From NCBI GenBank assembly GCA_964414985.1, contig CAYPXA010000007.1:12233-76232 (forward strand): a stretch of 64,000 nucleotides of DNA, written 5' to 3'. This stretch comes from an uncultured Methanosarcinales archaeon. GTDB lineage: Archaea; Nanobdellota; Nanobdellia; Woesearchaeales; JAGWAF01. Numbering within the stretch: position 1 is the first letter of the stretch; each line of letters starts with the position of its first letter. Below the pieces are notes generated by a model that had not been told where the DNA came from, ran no database searches, and saw only the letters and a program-made list of their open reading frames with translations. Shown here piece by piece: positions 1 to 64,000 of this stretch. The position numbers were made by a program, and so were the translations under genes.

Positions 1-601
1 ATTTGTGGTGCCTAACAAATTAGTTCTAAGTTCTTAACTGAATTTCTGAAAAGGCTCACTTTCCAGAAAGGCATATAGCCCAATTTGTGCAAAAAAGCAG
101 GCTAAAGCCTTCAAATTTGCCATTTCAGCAGAGGTCATGCAAAAACTGGAAAAATGCATAAAAACTTCGAAAAAAAGAAAAAATAAAGAAAAAACAAACA
201 AATTCTTGAATTATCCCAAAATCTCACTCTTTTTTGATAAGAAATTTGTATTCTGGCAAAACACCCTAAACAAACCCTCACTTTTGGGAGGGATTATTAG
301 CAGTTTAATATCTATTTTATAATAAATATATTTGAATAAGCATTTTCTAAAAGGTATTAAACAAAAACGATATTAAAATATGCATTTTAAAGGAGGATAT
401 AACACTTAAAGATAGAGGTTACAAAAGCATAATCTTTAAATATTAACATTGGTTAACCCGCGGAGTGAGTGAGACGTTTTTCGACGATAAAATCAAAAAA
501 GCTTTTTTTACTACTTTAGCGAGAAAAAGGCAACTGATTTTTGCGAAAAAATTCTCAGATTTTCATAAAAAAATAAAACCAGATTATGTGATTTTCGGAA
601 A

Positions 602-1249
602 ATGAGTGAAGAAAAAATCGAAGAAAGCCTTGAAACTTTTTTAAAACTAGACAAAAAAGCAAACAAAACACCTGAAGCTAAGCGCATTGCAGTCAGATTT
701 AATGAAACCTTAAAAAAACATGTTACCAGCGAGATAAAAGAAGGAAATGACCCTGCATATTTCACTCAAAAAAAGATGAACTATGAAGGCAATTACCTCT
801 CAATGGAGTGCATTCTGGGAGCTGAAGGCATTACAGGAAATCCTAGTGAAATATGCCGCTGTGCAATAAACGCAAATATGACTGCCCGAGAGATGGCAAA
901 TCTTTCTGAAAATGGAACAGCCTATGCTCCTGCTACTGAACCCCTTGTTTTTGGGTTTATCCTCGGAAACTGGTATGACATTTCAAGGATGAGCCAGGCT
1001 ATGGAGTTCTGCGCAACATCAAGGAATGAGAATGTTGTAAAGGATGTTTTTGACCTTAAGGCTGAAATAAGGTTTAAATACGACGGTAATGAGCCTCCTT
1101 CATCGCACCTTATCATGACAGTGTACAATGCTGCATTCCCGCAAAAATTCAGCTTTTTTGATGCCCTGGATTTAGCATATTCCAACCAGCAAAAACAGGA
1201 TAACCCTAAGTGTAAGGAATCATCCCAGAATTCGCTTAATCGTGCATAG
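602..1249 (+). CDS. hypothetical protein (215 aa)
   Basis: Long ORF after an AT-rich leader with a plausible RBS and start; no recognisable motif. Confidence 0.4.
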   Translation: MSEEKIEESLETFLKLDKKANKTPEAKRIAVRFNETLKKHVTSEIKEGNDPAYFTQKKMNYEGNYLSMECILGAEGITGNPSEICRCAINANMTAREMANLSENGTAYAPATEPLVFGFILGNWYDISRMSQAMEFCATSRNENVVKDVFDLKAEIRFKYDGNEPPSSHLIMTVYNAAFPQKFSFFDALDLAYSNQQKQDNPKCKESSQNSLNRA

Positions 1250-1756
1250 AATTGCAAATTTTGCTGTTAAACCGGGGTTGTGCGCGAAGAGCACCTCAAC
1301 CTTTTTTGTCGGAATAACCCTGGAAAAGCAGAGATTATCCCAACTACGTCGGAATAAACCCAGAATGAGCAGTTTTTCTCAAAACCAAGAAAACCCTAGT
1401 TTGTCAAAATTGTCGGGATTTTGGATGCCTGCCAGGCTTTGATGCGCAAAATTTGGCAAATTTTTAAGGGTTTAGCCATATCCAAACACCTTTTTTGAAA
1501 AAAGTCTTCTCTGAGCGCGTTTATTTGATTTTCTTTATAAAGGAAACAAAAAATCAGGCAAAAATCAGGGTTTCAAAAACGCAAAAAAACAATCGAAAAG
1601 AAATTTGATTAAAACTTTTAAGCAAAACCAAATATTTTTAATTAATTTTTTAAACTAAAAGTTACAATTAAAGCTTAAAACTTTTAAGCAAACACCACTG
1701 GACACACTGTCGGGATTATCGTAAAACTTATAAAGAACAGAAATGCAGGGATAATC

Positions 1757-2455
1757 ATGAAATTTGAACTTGAATTAACCGAACCATTGCCAGATGCGGA
1801 AACCGACGAGATAGCAAGGATTTTGCTTGCAAGATTCGGGCTCCTGCCAAGGAAAAAGGACGGCCAGGCAAAGATGCACAGCCTCCTTCTTGAACTGTAT
1901 GAGCGCAAAAAAGCTGCAAACAGGGAAAAGAAGCCTGAAGCAGCAGTCATGACTGTCGAAGACATGGGCATTTTTGCAGGCATTAAGAGGCAGACAATGT
2001 ACGATTACTTGGGCAGATGGCTGTCCCTAAGCCTTCTCAAAAAAACATCGTTTGTAGCCAGCGGAAAGGTCGTAATCGGCTATGAGCTGAACGGCACAAA
2101 CCTTGAATCTGCATTCAAAAAGGCAGAAACAACGATAAGGAGCCATGTCGAGCAGAGCCTTGAGCTTGTGCGGATGCTCCAGAATGAGGTCAAAAAGGAA
2201 AAAATCAGGCAGAATATGCCTTCTGGAGAGCAGACCCCTGCTATTGGCGCAGCTGCTGCAGAATTGGCTGGAAGCGAAGAGCCTGTCGAGCCAGAACCAG
2301 AAGAGCCCAGCCCAGACCCATTAACTCCAGAGCCTGACGAGCCAGAACCCGATAAGCCTGGCCCAGATCCTCTTCAGCCTGACATTCCCCTGGAAGAGAA
2401 GAAAATTGCAGAATGCGCTGAAAAAAAGCAGGAAAATACAGAAAAAACTGAATAA
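1757..2455 (+). CDS. hypothetical protein with C-terminal Pro/Glu-rich low-complexity tail (PEPEEPSPDPLTPEPDEPEPDKPGPDP)
   Basis: 232-aa ORF whose N-terminal half is ordinary protein-like and whose C-terminus is a PE/PD repeat. Confidence 0.4.
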   Translation: MKFELELTEPLPDAETDEIARILLARFGLLPRKKDGQAKMHSLLLELYERKKAANREKKPEAAVMTVEDMGIFAGIKRQTMYDYLGRWLSLSLLKKTSFVASGKVVIGYELNGTNLESAFKKAETTIRSHVEQSLELVRMLQNEVKKEKIRQNMPSGEQTPAIGAAAAELAGSEEPVEPEPEEPSPDPLTPEPDEPEPDKPGPDPLQPDIPLEEKKIAECAEKKQENTEKTE

Positions 2456-2472
2456 AAATCAAAAAAAGGCAT

Positions 2473-3045
2473 TCATACCCAGTATGTCAGAAGGGTGTTT
2501 ATGCCGACGATATTCTCCTTTGCCTGCAGCTCCCTGAATTCAGGCTCAAGAGTGATGTATGCCAGCTTGCTTGAGTACTTCTTTGAAATGGGTATTCCCT
2601 TCTCGACAAGGCTTGTCATGTATGAAGCAACAAGGCTTTCAGTGTAGCCAACCCTTCGTGCAACATCCTTGTAGGTTGTGTACTTGTTGTGCTCTGTAAG
2701 CACGTAAACCGCATAAAAGACCTCCTTTTCCTTTGCAGTAAGCGCCTTTATGCTGTATGCCTTTTTTTCAGCTGAAACACCGCTCTGCTGCTGGAGAATA
2801 AGCGCAAGCTTCTCGATTTTCTCATTCAGCTTGTCAATTTTGCTGTCCAGCTCGCACAAATACTCGAAATTTGACTGGATTTCGTTAGTGTTCTCGTTTA
2901 TGGCCTCAAGATGGTCCTCAAACTGCTCCTTGATCTGCTCAAAGGACTCTGAAACCTGCTCCTTTACGAGCTCAAGCTCACCCTGCTGCTTTTTGGCAAA
3001 AATGCCTACCTGTCCGTCGTTAATGTCACTTCTAATCCCAAACAC
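2473..3045 (-). CDS. coiled-coil protein with C-terminal winged-helix DNA-binding domain
   Basis: N-terminal heptad-rich region (LELVKEQVSESFEQIKEQFEDHLEAINENTNE), C-terminal HTH-like segment (YKDVARRVGYTESLVASYMTSLVEKG). Paralogous in layout to 3124..3867. Confidence 0.45.
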   Translation of the reverse strand: MFGIRSDINDGQVGIFAKKQQGELELVKEQVSESFEQIKEQFEDHLEAINENTNEIQSNFEYLCELDSKIDKLNEKIEKLALILQQQSGVSAEKKAYSIKALTAKEKEVFYAVYVLTEHNKYTTYKDVARRVGYTESLVASYMTSLVEKGIPISKKYSSKLAYITLEPEFRELQAKENIVGINTLLTYWV

Positions 3046-3123
3046 CCCCTAATTGGCTTTTTTGTTTCTGCTTAAATGGTTTTCTGTATTCCAAAATCTA
3101 TTTTGCGATTGCAAAACCTGCTT

Positions 3124-3867
3124 TCAAACTGTCCTCACAGCGTGCTTTTGGACTGCTTTGGGCAGGTAAACCTTCTCCTTGCCCCTTGCAATCATGCTTA
3201 CTGCATCCGCTGCCTCAAGCTCTTCAAGCAGCCTGTAAAACGTGCTTTTAGAGCAAAGCCCCTGCTCCTCCACAATCATCTCCCTTAGGTGGAGCGCAGA
3301 AAGCTCGTCATATCTTGCAATTGTTGAAAGTATAAGGTTTTTGATGTAGTCCTTTGAGTGCCTTGCAACCTTCCTGATGATTTTTTCCTTCAAATTGGAC
3401 ATTCCTGGTGAATGCGCTGAAGCATGGGATATCACCCTTGAAGCAGGCATTTCTTCGAGTTTTCCTGCAAATTCTCTTAGCTTGTCAAACACTGTTTTCT
3501 GGGTTTCCTCCATCATTCTTACCTGCGAATTGAGCACTGCAACCTTGTCGATGATAGGCTCAATTGTCTTGACAGAAACCCCTATTGTGTCAATCTTCTG
3601 CTCAAAATCAGAAAGCTTCCTGGTGATGTGGCTCATGTCTGGAAGCTGAAGCTGGCCCTGCTGAGACTGTGCTTTGGCAAGGTGCTCCATCTGGGCATGG
3701 ATTATCCCTATGAGCTTCTGCCTTTCAGCATCCTGCGAATAAAGATACCTTATCCAGCCGCTGACTGAAGCCATGTCCTGCCTGACTTTCTCGAATGAAT
3801 TTTCGAGGGCTGAGTCAAGCCTGGAAATCCTTGTTTCTATCTCCCCCTTTTTTCTGAACGGCCACAT
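3124..3867 (-). CDS. coiled-coil protein with C-terminal winged-helix DNA-binding domain (paralog of 2473..3045)
   Basis: Long coiled-coil followed by a wHTH-like C-terminus (STFYRLLEELEAADAVSMIARGKEKVYL). Faces the repeat-rich region 3868..5256. Confidence 0.45.
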   Translation of the reverse strand: MWPFRKKGEIETRISRLDSALENSFEKVRQDMASVSGWIRYLYSQDAERQKLIGIIHAQMEHLAKAQSQQGQLQLPDMSHITRKLSDFEQKIDTIGVSVKTIEPIIDKVAVLNSQVRMMEETQKTVFDKLREFAGKLEEMPASRVISHASAHSPGMSNLKEKIIRKVARHSKDYIKNLILSTIARYDELSALHLREMIVEEQGLCSKSTFYRLLEELEAADAVSMIARGKEKVYLPKAVQKHAVRTV

Positions 3868-3918
3868 AATCAGGACTATCCAAAAAATTCTGGTATAAAA
3901 ACCTTTCGATTCAAAAAA

Positions 3919-4091
3919 ATGGGAATGAATTAGGACATTCCCAGGAATAAAATGGGACTATTATGGGAATGAGAAAGCCTTTAAAGTCCTGAATTCATGA
4001 GTTATAGCCTTTTTTGTCATTCCCAATGGGAATGAAATGGGAACGTCCTGGGACTGTCCTGGGAATGAGATGGGAATGAAATGGGAATGAG
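3919..4091. promoter_or_regulatory. cluster of GGGAATG / CATTCCC dyad-symmetric sites (candidate operator array)
   Basis: Inverted repeat GGGAATG-N8-CATTCCC at 3921..3942 and palindrome CATTCCC-AAT-GGGAATG at 4018..4034. Five further ATGGGAATGA direct copies lie between 4038 and 4091. All sit immediately upstream of the minus-strand wHTH gene ending at 3867. Confidence 0.45.
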
Positions 4092-4099
4092 AAAAGTGC

Positions 4100-4440
4100 A
4101 AGAAAAATGGCTGAAAAAAGCCAAAAAAAGCGCAAAAAAGCAGGCCCGAAAATGCCAAAAACAAGCCCAAAAAAAGCGGCAGAAAACCCTAAAAAAGATG
4201 CAAAAAAAAGCATAAAAATCTGCCAAAAAAATGATAAAAAACAGCAAAAAAAAGCATGAAAAAATGCCTAAAAATGGCAAAAAAAATCACTTAAAATTGC
4301 CTTAAAAAACAGCCAAAATTTTGCAAAAAAAGCCAAAAAAGTGATGCCAAAATGAGGCCTAAAATCAGCCAAAAAGTAAGAAAAAAAGCTTGAAAAAAAA
4401 GCTAAAAAAAGTTCAAAAAAAGCTCAAAAGTGAGTCGGTT
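4100..4440. repeat. degenerate tandem array of roughly 12-nt A-rich units (GCnAAAAAAAGC-like)
   Basis: Read directly: gccaaaaaaagcgcaaaaaagcaggcccgaaaatgccaaaaacaagcccaaaaaaagcggc and onward. This produces the spurious K/F-rich ORFs on both strands. Confidence 0.6.
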
Positions 4441-5252
4441 AGGCACCGAAAAAATGCCCAAAAAAAGTGAGATTTGGATCAAAAACGAGGGTTGGTATAG
4501 CCTAAAAGTGCACTAAAAACAGTATATGCCACTATATATACAAGATATGTGTTCTAAGTACAGATTATGGCAAATATTATGATATATTATATCTAGCTTC
4601 TAAGTGCAGAGACACCTGCAATATTATATAGTATGCCTCTATTCCTGAAAAGTGAGAGTTTATTTTGGAAATAATATATGAAATTATGGCAAAATCCCCT
4701 AATTAATGCCCTAAAGTGAGAGTTCAAATAGCAAAAATCCAAGAAAAACAAGGCCTGCAGCCTGAAAAATGAAAGAAAAACTGGAAAAATGAGCAAAATA
4801 TATAGGAATCATATATAAAATCAGGGGAATGTGAGAAATCCTGCGCAGTATTATATAGCCCTATCTGCCAAAAACCCTCAAATCTTCCAAATGAACAAAA
4901 CAAAACAGCACGTTTAGGCTATAATCCCCTAAAAAAAGCCTAAAAGTGAGAATATGAGCTGTTGTCAGCCTGAAAAATCCGCAAAAAACATTTGAAAGAA
5001 TCTGAAAAGACCTTGAAATGACAGAAAACAGGTAATCTATATAGGAATCATATACAAGATAGATACAATCATATTACAACCCATATACTAAATAGTATAT
5101 GCCCTTTCAGAGTTTTATAATAGAACTATATGAATCTATACAAACTGCTGAAAAGTGAGTTAGGCATCAAGTGTGAAAGGCAGGATAAGCCCTAAAACAC
5201 TATATTTTATATACTCCAGCCGGTTTTGAACAGCAAAAATATCAAAAGTGAG
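4427..5252 (+). repeat. seven same-strand copies of the 8-mer AAAGTGAG plus other short dispersed repeats in an AT-rich intergenic region
   Basis: AAAGTGAG at 4428, 4464, 4648, 4713, 4943, 5152 and 5245, all on the + strand and usually preceded by CYnA. TATAGGAATCATATA occurs twice (about 4798 and 5039) and AGTATATGCC twice (about 4523 and 5093). Confidence 0.5.
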
Positions 5253-5256
5253 TGCA

Positions 5257-5895
5257 ATGCCTCAGATTAACTCAAAATCCAGCCTGGCAATAGCTCTTTC
5301 AGGCCTTAAAGGCTTTGAAAAGCCCAAAGTGAGGGAAGAGCAGTATATTACAGAGCCTGAAATCGCTGCAGACGTCATATGGATGATTCTAATGCGCGAG
5401 CAGCTTAATGGAAAGACAGTTGCAGACCTTGGCTCAGGCACAGGAATACTTGGCTTGGGCTGCCTTCTTGCAGGCGCATCAAAGGTGTTTCTCGTCGAGA
5501 AAGATGAGAATGCAATGCTCACTGCAAAGCAGAATTATGAGCTGCTCAAATCAGAAGGATACAAACTGGGAGATGCTGAATTCATCCTTTCAGACATAAA
5601 TGGCTTCAAAGAGAAGGCAGATATTGTGCTCCAGAACCCTCCGTTCGGCACAAAGGATAAGCACGCTGACAGGGAGTTTCTTGAGAAGGCATTTTCGACT
5701 GCAGGAAAGGTGTTTTCATTCCATAAAACCTCAACTGAGCAGTTTGTAAGGGCTTTTGCAGAGTCTTCAGGGTTCCATATCGAGGGAATGCTTGATTTCA
5801 AATTCCCGCTGCACCACACGCAGAATTTCCACACCCGCAGGATACACAGGATAGAAGTCACCCTTTTTGCACTCTCAAATACCAAACCTCAATAA
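5257..5895 (+). CDS. putative RNA N6-adenine methyltransferase, METTL5-like (COG2263 family)
   Basis: SAM-binding motif I VADLGSGTGILG and the catalytic NPPF tetrad (LQNPPFG). Size is about 210 aa. The ATG at 5257 is preferred over the GTG at 5248. Confidence 0.6.
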   Translation: MPQINSKSSLAIALSGLKGFEKPKVREEQYITEPEIAADVIWMILMREQLNGKTVADLGSGTGILGLGCLLAGASKVFLVEKDENAMLTAKQNYELLKSEGYKLGDAEFILSDINGFKEKADIVLQNPPFGTKDKHADREFLEKAFSTAGKVFSFHKTSTEQFVRAFAESSGFHIEGMLDFKFPLHHTQNFHTRRIHRIEVTLFALSNTKPQ

Positions 5896-5929
5896 AAATA
5901 AAAAGGTTTTTAAATGAGCTATTTATTCT

Positions 5930-6214
5930 TTGGTTAAAATGGAAATCAAGGTTCTCGAGGAAAAGAAAAACAGGATGGTAGTTTCAGTTTCAGGCGAAAC
6001 CCACACTGTGTGCAACGCGCTTGTAAAGGAGCTGTGGAACGACAGCCACGTCAAGTCAGCAGGATACAGGATAAACCACCCTCTTGCAGGAGTTCCTACA
6101 GTAATGGTTGAGACCGACGGAGAAGAGCCAAGAAAGGCTGTCAGCGCTGCAATAAAAAGGCTAAAGAAGTCAATTGACGACTTCAAAAAGGCTGCAAAGT
6201 CAATAAAAGAATGA
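5930..6214 (+). CDS. rpoL: DNA-directed RNA polymerase subunit L (Rpo11/RpoL)
   Basis: 94 aa; GETHTVCNALVKEL...GYRINHP matches the Rpb11/RpoL signature (EGHTLGNLL...Y.i.HP). Confidence 0.55.
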   Translation: MVKMEIKVLEEKKNRMVVSVSGETHTVCNALVKELWNDSHVKSAGYRINHPLAGVPTVMVETDGEEPRKAVSAAIKRLKKSIDDFKKAAKSIKE

Positions 6215-6762
6215 ATATTTCTGCAGAGGACGGAAAGAGCCTCCTAAAGATTGCACGAGACTCAATTTCTTTATGCTTTTCAGGCAAAGAGCAGGCTATA
6301 CCTTCTGAAGCCAAAAAAAAGTTCTCTGAATATGCAGGAGCGTTTGTGACTATTACAATAGACGGAGAGCTTAGGGGGTGCATCGGCTTTACAGAGCCTG
6401 TTTTCATGCTCTGGGAGGCAGTCTCATCAGCTGCAAGGGCTGCTGCATTTGAAGACCCAAGATTTCCAGAGCTTAATGAAGAAGAGCTTGCCAATGCCAA
6501 GATTGAGGTTTCTGTGCTGTCCAGGCCGGAGCTTATCGAGGAGCCTTACGAAAGCAAGATAAAGATAGGCAAGCACGGGCTTATCGCTGAAAAAGGAGAA
6601 TACATAGGCCTTCTTCTGCCTCAGGTTTTCACAGAATATTCTGCAGATGCAAAAAAGGCGCTTGAGATGACCTGCGAGAAGGCTGGGCTCAATCCCAATG
6701 CGTGGAAGGAAAGCTCGTGCAGGATTTACAGGTTTTCTGCGCAAATCTTCAGCGAGAAATAG
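6211..6762 (+). CDS. AMMECR1-domain protein
   Basis: Conserved LRGCIG motif (GELRGCIGFTEP); size about 180 aa, typical of archaeal AMMECR1 homologs. Confidence 0.6.
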   Translation: MNISAEDGKSLLKIARDSISLCFSGKEQAIPSEAKKKFSEYAGAFVTITIDGELRGCIGFTEPVFMLWEAVSSAARAAAFEDPRFPELNEEELANAKIEVSVLSRPELIEEPYESKIKIGKHGLIAEKGEYIGLLLPQVFTEYSADAKKALEMTCEKAGLNPNAWKESSCRIYRFSAQIFSEK

Positions 6763-6842
6763 CTAAAAAGCAATTAGCATCATATTAATCCCGTTATTCT
6801 GAACCCAAAGCCTTAAATACATCATGGTGCCTAACTTTTCAT

Positions 6843-7427
6843 ATGGCCTTTATAAGGGTTAAAAAAGTCAAGCAGTGGGAATATGCCTATCTCGTTGAAA
6901 ACAAATGGAAGTCCAAAAGGACAAAGCAGAAGGTAAAGCAGTATCTTGGAAGGGTCCACCAGCTTGAGAACATTGCAGGCTGCGCATTCTGCCATAACAT
7001 TGAAAAGATGAAGTTTAAAGACGCTGTAAAAGAGCTTGCAAAGTTTGAGCTTGCCAAGTCAGGGTTCAAGGCAAACGGCAATGTGCTTGAAAAGGAAGAT
7101 TTTACTGCAGATTTTGACAAAGGGGAGTTCAGGTCATGCAGTGCAAAACAAAAAAAAGCAAAGGATATTGTTTTTGAGTCAAACGAGGGGTTTATCTGCT
7201 CGCACACTTACAAGTGCCTGGTTAATTTCAAGCCAAGGGAAGACGAGGAGGAGACTGCGCTTTACCTTGCAGAAGCAATACTTGGAGCAGGAATCAGCAT
7301 TCCGCACGAGGTTTTCATAAAGCTTTATGAGAAGGTAAAAGACCCGTGCATGCCAATTATAGAGGATACGCAAAAGTTTATAAACAAGGCATCACCAACC
7401 GAAAACGATTTTGAAAGGTCGAGTTAA
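6843..7427 (+). CDS. hypothetical protein (194 aa)
   Basis: ORF with good start context; no recognisable motif. Confidence 0.35.
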   Translation: MAFIRVKKVKQWEYAYLVENKWKSKRTKQKVKQYLGRVHQLENIAGCAFCHNIEKMKFKDAVKELAKFELAKSGFKANGNVLEKEDFTADFDKGEFRSCSAKQKKAKDIVFESNEGFICSHTYKCLVNFKPREDEEETALYLAEAILGAGISIPHEVFIKLYEKVKDPCMPIIEDTQKFINKASPTENDFERSS

Positions 7428-8125
7428 TGGAAGAAAACTACCCAAAGCACATTGGAATTATTCTTGATGGAAACAGGAGATGGGCCAAGGAAAAGGGCAG
7501 ATTTGCCTGGGACGGCCACAAGGCAGGCTTCGACAAGCTGAGCGACCTTTTCAAATGGGCAAGGGAGCTTAAAATAAAGGAGCTAAGCCTCTATTGTTTT
7601 TCAACAAAGAACTTTCAGAGAGACCCGAAGGAAGTAAGCTTTTTGATGAGAATATTTGAGAAGGCTGCAAAAGACGTGCTGACAGACAAGAGCGTGCACG
7701 AAAACAGGGTAAAAATAAGGTTTATAGGCAGGCTTCACATGCTTCCAGATTCAGTGCAGAAAGCTGCAAAAGAGGCAATGGAAGCAACAAAAGAGTATGA
7801 TAATTACATTGTGAATTTCTGCGTTGCATACGGCGGAAGGGAAGAGATTGTTGATGCTGCAAACAGGGCGCTGCAGGACGCAGCTGCAGGCAGGATAAGC
7901 AGCGTTGACGAGAAAACATTCAATAATTACATGTACATACAGAGCGACCCTGACTTTATCATAAGGACTTCAGGAGAGTTCAGGACTTCAGACTTCCTGA
8001 CATGGCACGCGAGCTATTCAGAGTGGATTTTCCTGAATAAATACTGGCCTGACTTCTCAAAGCAGGATCTTGAGGATTCAGTAAAGGAATTCTTAGAAGG
8101 CAGGCAGAGACGGTTTGGGAAGTAA
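7427..8125 (+). CDS. uppS: undecaprenyl (tritrans,polycis) diphosphate synthase, cis-prenyltransferase family
   Basis: HIGIILDGNRRWAKEKG is the hallmark UppS N-terminal motif; overall length 232 aa. Confidence 0.8.
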   Translation: MEENYPKHIGIILDGNRRWAKEKGRFAWDGHKAGFDKLSDLFKWARELKIKELSLYCFSTKNFQRDPKEVSFLMRIFEKAAKDVLTDKSVHENRVKIRFIGRLHMLPDSVQKAAKEAMEATKEYDNYIVNFCVAYGGREEIVDAANRALQDAAAGRISSVDEKTFNNYMYIQSDPDFIIRTSGEFRTSDFLTWHASYSEWIFLNKYWPDFSKQDLEDSVKEFLEGRQRRFGK

Positions 8126-8160
8126 GCATAGAACTCCATTACCGTTAAGCGCATTAACAG

Positions 8161-8255
8161 CATTGCCGCCCAGCGCAGTACTCGTTTTCTGACATTCTTC
8201 AAAAGGTGACTCCTGCAAATACGCGATTCAATAATCCTCACGAAGCGCGGCAATG
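8161..8255 (+). repeat. 95-bp inverted-repeat element copy A (subtype 1), MITE-like or sRNA-like
   Basis: cattgccgcccagcgcagtact...ttcttcaaaaggtgactcctg...ttcaataatcctcacgaagcgcggcaatg; the termini CATTGCCGC/GCGGCAATG are reverse complements. Confidence 0.8.
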
Positions 8256-8262
8256 ACCTAGG

Positions 8263-8357
8263 GATTGCCGCCAAGCGCAGTACTCTTTTTTTGAGTTTGA
8301 TTAGCACGTGACTCCTTTGAAGAAGCTGTTTAATATTCTGCACGAAGCGCGGCAATG
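8263..8357 (+). repeat. 95-bp inverted-repeat element copy B (subtype 2), tandem with copy A
   Basis: gattgccgccaagcgcagtact...gagtttgattagcacgtgactcctttgaagaagc...cacgaagcgcggcaatg. Confidence 0.8.
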
Positions 8358-8392
8358 CGACAGTAAGCCTGCATCCCCACTTCTCAATCTGT

Positions 8393-9142
8393 TTGTTCGA
8401 AAACAGCAGATTTATATTCAAACAATGCAGGCTTTTTTGCATGAGCAATGATGAAAAACATAAAACTCCTGAAAAGCACAGCAGAATAATCATGCCAGGC
8501 GAAACTGAAGAGATTGAAGAAGAGCCAACAATGCTTAAAGGGCCTGTTAAGGCAGTTGCTGCCTTGTTCATCCTCATGCTTATTGTGCTTTTTGCAGTGC
8601 CTTACTACAGCATAAAGATGAGCCCTGAGCCCAAAAGCATTCCGACAATTGCAGCAGTCCAGGCGCAGATTCCTGGAATCAGCAGTGCAGAAGGCAGCGG
8701 GTGGGAAAGCATACGCGAGGCTGAAGCTGCACAAAGCATGAATGATCCGAGGATAAAGCAGGCTGCAAATATTATAGCTGCAGAAAGCTGCACTGAATCA
8801 AGGCTGTGCCATGCAAAGGCAATCTATTATTTTGTCAGGGACAGCATAAAATACATTTCAGACCCTCATTCAGGAGAATACATTGCATCGCCTGCAGAAA
8901 CCCTCAAGACAGGAGGAGGGGACTGCGAGGACGGAGCAATACTTCTTTCTGCGCTTCTGGGCGCTGTCGGCATAAAAAATGAGATTGTTTTAATCCCAGG
9001 CCACGCGCTTCTCCGTGCTGAAATTCCTGAAGCGCCGCTCAGACAGAGGGTTGGAAACTGGGTTTACATGGAATGGACGTGCAGGGTATGCAGCTTCGGC
9101 GAGATTCCTTACAGCGACATTGAGGGAGTGGCTGCAGATTGA
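8393..9142 (+). CDS. transglutaminase-like cysteine peptidase superfamily protein, membrane-anchored
   Basis: N-terminal TM helix (AVAALFILMLIVLFAV). Cys-His triad context GGGDCEDGAILLSALLGAVGI...LIPGHALL. An alternative start lies at 8441 (MSNDEK). Confidence 0.5.
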   Translation: MFENSRFIFKQCRLFCMSNDEKHKTPEKHSRIIMPGETEEIEEEPTMLKGPVKAVAALFILMLIVLFAVPYYSIKMSPEPKSIPTIAAVQAQIPGISSAEGSGWESIREAEAAQSMNDPRIKQAANIIAAESCTESRLCHAKAIYYFVRDSIKYISDPHSGEYIASPAETLKTGGGDCEDGAILLSALLGAVGIKNEIVLIPGHALLRAEIPEAPLRQRVGNWVYMEWTCRVCSFGEIPYSDIEGVAAD

Positions 9143-9307
9143 GAGGGTTGCTGCAGATTAAGCTCTTTTCGACTGAAAATAAGCTAAATCCGGCAGAAAA
9201 ACAGTAAGATTTATAAATAAACTCCAACTCTCATGAAATAAATCAATTAATCCCGTTAACTATGGGTTGCGGTTTGAAGGCTATCTTCCGTCGCTCAGAA
9301 TAGGAGG

Positions 9308-10069
9308 GTGAAATTGCACATGGATAAAGAACAATTCGAAAAAACAATACAGCTTGTACGGAAGACTTCTCCTAAAAGGAAATTCAAGCAGAGCTTTGAC
9401 CTCATTATAAATCTCAAGGATGTCAACCTGAAAGACACTTCAAACCAGATTGACTCATTTATCGCACTTCATCATTCAAAGGGAAAGAAGACAAAAATAT
9501 GCGCGCTTGTAGGCCCTGAGCTTTCAGCGCAGGCAAAAGAGGCATGCGACTTCTCTGTTGAGCAGCAGGACTTCATAAAGTATGAGAAGGAAAAGAAGCT
9601 CACAAAAAAGCTTGCAAAGGAATACGACTTTTTCATAGCGCAGGCAAACATAATGCCGGACGTCGCTAAATGCTTTGGTAGGGTTCTCGGCCCAAAAGGA
9701 AAGATGCCAAACCCAAAGGCAGGCTGCGTTGTCCCTCCAAATGCAAACTTAAAGCAGCTTTATGAAAGGCTGAAGAACATGGTGAGGATTGTTGCAAAGA
9801 CCTCGCCTTCAATCAAGGTAATGGTAGGAAATGAGGAGATGAAAGACGAGGAGGTCCTTGACAACATAATGACTGTTTTCAAGCAGGTCCTTGTGCTTCT
9901 TCCTTCAGAAAAGAACAATGTCAAGAACATATTCCTAAAGCTTACAATGGGCAAGGCATTAAAAGTGGGGTCTGAAATGCCGGCTGCTGAATCAGAAAAA
10001 GATGAGAAGCAGCAGAAGCCCAAAGCTGAAAAAAAGCAGAAGGAGCAGAAAGAAGATTCTGAGCAGTGA
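9308..10069 (+). CDS. rpl1: 50S ribosomal protein uL1
   Basis: The N-terminus (EQFEKTIQLVRKTSPKRKFKQSFDLIINL) and overall pattern are L1; a Lys/Glu-rich C-terminal extension is present. The likely start is 9320 (MDKEQ). Confidence 0.8.
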   Translation: MKLHMDKEQFEKTIQLVRKTSPKRKFKQSFDLIINLKDVNLKDTSNQIDSFIALHHSKGKKTKICALVGPELSAQAKEACDFSVEQQDFIKYEKEKKLTKKLAKEYDFFIAQANIMPDVAKCFGRVLGPKGKMPNPKAGCVVPPNANLKQLYERLKNMVRIVAKTSPSIKVMVGNEEMKDEEVLDNIMTVFKQVLVLLPSEKNNVKNIFLKLTMGKALKVGSEMPAAESEKDEKQQKPKAEKKQKEQKEDSEQ

Positions 10070-10071
10070 AA

Positions 10072-10947
10072 ATGGCACAAGTCCATAAGGCAAAAATAGT
10101 AACACAGGCAAAAAAGGATACTGTGAAGAGGCTGGTTGACCTCATTAAAAAGTACCCTATAGTCGGCTCTGTAAACCTTGAGAACCTGCCTGCAGCACAG
10201 CTCCAGAACATGAAGACCAACCTCAGGGGAAAAGTCGAGATACTCATGACCAAAAGAAGGCTCATGAAGATAGCGATTGAAAAGGCAAAGGCAGAAAAGC
10301 CAGGCATCGAAAAGCTCGAGCCATACCTCAAGGGAATGCCAGCGCTTCTATTCACAAACGACAACCCATTCTCATTATTCAAGACTATAAAAAAGAACAA
10401 GTCAACAGCTCCTGCAAAGGCAGGCCAGACAGCGCCTTCAGACATAGTTGTGAAGGCAGGCCCAACATCCTTTGCACCAGGGCCAGTCATCAGCGAGCTT
10501 GCAGGCCTCGGAATAAAGTCCAAGGTTGAAGAGGGCAAGATTGCAATAATGGCAGACACTGTTGTATGCAAGGAAGGAGGAGTAATATCTGCAAAGCTTG
10601 CAGGAATGCTCGCAAGGCTGGGAATAATGCCTATGGAAATCGGGCTTGACCTTGTTGCAGTGCTTGAAAAAGGGGACATATTCACAAAGAGCGTGCTCGA
10701 CATAGACGAGGACAAGTTCATGGCAGACCTGACAAAGGCTGCAAGATGGGCATTCAACCTCTCATGCGAAGCTGCATTCGCAACAAAGGAAAACAGGGAA
10801 TGCCTCATACAGAAGGCATTCATGGAATCAAAAGCAGTTGCGCTTTCGCAGAACATCATGGCAGATGCTGTCGTCGGAGAGCTGCTTGCAAAGGCTGAAA
10901 GGCAGATGCTCAGCGTGAAGGATGAAATGCCTGAAAAGGCAGCATAA
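10072..10947 (+). CDS. rpl10: 50S ribosomal protein uL10 (acidic ribosomal protein P0)
   Basis: [32 protein letters not shown]... matches archaeal P0 and sits between L1 and L12. The ATG is 3 nt after the L1 stop. Confidence 0.8.
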
Positions 10948-11002
10948 GGACTTCAGATTACACTCATTCGAGATTTATAATAATAAATTGGAGGGAGCAA
11001 AA

Positions 11003-11311
11003 ATGGAATACATATATGCGGCAATGCTGATTCACAAGGCAGGCGGTAAGATAGAGGAAGCAACAGTCAAGAAAGTGCTCGAGGCAGCCGGCGCAAAAGC
11101 CGACGAGTCAAGGGTAAAGGCTCTTGTTGCATCTCTTGAGGGCGTTGACATAAACGCAGCAATAGAAAAGGCTGCAATAGCCCAGGCTGCTGCACCTGCA
11201 GCTGCTGCACCATCAGGAAAGCCTGCAGGCGAAGCAAAGAAGGAAGACAAGAAAGAAGAGAAAAAGACTGAAGAGCAGGCTGCTGCCGGACTCGGAGCGC
11301 TGTTCGGATAA
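11003..11311 (+). CDS. rpl12: 50S ribosomal protein P1 (aL12 stalk protein)
   Basis: [19 protein letters not shown]...[18 protein letters not shown], the typical archaeal P1 with a flexible Ala/Glu-rich tail. A GGAGG RBS lies upstream. Confidence 0.8.
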
Positions 11312-11365
11312 ACTTGTTTTTATTTTGGGCGCTTTTAAGCCCCCATTTTAAAGACATGAAATCGA

Positions 11366-12247
11366 ATGTTAAGCGAGGAAGAGAAGAAAGGTTTGAATAG
11401 CCAGGCTAATGAGCTTAACAGCGAAATAAGGGCTTTAAGGGCAGATTTAGGTAATATTAATTCTGAAAAGGAAGCTCTCTTCAGGAAGAAGGAAGAGCTG
11501 AAGAAGCAGATAGCCAGCCTTATCTCCACTGCAAAGAGCAGCAGGACTGAAAGGGACCAGCTGACATCTACTGTGAAGGGCTCCAAGGATGAAAGAAAGG
11601 AGCTTAATGACACCATCAGGGCCAAGATTGAGGAGATAAAGAAGCTTAATGCAGAGAAGGCTGAAATCTCCAAAAAATACGGCATTGAGGGAGACCCTTC
11701 AAGGATAAAGGCTGAAATGGACCAGCTCAACTCAAAGATAGAGACTGAAGTAATGTCATTTGAGAATGAGAAGAAGCTCATGAAGAGGATAAACGAGCTG
11801 AAGAAGAAATACCAGGAGACAAAGAAGCTCAGCGACGTTTTTGAAAAGGCGCATGCGCTGTCAAAGGAGATAGACAGCCTTAAGGCAACACTTGATGACA
11901 AGCACAGGAAGGTGCAGTCAAGCGCAAAGGTAAGCCAGGAAAAGCATGAGGTCATGATGGAAGTCGGAAGGCAGATTGACACTCTCAGGGCAGAGGAGAA
12001 GGCTGCATTCGACAAGTTCAAAGAGAAGAAGGCAGAGTTCAATTCCATCAACGAAAAGCTCCAGGAAAAGCTTGCTGCAATCGCAGGAGTGAATGAGAAG
12101 CTCGGCGAGAGCAAGGTTGAAAGCAAGAGGGAGAAGGATGCGAAGAAGAAGCACACCCTTGCAGAGAAGCAGATGCTTGTGGAAGAAAAAATGAAGAAGG
12201 GCGAAAAGCTGACAACAGAAGACCTTCTCGTGCTTCAGGGAGTTTAG
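11366..12247 (+). CDS. coiled-coil protein (293 aa), function unknown
   Basis: Heptad-rich K/E sequence throughout; no catalytic motif. Confidence 0.4.
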   Translation: MLSEEEKKGLNSQANELNSEIRALRADLGNINSEKEALFRKKEELKKQIASLISTAKSSRTERDQLTSTVKGSKDERKELNDTIRAKIEEIKKLNAEKAEISKKYGIEGDPSRIKAEMDQLNSKIETEVMSFENEKKLMKRINELKKKYQETKKLSDVFEKAHALSKEIDSLKATLDDKHRKVQSSAKVSQEKHEVMMEVGRQIDTLRAEEKAAFDKFKEKKAEFNSINEKLQEKLAAIAGVNEKLGESKVESKREKDAKKKHTLAEKQMLVEEKMKKGEKLTTEDLLVLQGV

Positions 12248-12417
12248 GAAATCTTGTTCTATTTGGTTATATTTAGATAGGTTATATTAAAATTAAAAAG
12301 ATTGACTGCATTCATTGGTGCGCTCTATTGCCAGAAAAAAATAAATTATTATGCGAGTTCTGCAATTTAAATTGCACTTTGAAATCAGAAACAATCAATG
12401 AAATAAAAAAAAACAGC

Positions 12418-12603
12418 TTACTTCCGGGCAACCTTCTCCATGTAGCCGCACTTTCCGCAGGTGGTCCTGTCTTTGTGTGCAGCCATGAAGTATCCTGCAC
12501 CGCATTTTGGGCAGCACTTGTTCTTCCTCTTTGCTGTTTCGCCTTCCTTCTGGTATATCTTCCAGATTTGGTTTGATTTTGATTTCTTGTTTTTTTCAGC
12601 CAT
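12418..12603 (-). CDS. rps27ae: 30S ribosomal protein eS31 (S27ae)
   Basis: 61 aa with C4 zinc ribbon CCPKCG...CGKCG; conserved next to S24e. Confidence 0.75.
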   Translation of the reverse strand: MAEKNKKSKSNQIWKIYQKEGETAKRKNKCCPKCGAGYFMAAHKDRTTCGKCGYMEKVARK

Positions 12604-12619
12604 CTTGAATCACTTGGTT

Positions 12620-12931
12620 TTAAGCAGCCTCGCCTTCAGCTGCAGCTTTCTTCTTTGGCTCTGCAGTGAATTTCTTTGGCTCAAACTTCTTCATGTCCTC
12701 AACAGAATTGTAGATGTATGCGTTTACTTCAGCTTCTGTTGCGCCGAAAGCAGTGTAAATTCCCTTGAGCACAACAGCATTCTCATCTGCCTTTGCCTGC
12801 GAAGCAAGAGCCTTCTTCAGCTCTGCATTTGAAGGGGTTGCTCCCTGGAATGAAATCTGCGCCTTAATCTCCTTTCGAGCCAGCAATGGCTTCTCGTCTG
12901 TATGCGTTATTCTAAGCTCCATTTGTATCAC
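12620..12931 (-). CDS. rps24e: 30S ribosomal protein eS24
   Basis: MIQMELRITHTDEKPLLARKEIKAQI... is a typical S24e N-terminus; about 100 aa. Confidence 0.75.
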   Translation of the reverse strand: MIQMELRITHTDEKPLLARKEIKAQISFQGATPSNAELKKALASQAKADENAVVLKGIYTAFGATEAEVNAYIYNSVEDMKKFEPKKFTAEPKKKAAAEGEAA

Positions 12932-12932
12932 A

Positions 12933-13118
12933 TCACTTTGCTTTTATTGCGTATTCGCCGTTCGCCTTTATGCCGATTTTTGCGGCAATCTGGGAGCGCG
13001 AAAAGTCAACAACTGCAATCCTTCCCTTCCATGACTGGAGAAAGTTTGTGCTTTTGCAGATTGGGCATTCGCCGCCTTCAACAAACAGCTTGCAGTTCTT
13101 GCATATTTTTCTTTTCAT
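12933..13118 (-). CDS. spt4: transcription elongation factor Spt4 (RNAP subunit E'')
   Basis: 61 aa, Zn ribbon CKNC...CPIC followed by WKGRIAVVD; lies in the canonical position between rpoE and rps24e. Confidence 0.7.
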   Translation of the reverse strand: MKRKICKNCKLFVEGGECPICKSTNFLQSWKGRIAVVDFSRSQIAAKIGIKANGEYAIKAK

Positions 13119-13147
13119 CGTAAAACCTCGCTAATCAGAGAAGGCGC

Positions 13148-13768
13148 TCACTTCTTCTTTTTGTCAGCCTTCTGCTCCTTTGGCGCTTTCTGCTCCTTGG
13201 GCTCCTTTGCCTCTTTATCGTCCTTGGATTCCTTTGCGCCGTCATCCTCAACCCAGTCGAGCCTTCCAAGGCCTTCCTGCCTCATTGTAAGCCCTATTTT
13301 TGGGTTTGTAACATCCTTAAATGAAACTGCAATCACCCTTGCCCTGCAGCTGTCGCCAACCTTGAGCATCCTTTTTGTGTCCTTTCCTGAAAGAACTTTG
13401 TCCTTTGCAAAAGACACGAAGTCATCCATTGTCTGCGATATGTGGATCATTCCCTCGATTGGGCCCATTGTTATGAATGCGCCGAAATCAGCAATGTCCT
13501 TTATCCTGCCTGGTATTACCTCGTGCAGTTCAGGCTTGAATGTGATTATCTCAAATACAGTCTCATAGTAGGATGCGCCATCGCCGGGTATTATTACTCC
13601 TTCCTGGACTTCCTTAATCCTCTCAACATCAACAACTATGCCCAGCTCTGCGCTTATGTAGCCGTCATACTTTGACTTGATAGCCTTGAGCACTGCATCT
13701 TCCACGTCCAAATCAAAAAACTTGGGCGGTACTCTGATATGGTCCTTTAGTTCTGCCTTGTAAAACAT
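13148..13768 (-). CDS. rpoE: DNA-directed RNA polymerase subunit E (Rpo7) with KE-rich C-terminal tail
   Basis: N-terminal Rpb7-like domain plus S1 domain (GRIKDIADFGAFITMGPIEGMIHISQ). The C-terminus is a lysine/glutamate-rich extension. Confidence 0.75.
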   Translation of the reverse strand: MFYKAELKDHIRVPPKFFDLDVEDAVLKAIKSKYDGYISAELGIVVDVERIKEVQEGVIIPGDGASYYETVFEIITFKPELHEVIPGRIKDIADFGAFITMGPIEGMIHISQTMDDFVSFAKDKVLSGKDTKRMLKVGDSCRARVIAVSFKDVTNPKIGLTMRQEGLGRLDWVEDDGAKESKDDKEAKEPKEQKAPKEQKADKKKK

Positions 13769-13845
13769 ATTGATAACCCTTTTGCTATTGAAAGGATAAT
13801 GAATCCATTTTTAAAGCTTTTGCTTTTTTAAAGCAGTATTAATGC

Positions 13846-14244
13846 TCAGTCGCCATGGCAGCCAAACATTGAAAGGCTTGACTTTCCCCTAAGTGAGATA
13901 ATCCCCACTCCTTTTTCCCTAAGCCTTTTTTTAAGGCCTGAATCCTGGGTTGCCACAATAGTATCCTTTCCTGCATACTCAACAGTCATGTCATCAACAG
14001 ATAATCCTGCCTTGGATTTTATGATTTCAATGCATTTGTGCCTCACAAGCTGGAGCGCAATTGAGGCAGCAAGCTTGTCCCTTCCCTTCTGCTCCCTTGC
14101 AATCTTCTCAAGCTCGCCTACTGCAGTGTCAAACATTGCTATTTTGTGGGTGAAGCTGCACAGCCTTTCTATCTCTGAGAATATGTCAACCTTGAACTGA
14201 AAGGGTATAAGAAGAAAGTTCGTGTCAAGAATTATTTTTTTCAT
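13846..14244 (-). CDS. PIN-domain protein
   Basis: MKKIILDTNFLLIPFQFKVDIF... gives the first acidic residue (D) of a PIN nuclease. Start trimmed to 14244 because the upstream gene 14249..14629 occupies the rest of the long ORF. Confidence 0.55.
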   Translation of the reverse strand: MKKIILDTNFLLIPFQFKVDIFSEIERLCSFTHKIAMFDTAVGELEKIAREQKGRDKLAASIALQLVRHKCIEIIKSKAGLSVDDMTVEYAGKDTIVATQDSGLKKRLREKGVGIISLRGKSSLSMFGCHGD

Positions 14245-14248
14245 GCAC

Positions 14249-14629
14249 TTATTCCTGCTTTTTGCTTTTAAAAACCTTATTGTTTTCAGGAAGGCATATT
14301 CCCTTTGCAACAATAGTTTCAATGCCCCCTCCGCATTCGCAGCTCTGCTTAAAATCAACAAGGACTTCTGAAAGCGCTGAAAACACCTTGTCAGGAAGAG
14401 GGGGTGCGCTTTTAACCTCAATAATTCCTTCGTTAAGGGAAACGCTTATTTTCCTGCCCATATAGTTTATGATATACTCTTTTCCGCGATATTCAGAATC
14501 AAGATTGTTGTCAAAGTCGATTGTGCCTTCTTCCTGCGCAAAAACCCGGACTGCCTCGTCAATATAACTTCCAAGCTGGAATACTGCCATGTAAGGGCTG
14601 CTATTGTTAGCATCTGGGTTTTCTGCCAT
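14249..14629 (-). CDS. hypothetical protein (126 aa)
   Basis: ORF of unknown function in a conserved neighbourhood. Confidence 0.4.
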   Translation of the reverse strand: MAENPDANNSSPYMAVFQLGSYIDEAVRVFAQEEGTIDFDNNLDSEYRGKEYIINYMGRKISVSLNEGIIEVKSAPPLPDKVFSALSEVLVDFKQSCECGGGIETIVAKGICLPENNKVFKSKKQE

Positions 14630-14701
14630 AAAACTGATAAGGATTAATCATATTTAAAATTAATGGTCAAGAAAAACCTAAAATTAATGGAATCAACTTG
14701 A

Positions 14702-15481
14702 TTATTTAATGGATGCAAAAAGCTTCTTGCAGAGGATTGTGTCTCCAAGAGGGTCTGGGCTTTCGTTGATGACTGTGATGTCTGCATTGCTCCTCTTGAT
14801 TTCAGACAGGAGAGGAATAAAATCCTCTTTTGAAGTAAGAATGTGCCTCCTCTCTCCTTTTTCAGTGAACTCAATTCCTGAAAAGTGGGAGTGTATATGC
14901 TGCAGCTGCTTAAGCCTTGCAAAAACTTCTTTATAGTCTATTTTTCCGCTGTTCCTCGCCTTGAGGTGGGCAAAATCAACAGTCAGGCTGCAGCCAGTCT
15001 CCTTCCGCAGCATTAAAAGCTCGTCTAAATCCCCAAACTGCGATGCTTTTCCAGTTGTTTCAGGAGCAAGCTCCACATCCCACCTGCTTTTTTTAATCTT
15101 AGCCTGAAGCTCAACTACAGCCTCTTTTACAAGCAGATAAGTTTCTTCCTTTGTTCGCTTTCCGTAGAATGCAGCATGAAAAACAACATACCTTGCGCCC
15201 ATCTGGTGCGCCCTTTCGCAGCTGTCAATGATCCTCTTCTTGCTTGCCTCAATCTTTGCCTTTTCTTCAGACGCAAGGTTGATGTAATATGGAGCATGAA
15301 CGCTAAGGCTGACTCCATATTTTTTTGCAGCCTCTCCAACTTTGACTGCGGTTTCCGCAGACATCTTCACTCCGTAAGTAAACTCGATTTCTGCAGCATT
15401 TATCCCTTTTTCACCAAGAAGCTTCACTCCTTCTAATGAGCTCATTCCTGTGCCTGCAGGCCCGAATTTTACGCTGCTCAA
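14702..15481 (-). CDS. nfo: endonuclease IV family protein (xylose isomerase-like TIM barrel, AP endonuclease)
   Basis: HAPYYINLAS matches the Nfo HAPYLINLAS motif; also ...VVFHAAFY...VDFAHL. Confidence 0.65.
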   Translation of the reverse strand: MSSVKFGPAGTGMSSLEGVKLLGEKGINAAEIEFTYGVKMSAETAVKVGEAAKKYGVSLSVHAPYYINLASEEKAKIEASKKRIIDSCERAHQMGARYVVFHAAFYGKRTKEETYLLVKEAVVELQAKIKKSRWDVELAPETTGKASQFGDLDELLMLRKETGCSLTVDFAHLKARNSGKIDYKEVFARLKQLQHIHSHFSGIEFTEKGERRHILTSKEDFIPLLSEIKRSNADITVINESPDPLGDTILCKKLFASIK

Positions 15482-16731
15482 CGCCTTGCAGCTCCCTTCT
15501 CAAAATAAGAATGATATGAAGAAATAAACATTGAAAGAATGTTTGAGGCAATGAGAAGCACTGCAAAAATGCCGAGCAGAATGCCTGGCTCTCCTGGCGC
15601 AAGAGGGTGCAGGGAAATCGCAAAAGCTGCTGATGCAGCTGCAGCGCCTTTTGGCATGTTAAGCGAAATGAATATTTTTTCTTTCAGAAGAATGCCTGCT
15701 GATGATGCAAAAGCAGCTGCTGAAGATGCAATCCTTGCAGCTATGTAAACCAGAAACAATGATGCTGACAAAATCCAAAACATAGGGTCAGAAGGAAGTT
15801 CAGCCATTATTCCAATAAGCACAAAAACAAGCGCGAAGAATGCCCTTGAAAGGTGAAAGCCTGAAGCAGGAAGAAGCGCAAGCTTAAGCCCTGCAGTGCT
15901 CCTCGGAAATGCATTGCCGACAAAAAGCCCGAGGGAGGCAGATGCAACAACTCCCAGGCCGCCCATTGATTCAGCGAGAATGTATGCCAAAACAGCAGAC
16001 GCTGCAACTGCAGAATGCGAAAAAAGGCTGTCTTTTGCAATCCCCCTTATCCTAAGAAGCCTGACAAGGCAAAGCGCAACAAGAACTGCTGCGCCAATTC
16101 CTGACAAAAGCATCAGTGTAATGCTGGCTGCCCAAACCAAAAATTGCGAGCTTCCAAAAGCAGAGCTGGATGATGAAGGAGCATGCTGCAGCACAAAAAG
16201 TATTATGAAAGGAAGGGATGCTGCAACCGGCGCAGAAAATGCTGATTCTGCAGAAAGGATTGAATAATATTTTGATGCAGTGCGGCCTGCAGATGCAGCA
16301 GCTGAAGCAAATGCCTCGCTGGATGATGCAGCCATCAAAAGCGCAAGCAGGACTGCAGGAAGCATTGCCATCCATCCTGAAATGCCTGAAAATGCTGCAA
16401 ATGCAAAAACGCCTGCTGAAATGAATAAGATTGAAAGCTTAAGCGCACCATGATGGAGAGAGCCAAATCCAGCCAGCCTTATTTTTGAAGCAGCCTCAAA
16501 TGATGCAAGCGAAAGCGCAGCTGCAGCAATTATTCCCCAAGCTGCACTGCCAGGCTGGAAAAGCCCAATCTCCTGAAGAGGCAGAAGCCCAAGGCACATT
16601 CCTGCCAAGATCATCATTGTAATGCGGGGTATCCTGAATGCAGCAGAAGCAAGCCACGCAGCAGCGCAGGCTGCAGCTGCAAGCGCCAGCGACGCAATAA
16701 ACCCTGCAGGAATAATCAATGCCATTTGCAC
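15478..16731 (-). CDS. polytopic membrane transporter, possibly cation/proton antiporter-like
   Basis: 417 aa with 10-12 predicted hydrophobic helices and very Ala-rich. Overlaps nfo by 4 nt, suggesting an operon. The family assignment is weak. Confidence 0.4.
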   Translation of the reverse strand: MQMALIIPAGFIASLALAAAACAAAWLASAAFRIPRITMMILAGMCLGLLPLQEIGLFQPGSAAWGIIAAAALSLASFEAASKIRLAGFGSLHHGALKLSILFISAGVFAFAAFSGISGWMAMLPAVLLALLMAASSSEAFASAAASAGRTASKYYSILSAESAFSAPVAASLPFIILFVLQHAPSSSSSAFGSSQFLVWAASITLMLLSGIGAAVLVALCLVRLLRIRGIAKDSLFSHSAVAASAVLAYILAESMGGLGVVASASLGLFVGNAFPRSTAGLKLALLPASGFHLSRAFFALVFVLIGIMAELPSDPMFWILSASLFLVYIAARIASSAAAFASSAGILLKEKIFISLNMPKGAAAASAAFAISLHPLAPGEPGILLGIFAVLLIASNILSMFISSYHSYFEKGAARR

Positions 16732-16852
16732 CTCTTTTAGCGGAATCTTTTAGCTGAAATCAGGAAGGCAATTATTAAAATGTTTTGATTTTCAAAACTC
16801 TAAATCTGTTTTAGCAAAGCTTTTATATACTTTCAAGGATAATTTTGAAGCA

Positions 16853-18079
16853 ATGGCAGCCAGCAAAATAAATGAGATACTGAAAAAGGCAGCTTCTGAA
16901 ATCAGGCCTGAAAAGAGCGATTATAAAGAGGTTCAGGAAGTTTTGGGAGAAATTTCAGCCCAGCTCAAAAAGATGAAGGCTGATGCAAAAGTTGCGCTTG
17001 GCGGAAGCTTTGCAAAAGGCACATTCCTTAAGAATGACCATGATGTAGACATATTTGTAATGTTCGGCAAAAGGCATGCCGAAGACGACCTTAGCGGAAT
17101 TCTTGAAAAGGCTCTGAAAAAATTCAGCCCTGAAAGGGTGCACGGCTCAAGGGATTACTTCCATGTCAAGAACAGGCTTAGCTTTGAGATTATTCCTGTA
17201 ATGGAGCTGAAAAAGCCTGAAGATGCAAAAAACGTCACTGATTTTTCACCTCTTCATGTAAACTGGTTTCTCAAGAACGGCGCAAAATACAAAGAGGATG
17301 TGATGCTTGCAAAGAAATTCTGCAAATCTGCAGGAGCATACGGAGCTGAAAGCTATGTCAATGGTTTTTCAGGCCATGTGATTGACATACTTGTTGTCTA
17401 CTATAAAGGGTTTATGCCTCTGCTGAAGGCTTCTGCAAGATGGAAAAAGAAGCAGGTCATTGACTTTTACAACAGGCACAAGGGAAACGCACTTTTCGAC
17501 CTGAACAAGGCAAAGACGCAGGGAAATTTAATCGTAATAGACCCTGTGCAGCCTGACAGGAACGCAGCTGCATCGCTTTCAGATGAAAAGCTCGGCCTGT
17601 TTGTTTCAGCTGCAAAAAAATTCCTCAAAAGCCCGTCTGAAAAATTCTTCCAGGAAAAAAAGATTGACATTGAAGCGCTTTTAAAAAAAGGAGCAATCGT
17701 GATTGAGGCAGAGCCTTTAGAAGGCAAAGAGGATGTTTCAGGCGCAAAGCTTCTCAAGGCATTTGAGTTTGCCAGAAAAGGGCTTTCTGAGTTTGGCATA
17801 AATGAGTCAGGATGGCAGTGGAAGAAAAAAGGAAATGCATTGTTCTGGTATATCCCTAAAATTTCTGAACTCAGCGCTGAAAAGGAATGGCAAGGCCCTC
17901 CTGCTGAAATGAAAAAGATGGCTGATGAATTCAGGAAAAAGTACAAAAAGACATTCATAAGGGCTGGAAGGGTTTATGCAATAGTAAAAAGAAAGCACAC
18001 AAGCCCGAAATCCCTTGCAAAGGAGCTTGCTGAAGACAAATATTTCAGGGAGAGGACAGGAAAATGCTGGATGCGATAG
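16853..18079 (+). CDS. cca: CCA-adding enzyme (archaeal class I tRNA nucleotidyltransferase)
   Basis: GGSFAKGTFLKNDHDVDIFV is the polymerase-beta-like nucleotidyltransferase motif of archaeal CCA enzymes; about 410 aa. Confidence 0.7.
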   Translation: MAASKINEILKKAASEIRPEKSDYKEVQEVLGEISAQLKKMKADAKVALGGSFAKGTFLKNDHDVDIFVMFGKRHAEDDLSGILEKALKKFSPERVHGSRDYFHVKNRLSFEIIPVMELKKPEDAKNVTDFSPLHVNWFLKNGAKYKEDVMLAKKFCKSAGAYGAESYVNGFSGHVIDILVVYYKGFMPLLKASARWKKKQVIDFYNRHKGNALFDLNKAKTQGNLIVIDPVQPDRNAAASLSDEKLGLFVSAAKKFLKSPSEKFFQEKKIDIEALLKKGAIVIEAEPLEGKEDVSGAKLLKAFEFARKGLSEFGINESGWQWKKKGNALFWYIPKISELSAEKEWQGPPAEMKKMADEFRKKYKKTFIRAGRVYAIVKRKHTSPKSLAKELAEDKYFRERTGKCWMR

Positions 18080-18540
18080 AAATTATTTTTATCACGCTGA
18101 TGCCTCTTCTCGAGCTAAGGGCAGGCATACCCTACGGAATTCTTGCAAAAGGAATGGATGCCTGGCTTGTTTTCATAATATGCACAATTACAAATATTGC
18201 CCTTGCGCCTCTTGTTTACCTTTTTATTGACAAGGTTGTGCACAGGTTTTTTTTCATAAAGCCTTTCCACAGGTTCTACCACAGGAATGTGGAGAAAGCC
18301 CAAAAAAAGATGCATAAGTTTGTTGAAAAATACGGCGAATGGGGCATTGCAGTTTTTATTGCCATACCCCTTCCAGGCTCTGGAGTGTACACTGCAGCGC
18401 TCGGCTCATACCTTCTTGGGCTTGAATTGAGAAAGTTCATGATTGCATCTGTCATCGGAGTGATTATTGCAGGCGCAATTGTTACAGCAGTTACTCTTGC
18501 AGGAGTCAACGGATTCGGCATATTTGTAAAGATGATATAA
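18064..18540 (+). CDS. small membrane protein (putative small multidrug-export-like, COG2426-like)
   Basis: Four hydrophobic segments and an ELRAGIPYG motif. Weak family call. Confidence 0.35.
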   Translation: MLDAIEIIFITLMPLLELRAGIPYGILAKGMDAWLVFIICTITNIALAPLVYLFIDKVVHRFFFIKPFHRFYHRNVEKAQKKMHKFVEKYGEWGIAVFIAIPLPGSGVYTAALGSYLLGLELRKFMIASVIGVIIAGAIVTAVTLAGVNGFGIFVKMI

Positions 18541-18617
18541 GAATACAGCGATACAGCCAACTTGGGGGGACCGCAGGGATTTGCACGCTGAGCAACATCC
18601 TGTAAAAATATCTGGCA

Positions 18618-19658
18618 ATGGAAAGCAAGACAGCAGAGAGGATTATTGAAAAAATATGCAGCAGGGCAGAGCCGGCTGGAAAGCATATAGTCTTCAATTC
18701 AGAAAGCTACAGGCCTGCAGAGATACGCCCCTCAAATTTCAAAGCAATCAAAGAATCAAGGTTTAATGGAAGGATTGCATTTGTCGACGGAGGAAACATC
18801 ACTGTGGTTGAGGGGGCTGACTTCTGCCTGCAGGCTGCAAGGATATACCACACAGTTTACTTCTCAAACAAAAGGGTGAGAAGCGGAAGGGATGAGTTTT
18901 TTGCTTTTGCAGGAAAGGAAAAAGGTGAAATCTCAGTTGAGATTATAAGGGCTGAAACTGCTGATGGGCCTCATGAAAATTCTGCAAAAAAAATGTCATT
19001 CAGCCTTTATGACCCATCTCTTGCAACAAAATTCAGCAATGCAAGCCCTGCTGCAGCTGCAAATGCGGCAAGAAAGCTGGCAGAGCTGTCTCATGCGCTT
19101 GATGTTGCAGCAACCCTTGAATCAGGGGATATTCTTGCTCTTGACAGGGATTTGCAGCCTTCAGTCACAGGAGAGGATGAGCTGCTTGCAAAGATAAGGG
19201 CAAAGGCTGCTGAAAAAGGGGTTATTGTGTGCGGAATCTCAAAGACAAGCAGGCTCTGCACAGAAGAGGGCGGAAGCGCGGCAGAAGCTGTGAGAAAAAT
19301 TGAGCCTTCAGGAGAATGGCATTACCATCCTGCATGCATTCCTGAAAAGGAGAATGCTGAAATAATGCTTGCAAAGCTGCACAGCTCATCAAAGTACATA
19401 TTCAGGATTGACACATTCTCCAAATCAGCTGATGAGATTGAGCCTATGCTTTCAGCGCTCAAGGAAAACTCTTCAGACCCTGTTTTTTTTGGGTATCCGT
19501 ACGGAATGATTGAGGCAGACAGATTTGCAAGAGTCAGCAATGAAGAGGCAGAATACATGAAGGTAAGGATTATTGCAAAAGCAGGAAGCAATTCTGCAAA
19601 AATAGCAAGGCTGATGAGCTCTGTTGATGCGCACTCTGTTCTTGACAACATCTCTTGA
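18618..19658 (+). CDS. NurA-like 5'-3' nuclease domain protein (tentative)
   Basis: The ordered motifs IAFVDGGN, ILALDRDL and VCGISKTSRL resemble NurA motifs (aiDGS, llDGSL, SKTS). No herA, mre11 or rad50 are adjacent. Confidence 0.35.
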   Translation: MESKTAERIIEKICSRAEPAGKHIVFNSESYRPAEIRPSNFKAIKESRFNGRIAFVDGGNITVVEGADFCLQAARIYHTVYFSNKRVRSGRDEFFAFAGKEKGEISVEIIRAETADGPHENSAKKMSFSLYDPSLATKFSNASPAAAANAARKLAELSHALDVAATLESGDILALDRDLQPSVTGEDELLAKIRAKAAEKGVIVCGISKTSRLCTEEGGSAAEAVRKIEPSGEWHYHPACIPEKENAEIMLAKLHSSSKYIFRIDTFSKSADEIEPMLSALKENSSDPVFFGYPYGMIEADRFARVSNEEAEYMKVRIIAKAGSNSAKIARLMSSVDAHSVLDNIS

Positions 19659-19669
19659 ATTCAGGATTC

Positions 19670-20272
19670 TTAGAAATCAAGGCCTAGCTTCCTTAACGCT
19701 TTTTCAGCCTGCAAAGGGCTTTTGAAAAGTATTGAATGAATGCCCAGCTTTTCTGCAGCATCAGCATTTATTTTCCTGTCGTCTATGAAAACAGCCTCAT
19801 TTGCCTTTATCCCCATTGTTTTGAGAACGTGCCTGAAAACTTTCGGATTCGGCTTCTTCATCCTCATCTGCGTTGAAAGAAACACATAGTCAAAAATGTG
19901 GTAGTTTTCCCTTTCCTCGTTATACCTTTCGTGGGGAGGCACAGTGTCTGAAAGCACTGCAACATCATAATTCTTCTTCAGCTTTCTGACCATCGCCAGG
20001 GTTGCCTTAATCTTCTTTGAGCTTCCGCCGTATTTTCTCGTCCACAAAGACAGGCAGTTTTTTGGAAGCACGCACTTTGTAATCAGCTGGAACCTCCTCC
20101 AGTATTCAGGGTCGTTAATCATTCCTGTTTCGTAAAGCGGCTTAAGCTCTTCCTCTGCATTTTTTGCAGCAGAATAAGGAATTTTGCACGACTTGGCAAT
20201 GTCCTTTACAATAATGTCTTCGGTTTCCGCCTTGCATACTCCGCCATAGTCAAATATCACTGCTTTTATCAT
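19670..20272 (-). CDS. HAD-superfamily hydrolase
   Basis: N-terminal MIKAVIFDYGGV (HAD motif I-like); later ...YDVAVLSDTV and a C-terminal ...VFIDDRKINADAAEKLG motif IV. Confidence 0.6.
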   Translation of the reverse strand: MIKAVIFDYGGVCKAETEDIIVKDIAKSCKIPYSAAKNAEEELKPLYETGMINDPEYWRRFQLITKCVLPKNCLSLWTRKYGGSSKKIKATLAMVRKLKKNYDVAVLSDTVPPHERYNEERENYHIFDYVFLSTQMRMKKPNPKVFRHVLKTMGIKANEAVFIDDRKINADAAEKLGIHSILFKSPLQAEKALRKLGLDF

Positions 20273-20499
20273 GCTGTAAAAATACTAAATAATGTTTATA
20301 ATTCTTGCGGTAAATGCTACTTGAGATAATGCCCAATTTTATGCAGGATAAAATAAGCATGGCAAATTCAGTTAAAGCTAAATAGTCCTTAGATAGTAGT
20401 TACATACCCTAACCTTTATAAATAAGCGCCAATTAAGCATTTATCCCTTTATCATTTAGGGATATGCTTAAATCAGGGGTTTTTGAAAAACAGCAAAAA

Positions 20500-21480
20500 A
20501 TGGAAAACAATAATGAACCAGCCTCAAAAAATGACCTCCCAAGGGTTATTGTGTCTCATATTAACTACCCTGACAAGATTGCAGGATGCATAATTGGATT
20601 CGCAATAGGGGATGCGTTGGGAGCCCCAAACGAATTTTCAAAAACACCCAGAATAGTAAGAGGGTATGAGCCTTCAGTCAAAAAAGGACTTAAAGCAGGG
20701 CAGTTTACAGATGACACCCAGCACCTTGAAATTTCTTTGGACTCTCTTCTTGCAAAAAATGGGGAAATTGACCTTGAAGACAATGCAGAAAGGCTTGTCA
20801 GATGGTACAATTCAGGCGATGCAAGGTCGATAGGAAGGACTACTGAACTTGCAATACAGAATATTAAGAACGGAGCAGACTACACCCAGTCCGGGATAAA
20901 CAACGAAAAAGCATGCGGGTCCCTTGCAATTCCAAGATTAATCCCATATTCTCTTGTTTCTGCAGTAAGCGCTTATGAGCATAAGCTGCAAAGGGGCGAC
21001 ATAAAAAGAATTGTTGCTTTGACTCATGCGCACAAAAAAGTTGCACAGATAGCTGAGCTGTTCAATTATTTTATCCAGGAAGGCATGAATGGCAGGAGCA
21101 CTGAAGCTGCTGTAGATATGATTATTTTTGAAAATGATTTTCTCAACAAAAAAATCAGGCGGAAGCTCGAAAAATCAAAGGCGCTTGCCCATTCAGGCAT
21201 GGAGCCATACCAGGCAATACAGGAGATAGGAAATTCAGGTTTTATTGAGGATGTTATGTTCTCTGCAATTTACAGCACAATAAAAGGCAGCTCTTTTGAA
21301 GAGGCAGTTTTAATTGCCGCAAACGGCCTTGGAGACAGCGATTCAAGGGCGGCATTTGCAGGTGCATTGTACGGGCTGGACATAGGAGCATCAAAAATCC
21401 CTTCTTATCTCAAGGAAGGCCTTGAAAGAAAAGATGAGCTTGAAAAAAAAGCAAGGCAAGCCTACTGCATGAGAAAGTAA
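20500..21480 (+). CDS. ADP-ribosylglycohydrolase family protein
   Basis: GFAIGDALGAPNEF and GQFTDDTQ are the two diagnostic ARH/DraG motifs. Confidence 0.7.
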   Translation: MENNNEPASKNDLPRVIVSHINYPDKIAGCIIGFAIGDALGAPNEFSKTPRIVRGYEPSVKKGLKAGQFTDDTQHLEISLDSLLAKNGEIDLEDNAERLVRWYNSGDARSIGRTTELAIQNIKNGADYTQSGINNEKACGSLAIPRLIPYSLVSAVSAYEHKLQRGDIKRIVALTHAHKKVAQIAELFNYFIQEGMNGRSTEAAVDMIIFENDFLNKKIRRKLEKSKALAHSGMEPYQAIQEIGNSGFIEDVMFSAIYSTIKGSSFEEAVLIAANGLGDSDSRAAFAGALYGLDIGASKIPSYLKEGLERKDELEKKARQAYCMRK

Positions 21481-22494
21481 TTACTTCTTTTTTATAACCT
21501 TGACCAAAGGAACTTTTTCTTTTACCACGATATTCTCATACTTGCCGTAAGGCTCAACATAGGCATCATTTTCCAGCCTGAAAAAAATTAGGTTCCTGTT
21601 GCTCACATCAACATCAATCCCAAAAGTATCCTTCAGGTAATCCTTCCTCTTTTGAGTGCTCCACTTAGGGTTTAAATGGCCTGAATCGTCGAGAAAATAG
21701 CCGTGCCTTATCAGAGTCTCAATAGGAATAACCGAGATTAAAGGGCCCCTTGCCGGGTTCACCTTCATTTTGTCAAACGGAAGAAAGCCTACTTTGTCTT
21801 GCTCAGGCCACAAAGTGTCCCTTTCATTCTCCAAGCGCACATATACCCCCTTTCCAAAATCAGATTCTTTTGCCTTGTCTATGCGCTTAGGATCCATAAA
21901 CCCCTTTTCATTCTTTATTCTGCCCTTAAGCTTGTGGTAAACCTCTTCAAACCTGTGAAGGCTCTTGTCAAGGTGCTCTTTGCTTGAATTTGGGGACATT
22001 GCCTCAATGAACTGCCTGTATTTCCATTTCTCCCTGGGATCTGAGTCTGAATAAAGCCTTAGAAGGTCTGAAAGAAACTCGCTTCTGAGCGCACTCCTCA
22101 GCTCGCGGTCTGAAGATGCTTCTTTTATTTCATTAAGGGAATAAGAGTCGCCGTTATTTCCGTCAATAATGTAATAAGCATCTTCACGGGAATGCTCTTT
22201 TTTCTTTAGCATGCTTGTATGCTTGACTGCAATTTTTTCTTCAAGAGTCTTCGGCTTCTTTTTTTCATGTTCAGCTTCATGCACAGGAGCGATTAATTCG
22301 GCTGTGGCTTCTGCTGCAATAAAGAATACAGCCGAAGCAAGAAATAAGATAATGCCAAAAAGAGCGCTTAATTCACTGCCGCCAGCCTGCCCAAATGCTG
22401 CAGCGCCGGTTATTCCTGATTCAGGATTCAAAAAAAACAGGGTTCCAATCAGGAGAAGCGCAAAACCCAAAAACCTAAATGAATTTTTGTTCAT
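21481..22494 (-). CDS. membrane-anchored hypothetical protein (337 aa)
   Basis: Two N-terminal hydrophobic helices, then a charged soluble domain. Confidence 0.4.
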   Translation of the reverse strand: MNKNSFRFLGFALLLIGTLFFLNPESGITGAAAFGQAGGSELSALFGIILFLASAVFFIAAEATAELIAPVHEAEHEKKKPKTLEEKIAVKHTSMLKKKEHSREDAYYIIDGNNGDSYSLNEIKEASSDRELRSALRSEFLSDLLRLYSDSDPREKWKYRQFIEAMSPNSSKEHLDKSLHRFEEVYHKLKGRIKNEKGFMDPKRIDKAKESDFGKGVYVRLENERDTLWPEQDKVGFLPFDKMKVNPARGPLISVIPIETLIRHGYFLDDSGHLNPKWSTQKRKDYLKDTFGIDVDVSNRNLIFFRLENDAYVEPYGKYENIVVKEKVPLVKVIKKK

Positions 22495-22595
22495 TAATCA
22501 AAAAAAAGGGAAAACAGTTAAAATATTTATCGCTTTTTCAGGCATTGCTTGATTTAAGAAAAAGTTTATAAACACGATTCCTTAAAACAGGCATT

Positions 22596-23537
22596 ATGTA
22601 TGACATCATAACTTTGGGCTCAGGCACAATTGACTGCTTTGTAAACACTGGAAAGAAGCTTTTCATTGACGCAGGCAAGGGCAACATACAGATACCTTTC
22701 GGCTCAAAAATACTTGTGGATGATGTTGAATTCTATACAGGCGGAGGAGGCACAAACTGCGCAGCAAGCCTCAGCAGGCTCGGCCTCAAGGCTGCATGGA
22801 TTGGAAAATTAGGCCCTACACACAACGGAGACATAATCCTGCAGGAAATGAAAAAGGAAAAAGTAGACACCTCAATGGTTGTGAGGAGCAAAAATTCAAG
22901 GACAGGATTTTCAGTAATACTCGACGCAAAAGGCCATGACAGGACAATTCTTGCATACAAGGGAAGCAATGACGACTTGAGGTTCAGCGAGATAAAGACT
23001 GAAAAGGTGCAGGCAAAGTGGATGTACTGCTCAAGCATGCTCGGAAGGTCATTTGAGACACTGGAGAAAATGGTTGGGCTTGCCGGAAAGAATGGCATAA
23101 AGGTGGCATTCAACCCAAGCGCGTACCTTGCAAAGAAAGGCGCAAAATACCTCTCAAAAGTGCTTGCAGGAACATCAATTGCAGTTATGAACGACGAAGA
23201 AGCTTATTACCTTACAAAGGAAAAGGACATCAAGAAGTCCATGCAGAGAATTTTGATGCTCGGCCCGCAGATTGCAGTAATAACCAAAGGCTCAAGGGGA
23301 GTTGAGGCATACGACGGAAAAAGGTTCTACTCGCTCAAGGCCCACAAAACAAAGGTTGTTGAAGCAACAGGCGCAGGCGATGCATTTGCATCAGCATTCC
23401 TTGCAGGCATCATAAGGAAGAATGACATTGGCTTTGCGCTGAAGCTCGGGCTTGCAAACGCAGAATCGGTCATACAGCACAGCGGAGCAAAGAACAACCT
23501 GCTCACCTGGCAGGAAGCCATCCAAAGGATTAAATAG
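22596..23537 (+). CDS. PfkB-family carbohydrate or nucleoside kinase (ribokinase-like)
   Basis: GGGTNCAASLSRLG (motif 1) and GAGDAFASAFLAGI (motif 2). Confidence 0.75.
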   Translation: MYDIITLGSGTIDCFVNTGKKLFIDAGKGNIQIPFGSKILVDDVEFYTGGGGTNCAASLSRLGLKAAWIGKLGPTHNGDIILQEMKKEKVDTSMVVRSKNSRTGFSVILDAKGHDRTILAYKGSNDDLRFSEIKTEKVQAKWMYCSSMLGRSFETLEKMVGLAGKNGIKVAFNPSAYLAKKGAKYLSKVLAGTSIAVMNDEEAYYLTKEKDIKKSMQRILMLGPQIAVITKGSRGVEAYDGKRFYSLKAHKTKVVEATGAGDAFASAFLAGIIRKNDIGFALKLGLANAESVIQHSGAKNNLLTWQEAIQRIK

Positions 23538-23572
23538 TTCATTCCAATCATAATTCAAAAAAGAGGTGAATC

Positions 23573-24370
23573 ATGTTCAGCACTAAAATGTACAGGCTTC
23601 TCACAGGAGGGAAAGCGTTGCTTCTTGCATATGACCAGGGTCTTGAGCATGGCCCTGTTGAGTTTAACCTTCACAATATCAATCCAAATTATATTCTGGA
23701 CATAGCAGAAAAAGGCGGCTACAACGGAGTCATACTCCAGCAGGGGCTTGCCGAAAAATACTACCAGAGCTACAAGAAAAGCGTCAGGCTTGTGCTTAAG
23801 CTGAACGGCAAGACAAGCATACCAAAAACAGACCCTTATTCGCCGCAGCTCTGCTCTGTGAAAAGGGCAGTAAACCTGGGGGCTGATGCAGTGGGCTACA
23901 CAATCTACAGCGGAAGCCCGCTTGAGTCCAAGATGTTCAGCGAGTTCGGCAAAATTGTCGAGGAAGCGCATGACTTCGGCATTCCTGTAATTGCATGGAT
24001 GTATCCCCGCGGGCCTTTTGTAAAGGATGAAAATTCAACTGAAATTCTTGCATATGCTGCAAGAGTAGGCCTTGAGCTTGGCGCAGACATGATAAAGATA
24101 AAGTACAATCGTGATTTGGATGGATTCAAGTGGGCTGTGAAGGCTGCAGGCAAATGCAAAGTGCTTGTTGCAGGCGGCCAGAAGGAGAATCCTGAAGAGC
24201 TTTTCAAGGAAGCAAAGCAGGTAATGGATGCAGGAGCTGCAGGAATGGCAATCGGCAGGAACATATGGCAGCACCCAGACCCATTGAGGGTTACCAAGGC
24301 GCTTAGAAAGATTGTGATTGAAGGCGCAGGCATTGCTGAAGCAATGAAAGCATACGGCAAGCAGCCATAA
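23573..24370 (+). CDS. class I fructose-bisphosphate aldolase, DhnA family (archaeal FbaB / ADH synthase-like)
   Basis: 265 aa; LLAYDQGLEHGP, a Schiff-base lysine context (IKIKY), and overall DhnA-like TIM-barrel pattern. Confidence 0.6.
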   Translation: MFSTKMYRLLTGGKALLLAYDQGLEHGPVEFNLHNINPNYILDIAEKGGYNGVILQQGLAEKYYQSYKKSVRLVLKLNGKTSIPKTDPYSPQLCSVKRAVNLGADAVGYTIYSGSPLESKMFSEFGKIVEEAHDFGIPVIAWMYPRGPFVKDENSTEILAYAARVGLELGADMIKIKYNRDLDGFKWAVKAAGKCKVLVAGGQKENPEELFKEAKQVMDAGAAGMAIGRNIWQHPDPLRVTKALRKIVIEGAGIAEAMKAYGKQP

Positions 24371-24462
24371 AGCAATAAATTCTAAGCATGCTTAAAGCAG
24401 ATTGCCTTCTTTTATCTTCTTAAAAAACAATAAATAAAAAAGGAAAAAACAGGAAAGAAATA

Positions 24463-25011
24463 TTACTGGCGCTGGATTTCCATTAGGCGCGCAGTTAGCT
24501 TCTTCTGCTCTTCAAGCAGCTTGTCGTACTGCACTTTCTTGGCAGGGTTTATCTGGCCGTGCTCATAATCCCACTGCATTATCTTTATCTTCGGCTCAAT
24601 CTGCTCAAGCCTTTCCTTTATCTGCATCTCTTCAGGGTCTGCTGCAGGAAGCGCTGCTTTTTTCTCCTTCTTGACTTCTTCCTCGAATTCCTTTATGCCC
24701 TTTGGAGGCTCTGGAACATCAATTTCAGATTCAGGAGCAGATTCCAATTCAGGCTCTTCAGCAGGAGTTTTCCTTGCAGGAGCAGGCATTTCAGGAGCTT
24801 CAGCTGTCTCAAGCATGTCTATCTTCTCCTTCTCTGCCTCAATCCTTCTCTTGAGCTCTTCTGCTTTCTTCTCGAGCTCTTCCTTATCATGCTCCTGTGA
24901 AGCTGAAGGCATTCCAGGCATCTTCAGCTTTGGCGCTGATTTAGCTTCTTCAATAGAGCTTTCCTCAGACTCATCAATAAAATCTTCATTATTTTCCGGT
25001 TCATCAGCCAT
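24463..25011 (-). CDS. acidic coiled-coil hypothetical protein
   Basis: 182 aa, Glu/Lys-rich (EELEKKAEELKRRIEAEKEKIDMLE). Confidence 0.35.
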   Translation of the reverse strand: MADEPENNEDFIDESEESSIEEAKSAPKLKMPGMPSASQEHDKEELEKKAEELKRRIEAEKEKIDMLETAEAPEMPAPARKTPAEEPELESAPESEIDVPEPPKGIKEFEEEVKKEKKAALPAADPEEMQIKERLEQIEPKIKIMQWDYEHGQINPAKKVQYDKLLEEQKKLTARLMEIQRQ

Positions 25012-25140
25012 TATATTTCACCTATATGGTTTTTATATGCAAAGAAAGAAATAACTGATATAATAAGGTTAGGGTTTTTGAGCCTTCACAAAGCATATTG
25101 GCAAAAGCTTTAAATCCCGGATTAATAAATCCAATTATGC

Positions 25141-25214
25141 GGGGCTGTAGTCTAACTTGGTATGATTCCAGGTTCGGGACCTGGAGGTTCGGAGTTCAAA
25201 TCTCCGCAGCCCCA
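25141..25214 (+). tRNA. tRNA-Pro (anticodon CGG)
   Basis: Acceptor GGGGCTG/CAGCCCC (7 bp) with discriminator A. Anticodon arm CCAGG-TTCGGGA-CCTGG has U33, CGG at 34-36 and G37. T arm CGGAG-TTCAAAT-CTCCG. No encoded CCA. Confidence 0.65.
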
Positions 25215-25221
25215 TTTATTG

Positions 25222-26046
25222 CTACTTTTTTTGCAGGCTATAATAACCTAATTCCCAAGGTAAATGAAAGAGTCGGGGAGCTCGTTCAATAAGGTTGAAA
25301 TGCTCATTAATTCCATCCAATACTTCTTCGTGAGGAATATTAAGCCCAAACATCATTTTTACCTCCAGAGCTATATTCCTTTTGAGTACAGCGCCCCAGA
25401 GATTAGGTCTTATCAGGTAGCCATTTAATTCAAATTTGCTGCCTGCTAATTTACATATTTCTTCTTTATCAACAAAATTAAAATTGTAATAGATAGTATT
25501 ATGTTTTCTGATTACATCATCAAAAAATTTTTGAGTCTGCGTTCCTTTGGTTACATCTGCAATAACAAAATTTTGGCCGTCTTTAAGGATTCGGTGAACT
25601 TGGTCAAATATCATTTCCCGATTATTAAAACGGTGCAGACTCTGAAAAGAGAAAACCCCATCGATACTATCCGAATAAAACATCCTAAGATTTGCTTCTA
25701 AGCAAGGGTCATTGAATACTTGTGGAGAGATTCCTGAATTATAGGATAATACATCTTGACGTATATCTTTGGCAATTTCACGCAAGGGTTCTATTAAAGC
25801 CCAGCTAGATTTAATAGGAGGGTCACACCTATAAACCTTGCGAGCTATATGTTTAATGAAACTACCTTTTCCTGCGCCGAGCTCAATAAAATATTTTTGA
25901 GGGTCTAATTCATCATGTAATTCATTATGGGAATATGAATAAGAAAAAAGAGAAAAAGAATCGAGTTGCGATTCCAGTGTATCATCCCACATATTTGAGT
26001 TTAGGCAACACATTGCTTCTTCGTCAGTAAGTTTTATTTTGTTCAT
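25222..26046 (-). CDS. class I SAM-dependent methyltransferase (low-GC gene)
   Basis: Motif I IELGAGKGSF. About 35% GC against roughly 45-50% in the surrounding genes. Immediately downstream of tRNA-Pro. Confidence 0.55.
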   Translation of the reverse strand: MNKIKLTDEEAMCCLNSNMWDDTLESQLDSFSLFSYSYSHNELHDELDPQKYFIELGAGKGSFIKHIARKVYRCDPPIKSSWALIEPLREIAKDIRQDVLSYNSGISPQVFNDPCLEANLRMFYSDSIDGVFSFQSLHRFNNREMIFDQVHRILKDGQNFVIADVTKGTQTQKFFDDVIRKHNTIYYNFNFVDKEEICKLAGSKFELNGYLIRPNLWGAVLKRNIALEVKMMFGLNIPHEEVLDGINEHFNLIERAPRLFHLPWELGYYSLQKK

Positions 26047-26173
26047 TTTAATCCTCCAAGGATATTATTCCAATAATTAACTACTAATAAGTGATAATAA
26101 ATATATTAAATTTCCTGTTGCTTTTTTTGTCAAAACGAAATATTTATATAATTATAATTTATTTTGACTAATA

Positions 26174-27151
26174 ATGGAATTAAAGTTAACTCAGAAGGAT
26201 AAAGAGATTATCTGCGGGTTAGACCTAAACGCCAGAACCACCTGGTCAAAATTAGCCAGCCAGCTTAGATTGTCAAAACAGGCAGTGCGCTACAGGATTG
26301 AACAGCTTGAGAAAAAAGGGATAATACAATTTTATTATGCCCTGGTTGACGGAAATCGTTTTGGCTACAGCATTTATCTTTTGTATTTGAAGCTTCATCG
26401 CATTACTCCGGATAAGGAAAAAGAGATGGTTGCGCATTTAGAAGCCCAGCCGGAAACTATGGTCATGGTTAAAACCAATGGGCGCTGGGATTATAACCTT
26501 ATTATCTCCGCAAAAGACGCCATGCATTTCCACCAGATTTTTAACCGCATGACCCTTGATTACGTTCAATACATCAAAGAAATGATTTTTACAATTGAAA
26601 TCGAAGCTACCTATCTCAAGCCAAAATTCCTGTCTGAAAGTGCGCCCTTCAGCGTCAAAACCAGCGGAAAAATCAGCCAGGCGGACTTAGACGAAGTCGA
26701 CAGCCATATCCTCACTGAGCTGTCCAAAAATGCAAGAAAACCCCTTGTGGAATTGGCTGCGGAAACTAAATTAACTCCTAATGGAGTAAGAGAAAGAATC
26801 AGAAGATTGGAAAAAGAAAAATTTATTCTGGCATACCTGCTAAAGGTTAACTATGAATCTTTAGGCTATCTTCATTTTAGAGTCTTCCTGCACATTGACA
26901 ATTTTTCCCCCCAGCTGGAAAAAGAAATCAAAAATTTCCTTGCCCAGATGAAGCAAGTGATAAGCATTTCTAAAACAATTGGCTTTGCAGAACTGGAATT
27001 TAGGGCGTACACTAAAAGTGTCACAGAATTTTATGAGATTTTAGATAAGATACGGCAGAGATTCCAGCCGTTTATCAGAGATACCGATACTTTGCTTTAC
27101 CATGCCTGGCACAATTTCAACTATCTGCCGAGCGTTTCGATGAAAATATAA
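26174..27151 (+). CDS. tandem-duplicated Lrp/AsnC-type transcription regulator (two HTH plus two RAM-like modules)
   Basis: Two HTH_AsnC-like segments: WSKLASQLRLSKQAVRYRIEQLEKKGII and LVELAAETKLTPNGVRERIRRLEKEKFI. Confidence 0.5.
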   Translation: MELKLTQKDKEIICGLDLNARTTWSKLASQLRLSKQAVRYRIEQLEKKGIIQFYYALVDGNRFGYSIYLLYLKLHRITPDKEKEMVAHLEAQPETMVMVKTNGRWDYNLIISAKDAMHFHQIFNRMTLDYVQYIKEMIFTIEIEATYLKPKFLSESAPFSVKTSGKISQADLDEVDSHILTELSKNARKPLVELAAETKLTPNGVRERIRRLEKEKFILAYLLKVNYESLGYLHFRVFLHIDNFSPQLEKEIKNFLAQMKQVISISKTIGFAELEFRAYTKSVTEFYEILDKIRQRFQPFIRDTDTLLYHAWHNFNYLPSVSMKI

Positions 27152-27269
27152 AAACAGCAATTATTTCCTTTGCAAGAATTGAAAATATAACTCTCTTATT
27201 CTATCATTCATCAAACAAAAACCTTTAAATACCTCAACAGCGGAAAACAGCTTAAAAAGAGGTGAATAG

Positions 27270-29681
27270 ATGGACAAGTCCAAGCAGTTTGTTCTCTGGT
27301 TTGATGAGATAGGAATAGAGGATGTTGCGCTCGTTGGAGGCAAAAACGCATCCCTCGGAGAAATGTACAGGAACCTGTCCAAAAAGGGAGTCAGCATCCC
27401 GAATGGCTTTGCAATTACCGCTTATGCATACAAATACCTTCTGGAAAAGGCAGGAGTTGAAGAAGAAATAAAGCAGATTCTTTCAGACCTTGATGTAAAA
27501 GACATGAAAAACCTGCAGGATAGAGGCAGGAAGGTAAGGGAAATAATCAGGAACTGCCACTTTCCATCAGAGCTTAAGGTTGCCATAATAAGCGCATACC
27601 ACAAGCTCTGCCAGCAGTACGGAAAAGACACTGATGTTGCAGTCAGGAGCAGTGCAACAGCTGAAGACCTGCCGACTGCAAGCTTTGCAGGCCAGCAGGA
27701 AACCTACCTCAACATAAAAGGAGGGCACCAGCTGATTGAGGCGTGCAAGAACTGCTTTGCATCATTGTTTACAAACAGGGCAATGTCCTACAGGGAAGAG
27801 AAGGGATTCGGCCATTTCAAGGTTTACCTTAGCATAGGAGTGCAGAAGATGGTCAGGTCAGACATTGCATCTTCAGGAGTAATGTTCTCAATAGACACAG
27901 AATCAGGATTCAGCGATGTTGTTTTTATCACAGCTGCATACGGATTGGGAGAAAATATCGTCCAGGGAGCTGTAAATCCAGATGAATATTATGTCTTCAA
28001 GCCGACTCTTGCAAAAGGGTTCAGGCCGATAATCGCAAGAAGCGTTGGCGAGAAAAAAATAAAGATGATTTACACAGAAGAGGGAAACAAGACAACAAAG
28101 AATGTTGATGTTCCTGAAACTGAAAGAAAAAAGCTTGTCCTTTCTGATGACGAAGCCCTGAAGCTTGCCAGGTGGGCATGCATAATAGAGGAGCACTACA
28201 GCAAGAAAGCAGGAAAGCCAAAGCCAATGGACCTTGAGTGGGCAAAAGATGGCAGGACAAACGAGCTGTTCATAGTGCAGGCAAGGCCTGAAACAGTCCA
28301 GAGCCAGAAAAACGGAAATGTAATCCAGGACTATGAGCTTGTTGACAAGGGAAGGGTGCTGTGCACAGGAAGAAGCGTAGGAGACAGGATAGGCCAGGGA
28401 AAAGCCCATATCATAAAAGACGTAAAAGATATTGAGAAATTCAAGAAGGGAGAAGTTCTCGTGACAGAAATGACAGACCCTGACTGGGAGCCGATAATGA
28501 AGATTGCCTCTGCAATTGTAACAAACAAGGGAGGCAGGACATGCCACGCAGCAATCATCAGCAGGGAGCTTGGAATTCCGTGCGTTGTTGGAACAAATGA
28601 CGGAACAGAGAAGGTGAGGGATGGCCAGAACATCACAGTAAGCTGTGCAGAAGGCGAGACAGGAACTATTTACGAGGGGCTGCTCAAGTTCAGGATTAAT
28701 GAAGTAAATCTTGAAAAGATGCCTGAAACAAAAACACAGGTCATGATGAACGTCGGAAATCCCTATGAGGCTTTTGAGTTCAGGGCAAAGCCGAATTCAG
28801 GAGTCGGGCTTGCAAGGGAGGAATTCATAATCAATTCTTACATAAAAGTGCACCCGAGGGCGCTTATCGAATTCAGCAAAATAAAGGATGCAAAGCTGAA
28901 AGAGCAGATTAATGACATTACATTCAACTACAAGGACAAGAAGCAGTTCTTTGTCGACAAGCTTGCAGAAGGCATAGGAATGATTGCAGCTGCATTTTAT
29001 CCAAAAAAAGTCATTGTCAGGATGAGCGACTTCAAGACAAACGAATATGCAAACCTTATCGGCGGAAAGGCATACGAGCCTGACGAGGAAAACCCAATGA
29101 TTGGGTGGAGGGGCGCGTCAAGATACTACTCGCCGGACTACAGGGAGGCATTTGCCCTTGAGTGCGACGCAATAAAGAAGGTAAGGAATGAGATGGGCCT
29201 TGTAAACGTCAGGGTTATGATACCATTCTGCAGGACTGTTGAAGAAGGAAAAAAGGTTCTTGCTGAAATGGCAAAGAACGGCCTAAAGAAAGGGCAAAAC
29301 TCGCTTGAGGTTTATGCAATGTGCGAGATTCCATCAAACGTGATTCTTGCAGATGAATTCCTTGAGATATTCGACGGATTTTCAATAGGCACAAATGACT
29401 TAACCCAGCTTACACTCGGGCTTGACAGGGATTCTTCACTTGTTGCGCATATCTACGACGAGAGGAACGAGGCTGTCAAGTCGCTTGTTGCAAAAGTCAT
29501 TGAAGTTGCAAACAAGAAGAAGAAATACATAGGCATCTGCGGCGATGCTCCCTCCACATACCCTGAATTTGCGCAGTTCCTTGTGAAGTGCGGAATACAG
29601 TCAATATCACTTTCGCCTGATGCAGTTGTAAGGACAACGCTGAAGATTGCAGAGATGGAAAAGAAGCTCAGGCAGAAATAA
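27270..29681 (+). CDS. ppsA: phosphoenolpyruvate synthase (pyruvate, water dikinase)
   Basis: 803 aa; N-terminal VALVGGKNASLGEMY, a central phospho-His domain (GGRTCHAAIISRELGIPCVVG), and a C-terminal PEP-utilising TIM barrel. Confidence 0.85.
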   Translation: MDKSKQFVLWFDEIGIEDVALVGGKNASLGEMYRNLSKKGVSIPNGFAITAYAYKYLLEKAGVEEEIKQILSDLDVKDMKNLQDRGRKVREIIRNCHFPSELKVAIISAYHKLCQQYGKDTDVAVRSSATAEDLPTASFAGQQETYLNIKGGHQLIEACKNCFASLFTNRAMSYREEKGFGHFKVYLSIGVQKMVRSDIASSGVMFSIDTESGFSDVVFITAAYGLGENIVQGAVNPDEYYVFKPTLAKGFRPIIARSVGEKKIKMIYTEEGNKTTKNVDVPETERKKLVLSDDEALKLARWACIIEEHYSKKAGKPKPMDLEWAKDGRTNELFIVQARPETVQSQKNGNVIQDYELVDKGRVLCTGRSVGDRIGQGKAHIIKDVKDIEKFKKGEVLVTEMTDPDWEPIMKIASAIVTNKGGRTCHAAIISRELGIPCVVGTNDGTEKVRDGQNITVSCAEGETGTIYEGLLKFRINEVNLEKMPETKTQVMMNVGNPYEAFEFRAKPNSGVGLAREEFIINSYIKVHPRALIEFSKIKDAKLKEQINDITFNYKDKKQFFVDKLAEGIGMIAAAFYPKKVIVRMSDFKTNEYANLIGGKAYEPDEENPMIGWRGASRYYSPDYREAFALECDAIKKVRNEMGLVNVRVMIPFCRTVEEGKKVLAEMAKNGLKKGQNSLEVYAMCEIPSNVILADEFLEIFDGFSIGTNDLTQLTLGLDRDSSLVAHIYDERNEAVKSLVAKVIEVANKKKKYIGICGDAPSTYPEFAQFLVKCGIQSISLSPDAVVRTTLKIAEMEKKLRQK

Positions 29682-30609
29682 CATAAATCTTCTTTGACAA
29701 TGATTTGTGCAGGTAAACTGTAAATTCTGCCTCGACATTCAGGCCTGCATCCTTAAGCATCTGCCTGTTTGGAGTGAAGTCAGGAAGCCCTATTACAGCC
29801 TTTTTCTTGAGCAATTTTTTCAGCACGCTGAAGAATTTTGGGTAAAGCAGGCTTAAATCCTGAGATTTTGTAGCCTTTGCATAAGGCAGGTCTGAAGCAA
29901 GATAATTCATCTTTTTTCTTATGAGAGATGCATCCTTTTTTTCAAGCCTGCATTCTATGCCAAACGACTTAAGGTTTTTCCCTGCCATTTTCAGCATTTC
30001 ATCGTCGATATCAGACCCCTCGGGAGCAAGGCCCATAAGCCCTGCCTCAAGCAGGATGCCGCCTGTGCCGCAGAATGGGTCGATGATTTTGCCGCTCTTT
30101 ATTCCTGTGAGGTTGACAAAAGCCCTTGCGAGCTTTGGATGGAGAGATGAAGGATGCATTTCAGGCCTTAGGTGGGGCCTTCTTGCCTCCAGCTCTGAAT
30201 GGCATATTTCCTTAATAAGCCTTGCAGCAAACATTCTGCCATTCTCAAAGAAGAAATGGAATTCTGAATCTGGGTTTCTAAGGCAGACTTTCGGGCTTTC
30301 CAAAGTTTTCCAAACTATGTCTGCAAATTGTTTTTCCTTTTCCTTGGGAGCATTGTGAACCCTTGTGCAGAACGAGCCTTTGCAGAATTTCTGCCAGCCG
30401 AAAGATGCTGCCTTTGATTCAGCATCTTCTGCGCTGCACTCAAAGAGAAGCTCATAAGCTGCCTTTGTGAATGCAAGCCTTCCAAAATCAATGAATGAAG
30501 AATCCAAAAGAAGAATGCCTCCTTCAAGCCTTCCTTTTCCGAACAGCGCTTCAGCCTCTGCTTTTGCAAGCTCAAGGTTTGATTTCAGCAGCTCAAGCAA
30601 TAGTTTCAT
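29668..30609 (-). CDS. THUMP-domain tRNA (guanine-N2) methyltransferase, Trm-G10/Trm11-like (UPF0020)
   Basis: DPFCGTGG SAM motif followed by a ...DIDD... catalytic region; the N-terminal region is THUMP-like. Confidence 0.6.
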   Translation of the reverse strand: MKLLLELLKSNLELAKAEAEALFGKGRLEGGILLLDSSFIDFGRLAFTKAAYELLFECSAEDAESKAASFGWQKFCKGSFCTRVHNAPKEKEKQFADIVWKTLESPKVCLRNPDSEFHFFFENGRMFAARLIKEICHSELEARRPHLRPEMHPSSLHPKLARAFVNLTGIKSGKIIDPFCGTGGILLEAGLMGLAPEGSDIDDEMLKMAGKNLKSFGIECRLEKKDASLIRKKMNYLASDLPYAKATKSQDLSLLYPKFFSVLKKLLKKKAVIGLPDFTPNRQMLKDAGLNVEAEFTVYLHKSLSKKIYVISA

Positions 30610-30687
30610 AACACTTAAATTCTCAGTAGAGGTTATTAAATCTTATTATTTCTTTTCTATAGTGAAACAAAAAACTTATAAACCCCA

Positions 30688-31032
30688 TTGCGCAGATTAA
30701 TCCCCATGAAAAGGGGTAGGCCAACAAAGTCTGCAATCAGGCAGAATATCGTCGATATTCTGTTCTTCATGAAGAAAGGCTACGGCTATGACATCTACAA
30801 GGCGTATGCATCAATCTTCCCAAAGCCAACGCTGAGAGTCATCTACTACCACCTCAAAAAAGGGCTCCAGCTTGAGGAGTTCAAGGTTGCTGAAATCAGG
30901 CAGGAAAAAGGAGACTACAGCTGGGGCGCAGATGCAGAGAAGATATACTACAGCCTCGGCAAGAATGCAAAGCCTACGGCAAGCGCAAGAGCAAGGAAAT
31001 ATTTTGAGAAGAAAAATTCTGAACTGAATTAG
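30688..31032 (+). CDS. small PadR-like winged-helix protein (tentative)
   Basis: About 110 aa; NIVDILFFMKKGYGYDIYKAY resembles a PadR recognition helix region. Confidence 0.35.
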   Translation: MRRLIPMKRGRPTKSAIRQNIVDILFFMKKGYGYDIYKAYASIFPKPTLRVIYYHLKKGLQLEEFKVAEIRQEKGDYSWGADAEKIYYSLGKNAKPTASARARKYFEKKNSELN

Positions 31033-31048
31033 GCAGGCATTTATTCTA

Positions 31049-31720
31049 TCAAACAAGCTTTCTCAAGAATCCCATCAACGCAAATGCCTCCCTCTTTGTA
31101 AGGAAGCTCTTTGACACCATCTTCTTCCAGACAAGAACCTGCGTCTTTTTCTTTTCAGGAGTGCTGAAATCCATCTTTGACATTGCCTGCTTCAGAAGCT
31201 TCATGACCTGCTCCTTGTCCTGCCTGGCTGCAGGCTGTATGTGCGAAAGTATGCTTTCCCTTTTCTTTGCAAGCTCATAAAGGATGACAGCAGCAGCATG
31301 GCTCAAATTAAGGACAGGGTATTTTTTTGAGGATGGGATTGATGCAGAAAAATCGCATTCTGAAATCTCCTCATTTGTAAGGCCGTGGCTTTCCCTTCCG
31401 AAGACTATGCCTGCATTTGCTGCTGCAGGAATCATTTCAGCAAGCTGGCAGGGAGTTACTGCACATCTGCTGATGTTGTACTCTGTCCCTACCTTTCCTG
31501 TTGTCGCAACAAGAACATCCATCTTGGGCAGCCTTTTCACAACCTTTGCATTTTTCAGCACATCCTGCGCCCACTTTGCCCTGTTCCTTGCAGCCTGCGA
31601 AAGATGATTGCATTTTGGGTTTACAAGCACAAGGGAAGAAAAGCCGAAATTTGCCATTGCCCTTGCAACAGCTCCAACATTGCCTGAGTTCCTTGGCTCG
31701 ACAAGTATTACAGAAATCAT
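31049..31720 (-). CDS. SpoU/TrmH-family RNA 2'-O-methyltransferase (TrmJ-like)
   Basis: MISVILVEPRNSGNVGAVARAMANFGF is the SPOUT N-terminal signature. Start trimmed to the Met at 31720. Confidence 0.65.
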   Translation of the reverse strand: MISVILVEPRNSGNVGAVARAMANFGFSSLVLVNPKCNHLSQAARNRAKWAQDVLKNAKVVKRLPKMDVLVATTGKVGTEYNISRCAVTPCQLAEMIPAAANAGIVFGRESHGLTNEEISECDFSASIPSSKKYPVLNLSHAAAVILYELAKKRESILSHIQPAARQDKEQVMKLLKQAMSKMDFSTPEKKKTQVLVWKKMVSKSFLTKREAFALMGFLRKLV

Positions 31721-32907
31721 CTTACAAAAGGCAGCACAATGCTTGCAACAATTATTGCAAGGAAGACAAAGCTTACAAACTTCCATATGCCTGCTGCAAT
31801 GTCCTCCCTAAGGTACCTTTCAAGTATTGCCTTGAGCATTCTTCCGCCGTCAATAGGCCCGAGAGGGACAAGATTGAAAAGCCCGATGCCAAGGTTAAGG
31901 ACATAAAGCCAGTAGAAAAGGCCTATCACCCATATCAATGATGAAGTGGCAATAACCCCATATTTTTCCTGGAAGCTTTCCCTTATCTCATTGTTCTGCT
32001 GGAGATAAATTCCCATGTAGGACCTGTTTGAATCTTCAGGGTCTGATACAAGTGTTAAAGTGTATGATGAAACATTTGTCTGAAGGACAATTGAGTCGCC
32101 AGGATTCTTTGAGTTGAGCACTGAAGTAAAATTGTCAATCAACTGAACAGGATTTCCGTCAATAGCTGTTATTATCTCCCCTTTTGCTATTCCTGAAGCC
32201 TCTGCAGGGTAAGTCGTGTTGTCATGCCCCCTTATGTATCCTGCAACCTCTACTCCTGAAGGCTCGAAGATTGCATTGCCCAGAGGCATGAACAAAAGCC
32301 AGAATATGAGCGCAACAACTGCTGCAAATACTATGTTTGAGAAAGGCCCAGCAGCATAAACTGAAAGCTTGGTGCCTGTCTTTTTCTTCTGGAGCTCGTC
32401 CTCATCAGGCTCTACAAAAGCAAGAGGGAGTATCGGCGCAATTATTGCAAGGAAGCCGAATCCGCTTGATTTTATCTTGACTCCGTGAGCCCTTGCAATT
32501 ACTCCGTGCGAAAACTCATGCACAACTGCAAGAAGGAAGATGGATATTATCCAGTAAAAGAATGGGACATAAAAGCTGCCCTTGACCTTGAAAGGAAGCA
32601 CAAGCGCAACCCCCGATGTTGCAGCAGGCGTAATAAACATCTTTACAATGTTCATGACAAGAGAGTATGAAATGAATGCCATGCCTAGAAGAGCAACTGA
32701 TACTCCTGCATACCCTGCCCACTTTACCAGCCTCGGGAATTTTCCTGAAACCTTGTTCATAAAACCAAGGCCTATCTTGGTCTTGTACATTGCAAAATAA
32801 AGGATTGGAAACGCAATCTTCTGGATTGAAATCCTGGCCCAGTTCCTGAAGATGAAATAAGCCATCAGAAAAATAAAGACGATAGTTGCTATAGTCTGGA
32901 CATCCAT
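31717..32907 (-). CDS. site-2 protease (M50 metalloprotease) with PDZ domain
   Basis: HEFSHG (HExxH) in a TM helix, multiple TM segments, and a central PDZ-like insert (GIAKGEIITAIDGNPV). Confidence 0.7.
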   Translation of the reverse strand: MDVQTIATIVFIFLMAYFIFRNWARISIQKIAFPILYFAMYKTKIGLGFMNKVSGKFPRLVKWAGYAGVSVALLGMAFISYSLVMNIVKMFITPAATSGVALVLPFKVKGSFYVPFFYWIISIFLLAVVHEFSHGVIARAHGVKIKSSGFGFLAIIAPILPLAFVEPDEDELQKKKTGTKLSVYAAGPFSNIVFAAVVALIFWLLFMPLGNAIFEPSGVEVAGYIRGHDNTTYPAEASGIAKGEIITAIDGNPVQLIDNFTSVLNSKNPGDSIVLQTNVSSYTLTLVSDPEDSNRSYMGIYLQQNNEIRESFQEKYGVIATSSLIWVIGLFYWLYVLNLGIGLFNLVPLGPIDGGRMLKAILERYLREDIAAGIWKFVSFVFLAIIVASIVLPFVR

Positions 32908-32980
32908 TTTTTCTATACAGCCTCTTTTTTAAAACAATGCAAAAATGAATATAAAAATGTTGCTAATTAAAAATAAAATT

Positions 32981-33142
32981 TTATTTCTTCCTTTTTGGCC
33001 TTAATGCGTGCGACTTGCACATCCTGCAGGTTATCTTGCCTGCAATGACATCAAGGTTGGATGCCTTGACTACGCTTTTGCATCTCCTGCATACAAATTT
33101 CCTGTAAAATAATCTTGCGTCTGCTTCTGGAAACTTAACCAT
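32981..33142 (-). CDS. rpl40e: 50S ribosomal protein eL40 (not in ORF track, 53 aa)
   Basis: Reverse-complement translation gives MVKFPEADARLFYRKFVCRRCKSVVKASNLDVIAGKITCRMCKSHALRPKRKK. This matches the archaeal L40e pattern M.RFPEAEAR.F..K.C.RC...N....KCRKCG...LRPK. Confidence 0.65.
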   Translation of the reverse strand: MVKFPEADARLFYRKFVCRRCKSVVKASNLDVIAGKITCRMCKSHALRPKRKK

Positions 33143-33152
33143 TTTAACCTCA

Positions 33153-33551
33153 TTACTTAAGCTGCTTCATTACCCTTTCTGTAAGCACAAGCCAATAAAG
33201 GACCGAAGACCCCTCTACAACCTGGCCTTTGAGCTCTTCCGGTATTGGAAGGTCAAAAGTCTCAAATGTCTCTGAGTCCATTACGTTTGCAACATCTCCT
33301 GTAATTGAAAGGACCTGTGCAGTCTTTTTCTCAATGATTGGAACCTCAACGCTTTCATGGCCAGGCATGACAGTATCCCTTTTCTTGCCGTCGAGAAGCC
33401 CTATAGTCAGCAATCTTACTTTTGCGTGGCCGTGCTTTCCAGGCTTGGATGTCTGTGTGTCCAGCACCTTTGAAGCTACTCCTTCAATAATGACATAACT
33501 GCCCTTCTGAAGCGAAGTTACACCTGCAATTTTTGTATGCCCTTCTGCCAT
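33153..33551 (-). CDS. eif5a: translation initiation factor 5A (aIF-5A)
   Basis: Hypusination loop SKPGKHGHAK; 132 aa. Confidence 0.85.
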   Translation of the reverse strand: MAEGHTKIAGVTSLQKGSYVIIEGVASKVLDTQTSKPGKHGHAKVRLLTIGLLDGKKRDTVMPGHESVEVPIIEKKTAQVLSITGDVANVMDSETFETFDLPIPEELKGQVVEGSSVLYWLVLTERVMKQLK

Positions 33552-33728
33552 TCATAATCACCTGTCTCGCAAATATTAAGCAAAAAACAGCTTAAATCTG
33601 TTTGTGCACCTTGGGAATTTGGGGGATTTATAAAAGTTTCGGCATTTTTAGGCTTTTAATATGCAAAACAGCTGCCAAAGCCAATTAAGCAATTTAGACA
33701 ATCGCTTAAAGCTATGCAGACAATCGCT

Positions 33729-34409
33729 TCAGAAAATCCTGAAGAAAGGAAACCTGCGCAGAGGTGAAGCCTGCTTTTTTGCCCTTCTGCCAACATGCCT
33801 GAGCTTCTGCTCAATCTCATTAGAGTTCGGGAAAGATTTTTCCATCTCCCTGAACTCTCTTGTGTGGTAGCGCAGCTTTCCGTTTTTTGAGCTGAACTTG
33901 TTCTTTTTATGGAGCATCTCGTGGTACATGACATAGTCCATAAGCTCGCTGGGCTCGCCCTTAAGAGATGTGTTTATTGTAATTGTGTCAGAGCCGTAGT
34001 CATAGCTTCCGAGCCTGGACTTTCCGGAATTCCATTTAAAGTTCGGCTTTTCAAGCATTCCTGCAAAGAACAAGGAGTTTACCCTGTCAAATGACTGCTC
34101 GATTTCAGGCTCTGACTTTGTCTTGGGGACTGCAATGTGCACCTTCTGTATGAATATGTGGTAAAGGTCTATGTTTTGAGTTGACTTCTTTTCCTTGAAA
34201 ATCCTTGCAAGAAGCTCCTGCATAAGCCCCATCTTTATGTCGCTGCTTATGCCCCTCCAGTTTCTGCTCATGCTGAATGTTATTTTTGAGCCTGACATCC
34301 TTATGTTTGCATTGTAGCCTTTGAACTTGCCTGAATATTTCAGAAAGAACTCATGCCGGATTTCCTTTTCAGGCCAAAGGCCCCTGAATGCATCTTCTGC
34401 AATTCCCAT
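33729..34409 (-). CDS. DUF45/YgjP-like (SprT-like) zinc metallohydrolase
   Basis: MDYVMYHEMLHKK...YHTREFREMEKSFP matches the HExxH...H...F pattern of the YgjP/WLM fold. Confidence 0.5.
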   Translation of the reverse strand: MGIAEDAFRGLWPEKEIRHEFFLKYSGKFKGYNANIRMSGSKITFSMSRNWRGISSDIKMGLMQELLARIFKEKKSTQNIDLYHIFIQKVHIAVPKTKSEPEIEQSFDRVNSLFFAGMLEKPNFKWNSGKSRLGSYDYGSDTITINTSLKGEPSELMDYVMYHEMLHKKNKFSSKNGKLRYHTREFREMEKSFPNSNEIEQKLRHVGRRAKKQASPLRRFPFFRIF

Positions 34410-34410
34410 T

Positions 34411-35511
34411 TTAGGCAGACATTTCGTACCTTAGTATTGCTGCAATCTTCCCAAGGTCCCTTAGCTGGACTCCTTCCCTTGTCTCAGTTGAGATTATCAT
34501 TACTTCAGCATTTGTCTTTTTTGAGATTTCCTCAAACTCTGTTATCTTCTCTTCAGGAAGGTCCTCTGAAAGAAGCAGCAGGCTGACTGCTCCAAGGTCA
34601 AGCGCCTTCCTCGCCTCAAATTCTCCGTAAGTGACAAGACCTGGGTTTTTGGCAAGCAGGTTGAGGAACTTCTGGACTGCTTCCTTTTCAGCAGCAACCT
34701 CCTCTTCTGCAAGCACGTCGCTGCTCCTGTCAAGAAGCTCCTGCAGGCCGAACTCGCCTGTGTAGCTCAAGTCCTTTACTGCAATGACCCTCTTGAGGAC
34801 ATCAGCAGTCAGGTATTCCTTGCCCATAAATTCTGTTGTAGTAACGCTCGGGCCTCCCAGAAGTATTCCCTTGACTTCCTTGTTGTGGAGAAACTGCTCC
34901 TTCATGTATTCGGCAATCTTCTTGAAGTGGTCCTTTTTGGCGCCGTCCCTCAGCCTCTCAAACCTTTGGGATGACTGTCCTCCAGCCCTTGTCTTTCCCG
35001 GAACTTCAGAATGCGTGCTTACCACGGGAACAATTGTCTTTCCCTTAAGGAATGCTATTGTTGCATCTCTCCTGTCAAGAACAACCATGCCGTAGATTTC
35101 CTTTGTTGCAAGCATCTCCTCAAGTATGTCAAGCACAAAAGCCTTGTCGCACCTGTAAATCCTTGTCTTAAGCGGGATTGGAGGCTCAATCGACCAAACC
35201 CTGACATCAGACATGCCATCCCTTTCAGAGACATTTCCTGAAAATGCAGCAAGCCCGTTCGGAGGAGTCTGGCTGTAGAGCTTAAGGTGCTGAACCATTT
35301 TTTCCAGAGCATCAATCACATTCTTCCTTGTTGCTGTGGACTTTATGTTTGTGGCAGTGCCCTGCTCCTGCTTGATGTGGTTTACAACCTTGTTCATTTC
35401 ATAGCCTGAAGGAACATAAACTGAAACAAGCTCCGTATGCCTGCCCCTGTGCTTGCTGAGCTCATTTACAAATTTCTTAAGCTCAAACCTCTGCTTTGAC
35501 GTTATTGCCAT
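34411..35511 (-). CDS. prf1: peptide chain release factor aRF1
   Basis: NIKS motif (TNIKSTATR) and GGQ motif (TRAGGQSSQRF); Pelota would lack both. Confidence 0.8.
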   Translation of the reverse strand: MAITSKQRFELKKFVNELSKHRGRHTELVSVYVPSGYEMNKVVNHIKQEQGTATNIKSTATRKNVIDALEKMVQHLKLYSQTPPNGLAAFSGNVSERDGMSDVRVWSIEPPIPLKTRIYRCDKAFVLDILEEMLATKEIYGMVVLDRRDATIAFLKGKTIVPVVSTHSEVPGKTRAGGQSSQRFERLRDGAKKDHFKKIAEYMKEQFLHNKEVKGILLGGPSVTTTEFMGKEYLTADVLKRVIAVKDLSYTGEFGLQELLDRSSDVLAEEEVAAEKEAVQKFLNLLAKNPGLVTYGEFEARKALDLGAVSLLLLSEDLPEEKITEFEEISKKTNAEVMIISTETREGVQLRDLGKIAAILRYEMSA

Positions 35512-35530
35512 TGCTAACCCAATTTGATAC

Positions 35531-35547
35531 AGGTTTATAAAAGTTTG
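35531..35547 (-). promoter_or_regulatory. conserved promoter element AGGTTTATAAAAGTTTG (BRE/TATA) upstream of aRF1
   Basis: TATA-like TTTATAAAAG about 25 bp upstream of the ATG, implying a leaderless transcript. The same 17-mer recurs at 37976 and, partially, at 33625. Confidence 0.45.
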
Positions 35548-35610
35548 TCAAAAACCTGTGCGCGGCCTATCGAAACCTTTAAAAACAAACTCATTTTCTC
35601 ATAGGCAAAA

Positions 35611-35729
35611 GGGGCTATGGGGTAGCTTGGCTTATCCTTTCTGGTTTGGGACCAGAAGACCCCGGTTCAAACCCGGCAGCCTTATTTGCAAAAATGAATA
35701 GGACTCTGGTGAAAGTCCGGGTAGCCCCA
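35611..35729 (+). tRNA. tRNA-Pro(UGG)-like gene with a roughly 44-nt insertion in the T-arm (putative non-canonical intron)
   Basis: Acceptor GGGGCTA (35611-17) pairs with TAGCCCC (35722-28), discriminator A. Anticodon arm TCTGG-TTTGGGA-CCAGA has U33, UGG and G37. T-stem half CCCGG and loop TTCAAAC (35661-72). The complementary CCGGG follows only at 35717-21, after an intervening 44 nt (35673..35716). Confidence 0.45.
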
Positions 35730-35774
35730 TTTTATCGATAAAAAAAATCAACCAATGCACGGAAGGAAAATCAA

Positions 35775-36197
35775 ATGGCAGTTGAAAAAAAGCTTGCAGG
35801 AGTGAAGAGGTTCGGCCCAAGATACGGCAGGAGCCTAAAGCAGAAATTCATCAAAGTAGAGTCAGAGCACAGGAAGACCCACAAGTGCCCGTACTGCAGC
35901 GGCATAAAGGCAACAAGGGTAAGCGTAGGAATATGGAGCTGCGCAAGGTGCGGTGCAAAGTTCACCGGAAGGGCATATACAATACCCAAGAAGCTCATAA
36001 TCAAGGAGTCTGCACTCAAGGAAGCAGCTGAAACGATTGAAGAAGCTGATGAAGGCGCATCTGAAGAGATTGCTGAAGAGGAGAAGCCGCAGAGATACAA
36101 GGAAAAGATGCAGGAGACTGCTGAAGAGCAGCAGCCTGAAGAAGCAGCAGAGCAGGAAGAGGAGCAGGCAGAAGAAAAAGAAGAGGAAGAGCAATAA
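35775..36197 (+). CDS. rpl37ae: 50S ribosomal protein eL43 (L37ae) with long acidic C-terminal extension
   Basis: N-terminus GPRYGRSLKQKF..., C4 ribbon CPYCS...CARCG; the last 50 or so residues are Glu-rich low complexity. Confidence 0.75.
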   Translation: MAVEKKLAGVKRFGPRYGRSLKQKFIKVESEHRKTHKCPYCSGIKATRVSVGIWSCARCGAKFTGRAYTIPKKLIIKESALKEAAETIEEADEGASEEIAEEEKPQRYKEKMQETAEEQQPEEAAEQEEEQAEEKEEEEQ

Positions 36198-36198
36198 A

Positions 36199-36336
36199 AT
36201 GGTTAGCTACAAGTGCTTTTACTGCAACAAGAAAATATCAGACCAGCTTATGGGCAAGAGGGTAAGGTGCCCTTACTGCGGCAGCAAGATGATATTCAAG
36301 CCAAGGTTGACTTCAACCAAGGTAAAAGCAAGGTAA
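36199..36336 (+). CDS. rpoP: DNA-directed RNA polymerase subunit P (Rpo12), 45 aa, not a separate entry in the ORF track
   Basis: MVSYKCFYCNKKISDQLMGKRVRCPYCGSKMIFKPRLTSTKVKAR carries a CxxC...CxxC zinc ribbon. The ATG is 2 nt after the L37ae stop, in the conserved L37ae-RpoP arrangement. Confidence 0.65.
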   Translation: MVSYKCFYCNKKISDQLMGKRVRCPYCGSKMIFKPRLTSTKVKAR

Positions 36337-36337
36337 A

Positions 36338-36571
36338 ATGGATTATAGTGCTGAAATAACAGCAAGAAAAGGCGCTGACAGCATCTACAAGTGCATTTCA
36401 GCCGAAAGCATCAGCAGGGAAAGGTCGACTCTAAATCTTGAGAAAAAAGGAAGCACGCTGGTGATAAAGGCAGAGGCAAAGGACGCAACTGCATTAAGGG
36501 CTACGCTCAATGCAGTGATGCAGATTATAGCTGTCTGCGAAAAGATGGAAGAGGCATCCGGCAAAAAATGA
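36338..36571 (+). CDS. pcc1: KEOPS complex subunit Pcc1
   Basis: 77 aa; RSTLNLEKKGSTLVIKAEAKDATALRATLNAVMQIIAV parallels archaeal Pcc1 (...DFKLEGKKIILDIKATDSSALRGTVNSYLRWI...). Confidence 0.55.
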   Translation: MDYSAEITARKGADSIYKCISAESISRERSTLNLEKKGSTLVIKAEAKDATALRATLNAVMQIIAVCEKMEEASGKK

Positions 36572-36900
36572 ATGAAGGCGCTGAAGAGAAGATAAGCAGA
36601 ATGCAGGCGATTGAGCAGAACATCCAGAATCTTATGATGCAGAAGCAGCAGCTTCAGGCTCAGCTTGTTGAAGCAACTTCTGCGCTGGAAGAGCTCGGCA
36701 AGACCGACACTGCATACAAGATTATAGGCAACATAATGGTTCTTTCTGAAAAGCAGCCGCTAAAGGCTGAAATTGAGACAAAAAAGGAAATGACTGAGCT
36801 TAGGATAAAGGCTATAGAGAAGCAGTCTGACGACTTGAGGGCAAAGGCAAAAAAGATGCAGGATGAAGTCATGGCTGAAATGGACAGGAAGGGGCAGTAA
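36568..36900 (+). CDS. pfdB: prefoldin beta subunit
   Basis: 110 aa; two coiled-coil arms flanking a beta hairpin (LEELGKTDTAYKIIGNIMV), with a typical N-terminus QAIEQNIQNLMMQKQQLQAQL. Confidence 0.7.
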   Translation: MNEGAEEKISRMQAIEQNIQNLMMQKQQLQAQLVEATSALEELGKTDTAYKIIGNIMVLSEKQPLKAEIETKKEMTELRIKAIEKQSDDLRAKAKKMQDEVMAEMDRKGQ

Positions 36901-36901
36901 A

Positions 36902-37150
36902 ATGGACAGCGAAGCAAAGGAAAATATTCTTTCAGCGCTTGGGGAGCTGGCTGATGACACAACAGTGCCCAAGAACATAAAGGCAAAAATTGAAAATATG
37001 ATTGCACTCCTTAATACCAATATGGACGACTCAATAAAGATTGACAAGGCTCTTGACGAGATGGAAAGCATGACAGAGGACTGCAACATGCAGCCATACA
37101 CAAGAACGCAGATATTCAGCGTTGTAAGCCTTCTTGAGACAGTCAAATAA
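36902..37150 (+). CDS. UPF0147-family protein
   Basis: ILSALGELADDTTVPKNIKAKIENMIALL...NMQPYTRTQIFSVVSLLE matches the UPF0147 pattern (...VPRNVRR...MP.HTRT.IWN.VS.LE). Conserved partner of pfdB. Confidence 0.55.
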   Translation: MDSEAKENILSALGELADDTTVPKNIKAKIENMIALLNTNMDDSIKIDKALDEMESMTEDCNMQPYTRTQIFSVVSLLETVK

Positions 37151-37225
37151 ATGTTTTTTCTGCAAAATAATTAAATTAAAAAGATTGATCAATGCCCAGC
37201 TCCAAAACTCAATTTGGATTTAATG

Positions 37226-37319
37226 CATTGCCGCGCTCCGTGAAGATTATTGAACCGCTTCTTCAAAGGAGTCACGTGCAAATCAATGTCCAGAATAAGT
37301 ACTTCGCTGGGCGGCAATG
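37226..37319 (-). repeat. 95-bp inverted-repeat element copy C (subtype 2)
   Basis: cattgccgcgctccgtgaagattattgaaccgcttcttcaaaggagtcacgtgcaaatcaatgtccagaataagtacttcgctgggcggcaatg is the reverse complement of the subtype-2 consensus. Confidence 0.8.
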
Positions 37320-37386
37320 ATTATTAAGAATCTTTTAGTTTTTAATGCACTTTGCAGAAATTCCAAGATTATTATTATTATAATTC

Positions 37387-37956
37387 TTATTTTGACTTCT
37401 TCTTCAGCTTTGCAAAGCCTTCCTTGGAAAGAAGCGAGTTTGGTATGAAAAGTATGTCTCCCTTTTTTGTCATTATCTTTGTTTCTGCAATCTCCATCCT
37501 GACAACTTTTCCTTCAGCTCCCCTGAACTTTATCAGGTCTCCTTCGCCAAGCATTGACTTTCTGCTTAGATGAAATCCTGCAATCATGTTTGGGATGAAG
37601 TCCTTGATGCCCAGCACAAAAGACAGCACAACAACCAGCAAAACTGCTGCTGCAATCATATGAAGGATTGTTGTTGTAAGCCCAAGCTGGCTTAGAGCTG
37701 CAATTATCGCTATAAAATAAATGAAGAATGCAACAAACTTTGAAAATGCCTTTTCAACGCTGAATTTGACATTTGCAGCCTGCCTTGCAACCTTGTCAAT
37801 ATCAAGCTCGTGAAGCACCCTGTATGAAAGCCTGCCAAGAAGCCTGCCTATAATAAACCCTATCAGTATTATGATTACTGCAATAATCAGGCGGTTCATA
37901 ATTCCTGAAAGCATGCCAGAAGCATAATTCCACCAGCTGTTCAGCGCTTCAATCAT
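37387..37956 (-). CDS. small-conductance mechanosensitive channel (MscS family)
   Basis: 189 aa; three N-terminal TM helices then the beta-domain (DLIKFRGAEGKVVRMEIAETKIMTKKGDILFIPNS). Confidence 0.65.
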   Translation of the reverse strand: MIEALNSWWNYASGMLSGIMNRLIIAVIIILIGFIIGRLLGRLSYRVLHELDIDKVARQAANVKFSVEKAFSKFVAFFIYFIAIIAALSQLGLTTTILHMIAAAVLLVVVLSFVLGIKDFIPNMIAGFHLSRKSMLGEGDLIKFRGAEGKVVRMEIAETKIMTKKGDILFIPNSLLSKEGFAKLKKKSK

Positions 37957-37975
37957 GCAGATGATTTCCCAAAGC

Positions 37976-37992
37976 AGGTTTATAAAAGTTTG
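37976..37992 (-). promoter_or_regulatory. conserved promoter element AGGTTTATAAAAGTTTG upstream of mscS-like gene
   Basis: Identical 17-mer to 35531..35547, positioned about 20 bp upstream of the start codon. Confidence 0.45.
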
Positions 37993-38058
37993 CGTTTGCA
38001 GGCTGGATTCAGGCTTGGGGGATTAAGTTTTTAAACTGGCGCTCCAAACATCCGGAGT

Positions 38059-39195
38059 ATGAGCCACCAGAAGCCGGACAAGGCAAAAGATGAATCTGCA
38101 GGCGACAGCTCCTCAAAAATAAAGGAGTTTGAGGCAGAGCTTTCAAAGACAAAGTACAACAAGAGAACACAGTACCATATAGGCCTTGTCAAGGCAAAGA
38201 TTGCAAAGCTGAAAGAGGCTGATGAGAGAAAGGCAAGGGGCCAGGGAAAGACCACAGGCTATTCCATAAAGAAGTCAGGCGATGCAACAGTCGTAATCCT
38301 CGGGTTTCCTTCAGTCGGAAAGTCAACTCTTCTTAACAAGATTACAAATGCAGAAAGCAAGACAGGCGCATACGACTTCACAACACTTGATGTTATTCCT
38401 GGAATGATGGATTACAAGGGCGCAAAGATACAGATATTTGATGTTCCCGGCATTGTAAAGGGAGCTGCATCCGGCTCTGGAAGGGGCAAGGAAGTGCTTT
38501 CAGTCATAAGGAGCGCAGAGCTTATCATGATTCTTGTTGATGTTTTTCACCCAGGCCATTACGACATACTGCAGAATGAGGTTTATGAGTCTGGAATAAG
38601 GCTGAACCAGAAAAAGCCTGACGTAAAAATAACAAAAAAGCCTTTCGGCGGAATAGGGGTTGGAGCTTCTGTAAAGATGACCTGGCTTGACGCAAAGACA
38701 ATAAAGGACATGTGCAGGGAGCTCGGGCTGATAAATGCAGACCTGCTGATAAGGAACGACATAACGCCTGAACAGCTTATTGATGCAGTTGAGGGCAACA
38801 AAGTGTACATTCCCGGGCTTGTAGTGCTGAACAAGATTGACGCAGCAAACGACCAGAAGATAATGGAAGTGTCAAAAAAGATAAAGCCTGATGTTGCAAT
38901 ATCTGCAGAGACAGGCCTCAACATAGAGCATCTCAAAGAGATGATTTTCAGGCGCCTTGGAATAATGCGGATTTACCTTAAGGAAGTCAACAAGAAGCCT
39001 GACATGAACGAGCCTTTGATAACAAAGGAGGGTTCAACACTGGGAGATATCTGCTCAAAGCTCCACAGGGATTTTGTAAACAAATTCAGGTTTGCAAGGG
39101 TGTGGGGAAAAAGCGCAAAATTCCCAGGCCAGGCAATAAGGAACCTTGAGCACAAGCCTGCTGACTGCGACGTGATTGAAATCCATCTCAGGTGA
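38059..39195 (+). CDS. developmentally regulated GTP-binding protein (DRG/Obg-like GTPase with C-terminal TGS domain)
   Basis: G1 GFPSVGKST, G3 DVPG, G4 NKID, and a C-terminal TGS-like region (IYLKEV...DCDVIEIHL). Confidence 0.75.
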   Translation: MSHQKPDKAKDESAGDSSSKIKEFEAELSKTKYNKRTQYHIGLVKAKIAKLKEADERKARGQGKTTGYSIKKSGDATVVILGFPSVGKSTLLNKITNAESKTGAYDFTTLDVIPGMMDYKGAKIQIFDVPGIVKGAASGSGRGKEVLSVIRSAELIMILVDVFHPGHYDILQNEVYESGIRLNQKKPDVKITKKPFGGIGVGASVKMTWLDAKTIKDMCRELGLINADLLIRNDITPEQLIDAVEGNKVYIPGLVVLNKIDAANDQKIMEVSKKIKPDVAISAETGLNIEHLKEMIFRRLGIMRIYLKEVNKKPDMNEPLITKEGSTLGDICSKLHRDFVNKFRFARVWGKSAKFPGQAIRNLEHKPADCDVIEIHLR

Positions 39196-39599
39196 TTCTA
39201 ATGGTGTCATTCAGCGCCTTCGGGCACAGGAATATAAGGGCTTCCCACAAAAATACCCTTGAATTTACAAAAGACAAAGAAGTGAATGTTTCAGGAGACT
39301 GCATTCTTGGAGTGAACTCTGATTTTGACGCTGATTCAATAAAAAAATTTCTGAATGAAGCCAAAAGCGCTGAAAAAATGAAATGCAGGATTGAAGCCTG
39401 CGGGATTTCTGACGAATTTGAATTTGAAATTAATCCAAAATTCAATGGCAGCCATGAGATTGTGTTCAGGCTTGGAGAGTTTGCTTCTGAAAGGACTTTA
39501 GGGGTAAGGGCTTCAAAATCTGCAGGGATGATTAAGAGGGAGATTGCAGAAGCGATGAGAAATCCTGAAACAGTAATGCATATTTATATTACTAAATAG
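39192..39599 (+). CDS. conserved archaeal hypothetical protein (135 aa; possibly DUF371-like)
   Basis: Overlaps the DRG stop by 4 nt, suggesting an operon. The family guess is weak. Confidence 0.35.
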   Translation: MILMVSFSAFGHRNIRASHKNTLEFTKDKEVNVSGDCILGVNSDFDADSIKKFLNEAKSAEKMKCRIEACGISDEFEFEINPKFNGSHEIVFRLGEFASERTLGVRASKSAGMIKREIAEAMRNPETVMHIYITK

Positions 39600-39650
39600 T
39601 AGTTACAATACCCAAACATTTATAAATCCTTAATCTTATTAAAATGCATA

Positions 39651-40595
39651 ATGGAAAACCAAAACGGATACAGCGAAGCGTTCATGGATTTCTTTAGCTT
39701 CAGGCATACAAACCCTAACAATGAAAATCAGGAATTTGGGTACAGCAAGGAAGTTGCTGCCTACAATTTTATCCAGGAAAATGCAGATTATCCCGGGCAG
39801 GATTTGTTTGAACTCCAGAAGACCGGAAATTACGAGGTCCTTGTTCCTGTAAACTTCAAAAGAAAAGACAAAGTGCTTCCAAAGCTCTGCAGGACTGCAG
39901 CAGCGCTTTACAGCCTTGACATGAATGACAAAATAGCAGTCCAGAAAGTTGAAAGGCATGATGCGTGCAACACAAATCCTTTTAAGATTACCTGCAGCGT
40001 AAACAATGCAGAAAAAGTATTTTACCTGAAAAAGCCAGACACAAGAAGGGCGATAGGCAAGGCATTCTACAACATTCTTTCAAACGGAAAATTTGTAACC
40101 TACAAATTCAATGAAAACGGATTTGCAGCAGACGCTGTTCCCGGAAAGGAAATAGAAGACAATGAAAAGGACAGCCTTGCAGAAAACAGGCATTTTGTCG
40201 AGGAGCTGGTAAGGCTGAATGTGTTTACCAACCTGTTCATGCTTGACGACATCCTGAAGCAGACAAATTCAAACTGCGCATACAGCAGGAAAAATGGAAT
40301 TTGCCTGTTTGATTTTGACGGATTTTTCAGGGAGGGGTCATACCATGTCCTTTCAAACTTCAAGAAAATCAGGGAAATGATTGACATCAAATCAATTGAA
40401 AAAGATGAAAAATTCATGATCCACCAAAACCTCAGGAAAAACAGGAGCATGATAGAAAAGCTGATAACAGCTGCGTCAGAAAACATTGAGGAAACAGAAA
40501 ATCTCGCATGGTCCAGGGACGAAGATGATATTGGCGGGCTTTTGAGAAAAGAGCTTTCAAAAATAGGCGAGTGGTCAAATAAAAACTGCCAATAA
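39651..40595 (+). CDS. hypothetical protein with possible protein-kinase-like catalytic motifs
   Basis: NLFMLDDILKQTNSN (catalytic-loop-like D...N) followed by ICLFDFDG (DFG-like). No glycine-rich loop identified. Confidence 0.3.
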   Translation: MENQNGYSEAFMDFFSFRHTNPNNENQEFGYSKEVAAYNFIQENADYPGQDLFELQKTGNYEVLVPVNFKRKDKVLPKLCRTAAALYSLDMNDKIAVQKVERHDACNTNPFKITCSVNNAEKVFYLKKPDTRRAIGKAFYNILSNGKFVTYKFNENGFAADAVPGKEIEDNEKDSLAENRHFVEELVRLNVFTNLFMLDDILKQTNSNCAYSRKNGICLFDFDGFFREGSYHVLSNFKKIREMIDIKSIEKDEKFMIHQNLRKNRSMIEKLITAASENIEETENLAWSRDEDDIGGLLRKELSKIGEWSNKNCQ

Positions 40596-40603
40596 TCCTG
40601 ATC

Positions 40604-41053
40604 CTACTGCCCTATCCTTCTTGTCTTTGGCACAAAATTAAGTATTCTTCCGCCGCTGGCAGCCCTTCCTGTGCCTAAAAAGTCACTGCCTTGCCTTAGT
40701 ATCACAAATGACGAGATGCCTGTCTCCTTTTCAAGGTCTTCGCCCTTCATCCACCTGACAGCCTCTTCGCTGCTGATATCAACAACATTCTTTGATGCCT
40801 TTGGCCCTACAATCTGGCTTCCCTCAATGCTCAGCCTTATGCCGTTCTCTGTTTCTGCAAAGTACAGCCCAATGGAATTAATCTTAACCTTTGACAGGTC
40901 TATGCCGAAAACATCCTTTTTTGCAAGGTATATCTTTCCGCTTTCAGCCTCGATGAATGCGTAGTCAAGCTCTTCAGAAAATCCCCAGGTCTCATTGAGC
41001 ATTGCAAGAATCTTCTTGGATTCCTTTCTGTTGAGGATTTTTGCCTTCTGCAT
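40604..41053 (-). CDS. Nip7-like pre-PUA/PUA domain protein (UPF0113)
   Basis: About 150 aa; C-terminal PUA-like VILRQGSDFLGTGRAASGGRILNFVPKTRR. Start overlaps the aIF5B stop (TGATG). Confidence 0.45.
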   Translation of the reverse strand: MQKAKILNRKESKKILAMLNETWGFSEELDYAFIEAESGKIYLAKKDVFGIDLSKVKINSIGLYFAETENGIRLSIEGSQIVGPKASKNVVDISSEEAVRWMKGEDLEKETGISSFVILRQGSDFLGTGRAASGGRILNFVPKTRRIGQ

Positions 41054-42837
41054 CAGACACCCCACACCGGGCTCTTTTTTCTCATTATTTCTGCAATCTC
41101 CTTGAGAAGCGCCTTCTGCGGGCCTTCAACCAGGTGCTTGTGCTCCTTATACTGCCTGAAGTCCTGCTCTGAAACTGCTGAATAAAGGACATCCTCCTCC
41201 TTTATCTGCCTTCCGACAGTGACTCCTGGAAGAGAAATTGCAATTTCATCGCCCTTGACAGCCTTTTCAACTGTCTTCTGCTCCTTCTGCATGCTCTTGA
41301 CTGTTGCAACAATCTCGCCTTCAGGATTCATAAGCTGGGCGTCAGACCTTAGCTCGCCTTCAAGGACATGGACTCCCACAACAGCAGGATTGTTCTGCCT
41401 GAAGACATAGCCTTTGAGAATCTCAATCTTGCACGGCTTTGCAAGCATATCAAGCACTTTTGCCTCCTGCCTCTTGGTCTCCTCAATCTTCCAGGCCTCA
41501 TACTTGTCAAGCAGGTCATAGATGATGCTGCTGGTTATAATCTTGACATTCTCGTTCTTAAGCTCGTCTGGAACAGAAACATTAAATCCAAGGACTGCAG
41601 ACATAAGAGGGTCTTTGGCCATCATTGACTGCGCATCTATAATGTCTTTTTTTGAGATGTCTCCGATAAGCGCCTTTCTGATGGGTATGCCCCTGTCCTT
41701 AAAGATGAAGATGAGCGCCTCAAGCGAGCCCAGCGAATCTGCCTTTATAATTAATCCGTCCTTTTCAGTCTCGATAAGGACTTCTCCGACATCCTGCTGG
41801 ACTTCCTGCTTTGCAGAATCAATGCTTCCTGCGCCTGATGCTGAAATTATCGGCATGCCTGCAATTGCATCTTCAGCGCCTGGCGCAGATATCTTGATGC
41901 CTGTGGCAGCAACAGCCTGCTTTACAGGAGAAAATCTTGCCTTTTTGGTCCTCATCTCTGCAAGAGGGGCAGGCTCAAACATTGCCTTGACCTTTGCAAC
42001 AATCGGCTCGCCTATGTTGCCTATGACAACCTGGTCTCCGACATTAAGCGTGCCGTCGTAAATTATGACATCCATTGTTTTGCCAAGGCCTTTCTCCTCC
42101 TTGACTTCAAGTATTGTGCCTTTTGCAGGCCCATCAACATTGCATTCAAGGCACTGCTCAAGGTATTTCTGCGCAAGCCCTGTAAGAACCATCAAAAGCT
42201 CTGCAAGCCCCTCGCCGGTCTTGGCTGATATGGGGACTATTGCAACCTGCTTGGTGTAGTCTGAAACCCTGTCAAACCGCTCTGCTTCCATTTTGAACTT
42301 CTCGTAAAGCTGGCCTACAATAGAATACATTTTCTCCTCGAAAAGCCTCTGCGTATCTTCAGCCTGCATGCCTATGTCAGGAAGGACATTCTTGGAAGAC
42401 TGGCGCCATGTGCCTACAAGGTCTATCTTGTTTGCTGCAATCACAAAAGGTGTTTTGCTTGCCCTTAGGAACTCAATAGCCTCCTCTGTCTGCGGCTTAA
42501 ATCCATCATTTATGTCAACAACAACTATGCCAATATCTGCAAGATTGCCTCCCCTTCTCCTAAGGCTGGTGAATGCAGCGTGGCCTGGAGTGTCGATTGC
42601 AAGAATCCCAGGTATTGTAATATCAAGCTTAAGCGAGTCAAGAAGATGGCCGCATATCTTTTTAATAACCTCAATTGGTATGATTGATGCACCTATCGCC
42701 TGAGTGATAAGCCCTGCCTCTCCTGCTGTAACAGAGGTGCCCCTGATTTTGTCAAGCAGGCTGGTCTTTCCGTGGTCAACGTGGCCTACAACTGTAACAA
42801 GTATCTGCCTTATCCTCTTATTCTGCTGGATAGCCAT
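41053..42837 (-). CDS. infB: translation initiation factor aIF-5B (IF-2 homolog)
   Basis: VTVVGHVDHGKTSLLDKIRGT (G1) ... DTPGH ... NKID; 594 aa. Confidence 0.85.
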   Translation of the reverse strand: MAIQQNKRIRQILVTVVGHVDHGKTSLLDKIRGTSVTAGEAGLITQAIGASIIPIEVIKKICGHLLDSLKLDITIPGILAIDTPGHAAFTSLRRRGGNLADIGIVVVDINDGFKPQTEEAIEFLRASKTPFVIAANKIDLVGTWRQSSKNVLPDIGMQAEDTQRLFEEKMYSIVGQLYEKFKMEAERFDRVSDYTKQVAIVPISAKTGEGLAELLMVLTGLAQKYLEQCLECNVDGPAKGTILEVKEEKGLGKTMDVIIYDGTLNVGDQVVIGNIGEPIVAKVKAMFEPAPLAEMRTKKARFSPVKQAVAATGIKISAPGAEDAIAGMPIISASGAGSIDSAKQEVQQDVGEVLIETEKDGLIIKADSLGSLEALIFIFKDRGIPIRKALIGDISKKDIIDAQSMMAKDPLMSAVLGFNVSVPDELKNENVKIITSSIIYDLLDKYEAWKIEETKRQEAKVLDMLAKPCKIEILKGYVFRQNNPAVVGVHVLEGELRSDAQLMNPEGEIVATVKSMQKEQKTVEKAVKGDEIAISLPGVTVGRQIKEEDVLYSAVSEQDFRQYKEHKHLVEGPQKALLKEIAEIMRKKSPVWGV

Positions 42838-42999
42838 ATTAATCAGGATTAAAATGCGCCCGTTTATTTAGGTTTCTATTGTATGCGTTTATTTTTGCCA
42901 CTCATAGATAGCAAATGCTTCATAACCTTTAAATACAACCTATACTTCTTAGTGGTAACAAAATATACATCTATCGTAACAATCATAGGGGGTTTAAAC

Positions 43000-43965
43000 A
43001 TGAGAAAAGCAAAAAGTGCATTTGCCATAATGATGGTATTGATATGCTCAGTCCTGTCAGCAGGTTTTGCTGCTGCAGCGCCGGTCCCAGTAACACTGGA
43101 GAGGGTATGGATTGACGGAAACGCAGTTTCTGACATAATGGATTTTGAAAAGGGCGGAAACATTGAAATCAAGGTCAAGCTTGAAGCTCACGACGATGCA
43201 AAAAACGTGCAGGTCGAAGCAGAGCTGAAAGGATTTGAATATGATGACAAGTTCAAGACAGAAGATACAACACACGTATTTGATGTCGAGGAAGGCATAG
43301 AATACATAAAATACCTTGCTCTTGAAGTTCCTGACAAGATGGAAAACGATGAGTACCAGCTTAGGATAACAATCACAGACAGGGACAATGATGAGAGGGT
43401 ATATTCCTATACAATCAAGGTAAGCTCAGAAAGGCACAGCCTTCAGATAAGGGATGTTGATTTTACACCAGCATCAGGCGTTGAGGCTGGAAAGTCGCTC
43501 TTAACAAAGGTAAGGATAAAGAACATAGGCCAGAAGGACGAAGAGTCTGTGAAGGTCACTGTTGCAATTCCAGACCTTGGCGTAAGCGCATCAAGCTACA
43601 TTGATGAAATTGAAGCTGATGACACAGAGTCAAGCGAAGAGATGTGGATAAGGGTTCCTGAATGCGCAGAGGCAGGAGTTTATCAGGCAGTAGTCAGGGT
43701 AATGTATGACGAAATGTTTGAGACTGTCTACGCAGCAAAGAGCATTGAAATTGTCTCAGGAGACCTCTGCCCAGCAGATGCTGAAGAGGAAGAAGAAGAG
43801 GCAGCCCCAATCATAGTGCCAGCAGCACCAGCTCCAAAGCAGGACGAAGGAAAGGAAATGCTGAGGAGTGCGCTTGAAGTCGGCCTTGTCGGCCTGCTTG
43901 TTGCACTTATCATAATTGCGCTTGTCGCAGGAATGGTTGCGCTTAGGAAGAACAAGGGCTACTAA
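43000..43965 (+). CDS. secreted surface protein with N-terminal signal peptide and C-terminal TM anchor
   Basis: MRKAKSAFAIMMVLICSVLSAGFAAAAP is a signal peptide. An acidic beta-rich body follows. C-terminal helix LVGLLVALIIIALVAGMVAL plus KNKGY. Confidence 0.5.
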   Translation: MRKAKSAFAIMMVLICSVLSAGFAAAAPVPVTLERVWIDGNAVSDIMDFEKGGNIEIKVKLEAHDDAKNVQVEAELKGFEYDDKFKTEDTTHVFDVEEGIEYIKYLALEVPDKMENDEYQLRITITDRDNDERVYSYTIKVSSERHSLQIRDVDFTPASGVEAGKSLLTKVRIKNIGQKDEESVKVTVAIPDLGVSASSYIDEIEADDTESSEEMWIRVPECAEAGVYQAVVRVMYDEMFETVYAAKSIEIVSGDLCPADAEEEEEEAAPIIVPAAPAPKQDEGKEMLRSALEVGLVGLLVALIIIALVAGMVALRKNKGY

Positions 43966-44066
43966 GCCCTTATTTTTATTTTTTTAATAATTTATTTCTG
44001 ATTTAATAATTAATTTTCAGCTTGCAGTTCTGGATTTTGTATTTTAAAACTTGGAGTATGGCTCTG

Positions 44067-44160
44067 CATTGCCGCCAAGCGAAGTACTTGTTTTGGAGGT
44101 TCTTCAAAAGGTGACTCCTGTCAAGAAGCGGTTCAATAATCCTCACGGAGCGCGGCAATG
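44067..44160 (+). repeat. 95-bp inverted-repeat element copy D (subtype 1)
   Basis: cattgccgccaagcgaagtacttgttttggaggttcttcaaaaggtgactcctgtcaagaagcggttcaataatcctcacggagcgcggcaatg. Confidence 0.8.
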
Positions 44161-44260
44161 TTCAATCAGTAGTTCATTGAGTTTTGGCTTTAAGCAAAGC
44201 AATGCTTATGCACTGCTCCAAAACATAAGATTTTTAATTACAGGCTTTAATCTTTAGGCT

Positions 44261-46786
44261 ATGCCCACAGACAAGGAGCTGAAAAAGGAGTTCAAGAAAA
44301 AGGCATCGCAGGAGCCTGACAAATACTATCCTACTGCTGTCCTCAAGAAGGCAGGCTTTGAAAGGAGGAAGTGCAGCTGCGGGACATACTTCTGGGCAGC
44401 AAGCAAGGACCAGAAGACATGCGGGGATGGAGCATGCTCAGGAGGATTCAGGTTCTTCGGAAATTCATCATCAAAAAACAAGATGAGCTACATTGACGTC
44501 TGGAAAAAGTTTTCCCAGATGTTCGCAAAGCTCGGCTACACTCCAATAAAAAGGTATCCGGTTACTGCAAGGTGGAGGGATGACATGGAATTTGTCATCG
44601 CAAGCATAGCAGACTTCCAGCCTTATGTTGTATCCGGAGAAGTCGAGCCTCCTGCAAACCCCCTTGTAGTGCCCCAGTTCTGCCTAAGGTTTGGGGACAT
44701 AGACAATGTAGGCATTACAGGAAGCCACATGACCTGCTTCATAATGATAGGCCAGCATATGTTTGTAAAGCCTGAAGAATGGAACCAGGAAAAGGTCTTC
44801 AGCGACATAAAAAAATGGCTGAACGAAGGCCTTATGATACCTGACAGCGAGATAACATTCCATGAGGATGCATGGGCTGGCGGAGGGAATTTCGGGCCGT
44901 GCATGGAATTCTTCTCAAAGGGAGTTGAAATCGGAAACCAGGTCTACATGCTCTACCAGCAGACAGATGAAGGGCCCAAGGAGCTAAGCCTTAAAGTGCT
45001 TGACATGGGCATGGGCATGGAAAGGTGCGCATGGTTCAGCCAGGGAACTCCAACAATATATGATGCAGTGTTTCCTGCAGTCATGAAAAAGCTTGCAAAG
45101 GCAGCAGGCATAACTCCCAACGAAGAGCTCATAAGGAAATATGTGCCTTATGCAGGCATACTTAATGTTGATGAGACAGACGACCTTGAAAAGGCATGGC
45201 TGGATGTTGCCAAAAAAGCAGGAGTTGAGCCTGCAAAGCTGAAAAAGGAGATTCTGCCAATGGCTGCGCTTTATTCAGTTGCAGAGCATGCGAGAAGCCT
45301 GCTTGTTGCGTTGAGCGACGGAGCATTGCCTTCAAATGTTGGAGGAGGCTACAATCTTAGGATTCTTGCCAGAAGGGCGTTTGCATTTATTGACGAATAC
45401 AATTGGAGCATAGACCTTGCAGAAGTTGCAAAATGGCATGCTGAAGAGCTGAAGCCATTGTTTCCTGAGCTTAGCGGAAGCCTTGAGGATGTAAAGAAGA
45501 TAATTGAGGTTGAAAAGCAGAAATATGCTGCAACAAAGCAGAAGTCAGCTGCAGCTGTAGGCAAGATAATCGGCAAGGAGATAAGCGAGAATGAGCTTCT
45601 TGAACTTTATGACAGCCAGGGAATAAGCCCTGAAATGGTAAAGGAAGAGGCTGCCAAAATGGGCAAGAAAGTCGAGGTTCCTGCAGATTTCTACACAAAG
45701 GTTGCGGCAATGCACGAGAAGAAGGAGCAGGTGCACGCAACAAAAAAGGCAGGCGGGCTTGACCTTGGCGGAGTGCCTGAAACAAAGGCGCTTTACTTTG
45801 ATGACTATTCGCTTGCAGAGTTTACTGCAAAAGTGCTTAAGGTTATAGGAAAGAACGTTGTTCTGGACAGGACAGCATTCTACCCGACATCAGGAGGCCA
45901 GCTGCACGACGAAGGAACAATATCAGGCAGGAAGGTTGCAGACATATTCAAGCAGGGCAATGTCATTGTCCATGCAATGGAATCCGAGCCAGAGTTCAGG
46001 GTGGGCCAGGAAGTTTCAGGAAAGATAGACTTTGAGACAAGGCTGCAGCTTGCGCAGCACCACACTGCAACCCATATTGTGAATGCAGCTGCAAGAAAAG
46101 TGCTGGGAAGCCACATAAACCAGGCAGGTGCAAAGAAGACTCTTGAAAAAGCGCACCTTGATGTAACGCATTACCAGAGCATTTCTGAATCAGAGCTCAA
46201 AAAGATTGAGGACGAGGCAAACAGGATAATAAAAGCCAAGGCAAAGGTAAACACATTCTTCTTGCCCAGGTCTGATGCTGAAAAGAAGTACGGCATGGCT
46301 TTATACCAGGGCGGTGCTGTTCCAGGAAAGATGATAAGGGTTGTTGAGGTTGAAGGGCTTGACGTGGAGGCATGCGGAGGCACACATGTAAAGAGCACTG
46401 CAGATGTCGGCAAGATAGTCATCCTAAAATCAACAAAAATATCAGACTCAATTGTAAGGATTACATTCACTGCAGGCGCTGCAGCAGAAAAAGAGGCAGA
46501 GGCTGAAGGAGGAATCCTGAAGGAGACTGCCAAAATTCTGGGCGTAAAGGAGAGCCAGGTTCCTGCAAGGGCTGCAGAGCTTTTCAGCAAGTGGAAAAAG
46601 GCGTGCAAGGCTGCAAAGAAAGGAGACTTAAAAGCCTGCGACCTTGACTTGACCTGCACTGACGACTGCGAAGGAGACCTTCTTGCAAAGACTGCAGAAG
46701 TATTCAGGACGCAGCCGGAGCATGTTGCCAAGACTGCACAAAGATTTCTGTCTGAGCTGAAAAGCATCAAAAGCGGAAAAAAGTGA
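44261..46786 (+). CDS. alaS: alanyl-tRNA synthetase (archaeal type)
   Basis: 841 aa; N-terminal catalytic domain (WAGGGNFGPCMEFF), editing-domain HxxxH (AQHHTATHIV), and C-terminal CxxC region. Confidence 0.85.
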   Translation: MPTDKELKKEFKKKASQEPDKYYPTAVLKKAGFERRKCSCGTYFWAASKDQKTCGDGACSGGFRFFGNSSSKNKMSYIDVWKKFSQMFAKLGYTPIKRYPVTARWRDDMEFVIASIADFQPYVVSGEVEPPANPLVVPQFCLRFGDIDNVGITGSHMTCFIMIGQHMFVKPEEWNQEKVFSDIKKWLNEGLMIPDSEITFHEDAWAGGGNFGPCMEFFSKGVEIGNQVYMLYQQTDEGPKELSLKVLDMGMGMERCAWFSQGTPTIYDAVFPAVMKKLAKAAGITPNEELIRKYVPYAGILNVDETDDLEKAWLDVAKKAGVEPAKLKKEILPMAALYSVAEHARSLLVALSDGALPSNVGGGYNLRILARRAFAFIDEYNWSIDLAEVAKWHAEELKPLFPELSGSLEDVKKIIEVEKQKYAATKQKSAAAVGKIIGKEISENELLELYDSQGISPEMVKEEAAKMGKKVEVPADFYTKVAAMHEKKEQVHATKKAGGLDLGGVPETKALYFDDYSLAEFTAKVLKVIGKNVVLDRTAFYPTSGGQLHDEGTISGRKVADIFKQGNVIVHAMESEPEFRVGQEVSGKIDFETRLQLAQHHTATHIVNAAARKVLGSHINQAGAKKTLEKAHLDVTHYQSISESELKKIEDEANRIIKAKAKVNTFFLPRSDAEKKYGMALYQGGAVPGKMIRVVEVEGLDVEACGGTHVKSTADVGKIVILKSTKISDSIVRITFTAGAAAEKEAEAEGGILKETAKILGVKESQVPARAAELFSKWKKACKAAKKGDLKACDLDLTCTDDCEGDLLAKTAEVFRTQPEHVAKTAQRFLSELKSIKSGKK

Positions 46787-46836
46787 ATTGAATAATGCAA
46801 ATTGATTAAATAAATTAAATAATATTATTCTCAAGA

Positions 46837-47121
46837 TTATTCTCCCTGAGAAATTGAATACCTTCCCTCCTCAATCCCCTCGCTTCTGCATTTCGGGCAC
46901 TTTGTAGGAGCCTTCAGCTTCAAGCGCTCCTTGAAGACAAAGCCGCACTGCCTGCAGAAAGGAGGCGAGAACCTAAACCTTAAAGGAAGCTGAGTGCTTC
47001 TCCTGACATGCTCAAGATCTGCAATAATCTCTGACATCTCTGCAAAGAAATGCGATGCAAGCTCCTTAGGAGTCCATGCCCTCTGCCTCAAGAGCATTGA
47101 GATTTCCTTTCTTCGGGTCAT
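46837..47121 (-). CDS. transcription regulator with HTH fused to Zn ribbon (COG3357-like)
   Basis: 94 aa; N-terminal HTH-like region and a C-terminal CRQCG...CPKC zinc ribbon. Overlaps the upstream gene by 4 nt. Confidence 0.5.
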   Translation of the reverse strand: MTRRKEISMLLRQRAWTPKELASHFFAEMSEIIADLEHVRRSTQLPLRFRFSPPFCRQCGFVFKERLKLKAPTKCPKCRSEGIEEGRYSISQGE

Positions 47122-47873
47122 TTTTGGATTTCTTGCCTGAAAATCTTCTCAAGGATATCAAGCGTGTAAAGAATCATTGCCTGCGCCTGCTCCCTTGAAG
47201 GCATAAAAGCCTGCTGCTGGAAATGCACAGATGAAATCCGCACATTATTGATAAGATGAATCTGCTGCATAAGCCCTGGGTCAAGCTCAACCTTTTCTTC
47301 TGAAAGCTTTGCAACAATCTTGCCAAGCCCTATTCCAGGGGATTTCTCAAGCAAATCAACTCCTGTGATTTCAAAATACTTCCTGTGAAGGCAGACCTCA
47401 AGAAGCCTTGCGCACAGTATTGCAGACGACCTGAAGCCTCCTGCATTGAATACCTTCTGAAGCTCGTCGATGTCTGCATAGACGTCAAGCCTTATTTCTG
47501 CAGGGATTCCTGAAGGCTTTTTCAGGTCATTTGACTTTGGCTCGCTGAGCATTGCGCACATGTCAAGGACTTTTGAAAGCACACTATCCTTGTTTTCCTC
47601 GATGTCAAGCCTTGAGACAGCATCCCTTATCTTTTCAACAGCAGAGGCGTTTGACGGGTCGTAGCATACAAGGTTGAGGAGCATTGCAGACTTTGATTTT
47701 ACCTGCTGGATTCCGACACGAACTGCATTCTTGTAGTACTCTTCCTTGCTCTTGCTGAAGTCAAACAGCCTGCTTTCTCCGAGCGGCTTGCTAAGGTCAA
47801 TGCCTTTTGCAGCAGCATTCCCAATTGCAGCTCTAAGCTCAACAACTGCCTTTGTAAATTCATTAAGCGCCAT
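47118..47873 (-). CDS. hypothetical protein with C-terminal HEPN-like Rx4H motif
   Basis: 251 aa; ...IHLINNVRISSVHFQQ contains R-x4-H, the HEPN RNase signature, and the C-terminal region is predicted helical. Confidence 0.4.
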   Translation of the reverse strand: MALNEFTKAVVELRAAIGNAAAKGIDLSKPLGESRLFDFSKSKEEYYKNAVRVGIQQVKSKSAMLLNLVCYDPSNASAVEKIRDAVSRLDIEENKDSVLSKVLDMCAMLSEPKSNDLKKPSGIPAEIRLDVYADIDELQKVFNAGGFRSSAILCARLLEVCLHRKYFEITGVDLLEKSPGIGLGKIVAKLSEEKVELDPGLMQQIHLINNVRISSVHFQQQAFMPSREQAQAMILYTLDILEKIFRQEIQK

Positions 47874-47946
47874 AACACCAATTAATCTGCCCCTCTTTTA
47901 TATTTTTCTGTTAAAATTTATATATTTGAGCGCAAAAAACAGTTGA

Positions 47947-48405
47947 ATGATAAGAAAAATATACATCTCAGGGCCTTGGGGAACAAACGCTGAAAGCAGA
48001 AAATTCCTAAAGAGCGAGCTGGAAGAGTCTGTTCAAAAATACGGGATTCCTGTCCATTCTCTTGTATTCATAAACTCTGACTGCATTGCCCAGGCTGAAA
48101 AAAAGCAGGATGAAAGGGAAAAGATAGCTGAATGGCTTGGGATTTCGCACGCATTCTCAAATTATTCAAAGAAAGCCATGAACTTAAGCAGCTGCCTTGT
48201 AGCAGTTCTTGACGGAACAGATTCAGACATTGTTACAGTGCAAGACATGCACTATTTTCAAAGCCTGGACAGGCCGATGATTGCATACACAGGTCTTGTA
48301 AAGCCAGGCTTATTGCCTAATTCAAATGCATTGGGAATTGCAAGAGCGCAGGCAAAATCCATAAACGACCTTGAGAAGCACCTGGGATATTATTTTCCAG
48401 CTTAG
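47947..48405 (+). CDS. nucleoside 2-deoxyribosyltransferase-like (NDT/SLOG-fold) protein, tentative
   Basis: N-terminal KIYISGPW (Rossmann-like start) and LVAVLDGTDSDIVTVQDMHYF, resembling the NDT-family ...DG.D.GT..E.GY motif. Confidence 0.35.
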   Translation: MIRKIYISGPWGTNAESRKFLKSELEESVQKYGIPVHSLVFINSDCIAQAEKKQDEREKIAEWLGISHAFSNYSKKAMNLSSCLVAVLDGTDSDIVTVQDMHYFQSLDRPMIAYTGLVKPGLLPNSNALGIARAQAKSINDLEKHLGYYFPA

Positions 48406-48409
48406 AAAA

Positions 48410-49651
48410 TTAGAGAAACTGGGTCAGCTTTTTCTGCTGCTTAATCTCCTTCAGAAGAATGCTGCTTCCAGTGATATTCTCGAGATTATACCTGTATTTT
48501 TTTGCAGCAAGCGCATTTGCATATTTCAGCATTAAGCTCATGTCTGAAAATTCTATCGGCTTTGAAGACAATGCCTTCCTTACTGCCTCCCTCACAACCC
48601 AGACTCCAAGAGGGACTGCATATTCTCCTGTGATAAACCTCAAGCATAACACGCTCGCCTGCCTCTTCATCGACTTGAGCTTTTCAAGTATTGGAAGCCT
48701 TGCAGCATAATACCCTCCTGCGCAGTTCTCTGCATAATCCCTTCTTCCTGAATAGCTTTCATAGTCAGTTGTAAACTGGACATTTTCAGTCATGTTCCAG
48801 CTTGCCTTTGGCATGTAAGACTCAAAAAGCTCGTAGCTCCAGACTCCTGGAAAGAAAAGTATAAGGTAATAATTTCCAAGGTATCCTCCAAAAAACGCAG
48901 TGTTCTCTGATTCAGGCATTCCCCTTATTTCAGAAATAATGTTTTTTCCAAGCGCATCATCAACTGCTGTTATGCTCCATCTTGTGGGAACAAGCTTCCT
49001 GTCCTTTCCAATCCCCAGGTTTCCAACAGAGAGAAGCTTTGAAAGAAAGTTCTCATCAAATCCGCTTTTGAAAAGAGATATGAGCGCAGGAATCGACTTT
49101 AGGTCTGTGTCTGAAACAGCCCTCTCAACCTTTGTATGGATTTTGGGATTTGAGGTTATATCCGCCTTTTCTATTGCAGCGTTCGGGCCTGTCGGAGCTG
49201 CATGGCTGTCAGTATTAAGCCTGAACTTCGGCTTCTGCTTAAGGCTTATCTCAACCTCGACAGGAGCAGATGCCATTCCAACCTCCCTGGAGATTTCAAG
49301 AAGCCTGCTGCTCTTCTGCTTGATGTAAGAATTGAATCTTGAGTTGATTAATGCAGACCTGAAATCAACAATTTGAGGAATGGAATAGTTGCTTCCAGCC
49401 CAGTGCCTCGGCGCATCATACTCCCATGCATTCTCATCTGCATTTGGCGGGCTTAGAATTCCTACATTGACATAAGGATAGCCGAACCTGCCTACAAAAG
49501 GCGCAGGCGAAGACCCAAAAAAGTCATTGCCCTGCATTGAGCCGATAATATCCCTTGCCTTGAAAGCTGACTCTGACTTTGCGATAATCGGGCAGAAGCT
49601 TTTTCCGCAAAGCATGCTTGAGCCTTTGCACTTAATGCACTTTATGTCCAT
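48410..49651 (-). CDS. Nre-family protein (archaeal DNA repair protein NreA-like, COG1602), tentative
   Basis: N-terminal Cys cluster CIKCKGSSMLCGKSFCP, typical of Nre N-termini; about 410 aa. Confidence 0.45.
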   Translation of the reverse strand: MDIKCIKCKGSSMLCGKSFCPIIAKSESAFKARDIIGSMQGNDFFGSSPAPFVGRFGYPYVNVGILSPPNADENAWEYDAPRHWAGSNYSIPQIVDFRSALINSRFNSYIKQKSSRLLEISREVGMASAPVEVEISLKQKPKFRLNTDSHAAPTGPNAAIEKADITSNPKIHTKVERAVSDTDLKSIPALISLFKSGFDENFLSKLLSVGNLGIGKDRKLVPTRWSITAVDDALGKNIISEIRGMPESENTAFFGGYLGNYYLILFFPGVWSYELFESYMPKASWNMTENVQFTTDYESYSGRRDYAENCAGGYYAARLPILEKLKSMKRQASVLCLRFITGEYAVPLGVWVVREAVRKALSSKPIEFSDMSLMLKYANALAAKKYRYNLENITGSSILLKEIKQQKKLTQFL

Positions 49652-49756
49652 AACTTCAGGAGTGGTTTTGGATTTATATAGGTTTTCAGCAAATGTCTAG
49701 TGCATCCTGCCAATTGACTCAACAATTAATCCTAACAAGAACCCTAACAATTGAAT

Positions 49757-50257
49757 TTAATTCAGAATGAAAATTGCAAAATTAAGCACTGACGCAAATG
49801 AAACCCACAAAATGTAGGGGATGAAAAGCAGGCCTGCAGGCCTTGAGATTTTATAAAACAAAACCGATGCTGTGATTATTGACGCCAAAAGCAGTATTAT
49901 GCAGATGAATGCTCCAAAAATCTGGTGCATTCCAAAGAACAGGATTGACCACATTGCATTAAGAAAAAGCTGGATTCCAAAAATTATGTAGGCATTCCTG
50001 CTGTTCTCTGCATTCTTTTTCCACACAAGGTAGAGCGAGACTCCCATCAAAATGTAAAGAAAAGTCCACACAGGCCCAAAAATCCAGCCAGGAGGATTGA
50101 AGAAAGGCTTTGCAAGCGATGAATACCAGCTGCCCTCTCCTGAAACAGTGAATGCAGAGCCGATAGCTGCAGCTGCAAAAGGAAGCGCAAGCGAAACCGC
50201 GAGCTTGTACCAATCCCTAAACTTATCCTCGTTTGACTTTTTCATTTTCAACTTCAC
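49757..50257 (-). CDS. tspO: TspO/MBR tryptophan-rich sensory protein
   Basis: Five TM helices; W-rich motifs (FNPPGWIFGPVWTFLY, WKKN, ILWVSFASVLN). Confidence 0.75.
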   Translation of the reverse strand: MKLKMKKSNEDKFRDWYKLAVSLALPFAAAAIGSAFTVSGEGSWYSSLAKPFFNPPGWIFGPVWTFLYILMGVSLYLVWKKNAENSRNAYIIFGIQLFLNAMWSILFFGMHQIFGAFICIILLLASIITASVLFYKISRPAGLLFIPYILWVSFASVLNFAIFILN

Positions 50258-50745
50258 AGTTTTCTTATGAGGCTTACTGAATCGTCCATAAATCCCCAGT
50301 GGTTGTAGATTGCCTTTGCATCAGGATTGTCAGCGCGGACAGCAATTGTAGTGTACTTGAGCCCTTTGCTTTTGAACCATTTGAATGATTCATCCTTAAA
50401 CATTGTGCTTATGCCTTTTCCATGAAACTTGTTCCTGACAAAAAGGTCGCTTAAGTATCCAACCTTGCCTATTTTGAATATAGGGTTGTAATCCTTGATG
50501 AATGAGAGGCAGTAGCCTGCAGGAACACCGCCTTCCTCTGCAATGAAAACAACTGCATTCCTTGCCCTGAGCTTTTTTGAGATGAACTTCCTGAAAATTT
50601 CAATGTAGTTTTCCTTTTTCTCCAAAAACTCAGCTGCTGCAGGATTCCTTTTGATGAGCACTTCCTCATGGTATTTCATAAACTCTTCAAACAATGAAAC
50701 TACTATGTCTGCATCATCCTTTTTTGCCCTTCTTACCTGAATCAT
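50254..50745 (-). CDS. GNAT-family N-acetyltransferase
   Basis: Motif A region RNKFHGKGISTMF; about 160 aa. Confidence 0.65.
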   Translation of the reverse strand: MIQVRRAKKDDADIVVSLFEEFMKYHEEVLIKRNPAAAEFLEKKENYIEIFRKFISKKLRARNAVVFIAEEGGVPAGYCLSFIKDYNPIFKIGKVGYLSDLFVRNKFHGKGISTMFKDESFKWFKSKGLKYTTIAVRADNPDAKAIYNHWGFMDDSVSLIRKL

Positions 50746-51863
50746 AAAAACTCAACCTCTATTTCAGTGGCATCCCAAGTGGGGTATTCTGTCACAATAG
50801 CAGCAGAAAGGCCTTCCTCCTTTATTTTCTTTGCGATTTTTGCAGAAGTGATAAGCCTCATCTTTTTTTCATCAATTTTAAGCACAGATGAGCTTAGCCT
50901 GTATTTTTTAAGTATTAATTCCCTTGCCTGCTTCAGCTTGAGCAATGCATCGCTCCTTTCCTTGTCATTCATTGACTCAAGAATCCTTCTGTAGCCAAAG
51001 CCTGGCTTCAATGAATCAAGGTAGACTGAACCCCTCACAAGCAGGCCTTCATCTGTTATGATGTCAAACTTTTCTGCAGCATTCTTAGCCCTGATTTTTA
51101 TCCTGTTTGCCATCTGCACTGCATCCTTCAGCCTTGTTGTGCAGTAGTGCACAGGAATCCTGCTTTCGTATTTTGCCCCAAGCATTAGCGCAAGCTCGTG
51201 GCTTCCCTCGACAGAGTAGTCAAGCATTGACTTTGCCTTCAGCCCTCGCTTGGCCATTTCATCCATGTTTGTGTCAGACTGCTCGAGCTCGTTTAAGTTC
51301 AGAAATTTGATGAAAGGAAGGAAATAGTCTATTGCCTTTTCAGTCTCATTCCCAAGCTGGGGAATGACTGGAATCTCCATGCCCACGACCCAGCCAAATG
51401 ATGCGATAGTCTTAATTCGTTCCCAGTATTTGCCTGATTCAAGGTCAGGATGGATTCTTATTTCGTCAAGCCCTGCATCATAAAGAAGCTTAAGATTGTC
51501 AGGAGTTGCATGCTCCAAAGTAATGTACATGTGGATATGGAATTTCTTTCCAAACCTTGCTTTTAGAGCCTTTATGTATTCAACACACCTTTCAACCCTA
51601 AGAAGAGGGTCTCCGCCTGTTATGCCTGCGCCTTCTGCCTCGCAGAGCTCTGCCTCCCTTATTATATCCTTAATGCCTGAAGTTTTCCATTCATTTGCAA
51701 AAACAACATCAAGGTTCTTCTTTGCGTCTGAAAGCGGGCAGTACCAGCAGTCCCTGCTGCAGATGCCTGTAACAAAAAGCACGAGCTTTTTTCCCTGCAC
51801 GCACATTGCACAGCCTTCTGAAAGGCCTCCTGACTTCCATGAGCAGAATTTTGTTGGCTCCAT
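50742..51863 (-). CDS. radical SAM domain protein (PflA-like, COG2108-like)
   Basis: CSRDCWYCP is the CxxxCxxC cluster, preceded by an additional Cys pair (CAMC); 373 aa. Confidence 0.55.
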   Translation of the reverse strand: MEPTKFCSWKSGGLSEGCAMCVQGKKLVLFVTGICSRDCWYCPLSDAKKNLDVVFANEWKTSGIKDIIREAELCEAEGAGITGGDPLLRVERCVEYIKALKARFGKKFHIHMYITLEHATPDNLKLLYDAGLDEIRIHPDLESGKYWERIKTIASFGWVVGMEIPVIPQLGNETEKAIDYFLPFIKFLNLNELEQSDTNMDEMAKRGLKAKSMLDYSVEGSHELALMLGAKYESRIPVHYCTTRLKDAVQMANRIKIRAKNAAEKFDIITDEGLLVRGSVYLDSLKPGFGYRRILESMNDKERSDALLKLKQARELILKKYRLSSSVLKIDEKKMRLITSAKIAKKIKEEGLSAAIVTEYPTWDATEIEVEFL

Positions 51864-51934
51864 AACAGTTTTGAGTTCTGGGTTCTGTATATATAAAAGT
51901 TAGTTTTATTAACCCTGTAAAATTCCCAAAATCC

Positions 51935-52537
51935 ATGAAGCTGATAATTGCAAGGCATGGGCAGACAGATGCAAATGTCTTGAAGATAATGCAGGGCTGG
52001 ACAAACAGCAATCTTACACCCTTGGGGGAAGAGCAGGCAAAGAAGCTTGCACTGCGGCTTAAGGATGAGAAGATTGATGCAATCTACACTTCAGACCTGA
52101 CAAGGACTTTGCACACTGCAAAAGAGATTGCAAAATACCATCCTAAATCAAAGTTTGTAGTTACAGAAAAGCTTAGGGAGCTTGGAAGAGGGGAATGGGA
52201 AGGCAAAACACGAAAGGAAGCAGGGCTTGAAAACTTTCCTGCAGACAAATTCTGGCCGATTCCAAAAGGAGGGGAAACCCACGAGCAGCTTAAAAAAAGG
52301 GCAAAGGAAATAATTGATGAGGCCTACGCCAAGCACAAGAACAGCACAGTTTTGTTTGTAACTCATGCAGCAACAAAGAATGCGCTTGCTGCAATAATAA
52401 CTGGAATAAAGATTGAGAGCCCGCTGCAGCTGATTCAATTCAAGAACACTGCAGTGAGCATATTTGAGATTTTTGAGGACAAAAGCCACAAGGTTCACTG
52501 CCTGAACTGCACAAAGCATCTTGAGCAAAACACTTAA
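51935..52537 (+). CDS. histidine phosphatase family protein (phosphoglycerate mutase-like)
   Basis: LIIARHGQTDAN (catalytic RHG) and a later ...VTHAATK. Confidence 0.7.
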   Translation: MKLIIARHGQTDANVLKIMQGWTNSNLTPLGEEQAKKLALRLKDEKIDAIYTSDLTRTLHTAKEIAKYHPKSKFVVTEKLRELGRGEWEGKTRKEAGLENFPADKFWPIPKGGETHEQLKKRAKEIIDEAYAKHKNSTVLFVTHAATKNALAAIITGIKIESPLQLIQFKNTAVSIFEIFEDKSHKVHCLNCTKHLEQNT

Positions 52538-52603
52538 ATACTCCTAAGATTAGCTGAATTTAAGGCATGTTTGTTTAGGATTTTTTTTGTCTAGGTGAAA
52601 TAA

Positions 52604-53635
52604 ATGCTTCCAGAAGAACAGATAAAACAGATTCAAGATGAAATCAGGCACTGCAAAAAGCCAGTCTTTTTCTTTCACGATGACCCTGACGGGCTTTGCT
52701 CTTTCCTTCTGATGTACAGGCTGATTGGCGAGGGAAAAGGCATAGTTGTCAAGACAAAGCCGAACATAGGCACAATGTTTGCCAGAACAGTAAAGGAATA
52801 CGGCGCAGACAAGGTATTTGTCCTGGACATTGCCATGGTCGAGCAGGATTTCATAGACGAAGTTAAAATTCCTGTAGTCTGGATAGACCACCATGGGCCC
52901 TACCAGCGCGAAAGGGTGAAATACTTCAATTCAAGGCTTCAGGGAGAAAACATACCTCCTTCAGAAGTCTGCTATCATGTTTCTGAAAAAGACCTGTGGA
53001 TTGCAATGGCAGGCTGCATAGGAGACTGGTACATCCCGACTTTCAAGGACAAGTTCTGCGAGCAGTACCCTGACCTGATGGGCAAAGAGGTAACAAAACC
53101 TGAAGACGCGCTTTTCAAGACAAAATTGGGAGAGCTTGTCAAGATAATGTCCTTCAACCTGAAAGGCACAACGCAGGAGGTCATGAAGTCTGCAAAAATA
53201 TTCACAAGGATTGAGACTCCTTATGAAATCCTGAACCAGACAACATCGAGAGGGGCGTTCATCTACAAGAAATATGAGAGAGTCAAGCAGGAGTATGACA
53301 GCCTGCTGAAGAGGGCTGCAGAAAAGAAGACAAAGGACAAAATCCTCCTTTATACTTATCATCAGGATGTTTTAAGCCTTACAAAAGAGCTATCAAACGA
53401 GCTACTGTTCATGTTTCCAAACAAGATAATAGTCATTGGAAGGGAAAAGTCAGGAGAGATGAAGTGCAGCATAAGGTCAGGCCCAAAAGTAATGCTCAAC
53501 CAGGTTCTTGAGAAGGCGCTTGAAGGAATAAGCGGGTATGGCGGAGGCCATGAGCATGCCTGCGGAGCTGTTATCAAAACTGAAGACTTTGAAAAGTTCC
53601 TTGAGAACATGCGAAAGTTCCTGAAAAAGCAGTGA
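52604..53635 (+). CDS. DHH/DHHA1 phosphoesterase (NrnA-like nanoRNase/pAp phosphatase)
   Basis: FFFHDDPDGLCS (motif I/II), WIDHHGP (DHH) and GGGHEHACGA (GGGH of DHHA1). Confidence 0.7.
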   Translation: MLPEEQIKQIQDEIRHCKKPVFFFHDDPDGLCSFLLMYRLIGEGKGIVVKTKPNIGTMFARTVKEYGADKVFVLDIAMVEQDFIDEVKIPVVWIDHHGPYQRERVKYFNSRLQGENIPPSEVCYHVSEKDLWIAMAGCIGDWYIPTFKDKFCEQYPDLMGKEVTKPEDALFKTKLGELVKIMSFNLKGTTQEVMKSAKIFTRIETPYEILNQTTSRGAFIYKKYERVKQEYDSLLKRAAEKKTKDKILLYTYHQDVLSLTKELSNELLFMFPNKIIVIGREKSGEMKCSIRSGPKVMLNQVLEKALEGISGYGGGHEHACGAVIKTEDFEKFLENMRKFLKKQ

Positions 53636-53643
53636 TTTCTTGA

Positions 53644-53661
53644 ATAGTCTAATGGCTATGA
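53644..53661 (+). repeat. 18-nt duplicate of the 5' part of the downstream tRNA-like gene
   Basis: atagtctaatggctatga is identical to 53816..53833. Confidence 0.6.
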
Positions 53662-53809
53662 AATTAACAGGTTTTTCAAAGAAATCCGGCCGTCAAACAT
53701 GAAGCACAAAAAGAAGTATTGGCACTATTTGAAGCATAAAATCGTGCCTCTTACCCAAGAACTTCTTAAGCGTTAGGTTTATATATAACATGGTGATTCA
53801 TCAGTTTAC

Positions 53810-53948
53810 GCGCTGATAGTCTAATGGCTATGAGTTCTTGATGTTGGCAGTTCAATATCAGAGCTAGCAAATACCGGCCTTCCATAATGGAAAGGAAGCT
53901 AACCATTGACGAGAGCCGATGGTCCGGGTTCGAATCCCGGTCAGCGCA
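53810..53948 (+). tRNA. unusually long (139-nt) tRNA gene with one or more introns; anticodon uncertain (UCC-Gly fold preferred, GUU-Asn possible)
   Basis: Acceptor GCGCTGA (53810-16) with TCAGCGC+A (53941-48). Canonical T arm CCGGG-TTCGAAT-CCCGG. Candidate anticodon arm CCGGC-CTTCCAT... with the intron TAATGGAAAGGAAG complementary to the exon CCTTCCA (BHB-like). About 38 extra nt lie between the D region and the anticodon stem. Confidence 0.4.
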
Positions 53949-53967
53949 TTTAATATTCTAAACCAAA

Positions 53968-54309
53968 ATGGACAAGCCAAAAGTATACCTGTTTACGTCT
54001 GCTGGATGCCCGCACTGCCCTCCTGCAAAGAGGTTCATAGCTGAATTTATGCAGGAGAGGAATGATTTTGAACTAATCCATTTGGTTTCAGGGACTTATG
54101 CAGCTTCACAAAAGGCAAAAGAGTTTGATGTCATTTCAGTCCCAACATTTATCATACAGGGCCCTGCAATAGACTACAATATAGGCGCAAAAGGCACTCC
54201 ATCCAAGGAAGCGATGAACAAGTATCTGGACATGGCTTTGGGCACATACAAGGAAAAGGAGAAAAAGCCAAGAGAGTTCGGGATTGGCAGGTTCAAAATT
54301 AAGTTCTAA
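53968..54309 (+). CDS. thioredoxin/glutaredoxin-fold protein
   Basis: Active site CPHC (FTSAGCPHCPPAK); 113 aa. Confidence 0.65.
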   Translation: MDKPKVYLFTSAGCPHCPPAKRFIAEFMQERNDFELIHLVSGTYAASQKAKEFDVISVPTFIIQGPAIDYNIGAKGTPSKEAMNKYLDMALGTYKEKEKKPREFGIGRFKIKF

Positions 54310-54313
54310 GTGA

Positions 54314-54406
54314 TATTGCCGCGCTCCGTTACTATTATTGAACCGCTTCTGGTCAGGAGCCACCCTTTGAATAATCTCAAAAAACGAGTACTGCGCTTGG
54401 CGGCAA
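54314..54406 (-). repeat. 95-bp inverted-repeat element copy E (subtype 1, termini slightly eroded)
   Basis: atattgccgcgctccgttactattattgaaccgcttctggtcaggagccaccctttgaataatctcaaaaaacgagtactgcgcttggcggcaa. Confidence 0.7.
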
Positions 54407-54446
54407 CAAACCAAATCTTTTAATACCCAGAAACAGAATCAGGCAT

Positions 54447-55397
54447 ATGATATCATTAGGAAGCCTGAAGCTGAAAAACAGATTCCTTCTCGCGCCGATG
54501 TCAATGTATTCAGACATAGGGTTCAGGAAGCTGTGCGAAGACTACGGCTGCGCATACACCTTTACAGAGCAGATTTATGCTTCGGATTTTATAAAAAAGA
54601 CTGAAGAGACTGCAAGAAAGCTTGACCTTTTCGAGCCCTGTGGAATCCAGTTCCTGTCAAACTCTGCAGAAGAGCTGAAAAAAGCAGTTCTGATGATAAA
54701 CAACAGGGAGCACTACAAAAACCTTGACAAGATAAAGTCAATTGACTTGAACCTTGGATGCCCTGCAAAGGAAGTAATTGAAAAAAATCTGGGCGCAGCG
54801 CTCCTAAAGAACGCAAATCTGGTTGAAAGCCTGCTTACAACAATGAAAAAGCATTCTGACCTGCCTGTTTCTGCAAAGATAAGGCTTGGGATAAACGCAA
54901 AGCACAAGAAAAGCAAGCCTTACTTGAGGATTGCAAAGGCTGCTGAAAATGCAGGCATTGATTTCATTACAATCCACGGAAGGACTGCATCGCAGATGTA
55001 TGAAGGCAGCATAGATTTGGATGCAATAAGGGAAGCCAAAGAGTCGGTAAGCATTCCTGTTGTCGGAAACGGGAACATAACAGATTCAGAAAGCGCAGAA
55101 AAAATGCTTGAGTTCTGCAGTGCTGTGATGGTTGGAAGGCAGGCATTGAAAGAGCCGTTCATATTTGGGGAGATGCAGGGCAAAAGCTACATCAAAGAAG
55201 ATGAAAAAATAAAATGCATTAAAAAATACCTTGAATACGCAGACAAGTTCAGCATAGGCTTCCAGCACATCAAGATACACTGCCAGGCGCTCCTGAAAGG
55301 CACAGATTATGAAGATTATGTCAGCAGGCTTACGCATACGAGGAGCAAAGATGAAGTTTTGAGGATGATACTCCCCTTAATTGGAGCTAAGCCATAA
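54447..55397 (+). CDS. dus: tRNA-dihydrouridine synthase (Dus family FMN oxidoreductase)
   Basis: FLLAPMSMYSD..., a catalytic Cys (IDLNLGCPAKE), ...KIRLG; TIM-barrel Dus pattern. Confidence 0.7.
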   Translation: MISLGSLKLKNRFLLAPMSMYSDIGFRKLCEDYGCAYTFTEQIYASDFIKKTEETARKLDLFEPCGIQFLSNSAEELKKAVLMINNREHYKNLDKIKSIDLNLGCPAKEVIEKNLGAALLKNANLVESLLTTMKKHSDLPVSAKIRLGINAKHKKSKPYLRIAKAAENAGIDFITIHGRTASQMYEGSIDLDAIREAKESVSIPVVGNGNITDSESAEKMLEFCSAVMVGRQALKEPFIFGEMQGKSYIKEDEKIKCIKKYLEYADKFSIGFQHIKIHCQALLKGTDYEDYVSRLTHTRSKDEVLRMILPLIGAKP

Positions 55398-55476
55398 TTA
55401 TACTACTTCGAAGTGGTTAAAAACAAAACATTTATATACCTGTAATACCATTTAAACATCTGTTCTAAGGTGCTGT

Positions 55477-56265
55477 ATGGATGAACACACGAATGGCAAA
55501 AGGACTGCTGTAGGCATGATAAGGATGGGGCTAGACCCATCTTTAGATTCTGAAGGGATTATAAACGTTGTTGGAGGAAAGTATGCAGGAGCCTACCCTA
55601 TTATAACAACCAAAAGCAGGAAGTTTATAGGGGGAATTTCAATAGGCGCAACTCCCAGGCCTGCAATTCTTGTGGATGACAGCCATCTTCTTGCAGATTT
55701 TTACAAGGAAGCTTTAAGCTCGTTCAGGTGCCTTGCAGCAAACTCCTTTAAGAAAGATGAGGCTTATAAAATATGCAAAAAAAGCCCGATTGAAACCCTC
55801 AAAGAGGCCATTGATTTTAGGCAGGCAGTGGATTTATACGACTGCACCAAAAAAGCAGTCAACCTGGCAGCATTTTTCGAGCATATTTCAAACAAGGCCC
55901 GGTGCAAAATGGGCGGCAGCTCATATGACAGCTTTGAGTACAAGAAAGATGCAGAGGCCTGGAACCAGTCAGAGAAATACGCTCTTGAAAATGGAATTGC
56001 AAACGGAAAAGATGTGGTGCTTCCGCTCTCATTTTTTATTGAACAGGGCAAAGGGGTATGCATCCACCGGAGCCTGCTTATGGCATCAGCCCTTGAAAAG
56101 ATGGTGCAGGACAATATTATCGGCGGGCAGATAAAAGTCGCAAGATTTGAAATAGGGAACACGGCGCATGCATTTGTCCAATACTGCAGCGGAAACGAAG
56201 TATACAATCTTGATGCGACGTGGAGCGAAAGCTGCTCAAAAGAAGCCCTGAAAGGCCAGTTTTGA
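55477..56265 (+). CDS. hypothetical protein with transglutaminase-like Cys-His-Asp core
   Basis: GKGVCIHRSLLMASALE...NTAHAFVQY...NLDATW, in the order Cys, then His-aromatic, then Asp, typical of the transglutaminase/papain-like fold. Confidence 0.35.
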   Translation: MDEHTNGKRTAVGMIRMGLDPSLDSEGIINVVGGKYAGAYPIITTKSRKFIGGISIGATPRPAILVDDSHLLADFYKEALSSFRCLAANSFKKDEAYKICKKSPIETLKEAIDFRQAVDLYDCTKKAVNLAAFFEHISNKARCKMGGSSYDSFEYKKDAEAWNQSEKYALENGIANGKDVVLPLSFFIEQGKGVCIHRSLLMASALEKMVQDNIIGGQIKVARFEIGNTAHAFVQYCSGNEVYNLDATWSESCSKEALKGQF

Positions 56266-56316
56266 AATTCCAAGTTCTTGAAAACCTTTAAATAACAGCC
56301 TTCTTTAAGCCGGAAC

Positions 56317-56982
56317 ATGGCAAAGAAAAAGGAAACAGTCATGGTCATATGCGGCCACAACGACGACCAGATTATAGGAGTTGGCGGCACAATCGCAAAA
56401 TATGCCCAGGAAGGAATCAAGGTCTACACAGTAATTGCATCCTACGGAGAGCTAAGCCACCCCCACCTAAAGCCTGAAATAATCACTAAAAAAAGGGTCA
56501 AGGAATCAAGGGAGTCTGACAAGGTGCTTGGAGGCGCAGGAGTGTTCTACCTCGGCATGAGGGAAAAAGAATTTTTGGACAAGGCAAAGGATGAAGATGA
56601 AAGGGAAAAAATAAAGCACGTGCTGAAAGAGCTTATTGAAAAATACAAGCCGTCAAAGATATTCACCCATTCAGGAGACGACCCACATATAATCCATAGA
56701 AAGCTCCACGGCATAGTCATGGAGATTGTGGATGAAACAATAGAAAAGGAAGAAGTCTATTCATTTGACGTATGGAACCCCATCAAGGTAAAGGAGAGGG
56801 TTGCGCCAAAAATGGTTGTGGACATCTCAAAAACATTCAGCAAAAAGATTGAGGCGCTGAAGCTGCACGAAAGCCAGAAGATGACTATGATGAGCCTGCT
56901 TTGGCATATCTACCTTAAGGCAATCATGAACGGATGGTCAAACAGCTGCAGATATGCAGAGGTTTTTTACAGGCTGAACTAA
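56317..56982 (+). CDS. PIG-L/LmbE-family N-acetylglucosaminyl deacetylase
   Basis: VMVICGHNDDQIIGVGGTIAKYAQEGIKVYTV matches the LmbE AHPDDE...GG...G..V motif block. Confidence 0.6.
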   Translation: MAKKKETVMVICGHNDDQIIGVGGTIAKYAQEGIKVYTVIASYGELSHPHLKPEIITKKRVKESRESDKVLGGAGVFYLGMREKEFLDKAKDEDEREKIKHVLKELIEKYKPSKIFTHSGDDPHIIHRKLHGIVMEIVDETIEKEEVYSFDVWNPIKVKERVAPKMVVDISKTFSKKIEALKLHESQKMTMMSLLWHIYLKAIMNGWSNSCRYAEVFYRLN

Positions 56983-56983
56983 A

Positions 56984-58129
56984 ATGAGGAAAAAGCTGCT
57001 TATCTCAACAGACAGCTTCCTTCCCAGGTGGGATGGAGTTGCAAGATTCCTTTCTGAGATAATACCCCTTCTAAAAGAAAAGTATGACATAACAGTTGCA
57101 GCCCCTAAATTTGAGGGAAAAATACACAGGATTCCTGGCGCAAAAATAGTGAGGATACCTCTTTCAGGCGCAAAATACGGGGATTACCCTCCTGCAAAAT
57201 TCCAGTACCAGAAAATAAACCGCCTCGTCATGGAAAGCGACATAATCTTCAACCAGACATTAGGGCCTATCGGGTTTTTGGCGGCACTTTCAGCAAAAAG
57301 GCACAAAAAGCCGGTTGTTTCATACATCCATTCGATAGAGTGGGAGCTTTTCCCAAAGGCGGTAAAAAATTTCAGGCCGGTTGTAAAGGCTGCAGCTGCA
57401 ATTATGGCAAGGCATGCATACAACAGCTGCACAACAATTATTGTGCCTGCAGATGAGACTGAAGAAAAGATGAGGGCAAACAGGATAAGGACCAAGGCAG
57501 CTGCTGCACGGCTTGGGACAAACACAAAAAAGTTCAAGCCTGCGCCAAGCAAAGAAAAGGCAAAGACTGCAGCAGGCATAAGCCCAAAAACAAAAGTCAT
57601 AGGCTACTGCGGAAGGATTGCAAGGGAAAAAGGGATTCCAACGCTCCTCAAGGCATTCATAAAGGTAAACAAAGAAGACCCTGAAACAATGCTGCTTATA
57701 GTCGGAAGCGGAGTAAAGGATGTTGAAGATATGCTCCGTAAAAGCAAAAATGTGATTGTTACAGGCTCAACAGACAATGTGGTGCCCTACCTGCAGGCAA
57801 TGGATGTTTATGTGCTGCCCTCCCTGACAGAAACAACATCAATCTCAACGCTTGAGGCAATGTCCTGCGGCAATCCAGTCATTGTTACTCCTGTAGGATA
57901 TGCCCAAAAATACGTGAAGGAAGGCAGGAACGGAATGTTTTTCCCGAAAGGGAATGCTGATGCGCTTGCAAAAAAGATAAAGATTCTGCTGGGAAATGAA
58001 AAAATGAGAAAAGAGATGGGCGCAGAGGCAAGAAAGACTGTTGAAAAAGATTTTAGATGGGCAGATACTGCAAAAGCAATAATCCGAGTTCTTGACGCTG
58101 ATTTGAAGAATGCAAAGAAACAGAAGTAG
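56984..58129 (+). CDS. GT4-family glycosyltransferase (glycosyl transferase group 1)
   Basis: C-terminal GT1 domain (LPSLTETTSISTLEAMSCGNPVIVTPVGY...EGRNG). Start is 2 nt after the PIG-L stop. Confidence 0.7.
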   Translation: MRKKLLISTDSFLPRWDGVARFLSEIIPLLKEKYDITVAAPKFEGKIHRIPGAKIVRIPLSGAKYGDYPPAKFQYQKINRLVMESDIIFNQTLGPIGFLAALSAKRHKKPVVSYIHSIEWELFPKAVKNFRPVVKAAAAIMARHAYNSCTTIIVPADETEEKMRANRIRTKAAAARLGTNTKKFKPAPSKEKAKTAAGISPKTKVIGYCGRIAREKGIPTLLKAFIKVNKEDPETMLLIVGSGVKDVEDMLRKSKNVIVTGSTDNVVPYLQAMDVYVLPSLTETTSISTLEAMSCGNPVIVTPVGYAQKYVKEGRNGMFFPKGNADALAKKIKILLGNEKMRKEMGAEARKTVEKDFRWADTAKAIIRVLDADLKNAKKQK

Positions 58130-58158
58130 GATTTGGCGCCAGAACTCAATTCTTTTAA

Positions 58159-58253
58159 CATTGCCGCGCTTCGTGAAGATTATTGAACCGCTTCTTTGCA
58201 GGAGCCACCTTTTGAAGAATGCCAAACAAGAAGTACTCCGCTTGGAGGCAATG
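58159..58253 (-). repeat. 95-bp inverted-repeat element copy F (subtype 1)
   Basis: cattgccgcgcttcgtgaagattattgaaccgcttctttgcaggagccaccttttgaagaatgccaaacaagaagtactccgcttggaggcaatg. Confidence 0.8.
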
Positions 58254-58256
58254 CAG

Positions 58257-58351
58257 CATTGCCGCGCTTCGTGAGAATTATTGGACCGATTCCTCAAAGG
58301 AGTCACGTGTTAATCAAACTCAAACAAGAAGTACTGCGCTCGGCGGCAATG
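58257..58351 (-). repeat. 95-bp inverted-repeat element copy G (subtype 2), tandem with F
   Basis: cattgccgcgcttcgtgagaattattggaccgattcctcaaaggagtcacgtgttaatcaaactcaaacaagaagtactgcgctcggcggcaatg. Confidence 0.8.
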
Positions 58352-58382
58352 CTGGAATCCATAACTTAGAAATTTCAGAGCT

Positions 58383-58973
58383 TTATTTGTAGTACTTCTT
58401 TTCCTTGTCGAGCTTCAGCACGCTTAACATCCTTGACTTTATGTCCTCCCTGCCTTCAACTTCAAGCGCCCTGTCAATCTGCTCCCTTACTGTGCCTGCC
58501 GAAACTATATAGTCCTGCACGCTCTTTTCCTTCTTTGATGCTGAAACATGCATTTCTGCTGCCTTGAACTTGTGCTCTATCCCCTCATCAGCCATTCCGA
58601 GATTTTTTCTCATAATGTTTCTGTCTGCAAACTCGCGCTCTGCCTGCGCCTGGCTTTTTTCATCCTCTGCCATAAGCTTCTTCATCTTTCTTTCTTCTGC
58701 AGCAAGAAATTCCTGTATGCCTATGCCTTTTGCAGGATTGGCTGAAGGCAAAGTGTCTTTTTCTGCAGAATCCCCTGGCTTATAGTCAGCTTTTGCAGAA
58801 AGCGCTGCAATCTCGTTTTTTGTCTTTTCGGAAAGCGATGAAAAGTCAGAAAGGTCTTTTTCAAGGTCTATTTTTATTTCATCTTTTGGAAGGCTTGCGT
58901 AGTCAAACTTGGACATAAGCCCTATCAGCTCGTCTTTTGTCCCTTCCTTGAGCTCTTTGAATTTTTTTTGCAT
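58383..58973 (-). CDS. hypothetical charged protein (196 aa)
   Basis: K/E-rich ORF with no motif. Confidence 0.35.
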   Translation of the reverse strand: MQKKFKELKEGTKDELIGLMSKFDYASLPKDEIKIDLEKDLSDFSSLSEKTKNEIAALSAKADYKPGDSAEKDTLPSANPAKGIGIQEFLAAEERKMKKLMAEDEKSQAQAEREFADRNIMRKNLGMADEGIEHKFKAAEMHVSASKKEKSVQDYIVSAGTVREQIDRALEVEGREDIKSRMLSVLKLDKEKKYYK

Positions 58974-59057
58974 GCCAGTTGTCCAATAGGCTCAGAAGTT
59001 TATAAAATTATGCTGAAAACAGGCTTTGCAGGATTCAGAACCTCGTATTAAAGCTGT

Positions 59058-59369
59058 TTACTGCTTGAACCTGTGCTGGATTTCCCTTTCAATGTTGTTG
59101 AATGACTTGTGGAGCGTCCTTGCAAGGTCCCAGTCAGAGTCGCTGTTCGACTCAAAAACCTGCGTTGGCGCCAGCGCCCTAACGTGTATTGAGTACTTTT
59201 TCCTCTGGCCGTCCTTTCCGTGTGTCTTGACATGAATAGCAAGGGATGTTATGTTGTTTAATGCCCTCTTTATCTTGTCATAGTACTCTGCGGACAGCTT
59301 TTTCACAGTCTCCTGCTCTTCTTCAAGCAGCTCATTCACTCCTATAAATTGGATTACTTCGGTTTTCAT
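59058..59369 (-). CDS. ribosome hibernation factor-like protein (HPF/RaiA/YfiA family), tentative
   Basis: 103 aa; the layout MKTEVIQFIGVN...LAIHVKTHGKDG..KYSIHVRA...WDLARTLHKSFNNIEREIQHRFKQ parallels bacterial HPF (…VVLKVEKVTH…LHVNGGEIHASA…YAAIDGLIDKLARQLTKHKDKL). Confidence 0.4.
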   Translation of the reverse strand: MKTEVIQFIGVNELLEEEQETVKKLSAEYYDKIKRALNNITSLAIHVKTHGKDGQRKKYSIHVRALAPTQVFESNSDSDWDLARTLHKSFNNIEREIQHRFKQ

Positions 59370-59446
59370 GGCATTTATCCTGCTTGTCTGCGTTTATATA
59401 TTTTTCCATCAAAAGCATTAAATACCTAAATCCCCCCTCTTGGCTT

Positions 59447-60103
59447 ATGGCATTAATTGCAGGCATTGAGGAGGCTGGAAGGGGTCCTGTCATAGGCCCG
59501 ATGGTCATGTGCGGAGTGCTTATCGATGAGGAAGACCAGGAAAAGCTTAGGTCTATAGGCGCAAAGGACTCAAAGCTCCTTACTCCAAAGACAAGGGAGA
59601 TGCTTTTTGGCCAGATAACAGCAATGGTCAAAAAATATGAGCTGGTTGTTGTCAGCCAGAAGGAAATTGACAATGCGCTTCTTGACCCTGCACTAAACCT
59701 CAACAAGCTTGAGGCAATTACCTCTGCAAAAATCATTAACAAGCTGAATCCTGACAAAGTCCTTGTTGACTGCCCAAGCAACAACACTAAGGCGTATGCA
59801 TCCTATTTAAGGGAGCATCTTGCAAACAAGAGCATGGAGATTATTGCAGAGCACAAGGCTGATGTCAAATACCCTGTTGTTTCTGCAGCTTCAATCCTTG
59901 CAAAGGTCACAAGGGACAGGGAGATAGAAAAGATAAAGGAAAGGATAGGCATTGACTTCGGCTCAGGCTATCCTTCAGATGAGAAAACCCAGCTTTTCCT
60001 AAGGAAGAACTGGGACAGGTTTCCAGAGATTTTCAGGCAGACATGGGCGTCCTACAAGACAGTTGCCTCAAAAAAGCAGCAGAAAAGCCTCGGCGAGTTC
60101 TAA
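59447..60103 (+). CDS. rnhB: ribonuclease HII
   Basis: MALIAGIEEAGRGPVIGPMV contains the catalytic DEAGRGP motif. Start trimmed to the Met at 59447. Confidence 0.8.
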   Translation: MALIAGIEEAGRGPVIGPMVMCGVLIDEEDQEKLRSIGAKDSKLLTPKTREMLFGQITAMVKKYELVVVSQKEIDNALLDPALNLNKLEAITSAKIINKLNPDKVLVDCPSNNTKAYASYLREHLANKSMEIIAEHKADVKYPVVSAASILAKVTRDREIEKIKERIGIDFGSGYPSDEKTQLFLRKNWDRFPEIFRQTWASYKTVASKKQQKSLGEF

Positions 60104-60152
60104 ACATTATTGCAAAATATTTATATATGGATTGGCTATATTCTAAAGCAAA

Positions 60153-63100
60153 GTGACGAAGATAACCAAAATAGTAATGAACGGATTCAAGTCTTTCGGG
60201 AAAAAGACTGAAATTCTTTTTGGAGACCAGTTCAATGTAATCCTTGGCCCGAACGGCTCCGGAAAGTCAAACGTGCTTGATGCGCTCTGCTTTGTTCTTG
60301 GAAAAGGCTCTGCAAAAGGCCTTAGGGTTGAAAAAAGCTCAAACCTTATTTACAACGGCGGAAAGACCAAAAAGCCTGCAAAAGAGGGCGAAGTCAGCAT
60401 ATTCTTTGACAACACAAAAAAGATTTTTCCGACAGAGGAGGAGTCAGTCAAGATTTCCAGGATAATAAAGCCGAACGGCCAGAGCAAGTACAGGATAAAC
60501 AACAAGACAAGGACAAAGCAGCAGATACTTGACCTTTTGAGCCTTGCAAGGATAGAGCCTGACGGCTACAACATAATACTTCAGGGAGACATAATCCGGT
60601 TTGTTGAGATGCATCCTGTTGAGAAGAGGCAGATGGTTGAGGAGATTGCAGGAATCTCTGTTTACGAGGACAAGAAGCAGAAGGCGCTTGGCGAATTAGG
60701 CAAGGTTGACGAGAAGCTGGGAGAGGCTGAAATAGTCCTCAAGGAAAGGCAGACCTACCTCAAGGAGCTGAAAAAGGACAGGGACCAGGCTCTCAAGTAC
60801 AAGACGCTTAATGATCAGATAAAGCAGAACAAGGCATCATACCTCAAGAGGCAGCTTGACAGGAAGGAAGATGCATCCTCAAAGTTTCAGGAGAAGATTG
60901 ACAGGAAAAAGTCAAAGCTTGACCATTACAGGGAGCAGAGCTCAAAGCTGAAGGAGGCAATTGCGAAGAGGAAGGAGGAAATAAAGAGAATCTCCAAGGA
61001 GGCTGAAGAGAAGGGGGAAGTTGAGCAGGTTGCACTCCAGAAGGAGATTGAGAAGCTTAGGATAGATCTTGCAACTTCCAAGACAAGGATATCCAGCTGC
61101 AGCAATGAGATTGCAAGGATAGGCCAGAGGAGAAGCCAGCTTTCGCAGAACCTTTCAGAAATTGAGGAGAAGATAAGCTCGCTTACAGCGCAGAAGTCAG
61201 ACCTTGAGGGAAGAAGGTCTGCCATAGACGAGCAGAGGGAGAAGCTCGAAAGGACAATTTCAGAATTCAAGAAGAAGAACAAGATGGGGGATGACACAGA
61301 CCTGAGCAAGGAGCTTGACGAGCTTGACAGGAAGGCTGATGAAAAGCAGTCTGAAGTCCAGAAGCTCAGGGAGGCCCAGCAGGAGCTGCTTAGGGAGCAG
61401 GACAGGCTTGGAGTCCAGATACAGATGATGGACGAGAGGATTGCAAAGGTCCTTGAGGTCGAAAAGGCGCACAAGGCAGAGCTTGACAGCCTGAAGCAGA
61501 AGAAATCAGAGTTCAAGAAGGCGACAGTCGAGCTCAACGAGCTTCTCAATAGGGACAGCGAGCTTGCTGCAGGCATTGCAGAGGAGAGGCAGAGGCTCAT
61601 AAAGCTGACAGAAGACATTGCAAGGCTTGAGGCAAAGAACATAAGCGCCAAGGAGAAGGCTGCAGAAAGCATTGCAGTAAAAAAGATTCTTGAGAACAGG
61701 TCTAAATTTGGAGGGCCTGTCTACGGCACTGTCAGCGAGCTTGGAGAAGTTAATGCAAAATACTCTGATGCGCTTGGCGTTGCTGCAGGCAGGAAGATAA
61801 ACAGCATTGTTGTCGAGAATGACTCTGTTGCTGCAAAATGCATAAAATTCCTGAAAGACTCAAAGCTGGGAGTCGCATCATTCCTGCCATTGAACAAGAT
61901 AAAGCCTGAAGATGAAAAAAAATCCTTAGTCAAGCCAGGCCCTGGAATACACGGCACTGCCATAAGCCTTATTGAGTTTGACCCTAAATTCAAGAGCGTG
62001 TTCAGGTATGTTTTTGGAGACACTCTTGTTGTGGACAGCATTGAGGTTGCAAGGAAAGTGGGGATAGGCACTGCAAAAATGGTGACTCTTGACGGAGACC
62101 TTGCAGAGCAGAGCGGAGCAATGATTGGCGGATACAGGCAGAAGAAGGCTGTTTCAGTGTTCAGGGAGAAGGAGCTTTCAGGAGACATTGAAAAGGTCAA
62201 TGCAAAGATTTCAGATTCAAGGTCATCACTTTCATCGCTTGAGAAGCAAAAGCAGGAAAACGAGGACAAAATAACCTCTTTGAGAGAGTTCAAGGCAGGG
62301 CTTGAGGGAGACATAATCAAGGTTGAGAAAGGGCTTCATCTCGAGTCAGGCGACCTTGAGGCTTCAAAGGCAATAAAGGAGCAGTCCCAGAAGAGGATTG
62401 CAGAGGTCTCAAAGCAGATTGATGATGTAATGTCCAATATTTCTGAAATAAATCGGGAGCTTGCCTCGCTGAAAATTGCAAAGCAGAAGCTGAAAGACCA
62501 GTTCAATGACCTTAGGAAGCCTACGCTCATAGCAGAGCTGAACTCATTTGAGGAGAAGAAGAGGCAGCTTACCGAAGAGCTTCTAAAGATGGAATCAGAA
62601 TGCAAGAACATTGACATGCAGGTAAAGGAAATCCTTGGAAGGGACAGGGACAATACTGCAAGAATCCTGAAGGACCTTGACAGGGAGGAAGACGCATTTT
62701 CTCACGAGTCTAAGGACCTGGAGGATATAGTCTCGCAGAAGGAGTCAGTCCTTAAAGGAATGGATGCAAAGCAGAAGGAGTTCCAGACAAGGTTCAAGGG
62801 CCTTTTTGAGTCCATCAACCAGCTGAATGAGAAGAATTCAGAGTCTGAAGCTGAGCTTTACAAGGTTGATGATCTAAGCAGGAAGGAGGAGCTTGAGATG
62901 AACACGCTTTCACTCGAGCAGGCAAAGGTCAGGGCAGAGCTTGCAGGCATAAAGGAAGACTTTGCGCAGTACGAAGGAATTGAGCTTGACATGCAGAAGC
63001 CTGAAGAGCAGCTCAAGAAGGAGATTTCAGACTTTGAAAAGATGAAGGAGAACATCGGCTCTGTCAACATGAGGGCTCTTGAGATTTACGAGTCTGTCGA

Positions 63101-63644
63101 AAAGGAGTACAACAGCCTGCTTGAGAAGAAGGAAAGCCTGAAGAAGGAGAAGGATGACGTTGTTGGGCTTATTGCAGACATTGACGGCAGGAAAAAGGAC
63201 CTTTTCATGAATACTTATAATATTGTCTCAAAGAATTTCCAGGACATATTCTCATCGCTTTCCAAGAAGGGAGAGGCGCATCTCACTCTTGAAAACACTG
63301 AAAGCCCATTCGACGGAGGCCTTAATGTCAATGTCAAGCTTACAGGCAGCAAGTTCCTTGACATAAGGAGCCTTTCAGGAGGGGAAAAGACTCTTACAGC
63401 CCTCGCATTCATATTTGCAATACAGGAGCACGAGCCTGCATCATTCTACATACTTGACGAAGTTGACGCTGCGCTTGACAAGCACAACAGCGAGAAGCTT
63501 GCAAAGCTCATAAGGAAGTATTCAGACAGGGCGCAATACATCATAATCTCGCACAATGACTCAATAATATCTGAAGGCGACACGCTTTATGGAGTCAGCA
63601 TGGACGAGACAAGCACCAGCAATGTTGTCAGCCTCAAGATTTAG
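60153..63644 (+). CDS. smc: chromosome segregation protein SMC
   Basis: 1163 aa; Walker A (GPNGSGKSN), long coiled coils, a central hinge (GTVSELGEVNAKYSDALGVAAG), a C-terminal signature (LSGGEKTLTALAFIFAIQ) and Walker B (FYILDEVDAALD). Confidence 0.9.
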   Translation: MTKITKIVMNGFKSFGKKTEILFGDQFNVILGPNGSGKSNVLDALCFVLGKGSAKGLRVEKSSNLIYNGGKTKKPAKEGEVSIFFDNTKKIFPTEEESVKISRIIKPNGQSKYRINNKTRTKQQILDLLSLARIEPDGYNIILQGDIIRFVEMHPVEKRQMVEEIAGISVYEDKKQKALGELGKVDEKLGEAEIVLKERQTYLKELKKDRDQALKYKTLNDQIKQNKASYLKRQLDRKEDASSKFQEKIDRKKSKLDHYREQSSKLKEAIAKRKEEIKRISKEAEEKGEVEQVALQKEIEKLRIDLATSKTRISSCSNEIARIGQRRSQLSQNLSEIEEKISSLTAQKSDLEGRRSAIDEQREKLERTISEFKKKNKMGDDTDLSKELDELDRKADEKQSEVQKLREAQQELLREQDRLGVQIQMMDERIAKVLEVEKAHKAELDSLKQKKSEFKKATVELNELLNRDSELAAGIAEERQRLIKLTEDIARLEAKNISAKEKAAESIAVKKILENRSKFGGPVYGTVSELGEVNAKYSDALGVAAGRKINSIVVENDSVAAKCIKFLKDSKLGVASFLPLNKIKPEDEKKSLVKPGPGIHGTAISLIEFDPKFKSVFRYVFGDTLVVDSIEVARKVGIGTAKMVTLDGDLAEQSGAMIGGYRQKKAVSVFREKELSGDIEKVNAKISDSRSSLSSLEKQKQENEDKITSLREFKAGLEGDIIKVEKGLHLESGDLEASKAIKEQSQKRIAEVSKQIDDVMSNISEINRELASLKIAKQKLKDQFNDLRKPTLIAELNSFEEKKRQLTEELLKMESECKNIDMQVKEILGRDRDNTARILKDLDREEDAFSHESKDLEDIVSQKESVLKGMDAKQKEFQTRFKGLFESINQLNEKNSESEAELYKVDDLSRKEELEMNTLSLEQAKVRAELAGIKEDFAQYEGIELDMQKPEEQLKKEISDFEKMKENIGSVNMRALEIYESVEKEYNSLLEKKESLKKEKDDVVGLIADIDGRKKDLFMNTYNIVSKNFQDIFSSLSKKGEAHLTLENTESPFDGGLNVNVKLTGSKFLDIRSLSGGEKTLTALAFIFAIQEHEPASFYILDEVDAALDKHNSEKLAKLIRKYSDRAQYIIISHNDSIISEGDTLYGVSMDETSTSNVVSLKI

Positions 63645-63680
63645 TTCTGGTTTCTGCACGGAGCTCGATTCAAGTTCAGT

Positions 63681-63726
63681 CATTGCCGCCCAGCGCAGTA
63701 CGCATTCTCACGAAGCTCGAGCAATG
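63681..63726 (+). repeat. internally deleted (46-bp) copy H of the inverted-repeat element
   Basis: cattgccgcccagcgcagtac|gcattctcacgaagctcgagcaatg keeps both terminal arms and lacks the central roughly 50 bp. Confidence 0.65.
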
Positions 63727-63790
63727 AAAATGAGATAAATTTAAATATACAGGCAGGGAAATCACTGCTATAATTGGAGGGGTGTTAGAC

Positions 63791-64000
63791 ATGAAGAAAG
63801 GGGCAAAAATAGGCCTTATTATAGGCGGGATTGCAGTTATAGCAATTGCGATAATTGTGTACAGCGCAGTTTTCACAACAGCAACAAGGACTGCATACCT
63901 CATGGTGGAAGGTTCAGGAGTTGAAGTTGACTCCGGCAAAGGATGGGGGCCTGCAGGGGATATGATGGATTTGTCTCTTGACGACAAAATAAGGACAAAT
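63791..64000 (+). CDS. partial membrane protein (N-terminal TM helix), continues beyond the window
   Basis: MKKGAKIGLIIGGIAVIAIAIIVYSAVF...; truncated by the window end. Confidence 0.35.
   Translation, partial: MKKGAKIGLIIGGIAVIAIAIIVYSAVFTTATRTAYLMVEGSGVEVDSGKGWGPAGDMMDLSLDDKIRTN

What the first reader, a model, noticed from the sequence alone, without database searches (positions are those of the whole stretch)
3868..5256. 1.4-kb AT-rich, repeat-dense non-coding region: candidate origin, centromere-like or regulatory hub
Between the divergent wHTH gene (ends at 3867) and the METTL5-like gene (starts at 5257) lies about 1.4 kb with no credible ORF and at least three repeat classes. (i) Dyad sites GGGAATG-N-CATTCCC plus ATGGGAATGA direct repeats at 3919-4091. 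(ii) A roughly 340-bp degenerate tandem array of an A-rich 12-mer at 4100-4440. (iii) Seven same-strand copies of AAAGTGAG at 4428-5252, plus duplicated 15-17-mers (TATAGGAATCATATA x2, AGTATATGCC x2). Long AT-rich intergenic regions with iterated protein-binding motifs are characteristic of archaeal replication origins, plasmid-type partition sites or heavily regulated promoters. No Orc1/Cdc6 gene is in the window, so an origin is not demonstrated.
Basis: seen in the sequence. Interest (0 to 1): 0.7.

Follow-up and report, generated by a model that had tools for sequence, protein, structure and literature searches.

The report
Conserved protein-docking DNA scaffold in Woesearchaeota
This 1.4-kb gene-free stretch is one arm of an undescribed DNA scaffold, conserved across a whole order of tiny DPANN archaea, built from three kinds of protein-docking motifs next to the genes of three DNA-binding proteins; it is probably an architectural or regulatory complex on the chromosome, not a replication origin.

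Summary
Window 3868-5256 is non-coding (GC about 0.32). It holds TGGGAATGA boxes, 31 A-tracts phased at 11.1-11.2 bp (not 12), and seven same-strand AAAGTGAG copies.

Comparative data change the interpretation. The organism is a Woesearchaeote. In 45 of 45 related metagenomic loci the divergent wHTH gene (g4) is followed by the same boxes, then by 3-7 AAAGTGAG copies, all pointing away from g4. A second, mirror-oriented array lies beyond the cassette g4-g3-g2.

- Site spacing is helically phased (10.6 bp).
- Where the gap is short, the sites sit inside the METTL5 coding sequence.
- The motif is virtually absent elsewhere.
- No Orc1/Cdc6 or partition NTPase gene is nearby, there is no replicative skew, and there is no Rfam hit.
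- In a sister clade, g2 is replaced by xerA plus a dif-like site, bracketed by the two arrays.

Best reading: a DNA-level, bipartite nucleoprotein scaffold bound by the cassette's wHTH and coiled-coil proteins. It autoregulates the cassette and most likely acts as a barrier or boundary element. The closest analogue is the TrmBL2/A-tract boundary at dif in Thermococcus kodakarensis. Binding and function are inferred, not shown. An origin is not supported.

The parts
3894..3908 (-). g4 promoter core, CGAAAGG-TTTTTATA (BRE plus TATA). Its 3' end is 26 nt before the g4 ATG, so the mRNA has a short leader or none.
   Evidence: Read from the sequence. The same element sits at the same place in L005, L007, L008 and L106. 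The promoter assignment is inferred from the archaeal BRE/TATA consensus.
3920..4090 (.). Cluster of TGGGAMTR boxes: eight exact TGGGAATGA, dyads at 3920-3943 and 4017-4035, and six units at 11-bp spacing over 4027-4090. Candidate operators of g4.
   Evidence: Box words occur in 32 of 37 related loci within about 50-500 nt of the g4 ATG. Together with the g4 coding sequence, this stretch aligns by blastn with L005, L007 and L008 at 67-73% identity.
3983..4003 (.). Palindrome AAAGTCCTGAATTCATGAGTT inside the box cluster.
   Evidence: Inverted repeat I6. The counterpart in L005 is the perfect palindrome AAAGTCCTAAATTTAGGACTTT, and L008 has a similar one.
4092..4430 (+). 31 phased A-tracts with a period of 11.1-11.2 bp. 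Expected to be intrinsically curved or superhelical spacer DNA. On the - strand it reads as 31 oligo-T tracts.
   Evidence: Strong in the closest relatives L005 and L007 (power 7.5 and 6.9), weak or absent in distant ones, so it is a lineage-specific spacer.
4427..4447 (+). Composite site: AAAGTGAG, then TCG, then GTTAGGCACC.
   Evidence: The composite recurs in both arms of L005, L007, L008, L017, L050 and L058. The pattern scan picked out 7 DPANN genomes among 51 hits.
4427..5252 (+). Right-hand array of seven polar sites with consensus aAAAGTGAGaGTT, at 4427, 4464, 4649, 4713, 4943, 5152 and 5245. The last one ends 4 nt before the METTL5 ATG.
   Evidence: In 45 of 45 loci there are 3-7 copies, all on the strand pointing away from g4. 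At -350 to -1500 nt from the g4 ATG, 209 copies point away and 0 point the other way. Spacing is phased at 10.6 bp.
4649..4725 (+). Conserved double-site unit: two AAAGTGAGAGTT sites 64 bp apart with a central dyad, TGGCAAAATCCCC, at 4687-4699.
   Evidence: One of only two patches between 4096 and 5236 that align with relatives. The same unit occurs in L005, L007 and L008.
5326..5333 (+). Eighth same-strand AAAGTGAG, inside METTL5 at codon position +69 (encodes K-V-R).
   Evidence: It sits at the same codon position in most relatives.
7..284 (-). Left-hand, mirror-oriented arm within the window: AAAGTGAG at 277-284 and 55-62, AGAGTGAG at 223-230 (all -), and GGTGCCTAA at 7-15 (+). One further copy lies 64 nt left of the window, 9 nt after the PAC2 stop codon.
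   Evidence: A mirrored array is general: at +2000 to +3500 nt from the g4 ATG, 66 copies point away and 21 point inward.
3124..3867 (-). g4: 247 aa, two long helices (5-67 and 78-138) plus a C-terminal winged helix-turn-helix whose recognition helix is invariant.
   Evidence: Alignment A1. AlphaFold model with pLDDT 82.7. Foldseek returns only generic ArsR/SmtB/PadR/TubR-type wHTH matches. No Pfam family reaches its cut-off.
2473..3045 (-). g3: 190 aa, probably a coiled-coil N-terminal half (inferred from weak matches to coiled-coil proteins; no structure model was made) plus a C-terminal wHTH.
   Evidence: Weak HTH_24 hit. Present next to g4 in 35 of 35 longer loci. Not detectably paralogous to g4.
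1757..2455 (+). g2: a roughly 155-aa wHTH plus a long C-terminal helix, with an acidic, Pro-rich tail here. One of the most conserved proteins of the locus.

Best explanation
The region is the larger arm of a two-armed, mirror-symmetric DNA scaffold that is a single-copy fixture of Woesearchaeales chromosomes.

Reading outward from the divergent gene g4, it contains:
- the g4 promoter;
- a cluster of TGGGAMTR operator boxes phased at 11 bp;
- in this lineage, a 340-bp curved spacer of A-tracts;
- a helically phased array of polar 13-bp sites (AAAAGTGAGAGTT) that runs up to, and in relatives into, the METTL5 gene.

A shorter array in the opposite orientation lies on the far side of the cassette g4-g3-g2.

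I infer that the three cassette proteins, each a winged helix joined to long helices, bind these sites side by side on one face of the DNA. This would build a stiff or looped nucleoprotein complex. The box cluster would autoregulate g4.

[quoted passage not shown] The barrier could act as a chromosome-domain (SMC) boundary or as a polar block to forks or transcription.

Shown here: the anatomy, its conservation, the strand polarity, the helical phasing, the embedding of sites in coding sequence, and the link to xerA and dif.

Inferred: who binds what, and the barrier function.
For: 1. Conservation of architecture but not of sequence. In 45 of 45 loci, boxes come first and then 3-7 AAAGTGAG copies, all on one strand. 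The counts are 209 versus 0 by strand at -350 to -1500 nt from the g4 ATG, 66 versus 21 at +2000 to +3500, and about 0 elsewhere within 6 kb on either side. Only the motifs align between close relatives.

2. The function acts on DNA.
- Spacing between neighbouring sites is phased at 10.6 bp, with R = 0.42 against a maximum of 0.24 in 500 jittered controls.
- A-rich positions recur every 10-11 bp upstream of each site, and there is no TATA box at a fixed distance.
- Where the g4-METTL5 gap is 400-700 bp, 2-4 sites lie inside the METTL5 coding sequence, at recurrent positions and in two reading frames. Where the gap is 950 bp or more, 4-7 sites are intergenic.

3. The left array stays in place whatever gene lies next to it: g2 pointing inward, or the 3' end of xerA.

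4. Link to the cassette.
- g3 and g4 are adjacent in 35 of 35 loci.
- g4 and g2 model as a wHTH plus long helices; g3, not modelled, shows only a weak wHTH hit. The g4 recognition helix is invariant.
- L050 lacks g4 and also lacks the boxes and the right array.

5. One locus per genome in the pattern scan, and no other copy of the motif in 58 kb of the window.

6. In L058, L069, L071, L091, L097, L116 and L130, a dif-like site (GTCGTATAA-N6-TTATACGAC) lies between the arrays. A tyrosine recombinase gene follows it in at least six of these loci; the two copies scored (L058, L071) pass the NCBIfam XerA cut-off with 234.5 and 228.8 bits against 220.

7. SMC is encoded in the window (829 bits).

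8. Precedent. Boundary 1 of T. kodakarensis is a 1.9-kb intergenic region that contains dif. The wHTH protein TrmBL2 binds on both sides of dif and stalls Smc there, and stalling efficiency rises with A-tract content (PMC11840125).
Against: - No binding, chromosome-conformation or transcript data exist for these organisms.
- The window's own lineage has no XerA gene and no dif-like site above chance within the 67.5 kb examined. The dif link therefore rests on a sister clade, about 10 of 35 loci.
- g2, g3 and g4 are not detectable TrmB-family members, and their fold matches are generic.
- The last site always sits 13-16 nt before the METTL5 ATG. GGTGCCTAA also lies between the TATA box and the ATG of ORF 6843-7427. 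Both facts would equally fit plain transcriptional or translational control of the neighbouring operon.
- The phasing statistic treats related loci as partly independent.
- Gene orientation around the locus shows neither the divergence expected at an origin nor the convergence expected at a terminus.
Confidence: 0.5

Rival explanations
1. An ordinary but unusually elaborate cis-regulatory region. The cassette proteins would be transcription factors that autoregulate g4 and g2 and control the adjacent METTL5-rpoL-AMMECR1-UPPS-L1-L10-L12 operon. The arrays would be distal operator or enhancer-like sites acting by DNA looping, with no chromosome-level role.
For: - The boxes abut the g4 BRE/TATA element.
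- The last AAAGTGAG lies at a fixed 13-16 nt before the METTL5 ATG.
- GGTGCCTAA lies between the TATA box and the ATG of ORF 6843-7427, of its orthologues, and of rpoL in L017.
- Both arrays lie upstream of inward-facing cassette genes in g2-type loci.
- Helical phasing is also typical of looping repressors.
Against: - In xerA-type loci the left array lies downstream of xerA, with no inward-facing gene to regulate.
- Sites are kept inside the METTL5 coding sequence at a cost in codon choice.
- An array of 4-8 sites spread over about 1 kb is far more than known archaeal operators use.
- The outermost left site lies 9 nt after the stop codon of a convergent gene.
Confidence: 0.28
2. A chromosomal centromere. 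The arrays would be the partition site, and g2-g4 would be centromere-binding and adaptor proteins that couple the chromosome to a segregation motor encoded elsewhere.
For: - Single-copy locus.
- Arrays of phased direct repeats next to the genes of wHTH proteins, as in tubC/TubR or parC/ParR. TubR appears among the g4 fold matches.
- Sites are tolerated inside coding sequence, as with parS.
Against: - No ParA-, ParM-, TubZ- or SegA-like NTPase ORF lies within 6-10 kb on either side in about 35 loci, or in the 64-kb window.
- The TubR match is no better than the matches to generic ArsR-type regulators.
- Centromeres normally lie near origins, whereas a sister clade places dif here.
Confidence: 0.1
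3. A replication origin. The arrays would be initiator-binding iterons or mini-ORBs, the A-tract block would be the unwinding element, and a cassette wHTH protein would be a WhiP/Cdt1-like or Rep-like initiator.
For: - A long AT-rich region with iterated sites, and two arrays in inverted orientation.
- The rpoL and ribosomal-protein operon points away from the locus.
Against: - No Orc1/Cdc6 gene lies nearby in any locus, although 206 of 208 complete Nanobdellota genomes encode one (10.64898/2026.05.13.725050).
- The inverted arrays are 2.5-4 kb apart and separated by genes, rather than flanking an unwinding element.
- The A-tract block is absent in most relatives.
- Sites extend into a coding sequence.
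- xerA and dif lie inside the module in a sister clade.
- Strand-corrected GC skew is about 0.01.
Confidence: 0.07
4. A cluster of small non-coding RNA genes or tandem promoters, each AAAGTGAG marking a transcript start or end. Alternatively, a long repeat-bearing leader RNA that titrates an RNA-binding protein.
For: - All sites in an arm share one strand.
- The - strand of 4430-5256 folds better than shuffles, z = -3.6 with 20 shuffles.
- TATA-like words are scattered through 4500-5220.
Against: - No Rfam match, even at E up to 5.
- The + strand fold gives z = -1.0.
- No TATA box lies at a fixed distance from the motif.
- The sequence between sites is not conserved even among close relatives.
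- The 10.6-bp phasing is a property of duplex DNA.
- Transcripts from the left arm would be antisense to PAC2.
Confidence: 0.05

Closest known systems
Boundary 1 at dif in Thermococcus kodakarensis (TrmBL2 / Smc-ScpAB; PMC11840125)
   Same: Both are a large (1-2 kb) AT-rich intergenic region rich in A-tracts. Both have a wHTH protein bound, or inferred to bind, on both sides. dif lies between the two sides (here in a sister clade). SMC is encoded by the genome. Both are single prominent loci.
   Different: Here the flanks carry strictly polar, sequence-specific 13-bp sites in mirror orientation, and the putative binders are encoded inside the locus. These proteins are not detectable TrmB-family members. 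The window's own lineage has g2 in place of xerA and dif. No conformation data exist.
Replication fork traps: Tus/Ter (E. coli) and RTP/Ter (B. subtilis)
   Same: Polar sites lie in two opposed groups around a central zone near dif. The gene of the DNA-binding protein lies next to the innermost sites. RTP is a winged-helix protein with a long dimerising helix, as g2 is predicted to be. Sites may lie inside genes.
   Different: Ter sites are spread over tens to hundreds of kilobases, not packed 4-8 per kb. There is no sequence or specific fold similarity to Tus or RTP. Archaeal termination is thought to occur by fork collision. Fork arrest has not been tested here.
Plasmid centromeres made of iterated repeats (parC/ParR, tubC/TubR)
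   Same: Arrays of short direct repeats phased by the helical repeat lie immediately upstream of the gene of a small DNA-binding protein, which also autoregulates. The 11-bp phased TGGGAATGA run resembles the 11-bp parC iterons.
   Different: There is no adjacent motor NTPase. The locus is chromosomal and syntenic across an order. It has two opposed arms and three motif classes.
Archaeal oriC with ORB and mini-ORB repeats
   Same: An AT-rich region about 1 kb long with many copies of a 12-13-bp motif, some inverted. The AGTG core resembles the centre of mini-ORBs; this comparison is from memory and was not tested.
   Different: There is no adjacent orc1/cdc6 gene, no unwinding element flanked by inverted sites, sites lie in coding sequence, and xerA and dif lie inside the module in a sister clade.

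Membership tests
Archaeal Orc1/Cdc6-dependent origin (oriC) | Initiator gene (orc1/cdc6) adjacent to the repeat region | tested here: not met
   Ten ORFs of 346-417 aa in the window carry other Pfam domains. No Orc1-like or other initiator-type P-loop ORF was found in the window, in L001, or in about 90 related loci. None lies within 10 kb on either side on the 579-kb scaffold.
Archaeal Orc1/Cdc6-dependent origin (oriC) | Inverted ORB elements closely flanking an AT-rich unwinding element | tested here: not met
   All seven sites of this arm are on one strand. The inverted arm is about 4 kb away, across four genes. The A-tract block is missing in most relatives.
Archaeal Orc1/Cdc6-dependent origin (oriC) | Switch of replicative strand composition, or a marker-frequency peak | tested here: inconclusive
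   Strand-corrected GC skew is -0.04 to the left (only 2.3 kb of G+C) and +0.014 to the right. Read depth is not available.
Partition centromere (parC/parS/tubC type) | Repeat array next to the gene of its binding protein | tested here: met
   The boxes and arrays flank g4, g3 and g2 in 35-45 loci. Binding itself was not tested.
Partition centromere (parC/parS/tubC type) | Adjacent ParA, ParM, TubZ or SegA motor gene | tested here: not met
   The P-loop scan of all loci found only a GTPase, an IF2-like protein and SMC in the window, and nothing next to the module.
Polar fork trap (Tus/Ter, RTP/Ter) | Asymmetric sites in two opposed groups around a central zone | tested here: met
   Strand counts are 209:0 on one side and 66:21 on the other.
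Polar fork trap (Tus/Ter, RTP/Ter) | Location in the terminus region, near dif | tested here: inconclusive
   A dif-like site lies between the arrays in 7 loci of a sister clade, next to a XerA-type recombinase gene in at least six of them. The window has neither within 67.5 kb. The position relative to orc1 is unknown.
Polar fork trap (Tus/Ter, RTP/Ter) | Homology of the binding protein to Tus or RTP, and demonstrated fork arrest | tested here: not met
   No PDB sequence match for g4, g3 or the g2 profile. Fold matches are to generic wHTH proteins. Fork arrest cannot be tested here.
TrmBL2-type SMC boundary (T. kodakarensis boundary 1) | Large A-tract-rich intergenic DNA, and SMC encoded by the genome | tested here: met
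   and SMC at 829 bits.
TrmBL2-type SMC boundary (T. kodakarensis boundary 1) | TrmB-family filament-forming protein as the roadblock | tested here: not met
   No TrmB-family Pfam hit for g2, g3 or g4 at E up to 0.01.
TrmBL2-type SMC boundary (T. kodakarensis boundary 1) | Contact insulation and Smc accumulation at the locus | not testable with these tools
   Needs Hi-C or 3C-seq and ChIP-seq.
Known structured RNA family (Rfam) | Covariance-model match | tested here: not met
   Only three tRNAs in the window at gathering score. Nothing credible in 1-5400 at E up to 5.
CRISPR array | Repeats of 24-48 bp with unique spacers of similar length | tested here: not met
   The conserved core is 12-13 bp and the spacing ranges from 37 to 230 bp.
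KOPS-like orienting sequences | Skewed polar 8-mers spread genome-wide and converging on dif | tested here: not met
   Polarity converges on the block, but there are no copies in the other 58 kb of the window and almost none in the flanks of related loci.

The most novel reading that the evidence does not exclude
Woesearchaeales may carry a self-encoded, sequence-specific, bipartite polar barrier. Two opposed arrays of AAAAGTGAGAGTT sites, bound by locus-encoded wHTH and coiled-coil proteins, would bracket the chromosome dimer-resolution site. They would act as a replication-fork trap, an SMC-stalling domain boundary, or both. That would be the first Tus/RTP-like or CTCF-like system in archaea with defined cis sites and dedicated proteins.
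Probability: 0.25. Interest if true: 0.85.

Novelty: new variant of a known kind. Interest (0 to 1): 0.68.

Why it matters
DPANN archaea have compact genomes, yet this locus keeps about 3 kb of non-coding DNA plus three uncharacterised DNA-binding proteins. One of them, g2, is more conserved than ribosomal protein L1. This holds across an entire order. An 8-mer held invariant while the adjacent protein drifts to about 30% identity, and maintained even inside a neighbouring coding sequence, points to a chromosome-level function under strong selection.

If the arrays form a barrier around dif, they would provide a defined, sequence-addressable system for studying replication termination or SMC boundary formation in archaea. 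Both processes are currently known only from non-specific nucleoid proteins or from fork collision.

Even if the module proves purely regulatory, it defines three new motif and protein candidates that can be tested directly by DAP-seq. It also gives a simple genomic landmark for orienting Woesearchaeal genomes.

Tried and rejected
- **Mobile element bounded by inverted repeats.** Rejected. The block and both neighbours (PAC2; METTL5 or rpoL) are syntenic in 25-35 loci at 30-60% protein identity. PHROGs gave nothing. Viral contigs gave only two chance pattern hits.
- **Small Lys-rich proteins in the A-tract block** (Logan called 50-aa genes there). Rejected. The 11-nt period breaks the reading frame, two overlapping frames give similar peptides, and there is no conservation of position or length.
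- **AAAGTGAG as a general promoter or Shine-Dalgarno element.** Rejected. There are no copies outside this locus in the window. The last copy may nevertheless double as the METTL5 ribosome-binding site.
- **GGTGCCTAA as a general leader element.** Rejected. Only 3 exact copies occur in the window.
- **A dif site in the window.** The best match is 13 of 18 positions, which equals the shuffle maxima.
- **GC skew as evidence for an origin.** The rising cumulative skew is explained by coding-strand bias: c = 0.12, r = 0.01.
- **g3 and g4 as paralogues.** BLASTP gives E = 0.19.
- **Assigning the proteins to a family.** Pfam, NCBIfam, PHROGs and PDB sequence searches for g1-g4 gave nothing above the cut-offs.
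- **First genome-contig scan with the single METTL5 protein.** It found nothing.
- **Literature.** Searches for the motif and for origins of Woesearchaeota found no description of this module.
Full report
**What is in the window**

Window 3868-5256 lies between a gene on the - strand (g4, 3124-3867) and a METTL5-type methyltransferase gene (5257-5895; Pfam MTS, Cons_hypoth95, PrmA). The GC content is about 0.32, against 0.44 for the window as a whole. At 1389 bp it is the longest gap between genes in 67.5 kb.

- TGGGAATGA occurs exactly 8 times in 3920-4090 and once elsewhere in the window. There are dyads at 3920-3943 and 4017-4035, and six units at exactly 11-bp spacing over 4027-4090.
- 4092-4430 holds 31 A-tracts with mean spacing 11.13 bp and a spectral peak at 11.2 bp. 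The period is therefore about 11, not 12. This is by far the strongest periodic A signal in the window: 16.7 against a median of 0.25.
- AAAGTGAG occurs 7 times on the + strand between 4427 and 5252. The window holds 10 copies in all, where 3.8 are expected. The other three are at 5326 inside METTL5, and at 55 and 277 on the - strand in a second AT-rich gap.

The ORFs inside the region are Lys-rich translations of the A-tracts. They show no conservation.

**Organism and synteny**

METTL5 homologues are named Candidatus Woesearchaeota. The nearest relatives are 65% identical or less.

The same contig extends 3.5 kb to the left of the window (L001). Three related contigs (L005, L007, L008) share this gene order: PAC2, gap, g1, gap, g2 (forward), g3 (reverse), g4 (reverse), a 0.9-1.1-kb gap, then METTL5, rpoL, AMMECR1, an unnamed gene, UPPS, L1 and L10.

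Their long gaps have the same layout as the window: boxes next to g4, then A-tracts, then GTTAGGCACC, then a series of (A)AAAGTGAGRGTTT. The last copy abuts the METTL5 ATG.

By blastn, only three stretches of the window region align with these relatives: the box region (up to about 4095) and two short patches (4637-4725 and 4914-4951). The rest has diverged.

**Order-wide conservation**

A profile of g4 homologues (A1) retrieved 80 metagenomic loci.
- In all 45 loci with at least 1200 nt upstream of g4, there are 3-7 exact AAAGTGAG copies, 350-1400 nt from the g4 ATG, all pointing away from g4. TGGGAMTR boxes lie in the first 50-500 nt.
- Over all loci, the strand counts at -350 to -1500 are 209 to 0. 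A second cluster lies at +2000 to +3500, beyond g3 and g2, with 66 copies pointing away and 21 pointing inward. Counts are essentially zero everywhere else within 6 kb on either side.
- In the window the second arm comprises the - strand copies at 55-62, 223-230 (AGAGTGAG), 277-284 and -64. The last lies 9 nt after the PAC2 stop codon.
- A word census in 37 loci gives AAAAGTGAGAGTT(C) in 37 of 37 (one strand only), box words in 32 of 37, and TTAGGCAC in 26 of 37.
- A pattern scan of species-representative genomes found the composite AAAGTGAG...TTAGGCACC once per genome in seven DPANN genomes. The other 44 hits were chance matches in bacteria.

**Evidence that the sites act at the DNA level**

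- Distances between neighbouring sites cluster at multiples of 10.6 bp (R = 0.42, against a maximum of 0.24 in 500 jittered controls).
- The motif logo shows no TATA box at a fixed distance, but A-rich positions recur every 10-11 bp upstream.
- When the g4-METTL5 gap is short (400-700 bp), only 0-2 sites are intergenic in most such loci. Another 2-4 lie inside the METTL5 coding sequence at recurrent positions (+69, +241, +292, +385, +469), in two different reading frames. When the gap is 950 bp or more, 4-7 sites are intergenic and usually only the +69 site remains in the gene.
- The array is therefore kept at a set distance from g4 whether or not a gene occupies that DNA.
- No Rfam family matches. 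The + strand of 4430-5256 folds no better than shuffles (z = -1.0). The - strand gives z = -3.6 with only 20 shuffles, which I leave unexplained.

**The cassette proteins**

- g4 models as two long helices plus a C-terminal winged helix (pLDDT 82.7). Its fold matches are generic: ArsR, SmtB, PadR and TubR. Its recognition helix is invariant across the family.
- g3 has a weak HTH_24 hit; its N-terminal half, which I read as coiled-coil from weak matches only, was not modelled. It accompanies g4 in 35 of 35 longer loci.
- g2 is a wHTH plus a long helix. It is 57-88% identical across loci where L1 is 48-72% and g4 is 29-61%. It has 554 unnamed clusters.
- g1 is not conserved.
- None of the four belongs to a described family.
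- L050 is a genome with g2 and g3 but no g4. It lacks both the boxes and the right-hand array. That is one natural case linking g4 to those elements.

**The xerA and dif variant**

In about 10 loci, g2 is replaced by a tyrosine recombinase. The two copies scored (L058, L071) pass the NCBIfam XerA cut-off, with 234.5 and 228.8 bits against 220.

In L058, L069, L071, L091, L097, L116 and L130, an 11-6-11 inverted repeat (GTCGTATAA-N6-TTATACGAC) lies between g3 and the recombinase gene, or at that position where the contig ends first (L069). Its centre is TGTATA in three loci, which I recall is also the centre of E. coli dif. The repeat sits 1.6-2.0 kb from the g4 ATG where the g4 start is defined, and is bracketed by the two arrays.

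The window has no XerA gene and no dif-like site above chance. SMC is encoded at 60153-63644.

**Tests of the origin and centromere readings**

- No Orc1/Cdc6-like ORF occurs in the window, in L001, or in about 90 related loci. None lies within 10 kb on either side on a 579-kb scaffold. Yet 206 of 208 complete Nanobdellota genomes encode Orc1/Cdc6 (10.64898/2026.05.13.725050).
- The rising cumulative GC skew is a coding-strand effect. After separating genes on the + and - strands, the replicative term is +0.014 to the right and -0.04 to the left, the latter on very little sequence.
- No partition-type NTPase gene is adjacent.

An origin is therefore not supported. A centromere is neither supported nor excluded.

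**Interpretation**

The data show a single-copy, order-wide, mirror-symmetric pair of polar site arrays around a cassette of DNA-binding proteins. An operator-like box cluster sits at the g4 promoter. In this lineage there is also a curved A-tract spacer.

I infer cooperative, same-face binding by the cassette proteins. Of the specific roles, I favour an architectural barrier or boundary, for three reasons:
- the left array persists regardless of the gene next to it;
- sites invade coding sequence;
- a sister clade places dif and xerA between the arms.

This parallels T. kodakarensis boundary 1. There the wHTH protein TrmBL2 binds both sides of dif within a 1.9-kb A-tract-rich gap and stalls Smc (PMC11840125).

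A purely transcriptional hub is the main rival. It is supported by the fixed position of the last site before the METTL5 ATG, and by GGTGCCTAA in the promoter of ORF 6843-7427.

Binding, barrier activity, and the position of the locus relative to the origin and terminus all remain untested.

Noticed in passing
L058 2286-2313; L069 7638; L071 7628; L091 1680; L097 7660; L116 7730; L130 3315: A sister clade carries a dif-like site (GTCGTATAA-N6-TTATACGAC, centre TGTATA in three loci) next to a tyrosine recombinase gene, in place of g2 and between the two arrays. In L069 the recombinase was not detected. The L058 and L071 recombinases pass the NCBIfam XerA cut-off. This is a candidate Woesearchaeal chromosome dimer-resolution site.
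   Followed up: partly
window 1757-2455 (g2): g2 is a roughly 155-aa wHTH protein with no family assignment. It is more conserved across Woesearchaeales (57-88% identity, 554 clusters) than ribosomal protein L1 in the same loci. Its function is unknown.
   Followed up: partly
window 6826-6834 and ORF 6843-7427: An exact GGTGCCTAA lies between a TATA-like box and the ATG of an unnamed 194-aa gene. This word is the reverse complement of the array-associated TTAGGCACC. The same arrangement occurs in L005, L007 and L008, and before rpoL in L017. It may be an operator that ties these genes to the cassette.
   Followed up: partly
window 1309-1722: The g1-g2 gap has its own repeats: GTCGGRATWA four times (1309, 1349, 1412, 1710, the last just upstream of the g2 TATA box) and AAAACTTTTAAGCAAA twice (1612, 1679).
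   Followed up: no
window 51346-51425: The only TGGGAATGA outside the finding forms a dyad (TCATTCCCA-N4-GGGGAATGA), with a third near-copy 60 nt away. It lies inside a radical-SAM ORF (50742-51863). It could be an extra binding site or chance.
   Followed up: no
window 53810-53948: Rfam finds a 139-nt tRNA match (40.2 bits) that ARAGORN does not report. It is probably an intron-containing archaeal tRNA.
   Followed up: no
window 60153-63644: A 1163-aa SMC protein (TIGR02169, 829 bits) is encoded about 55 kb from the locus.
   Followed up: yes
L073 8514-8612; L103 8674-8741: Some relatives carry tandem arrays of TTAGGCACYA at about 30-bp spacing in the left arm. This third motif class can therefore also be iterated.
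   Followed up: no
L050 (Woesearchaeota SI034_bin151) 2000-6200: This genome has PAC2, g2, g3 and METTL5 but no detectable g4, no TGGGAMTR boxes and no right-hand array. Its left arm has sites in both orientations.
   Followed up: partly
window 4186, 4969, 5133 (ends of L001, L004, L003): Three independent Logan assemblies of the same population (99.8-100% identical) all break inside this region. It is evidently hard to assemble from short reads, and related loci may be under-represented in MAGs.
   Followed up: no
window 4430-5256, - strand: The - strand folds better than shuffles (z = -3.6, 20 shuffles), while the + strand does not (z = -1.0). This may reflect local inverted repeats and the roughly 230-bp duplication (4684-4821 versus 4914-5060). 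It is not explained.
   Followed up: no

Follow-up and report, generated by a model that had tools for sequence, protein, structure and literature searches.

The repeat described here, from a Woesearchaeota-like DPANN archaeon with a small genome, is probably a non-autonomous mobile DNA element that is defined by its ends. It is present in multiple copies, and its ends are conserved around variable interiors across genomes. The element behaves like gene-less mobile DNA belonging to a family not described before, and some features of its insertion are atypical. It does not qualify as a canonical MITE, since it has no target-site duplication and its flanks tend to be short inverted complements.

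Copies of the repeat in the window

The window, which is the whole 64-kb stretch of DNA that was analysed, contained seven full copies of 94–95 nt and one 46-nt internal-deletion derivative, corresponding to a density of approximately 125 copies per Mb (8 in 64 kb). All eight copies listed in the earlier sequence-only reading were present at coordinates that were exact or within 2 nt. Two details were corrected: c5 extends to 54408 rather than 54406, and c2 starts with G, not C. The conserved ends are CATTGCCGCCMAGCGNAGTACT at the left and CACRRAGCGYGGCAATG at the right. We observed 13 occurrences of CATTGCCGC in the window against 0.46 expected, 8 of the 21-nt left-end pattern and 7 of the 19-nt right-end pattern (0.01 expected for each), and a profile search of the window returned zero copies beyond the eight.

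Copies c1 (8161–8255, + strand, 95 nt, 36 nt past the UppS stop codon) and c2 (8263–8357, + strand, 95 nt, beginning GATTGCC) form a head-to-tail pair with a 7-nt spacer. The second such pair consists of c7 (58257–58351, − strand, 95 nt) followed by c6 (58159–58253, − strand, 95 nt, with T at position 8, CATTGCCTCC), and its spacer is 3 nt. The remaining full copies are c3 (37226–37319, − strand, 94 nt), between the convergent UPF0147 and MscS genes; c4 (44067–44160, + strand, 94 nt), which lies 100 nt upstream of alanyl-tRNA synthetase and has AGTTYTGG motifs on both sides (44026 and 44180); and c5 (54314–54408, − strand, 95 nt), 4 nt past a thioredoxin-like stop codon. The derivative c8 (63681–63726, + strand), 37 nt past the SMC stop codon, had been described as keeping both arms; its left end (21 nt) is good, but its right arm is degenerate (CTCGAGCAATG). 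The description of the copies as intergenic, in both orientations and twice in head-to-tail pairs agreed with the coordinates and stop-codon distances: all eight lie between genes, 4–102 nt past a stop codon, and the neighbouring ORFs with matches were housekeeping genes only.

The interiors fall into two subtypes, A (c1, c4, c5 and c6) and B (c2, c3 and c7). Each tandem pair combines one A and one B copy, and the identity between copies was higher across loci (85–86%) than within a tandem pair (77–79%).

Possible traces of further copies were found beside three of these loci. Directly after c3, positions 37186–37225 (− strand) hold a probable decayed partial copy in head-to-tail arrangement, with 22 of 40 positions identical in register (p ~0.008), and it contains AGTTTTGG. 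After c2, a possible decayed third head-to-tail copy at 8358–8402 (+ strand) gave a weak match, with 21 of 40 positions identical in register at an offset of 5 (p ~0.025). Reading by eye suggested a degenerate right-end-like fragment (CACGGAGCTCGATTCAAG) at 63651–63680 (+ strand), directly upstream of c8, with AGTTCTGG before it.

Approximately 50 of the roughly 75 candidate ORFs in the window, nearly all of those of at least 160 aa, were scanned. All matches were to housekeeping proteins and zero to transposases, in line with the earlier statement that the window encodes no transposase. Neither a transposase nor a recombinase was found in these ORFs, in the L049 gene table or in the other loci looked at; no Y1 transposase domain occurred among the window ORFs scanned or in any locus examined, and no integrase lay near the copies in the window. 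The ORF calls over the copies (8014–8577 −, 57845–58306 −, 54136–54414 − and 44051–44257 +) either overlie genuine genes or show no conserved frame, and their dismissal as artefacts was correct. No full-length element with the same ends was seen in exact-pattern scans of single genomes, metagenomes or viruses.

Ends, flanks and junctions

The terminal inverted repeat is a perfect 9-bp sequence, CATTGCCGC/GCGGCAATG, which reaches about 15 bp when mismatches are allowed; the conserved subterminal sequences are longer than this repeat and asymmetric. Pairing of the terminal helix was 94.9% across 11 copies. Position 8/90 changes jointly at both ends: most copies have G-C, L006 and the long form (see below) have G.U, and copy E2 of L050 has A-U. 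In c5, whose termini are TGTTGCC...GGCAATA, the terminal pair has changed from C-G to U-A and the second pair from A-U to G.U. Three of the single-sided changes in the terminal helix are transitions, and each of the three leaves a G.U pair on the forward strand.

No direct target-site duplication was found at the flanks, where the longest direct repeats were 3–7 nt and lay within the chance distribution. The single 10-nt flank repeat, found at L049E, has an offset of 10 nt and falls inside a tract of 25-nt tandem units. Perfectly complementary flanks of 3–4 nt, each a different sequence, were present in 5 of the 11 full copies, partly by direct reading. The palindromic flank hexamers are AGT|ACT, CAC|GTG, CAG|CTG (at c7), TGC|GCA and AGC|GCT. 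At the polymorphic L050 copies the flanks are likewise complementary and not direct repeats. Standard DDE transposition does not explain complementary flanks. Spacers between intact head-to-tail copies measured 3–7 nt, and the spacer was 0 nt where the probable decayed copy follows c3. Roughly half of the copies have a CWG trinucleotide on the 5′ side of the left end, no more than 1 nt away.

Occurrence in other genomes and turnover

The conserved ends, with unrelated interiors, were also found in two other archaeal genomes. One (L005/L049) is a GTDB MAG that is syntenic with the window at 14.7–24 kb, at approximately 55–65% amino-acid identity, and the other (L006) is a metagenome contig that carries multi-intron tRNAs. 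Ends of 22 nt and 17 nt are near-identical between genomes with no other detectable similarity, a pattern that could also reflect selection on a host function.

The sequence-only reading had proposed a search for empty sites, and orthologous sites that do not carry the element were found in syntenic relatives. The window has a 12-nt spacer at a site where L049 has a copy, the UPF0147 and MscS genes abut in L040 where the window carries c3, and L051/L052 have a 58-nt spacer without the element where L049/L050 have copies. Approximately 70 kb from four relatives contained zero copies.

L049 and L050 encode the same NurA protein, and their flanks are 98.8–99.1% identical. The L049 spacer holds one 96-nt copy, and that of L050 holds a long form of 130 nt and, after a GCTGC spacer, a second copy of 95 nt. 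This difference is recent turnover, and it is a presence/absence polymorphism; part of it could stem from resident copies that recombined or underwent conversion, and not from new insertion. The long form consists of a degenerate inner right end and a 34-nt extension that ends in a perfect right end. It was found again at a second locus (L049, 14339–14426), and it is thus a long variant that moved as one unit, bounded by its outermost ends.

The L006 element sits within a highly structured GC-rich region of 317 nt. In a search for relatives that might show if the 95-nt unit had been inserted into this region, the only close contig begins 15 nt past the element. Logan contigs end 20 nt into c1, and another begins about 8 nt beyond c4 and ends inside c5; we attribute these ends to repeat-induced breaks in short-read assembly.

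Proposed mechanism and significance

In the mechanism that we propose, an enzyme encoded elsewhere in the genome, outside the window, would recognise both ends through the 9-bp terminal inverted repeat CATTGCCGC/GCGGCAATG together with the conserved asymmetric subterminal sequences, and would move or copy everything between the outermost ends. Integration would proceed without a staggered cut and would probably be blunt, which would account for the lack of a direct target duplication. It would favour the centres of short palindromes, as the flanks suggest, and sites beside resident copies; insertion at the latter would produce head-to-tail arrays that later decay. The interior would diverge freely and the ends would be retained, because only copies with intact ends would go on propagating.

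DPANN archaea have tiny, compact genomes, and their mobile DNA is little known. At the density seen here, the family fragments short-read assemblies and creates intergenic differences between strains of 99% identity. Neighbouring transcripts may be affected through changes to the 3′ ends or promoters of housekeeping genes. The absence of a target duplication and the complementary flanks point to an integration process unlike classical DDE transposition, and the responsible enzyme, once found, could reveal a new recombinase–substrate pair. The conserved ends are also of practical use as a marker, both to track these lineages and to flag breaks in assemblies.

Comparison with known systems and alternative explanations

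MITEs are defined as non-coding, multi-copy elements of less than 500 bp that have terminal inverted repeats of approximately 4–30 bp, carry flanking direct repeats in young copies and are mobilised in trans (PMC10969869); a census assigned 105 MITEs per Mb to a Woesearchaea genome (PMC11602168). The present repeat agrees in size (94–96 nt, and 130 nt in the long form), in copy number (8 in 64 kb), in lacking a consistent ORF and in having terminal inverted repeats. Like Sulfolobus SM1–SM4, the Neisseria Correia elements and pneumococcal RUP, it is an intergenic repeat of 95–130 nt with conserved ends and variable interiors, polymorphic in presence between relatives and found in nested or tandem clusters. 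In regards to the MITE option of the sequence-only reading, mobility was borne out by filled and empty sites in syntenic relatives, by differing copy content between ~99% identical contigs and by the recurrence of the long variant. A direct target-site duplication, in contrast, was absent from young copies, even at the locus that differs between 99% identical contigs. The repeat further departs from prokaryotic MITEs in the short inverted complements flanking 5 of 11 copies, in a perfect inverted repeat of only 9 bp accompanied by longer asymmetric subterminal sequences, and in having no known parent insertion sequence.

IS1397 and ISKpn1 insert in PU loops and members of the IS110/IS1111 family insert in REPs; these elements are autonomous, carry transposase genes and have specific targets. 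The repeat resembles them in its apparent insertion at the centres of short palindromes, with little or no duplication and near other repeats, but its palindromic hexamers all differ and it has no known enzyme. It is conceivable, though we regard it as doubtful, that the repeat represents an unrecognised type of archaeal mobile element. Such an element would enter the centre of a short palindrome with no staggered cut, or would travel through a hairpin intermediate that copies 3–4 flanking bases onto the other end, and would pile up head-to-tail. It would be moved by a putative enzyme that is perhaps not a classical transposase, and its ends would be conserved across DPANN lineages.

The strongest rival to a mobile element is a structured RNA or hairpin that serves the host, for example by stabilising 3′ UTRs, as a terminator or insulator, or as a small-RNA gene. 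The core would be the terminal helix and a purine-rich internal loop that binds a conserved protein, and the copies would have spread by duplication or been kept by selection. The almost invariant ends around different interiors in three genomes fit this explanation, as do the well-paired terminal helix, in which one G-C to A-U change is compensatory and G.U intermediates occur, the altered terminal pair of c5, the 3-nt bulge, two short helices and G.A/N.R/A.G loop predicted by RNAalifold, the position of the copies just past stop codons and the structured surroundings of the L006 element; the retained G.U pairs suit either an RNA or a single-strand hairpin. Evidence of structure, however, is confined to the 9-bp helix, and the structured-sRNA option of the sequence-only reading found little support. 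The covariation and folding analysis that had been suggested gave no common interior helix with RNAalifold, and single copies folded inconsistently and not significantly against shuffled sequences (z −0.9 to −1.7). Pairs outside the terminal helix are all invariant and hence uninformative, and an apparent covariation of N16/R85 breaks in copy E2 of L050 (A/A). Orientation relative to the upstream gene is mixed, and positions differ between relatives. T-runs of 6–7, which in archaea would be expected to terminate forward transcripts, occur inside c2 and c5. An Rfam match had been named as a finding that would weaken the mobile reading, and no family matched over the window, the c1–c2 region or L006. 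A host-functional RNA is rather unlikely.

The absence of a target duplication would also suit a REP/REPIN-like hairpin element, or one of the IS200/IS605 type, that an HUH (Y1) transposase, for instance a RAYT, processes as single-stranded DNA, because such enzymes insert without one. A terminal stem is possible in single strands with G.T wobble variants tolerated, CWG precedes about half of the left ends, and the copies, like REP, BIME and REPIN sequences, are intergenic, often just past stop codons, clustered and hairpin-forming, and may affect mRNA 3′ ends. The 95-nt unit is, however, about three times the length of a REP, which is a palindrome of 20–40 nt; it has no GTAG or CGTC tag, its doublets are head-to-tail instead of inverted, and no RAYT or other Y1 transposase was present in the loci examined. 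IS200/IS605-derived PATEs are characterised by separate subterminal hairpins, by a fixed tetra- or pentanucleotide target 5′ of the left end and by strand bias; the ends, as read, form no such hairpins, CWG is found at the 5′ flank only in about half of the copies, and both strands are used within one replichore, as the monotonically rising cumulative GC skew of the window indicates. We consider this origin improbable. Still less probable is a recombination site module like integron attC or Xer/dif, in which a site-specific recombinase would act on a palindromic core made of the joined ends GCGGCAATG-spacer-CATTGCCGC, and units in circular form would integrate beside resident copies. It would account for arrays of dissimilar copies in the same orientation without duplication and for palindromic junctions, and the copies share with attC sites of similar size an imperfectly palindromic form, conserved ends, variable centres and a location downstream of genes. 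The arm spacer nevertheless varies more than a recombinase of fixed geometry would be expected to allow, copies are found in both orientations, and they are flanked by syntenic housekeeping genes instead of cassettes. In place of R″/L″...L′/R′ cores with GTTRRRY the repeat has CATTGCCGC/GCGGCAATG at its ends, and no intI integrase is nearby. Finally, it is scarcely credible that the copies encode a short reverse-strand peptide (LPRFV..I..RSH.L...K.VLR.AAM). Direct reading showed reverse frame 3 to be open through c1, c2, c5, c6 and c7, but in the last third of c3 and c4, both 94 nt long, the frame departs from that of the 95-nt copies, and every reverse frame of L006 contains stop codons, which led us to reject it; there is also no consistent start or stop codon, and the long ORFs over the copies lie antisense to real genes.

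Other candidate identities

Several further identities were examined and set aside. At gathering and E-value thresholds applied over the window, the c1–c2 region and L006, only tRNAs reached the Rfam gathering score, and the best match to the c1–c2 region scored 12 bits against a gathering score of 60. The alignments, read directly, contained neither in-register RUGAUGA/CUGA pairs nor an ACA following the stem, as C/D or H/ACA guide RNAs would have. After the 3-nt bulge come two Watson-Crick pairs instead of the G.A pairs of a K-turn, and neither sarcin-ricin nor bulge-helix-bulge motifs fit the alignments by eye. Scans of viral contigs gave nothing or matches to one end only, searches of phage and plasmid collections gave no match, and an arms-only pattern gave 85 matches, all attributable to chance. 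The end sequences were not found in a relevant context in the literature, where nothing specific on Woesearchaeota repeats was found either.

Nested insertion into older copies was examined by a profile search of joined flanks, which returned only intact neighbouring copies and leaves nesting as a hint. By eye, the joined flanks of L049E, L050 and L006 resemble motifs of the element (GCAGT^ACTCTTGTT, AAGC^GCAGTA and TAGCAC^GTG).

Copies of the Element in the Window

All eight copies described in the sequence-only reading were located by pattern and sequence checks: c1 (8161–8255), c2 (8263–8357), c3 (37226–37319), c4 (44067–44160), c5 (54314–54408), c6 (58159–58253), c7 (58257–58351), and c8 (63681–63726). 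In the window, the 9-mer CATTGCCGC was found 13 times (0.46 expected), the 21-nt left-end pattern 8 times (0.01 expected), and the 19-nt right-end pattern 7 times (0.01 expected). A search with a profile of the known copies gave no further copy in the window. The density is ~125 copies per Mb; in a published MITE census, the value for one Woesearchaea genome is 105 MITEs per Mb (PMC11602168). Of the eight copies, seven are full length (94–95 nt each). The 46-nt c8 is indeed an internal-deletion derivative, but its right arm, reported as retained, is degenerate. With the forward direction defined as CATTGCCGCCMAGCGNAGTACT ... CACGRAGCGCGGCAATG, c1, c2, c4, and c8 lie on the plus strand and c3, c5, c6, and c7 on the minus strand; the two proposed head-to-tail tandem pairs are c1-c2 (7-nt spacer) and c7-c6 (3-nt spacer).

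The alignment of 11 full copies from the window and from other contigs contained an almost invariant left 22 nt and right 17 nt and a variable interior. The interiors of the window copies fall into two subtypes, A (c1, c4, c5, and c6) and B (c2, c3, and c7). Each tandem pair consists of one A and one B copy, in opposite order in the two pairs. Across loci, copies of one subtype were 85–86% identical, whereas pair partners were 77–79% identical, which indicates that the tandem pairs are not recent local duplications.

Empty Sites and Turnover

Comparison with orthologous loci of relatives revealed empty sites, which are evidence for mobility. The syntenic contig L005/L049 carries a copy between the orthologues of the window genes at 18618–19658 and 19670–20272, which are separated by 12 nt in the window. 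Conversely, the UPF0147 and MscS genes abut in the syntenic relative locus L040 and are separated by c3 in the window. No copy was found in ~70 kb from four relatives with alanyl-tRNA synthetases (AlaRS) 68–74% identical.

The spacer following the NurA gene was compared between L049 and the closely related contig L050, in which the flanking DNA is 98.8–99.1% identical and the NurA protein is identical. L049 contains one 96-nt copy, whereas L050 contains two copies separated by the spacer GCTGC: a long form of 130 nt and a different copy of 95 nt (E2). In more distant relatives (NurA 65% identical), the spacer is 58 nt long and holds no copy. The copy content of this spacer turned over recently between L049 and L050. 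In the long form, the inner right end is degenerate (CACGTAGCGCAGTATCG), the 34 nt after it close in a perfect right end, and the same architecture was seen again at the end of the L049 contig (14339–14426). This second locus indicates that a unit bounded by the outermost ends has been propagated. The Logan contigs, assembled from short reads of the window organism, break at copies: one ends 20 nt into c1, and another spans from ~8 nt past c4 to within c5.

Insertion Signature

No direct target duplication was detected at the copies. In 5 of the 11 full copies, the three flanking bases on each side are perfectly complementary, with a different sequence in every case: CAG and CTG at c7, AGT and ACT at the L049 copy (L049E), CAC and GTG at the copy of the metagenome contig L006 (4 bp), TGC and GCA at E2 (4 bp), and AGC and GCT at the long form. 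All four full copies outside the window are among them. The probability of 5 of 11 by chance, calculated from the flank sequences at 1/64 per copy, is ~4e-7. The simplest reading of these flanks is that the element would integrate into the middle of a short palindrome, with no staggered cut being made; alternatively, a hairpin intermediate might copy a few flanking bases.

Nature of the Element

We think it moderately likely that the element is non-autonomous mobile DNA that is defined by its ends and would be mobilised in trans by an enzyme whose gene lies elsewhere. Functionally it resembles a MITE, one of the two options of the sequence-only reading. However, classical MITEs generate a direct target duplication, and the element lacks one even at the recently changed locus; we therefore do not class it among the canonical MITEs. 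It represents a new and so far undescribed family of small, mobile repeats, found in archaea that have been little studied; its insertion signature is a variant one, and its flanks and array formation are atypical. The hairpin may also play a secondary role in the host, for instance in mRNA 3'-end formation or stabilisation. An HUH/REP-like single-strand element is an improbable alternative, and a recombination-site module seems even less plausible.

The other option, a structured RNA, is unlikely. The 9-bp terminal helix is 94.9% paired in the 11 full copies. Its position 8/90 is mostly G-C; L006 and the long form have G·U here, E2 has A-U, and c6 has a mismatch. In c5, the terminal pair is U-A instead of C-G. 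These changes fit either base pairing or the symmetry of terminal inverted repeats, and the proposed pairs outside this helix never vary and are therefore uninformative. Individual copies did not fold significantly more stably than their shuffles, the copies had no interior helix in common, and no Rfam family matched at the gathering score or at permissive E-values. A peptide-coding element is hardly credible: one reverse-strand frame is open in five copies, and coding was rejected owing to frame shifts in the 94-nt copies, stops in every reverse frame of L006, and inconsistent start and stop codons. Inspection of the alignments by eye for K-turn, C/D, H/ACA, sarcin-ricin, and bulge-helix-bulge motifs gave no fit.

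Arrays and Probable Decayed Copies

Besides c1-c2 and c7-c6, E2 and the long form of L050 make up a head-to-tail array (in that forward order). Judging from the alignments, further decayed copies seem to occupy the right flanks of c3 (22/40 identical in register, p ~0.008) and c2 (21/40, p ~0.025). Of the seven AGTTYTGG motifs found in the window, five (at 37202, 44026, 44180, 58139, and 63643) are no more than 45 nt from a copy and point the same way as the element; these five are probably what is left of decayed copies. By eye, the flanks of L049E, L050, and L006, once joined, resemble internal motifs of the element; a profile search of the joined flanks matched only intact neighbouring copies, so that nested insertion is only hinted at. 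Tandem units of ~25 nt (TTGGCAGYATYGGCTATT...) adjoin copies at L049 4888–4960 and L050 4054–4100. They lie shortly before the promoter-like AGAAAAGCTTAAATAA of a gene for 109 aa and may be decayed fragments of element ends.

Occurrence in Other Genomes

One exact-match pattern scan of genomes (one per species) gave a single true relative, the MAG L005, and one scan of metagenomes gave L006. L005 is syntenic with 14.7–24 kb of the window (~55–65% amino-acid identity). L006 is an archaeal contig with multi-intron tRNAs and has no detectable similarity to the window outside the element. Copies of both have the same ends at 95–96 nt spacing and interiors unrelated to those of the window copies. 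Nothing comparable was found in viral, phage, and plasmid collections. The exact pattern would match only 4 of the 8 window copies, so these scans underestimate the true distribution.

L005/L049 (CAZLVM010000002.1) is titled 'uncultured Methanosarcinales archaeon', yet it is syntenic with the Woesearchaeota-like window and the named relatives of its NurA-like protein are from Woesearchaeota and Nanoarchaeota; the record is thus probably mislabelled. In L006, the 95-nt element lies inside a GC-rich stretch of ~317 nt (573–889) closed by a 17-bp stem (MFE z-score −6.9). It is flanked by two multi-intron tRNA genes, both with TAACGAAGTG after them. This stretch had no Rfam match and may represent a further element or a structured RNA of unknown kind.

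Gene Neighbourhood

The best matches of the window AlaRS (74% identity) are proteins named Candidatus Woesearchaeota or Nanoarchaeota. A Pfam scan covered ~50 of ~75 candidate ORFs, roughly all of at least 160 aa. The matching ORFs are housekeeping or ordinary cellular genes, including UppS, ribosomal L1/L10, CCA-adding enzyme, PPDK, aRF1, AlaRS, Dus, RNase HII, and SMC; ~9 gave no match. In none of these ~50 ORFs did the scan detect a transposase, integrase, or recombinase domain, in agreement with the reported lack of a transposase. Every copy is intergenic, as proposed, 4–102 nt past a stop codon. Neighbouring genes are convergent at 2 loci, co-directional at 4, and divergent at none, and the copies show no uniform orientation relative to the upstream gene.

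A terminator-like hairpin (AAGCCTGCAT...ATGCAGGCTTTTTT, 8366–8437) directly follows the c1-c2 pair, which may therefore sit within the UppS 3' UTR. A tRNA with a ~65-nt insertion (53810–53948; Rfam model, 40.2 bits), missed by ARAGORN, is probably an archaeal intron-containing tRNA. The otherwise compact genome has a gene-free stretch of ~1.4 kb (3868–5247) with ATGGGAATGA repeats at 3917–4094 and phased A-tracts (AAAAAAAGCnn, period 11/22) at 4114–4430; bent DNA, an origin, and a regulatory region are possible explanations for this stretch.

What the first reader, a model, noticed from the sequence alone, without database searches (positions are those of the whole stretch)
8161..8357. Two structural subtypes of the 95-bp element in which an internal segment is present in opposite orientations
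Subtype 1 (copies A, D, E, F) has (A)TTCTTCAAAAGG upstream of the GTGACTCC/GTGGCTCC core; E carries GATTATTCAAAGGGTGGCTCC. Subtype 2 (copies B, C, G) lacks that upstream segment and carries its reverse complement, CCTTTGAAGAAGC, downstream of the core as CACGTGACTCCTTTGAAGAAGC. Both tandem pairs (A+B and F+G) combine one subtype-1 and one subtype-2 copy. A complementary segment on alternate sides of a conserved core points to a conserved hairpin, hence an RNA or DNA structure under selection, or to an invertible module. Plain neutral decay does not explain it.
Basis: seen in the sequence. Interest (0 to 1): 0.6.

Follow-up and report, generated by a model that had tools for sequence, protein, structure and literature searches.

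The report
Two variants of a small archaeal repeat
The 95-base element is a previously undescribed small, non-coding, probably mobile repeat of a Woesearchaeota-like (DPANN) archaeon, and its two "subtypes" are one family that differs only in two short blocks beside a conserved core, one of which looks copied in reverse complement from the other side of the core rather than being a conserved hairpin or a DNA switch.

Summary
The window holds seven full copies of a ~95-bp intergenic element with 9-bp complementary termini. Four copies (A, D, E, F) carry TTCTTCAAA(A)GG left of the core GTGRCTCC. Three (B, C, G) carry its reverse complement, CCTTTGARGAA, right of the core.

- **One family.** Outside 14 columns, identity between subtypes (84.5%) equals identity within them.
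- **No conserved hairpin.** The proposed stem is absent in subtype 2 and weak in subtype 1. Arms pair better between copies than within them.
- **No inversion.** The core keeps its orientation.
- **Polarity.** Four copies from a second, syntenic but distant Woesearchaeota-like genome all resemble subtype 2, so the subtype-1 left arm is derived.

Best reading: this is a MITE-like non-autonomous repeat family. It shows strain-level insertion polymorphism, empty orthologous sites, deletion derivatives, head-to-tail arrays and recombination between copies. No target-site duplication and no transposase were found. Subtype 1 most likely arose by a template-switch mutation that rewrote the left flank of the core as the complement of the right flank.

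It is a new member of a known kind and of moderate interest.

The parts
8161..8255 (+). Copy A, subtype 1, full length (95 nt)
8195..8206 (+). Subtype-1 left arm TTCTTCAAAAGG in copy A; it overlaps the first G of the core
8206..8213 (+). Core GTGACTCC of copy A
8263..8357 (+). Copy B, subtype 2, head-to-tail with A across a 7-nt spacer
8308..8315 (+). Core GTGACTCC of copy B
8314..8324 (+). Right arm CCTTTGAAGAA of copy B, the reverse complement of the subtype-1 left arm
37226..37319 (-). Copy C, subtype 2, between the convergent UPF0147 and MscS-like genes
44067..44160 (+). Copy D, subtype 1, upstream of the alanyl-tRNA synthetase gene
54314..54408 (-). Copy E, subtype 1, with diverged termini (TG...TA) that stay complementary at position 1
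58159..58253 (-). Copy F, subtype 1
58257..58351 (-). Copy G, subtype 2, head-to-tail with F across a 3-nt spacer (G precedes F in element orientation)
58102..58128 (-). Fragment F': left-half piece of a subtype-1 copy (TACTTCTGTTTCTTTGCATTCTTCAAA) 30 nt beyond F. It encodes the last codons of the glycosyltransferase gene 56984-58129
   Evidence: (no shuffle of 100 scored as high)
63681..63726 (+). Copy H, a 46-nt internally deleted derivative: left 21 nt plus right ~21 nt, with no centre
63652..63667 (+). Right-end fragment TTCTGCACGGAGCTCG just upstream of H. It shares H's derived AGCTCGA
   Evidence: (p about 0.02)

Best explanation
The element belongs to a lineage-restricted family of small, non-coding, non-autonomous repeats in Woesearchaeota-like DPANN archaea.

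Anatomy. Two conserved ends of about 20 nt (CATTGCCRCC.AGCG.AGTACT ... CACGRAGCG.GGCAATG) have complementary outer 9 nt. They enclose a fast-evolving interior built around one conserved motif, GTGRCTCC.

Inferred mechanism. Copies are, or were, moved in trans by an enzyme that recognises the ends. They land in intergenic DNA, very often directly beside an existing copy in the same orientation. Arrays then decay by deletion between the AGCG repeats present at both ends, and copies exchange sequence by recombination around the core.

The two subtypes. They are one family and differ only in an 11-column block left of the core and a 3-column block right of it. The subtype-2 arrangement (..RCACG-TGACTCC-TTTGAAGAAG) is the older one. 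Subtype 1 most likely arose when a replication template switch within the weak quasi-palindrome around the core overwrote about 10 nt left of the loop TGACT with the complement of the sequence right of it. That made a near-perfect 11-12-bp hairpin, which was later broken again in every surviving subtype-1 copy by changes in the middle of its right arm.

Shown: the family, the anatomy, the polymorphism, the polarity, and the lack of a within-copy stem. Inferred: the transposition enzyme, the template switch, and the selection against a perfect hairpin.
For: Family and mobility:
- The window holds 7 full copies, one 46-nt deletion derivative and fragments at 6 intergenic loci.
- Public short-read contigs from three samples break inside the copies.
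- Relatives with 71-74% identical AlaRS have spacers of 0-70 nt and no element where the window has copies C and D.
- A second genome is syntenic with window 15-31 kb (proteins 36-77% identical). It carries the family at different intergenic sites, and the window has no copy at those sites.
- Two 99%-identical strains of that genome differ by a whole extra copy at one locus (L056 versus L057). Relatives with 65% and 75% identical NurA have spacers of 59 and 86 nt there.
- The ends are nearly identical between the two genomes although the interiors differ.
- The terminal stem is 95% paired, with 2 double compensatory changes; 9 of 500 shuffles reach that.

Non-coding and uncatalogued:
- No Rfam match and no protein relatives for the open frame.

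Subtypes:
- Identity outside the blocks is 84.5% between subtypes and 84.1% / 82.7% within them. Inside the blocks it is 25% between and 79-89% within.
- Diagnostic columns are clustered (P = 0.0005).
- The six columns of the left block in which subtype 1 differs from subtype 2 (five fully diagnostic, one nearly so) all become complementary to the mirrored subtype-2-type right arm, directly abutting the loop. The chimera of a subtype-1 left arm and a subtype-2 right arm folds at -13.4 kcal/mol.
- All four copies of the second genome have the ..CGT-GACTC-TTTGAAGAAG arrangement and none has the subtype-1 arm.

Precedent:
- Template switching is an established source of clustered substitutions that create hairpins (PMC5453318, PMC8794818, PMC7202029).
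Against: - No target-site duplication was found at any copy.
- No transposase or recombinase was found among the 29 window proteins scanned, and no longer element with the same ends exists in the window. Mobility therefore rests on comparison, not on a known mechanism.
- Only 7 + 4 full or near-full copies could be obtained, because both large DNA scans returned a single true relative.
- One template switch does not explain the second block. Subtype-1 right arms read TGCAAA, TGTCAA or TGACCA instead of TTTGAA. In A and F that block resembles the reverse complement of the left flank of copy C (TTTGCA), which hints at a reciprocal swap that a single event cannot make.
- Subtype 1 shares TTCTT with second-genome copy g2-3, so the templated tract may be only about 6 nt, which weakens the statistics.
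- Polarity rests on one outgroup genome.
Confidence: 0.6

Rival explanations
1. Ancestral hairpin with differential decay. The founder element had both perfect arms (TTCTTCAAAGG-TGACT-CCTTTGAAGAA). Subtype 1 kept the left arm and lost the right; subtype 2 kept the right and lost the left. The blocks may have been imported by gene conversion from unsampled diverged copies.
For: Recombination between copies with a breakpoint at the core is directly seen: L056 and L057 have 99% identical flanks but an element right half that differs by about 30%. Polymorphisms outside the blocks group copies across subtypes. Weak hairpins with the core at the apex exist in subtype 1 and in second-genome copies. 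TTCTT/AAGAA is shared by subtype 1 and g2-3.
Against: None of 11 copies has both good arms. All four copies of the second genome have a subtype-2-like left flank (..CGTG), so the subtype-1 arm looks derived, not ancestral. Replacing 7 of 9 adjacent bases in subtype 2 would still need a complex event.
Confidence: 0.2
2. Functional RNA or single-stranded DNA structure. The elements are transcribed, and the complementary 12-nt arms of subtype 1 and subtype 2 pair with each other, in cis within head-to-tail arrays or in trans, as a two-part structure with a regulatory or processing role.
For: A subtype-1 left arm pairs with a subtype-2 right arm at about -10 kcal/mol, far better than any arm pairs within its own copy. 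The predicted fold of the A+B pair uses this inter-element helix on both strands. Both full tandem pairs combine the two subtypes. The terminal stem shows 2 compensatory changes. Copy G's A-to-G change keeps a G-U pair with F's arm.
Against: Fold z-scores for the pairs are only -1.3 to -2.3. The G+F pair does not use the helix in its predicted fold. Copy orientation relative to neighbouring genes is inconsistent: E is antisense while A, B and D are sense. Heterotypic pairing is expected by chance with P = 0.34. C, D and E have no full partner. The second genome forms tandem arrays without any subtype-1 copy. There is no Rfam match and no covariation in the interior.
Confidence: 0.12
3. Invertible module or flip-flop. 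The central segment is physically inverted between copies, either by a site-specific recombinase or by hairpin-primed replication as in parvovirus termini.
For: Both flanks of the core in A and F look like reverse complements of the opposite flanks in C (TTCAAA/TTTGAA and TGCAAA/TTTGCA).
Against: The core is not inverted. GGTGACTCC (subtype 1) matches CGTGACTCC (subtype 2) at 8 of 9 positions and matches its reverse complement at only 5 of 9. TGCA is self-complementary, so the second relation is weak, and it is present in only 2 of 4 subtype-1 copies and 1 of 3 subtype-2 copies. No inverted repeats bracket the segment. No recombinase was found among the scanned proteins. Subtype-2 block states are shared by descent among B, C and G, so they were not regenerated by flipping a neighbour.
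Confidence: 0.05
4. Two unrelated sequence families that share only their termini.
For: None beyond the different blocks.
Against: The alignment is colinear over all 95 nt. Outside 14 columns, identity between subtypes (84.5%) equals identity within them.
Confidence: 0.01

Closest known systems
Prokaryotic MITEs and other small intergenic repeats (Correia/CREE of Neisseria, ERIC/IRU and RU-1/2/3 of enterobacteria, RUP of pneumococcus, Sulfolobus SM MITEs); comparison from general knowledge and the review PMC3184786
   Same: About 100 bp, terminal inverted repeats, many dispersed intergenic copies, no coding capacity of their own, internal-deletion derivatives, subfamilies, insertion polymorphism between strains, occasional contribution of codons to neighbouring genes, and a cause of assembly breaks.
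   Different: No sequence similarity to any of them and a different host lineage (DPANN archaea). No target-site duplication is detectable. The inverted termini are only 9 bp. There is a strong tendency to head-to-tail arrays with 2-8-nt spacers. No partner transposase has been identified.
IS200/IS605-derived palindrome-associated elements and REP/REPIN-RAYT systems (from general knowledge)
   Same: Insertion without target duplication, dependence on conserved structured ends, and non-autonomous spread in trans.
   Different: Those elements have subterminal hairpins rather than complementary termini. REPINs are inverted doublets, not head-to-tail arrays. No conserved target tetranucleotide is visible at the left flanks. 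No Y1/HUH transposase was seen in the proteins scanned.
Template-switch (quasi-palindrome) mutations that create or perfect hairpins (PMC5453318, PMC8794818, PMC7202029)
   Same: A cluster of adjacent substitutions whose new sequence is the reverse complement of sequence a few bases away, placed symmetrically about a loop and producing a hairpin arm.
   Different: Here the event is inferred in a founder copy of a repeat family and then amplified. The resulting hairpin was not kept. A second small block is left unexplained.
Flip/flop hairpin termini of parvoviruses and invertible DNA switches (from general knowledge)
   Same: Two forms that differ by reverse-complemented internal sequence within a palindromic context.
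   Different: In those systems the whole asymmetric interior, including the loop, inverts, and both forms interconvert at one locus. Here the core keeps its orientation and the forms are separate lineages at separate loci.

Membership tests
MITE (miniature inverted-repeat transposable element) | Small size (under about 600 bp) and no coding capacity | tested here: met
   94-95 nt. One frame is open but has no start codon and no relatives in two protein searches.
MITE (miniature inverted-repeat transposable element) | Terminal inverted repeats | tested here: met
   CATTGCCGC / GCGGCAATG, 9 bp, 95% complementary across 11 copies, with 2 compensatory double changes.
MITE (miniature inverted-repeat transposable element) | Target-site duplication flanking each copy | tested here: not met
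   No direct repeat at the boundaries of any of 8 window copies. The 10-nt repeat ACTGCCAAGT near the L056 copy is offset by 10 nt and looks like a remnant of a neighbouring copy.
MITE (miniature inverted-repeat transposable element) | Multiple dispersed copies with presence/absence polymorphism | tested here: met
   Six loci in 64 kb. Orthologous sites are empty in relatives. Strains L056 and L057 differ by one copy. The two syntenic genomes carry copies at different sites.
MITE (miniature inverted-repeat transposable element) | Autonomous partner element with matching termini | tested here: inconclusive
   No further terminus matches in the window and no transposase among 29 proteins scanned. 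The rest of the genome was not available.
REP / REPIN-RAYT | A 20-40-nt imperfect palindrome unit, doublets in inverted orientation, and an associated RAYT gene | tested here: not met
   The unit is 95 nt with only 9-bp complementary ends. All pairs are head-to-tail. No RAYT-like protein was seen in the window proteins scanned.
Structured RNA family (Rfam or a new one) | Match to a curated model, or a conserved secondary structure with covariation | tested here: not met
   No Rfam hit at the gathering threshold, and only one chance-level hit at E = 1.9. Consensus folds keep only the terminal stem. The central stem shows no compensatory change and pairs less well than shuffled controls.
Invertible DNA switch / flip-flop hairpin | Clean reverse complement of the whole segment between flanking inverted repeats, with both states at one locus | tested here: not met
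   The core keeps its orientation (8 of 9 matches direct, 5 of 9 inverted). There are no bracketing repeats, and the states are fixed at different loci.
Template-switch (quasi-palindrome) mutation product | Clustered substitutions equal to the reverse complement of a nearby tract, with polarity supported by an outgroup | tested here: met
   The left block (columns 37-47) becomes complementary to the mirrored right arm at all six columns where subtype 1 differs. Diagnostic columns are clustered (P = 0.0005). Four outgroup copies lack the derived arm. A formal pair-HMM test was not run.

The most novel reading that the evidence does not exclude
Subtypes 1 and 2 may be a co-adapted complementary pair. 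Each copy avoids pairing with itself, but the subtype-1 left arm pairs with the subtype-2 right arm (12 nt, about -10 kcal/mol). Neighbouring copies in head-to-tail arrays, or copies in trans, would then form a two-part RNA or single-stranded DNA structure. That structure could direct array formation, copy-to-copy recombination, or processing of read-through transcripts. The pattern of arms pairing better between copies than within them would then result from selection and not from history.
Probability: 0.07. Interest if true: 0.7.

Novelty: new member of a known kind. Interest (0 to 1): 0.35.

Why it matters
DPANN archaea have tiny genomes that are usually thought poor in mobile DNA. This repeat makes up roughly 1% of the window, breaks short-read assemblies, differs between 99%-identical strains and supplies the last codons of a gene. 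It is therefore a practical marker for strain typing and assembly quality, and a lead to an unidentified mobilising enzyme that leaves no target duplication.

The two-subtype pattern is also a compact natural example of how a templated replication error can create a hairpin arm in one step, and of that arm then being amplified as a sub-family.

None of this overturns current ideas.

Tried and rejected
- **Genome collection scan** for the two conserved ends: 12 stretches, only L012 a true relative, the rest chance.
- **Metagenome scan** with the same pattern: 12 stretches, all chance.
- **Viral contig scan**: 23 stretches, all chance.
- **Spurious ORF search.** I tried to find more copies through ORFs called across the element. 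An alignment of the open minus-strand frame against 5.8 billion proteins gave no hit at E <= 10. The 65-residue B+A translation against 1.84 billion representatives gave no hit.
- **Rfam**, at the gathering threshold and at E <= 10: nothing.
- **Sensitive profile search for decayed copies** in the window: nothing beyond copy H. Decayed neighbours of C and D remain visual impressions only.
- **Look-ups of window proteins** returned only short Logan contigs that break inside the elements. They added about 6.5 kb of new genome sequence and no new full copy.
- **Target duplication and left-flank target motif**: none found.
- **Similarity between the UppS C-terminal coding region and the right half of the element** (p about 0.04 over 12 tests): dismissed as chance.
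- **Core as a ribosome-binding site.** AGGAG on the minus strand is about 90 nt from the nearest start codon and ATG spacing is not conserved, so I rejected this on reading the sequence.
- **Splicing-type bulge-helix-bulge at the terminal stem.** The geometry does not fit; rejected on reading the sequence.

Full report
**What is there.** The region 8161-8357 holds two head-to-tail copies, A and B, of a roughly 95-nt element. The window contains exactly seven full copies. A pattern made of the two conserved ends finds these seven and nothing else, against 0 expected. A profile search adds an eighth, copy H (63681-63726). H is a 46-nt derivative that joins the left 21 nt to the right ~21 nt and lacks the centre. 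All copies are intergenic. A+B lie between the undecaprenyl-diphosphate synthase gene and a transglutaminase-like gene. C lies between convergent genes. D lies upstream of the alanyl-tRNA synthetase gene. E lies between a thioredoxin-like gene and a dihydrouridine synthase gene. G+F lie between convergent genes. H lies after the SMC gene. The host is an archaeon: it has a tRNA with a long intron. It belongs to the Woesearchaeota/Nanoarchaeota part of DPANN, since the best AlaRS relatives (74% identity at most) carry those names.

**Checking the observation.** In element orientation, A, D, E and F read TT(C/A)TTCAAA(A/G)GG-TG(A/G)CTCC-TG... B, C and G read TTGATT(A/T)(G/A)CACG-TGACTCC-TTTGA(A/G)GAA. 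Seven of the eight window matches to TTCTTCAAAGG (at most one mismatch) lie in the elements, on the element strand in the first group and on the opposite strand in the second. The seven columns where the two groups share no base (37, 40, 42, 45, 47, 57, 59 of alignment A4) all fall within 23 columns, which has P = 0.0005 under random placement.

**One family, not two.** Outside the two blocks (columns 37-47 and 57-59), identity between subtypes is 84.5%. Within subtypes it is 84.1% and 82.7%. Inside the blocks the figures are 25% between and 79-89% within.

**No conserved hairpin.**
Within copies it is 61% paired, no pair shows a compensatory change, and all 500 shuffles that swap right arms among copies pair better.
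- Duplex energies agree. A subtype-1 left arm with a subtype-2 right arm gives about -10 kcal/mol. Subtype-1 arms with their own right arms give -2 to -5, and subtype-2 arms about 0.
- Single-copy folds and consensus folds on either strand agree only on the 9-bp terminal stem.
- Folds of the two tandem pairs have weak z-scores (-1.3 to -2.3). Only the A+B pair uses the inter-copy helix.
- Rfam has no match.

**No inversion.** The core is GGTGACTCC or GGTGGCTCC in subtype 1 and CGTGACTCC in subtype 2. That is 8 of 9 matches read directly and 5 of 9 read as the reverse complement. A true inversion or a parvovirus-style flip/flop would invert the core too. Nothing brackets the segment as inverted repeats. 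The states sit at different loci, and B, C and G share their block states by descent. In A and F the right block (TGCAAA) does resemble the reverse complement of C's left flank (TTTGCA). However, TGCA is its own complement, and D, E, B and G do not show the relation, so I treat it as weak.

**More copies, polarity and mobility.**
- *Searches.* The two large DNA scans gave only one true relative, L012, on a contig labelled Methanosarcinales. Its NurA protein groups with Woesearchaeota. The contig is syntenic with window 15-31 kb, with proteins 36-77% identical.
- *Second-genome copies.* The full contig (L056) and a strain with 99% identical flanks (L057) gave four copies. These are a 96-nt copy, a further 96-nt copy present only in L057, and two copies of a 129-nt form. 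In the 129-nt form the right end of one copy is fused through the shared AGCGC to a short second copy.
- *Polarity.* All four have ..CGT-GACTC(C/A)-T(T/A)T(T/G)(A/T)AGAAG. None has the subtype-1 arm. The subtype-2 arrangement is therefore older, and the subtype-1 left arm is derived.
- *Mobility.* The two syntenic genomes carry copies at different sites. The two strains differ by one whole copy. Relatives have spacers of 59 and 86 nt at that locus. Relatives of the window genome have spacers of 0-70 nt at the sites of C and D.
- *Constraint on the ends.* The ends are nearly identical between two genomes whose proteins are only 36-77% identical. The terminal stem also keeps complementarity through two double changes, at E position 1 and g2-3 position 8; 9 of 500 shuffles reach that.
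- *What is missing.* No target duplication is visible. No transposase was found among the 29 window proteins scanned, and no further terminus matches exist in the window.

**Arrays and recombination.** Copies cluster head-to-tail with spacers of 3-7 nt: A+B, G+F, and g2-3+g2-2. Next to F lies a significant left-half fragment of the subtype-1 type, and next to H a right-end fragment. L056 and L057 have 99% identical flanks and nearly identical element left halves, but the right halves differ by about 30%, with the change starting at the core. That can only be sequence exchange between copies. In the window, polymorphisms outside the blocks group (F,G), (A,B,E) and (C,D), each group mixing subtypes. 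This fits exchange between copies as well. It also means that neighbours resemble each other outside the blocks.

**How the subtypes most likely arose.** Compared with the older arrangement, the six columns that changed in the left block of subtype 1 (37, 40, 42, 44, 45, 47) all became complementary to the mirrored positions of the older right arm CCTTTGAAGAA. The new tract abuts the loop TGACT. The chimera of a subtype-1 left arm and a subtype-2 right arm folds at -13.4 kcal/mol. This is the signature of a replication template switch within a quasi-palindrome, a known source of clustered substitutions that create hairpin arms (PMC5453318, PMC8794818, PMC7202029).

Every surviving subtype-1 copy then carries a different disruption in the middle of its right arm (GCA, GTC, GAC, GCA). 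I read this, as inference only, as loss of a hairpin that was harmful or unstable. The weak points are stated plainly:
- The second block is not explained by one event.
- Subtype 1 shares TTCTT with copy g2-3, so the templated tract may be as short as six bases.
- Polarity rests on one other genome.

**Comparison with known systems.** In size, ends, distribution, deletion derivatives and strain polymorphism the element behaves like bacterial and archaeal MITEs and related small repeats (PMC3184786). It fails the target-duplication criterion, and a partner transposase could not be tested beyond the window. I therefore call it MITE-like and not a proven MITE. It is not a REP/REPIN, not a member of any Rfam family, and not an invertible switch (see the membership table).

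**Verdict.** The finding is a new, lineage-restricted member of a known kind of element, with a neat but unproven templated-mutation origin for one sub-family. The most novel reading still open is that the two subtypes are a complementary pair that function together. I give it about 7%.

Noticed in passing
window 63681-63726 and 63652-63667: A 46-nt internally deleted copy (H) lies after the SMC gene, preceded by a right-end fragment that shares H's derived AGCTCGA. Short-read contigs assemble straight through H although they break at full copies.
   Followed up: yes
window 58102-58128 (-), inside gene 56984-58129: A left-half fragment of a subtype-1 copy encodes the last residues (LKNAKKQK) of the glycosyltransferase, immediately before its stop codon. 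It uses the same frame that is open in all full copies (compare LLKNAKQE in copy F).
   Followed up: partly
window 37202-37213 (-), 44176-44187 (+), 58139-58150 (-), 63639-63650 (+): The 12-mer ATTGAGTTYTGG has only three exact matches in the window. All three lie 7-15 nt beyond the right end of copies C, D and F, and a one-mismatch version lies left of H. It resembles the element's own region TACTTGTTTTGGAG, so it may be a remnant of decayed neighbouring copies or a target motif. Profile and local-alignment searches did not confirm decayed copies next to C and D.
   Followed up: partly
L056 14336-14426 and L057 3824-3953: A 129-nt long form in the second genome looks like two tandem copies fused by deletion between the AGCGC of a right end and the AGCGC of the next left end.
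   Followed up: partly
L056 4745-5020 versus L057 3790-4170: Two strains with 99% identical flanks differ by one whole extra copy. The right half of the shared copy also differs by about 30%, with the breakpoint at the core motif. This is evidence for recombination between copies.
   Followed up: yes
L012 / L056 (CAZLVM010000002.1): The contig is deposited as an uncultured Methanosarcinales MAG. It is syntenic with this Woesearchaeota-like window, and its NurA matches Woesearchaeota/Nanoarchaeota proteins, so the contig is probably misbinned or mislabelled.
   Followed up: partly
window 53810-53948 (+): Rfam finds a tRNA of 139 nt, implying a long intron, that ARAGORN does not report.
   Followed up: no
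window 3917-4094: A cluster of short direct repeats of the type AAATGGGAATGA / CCTGGGA lies in an intergenic stretch (repeat family D4). It is unrelated to the 95-nt element.
   Followed up: no
window 2278-2370: A 42-nt direct repeat with 51-nt spacing lies inside ORF 1757-2455 (family D5). It probably encodes a repeated Pro/Glu-rich peptide, and the protein has no Pfam match.
   Followed up: no
L025 end, L052 start: Logan short-read contigs from SRR14492170/172/173 stop inside element copies: 20 nt into A, and at the core of G. The family therefore fragments assemblies of this organism.
   Followed up: yes
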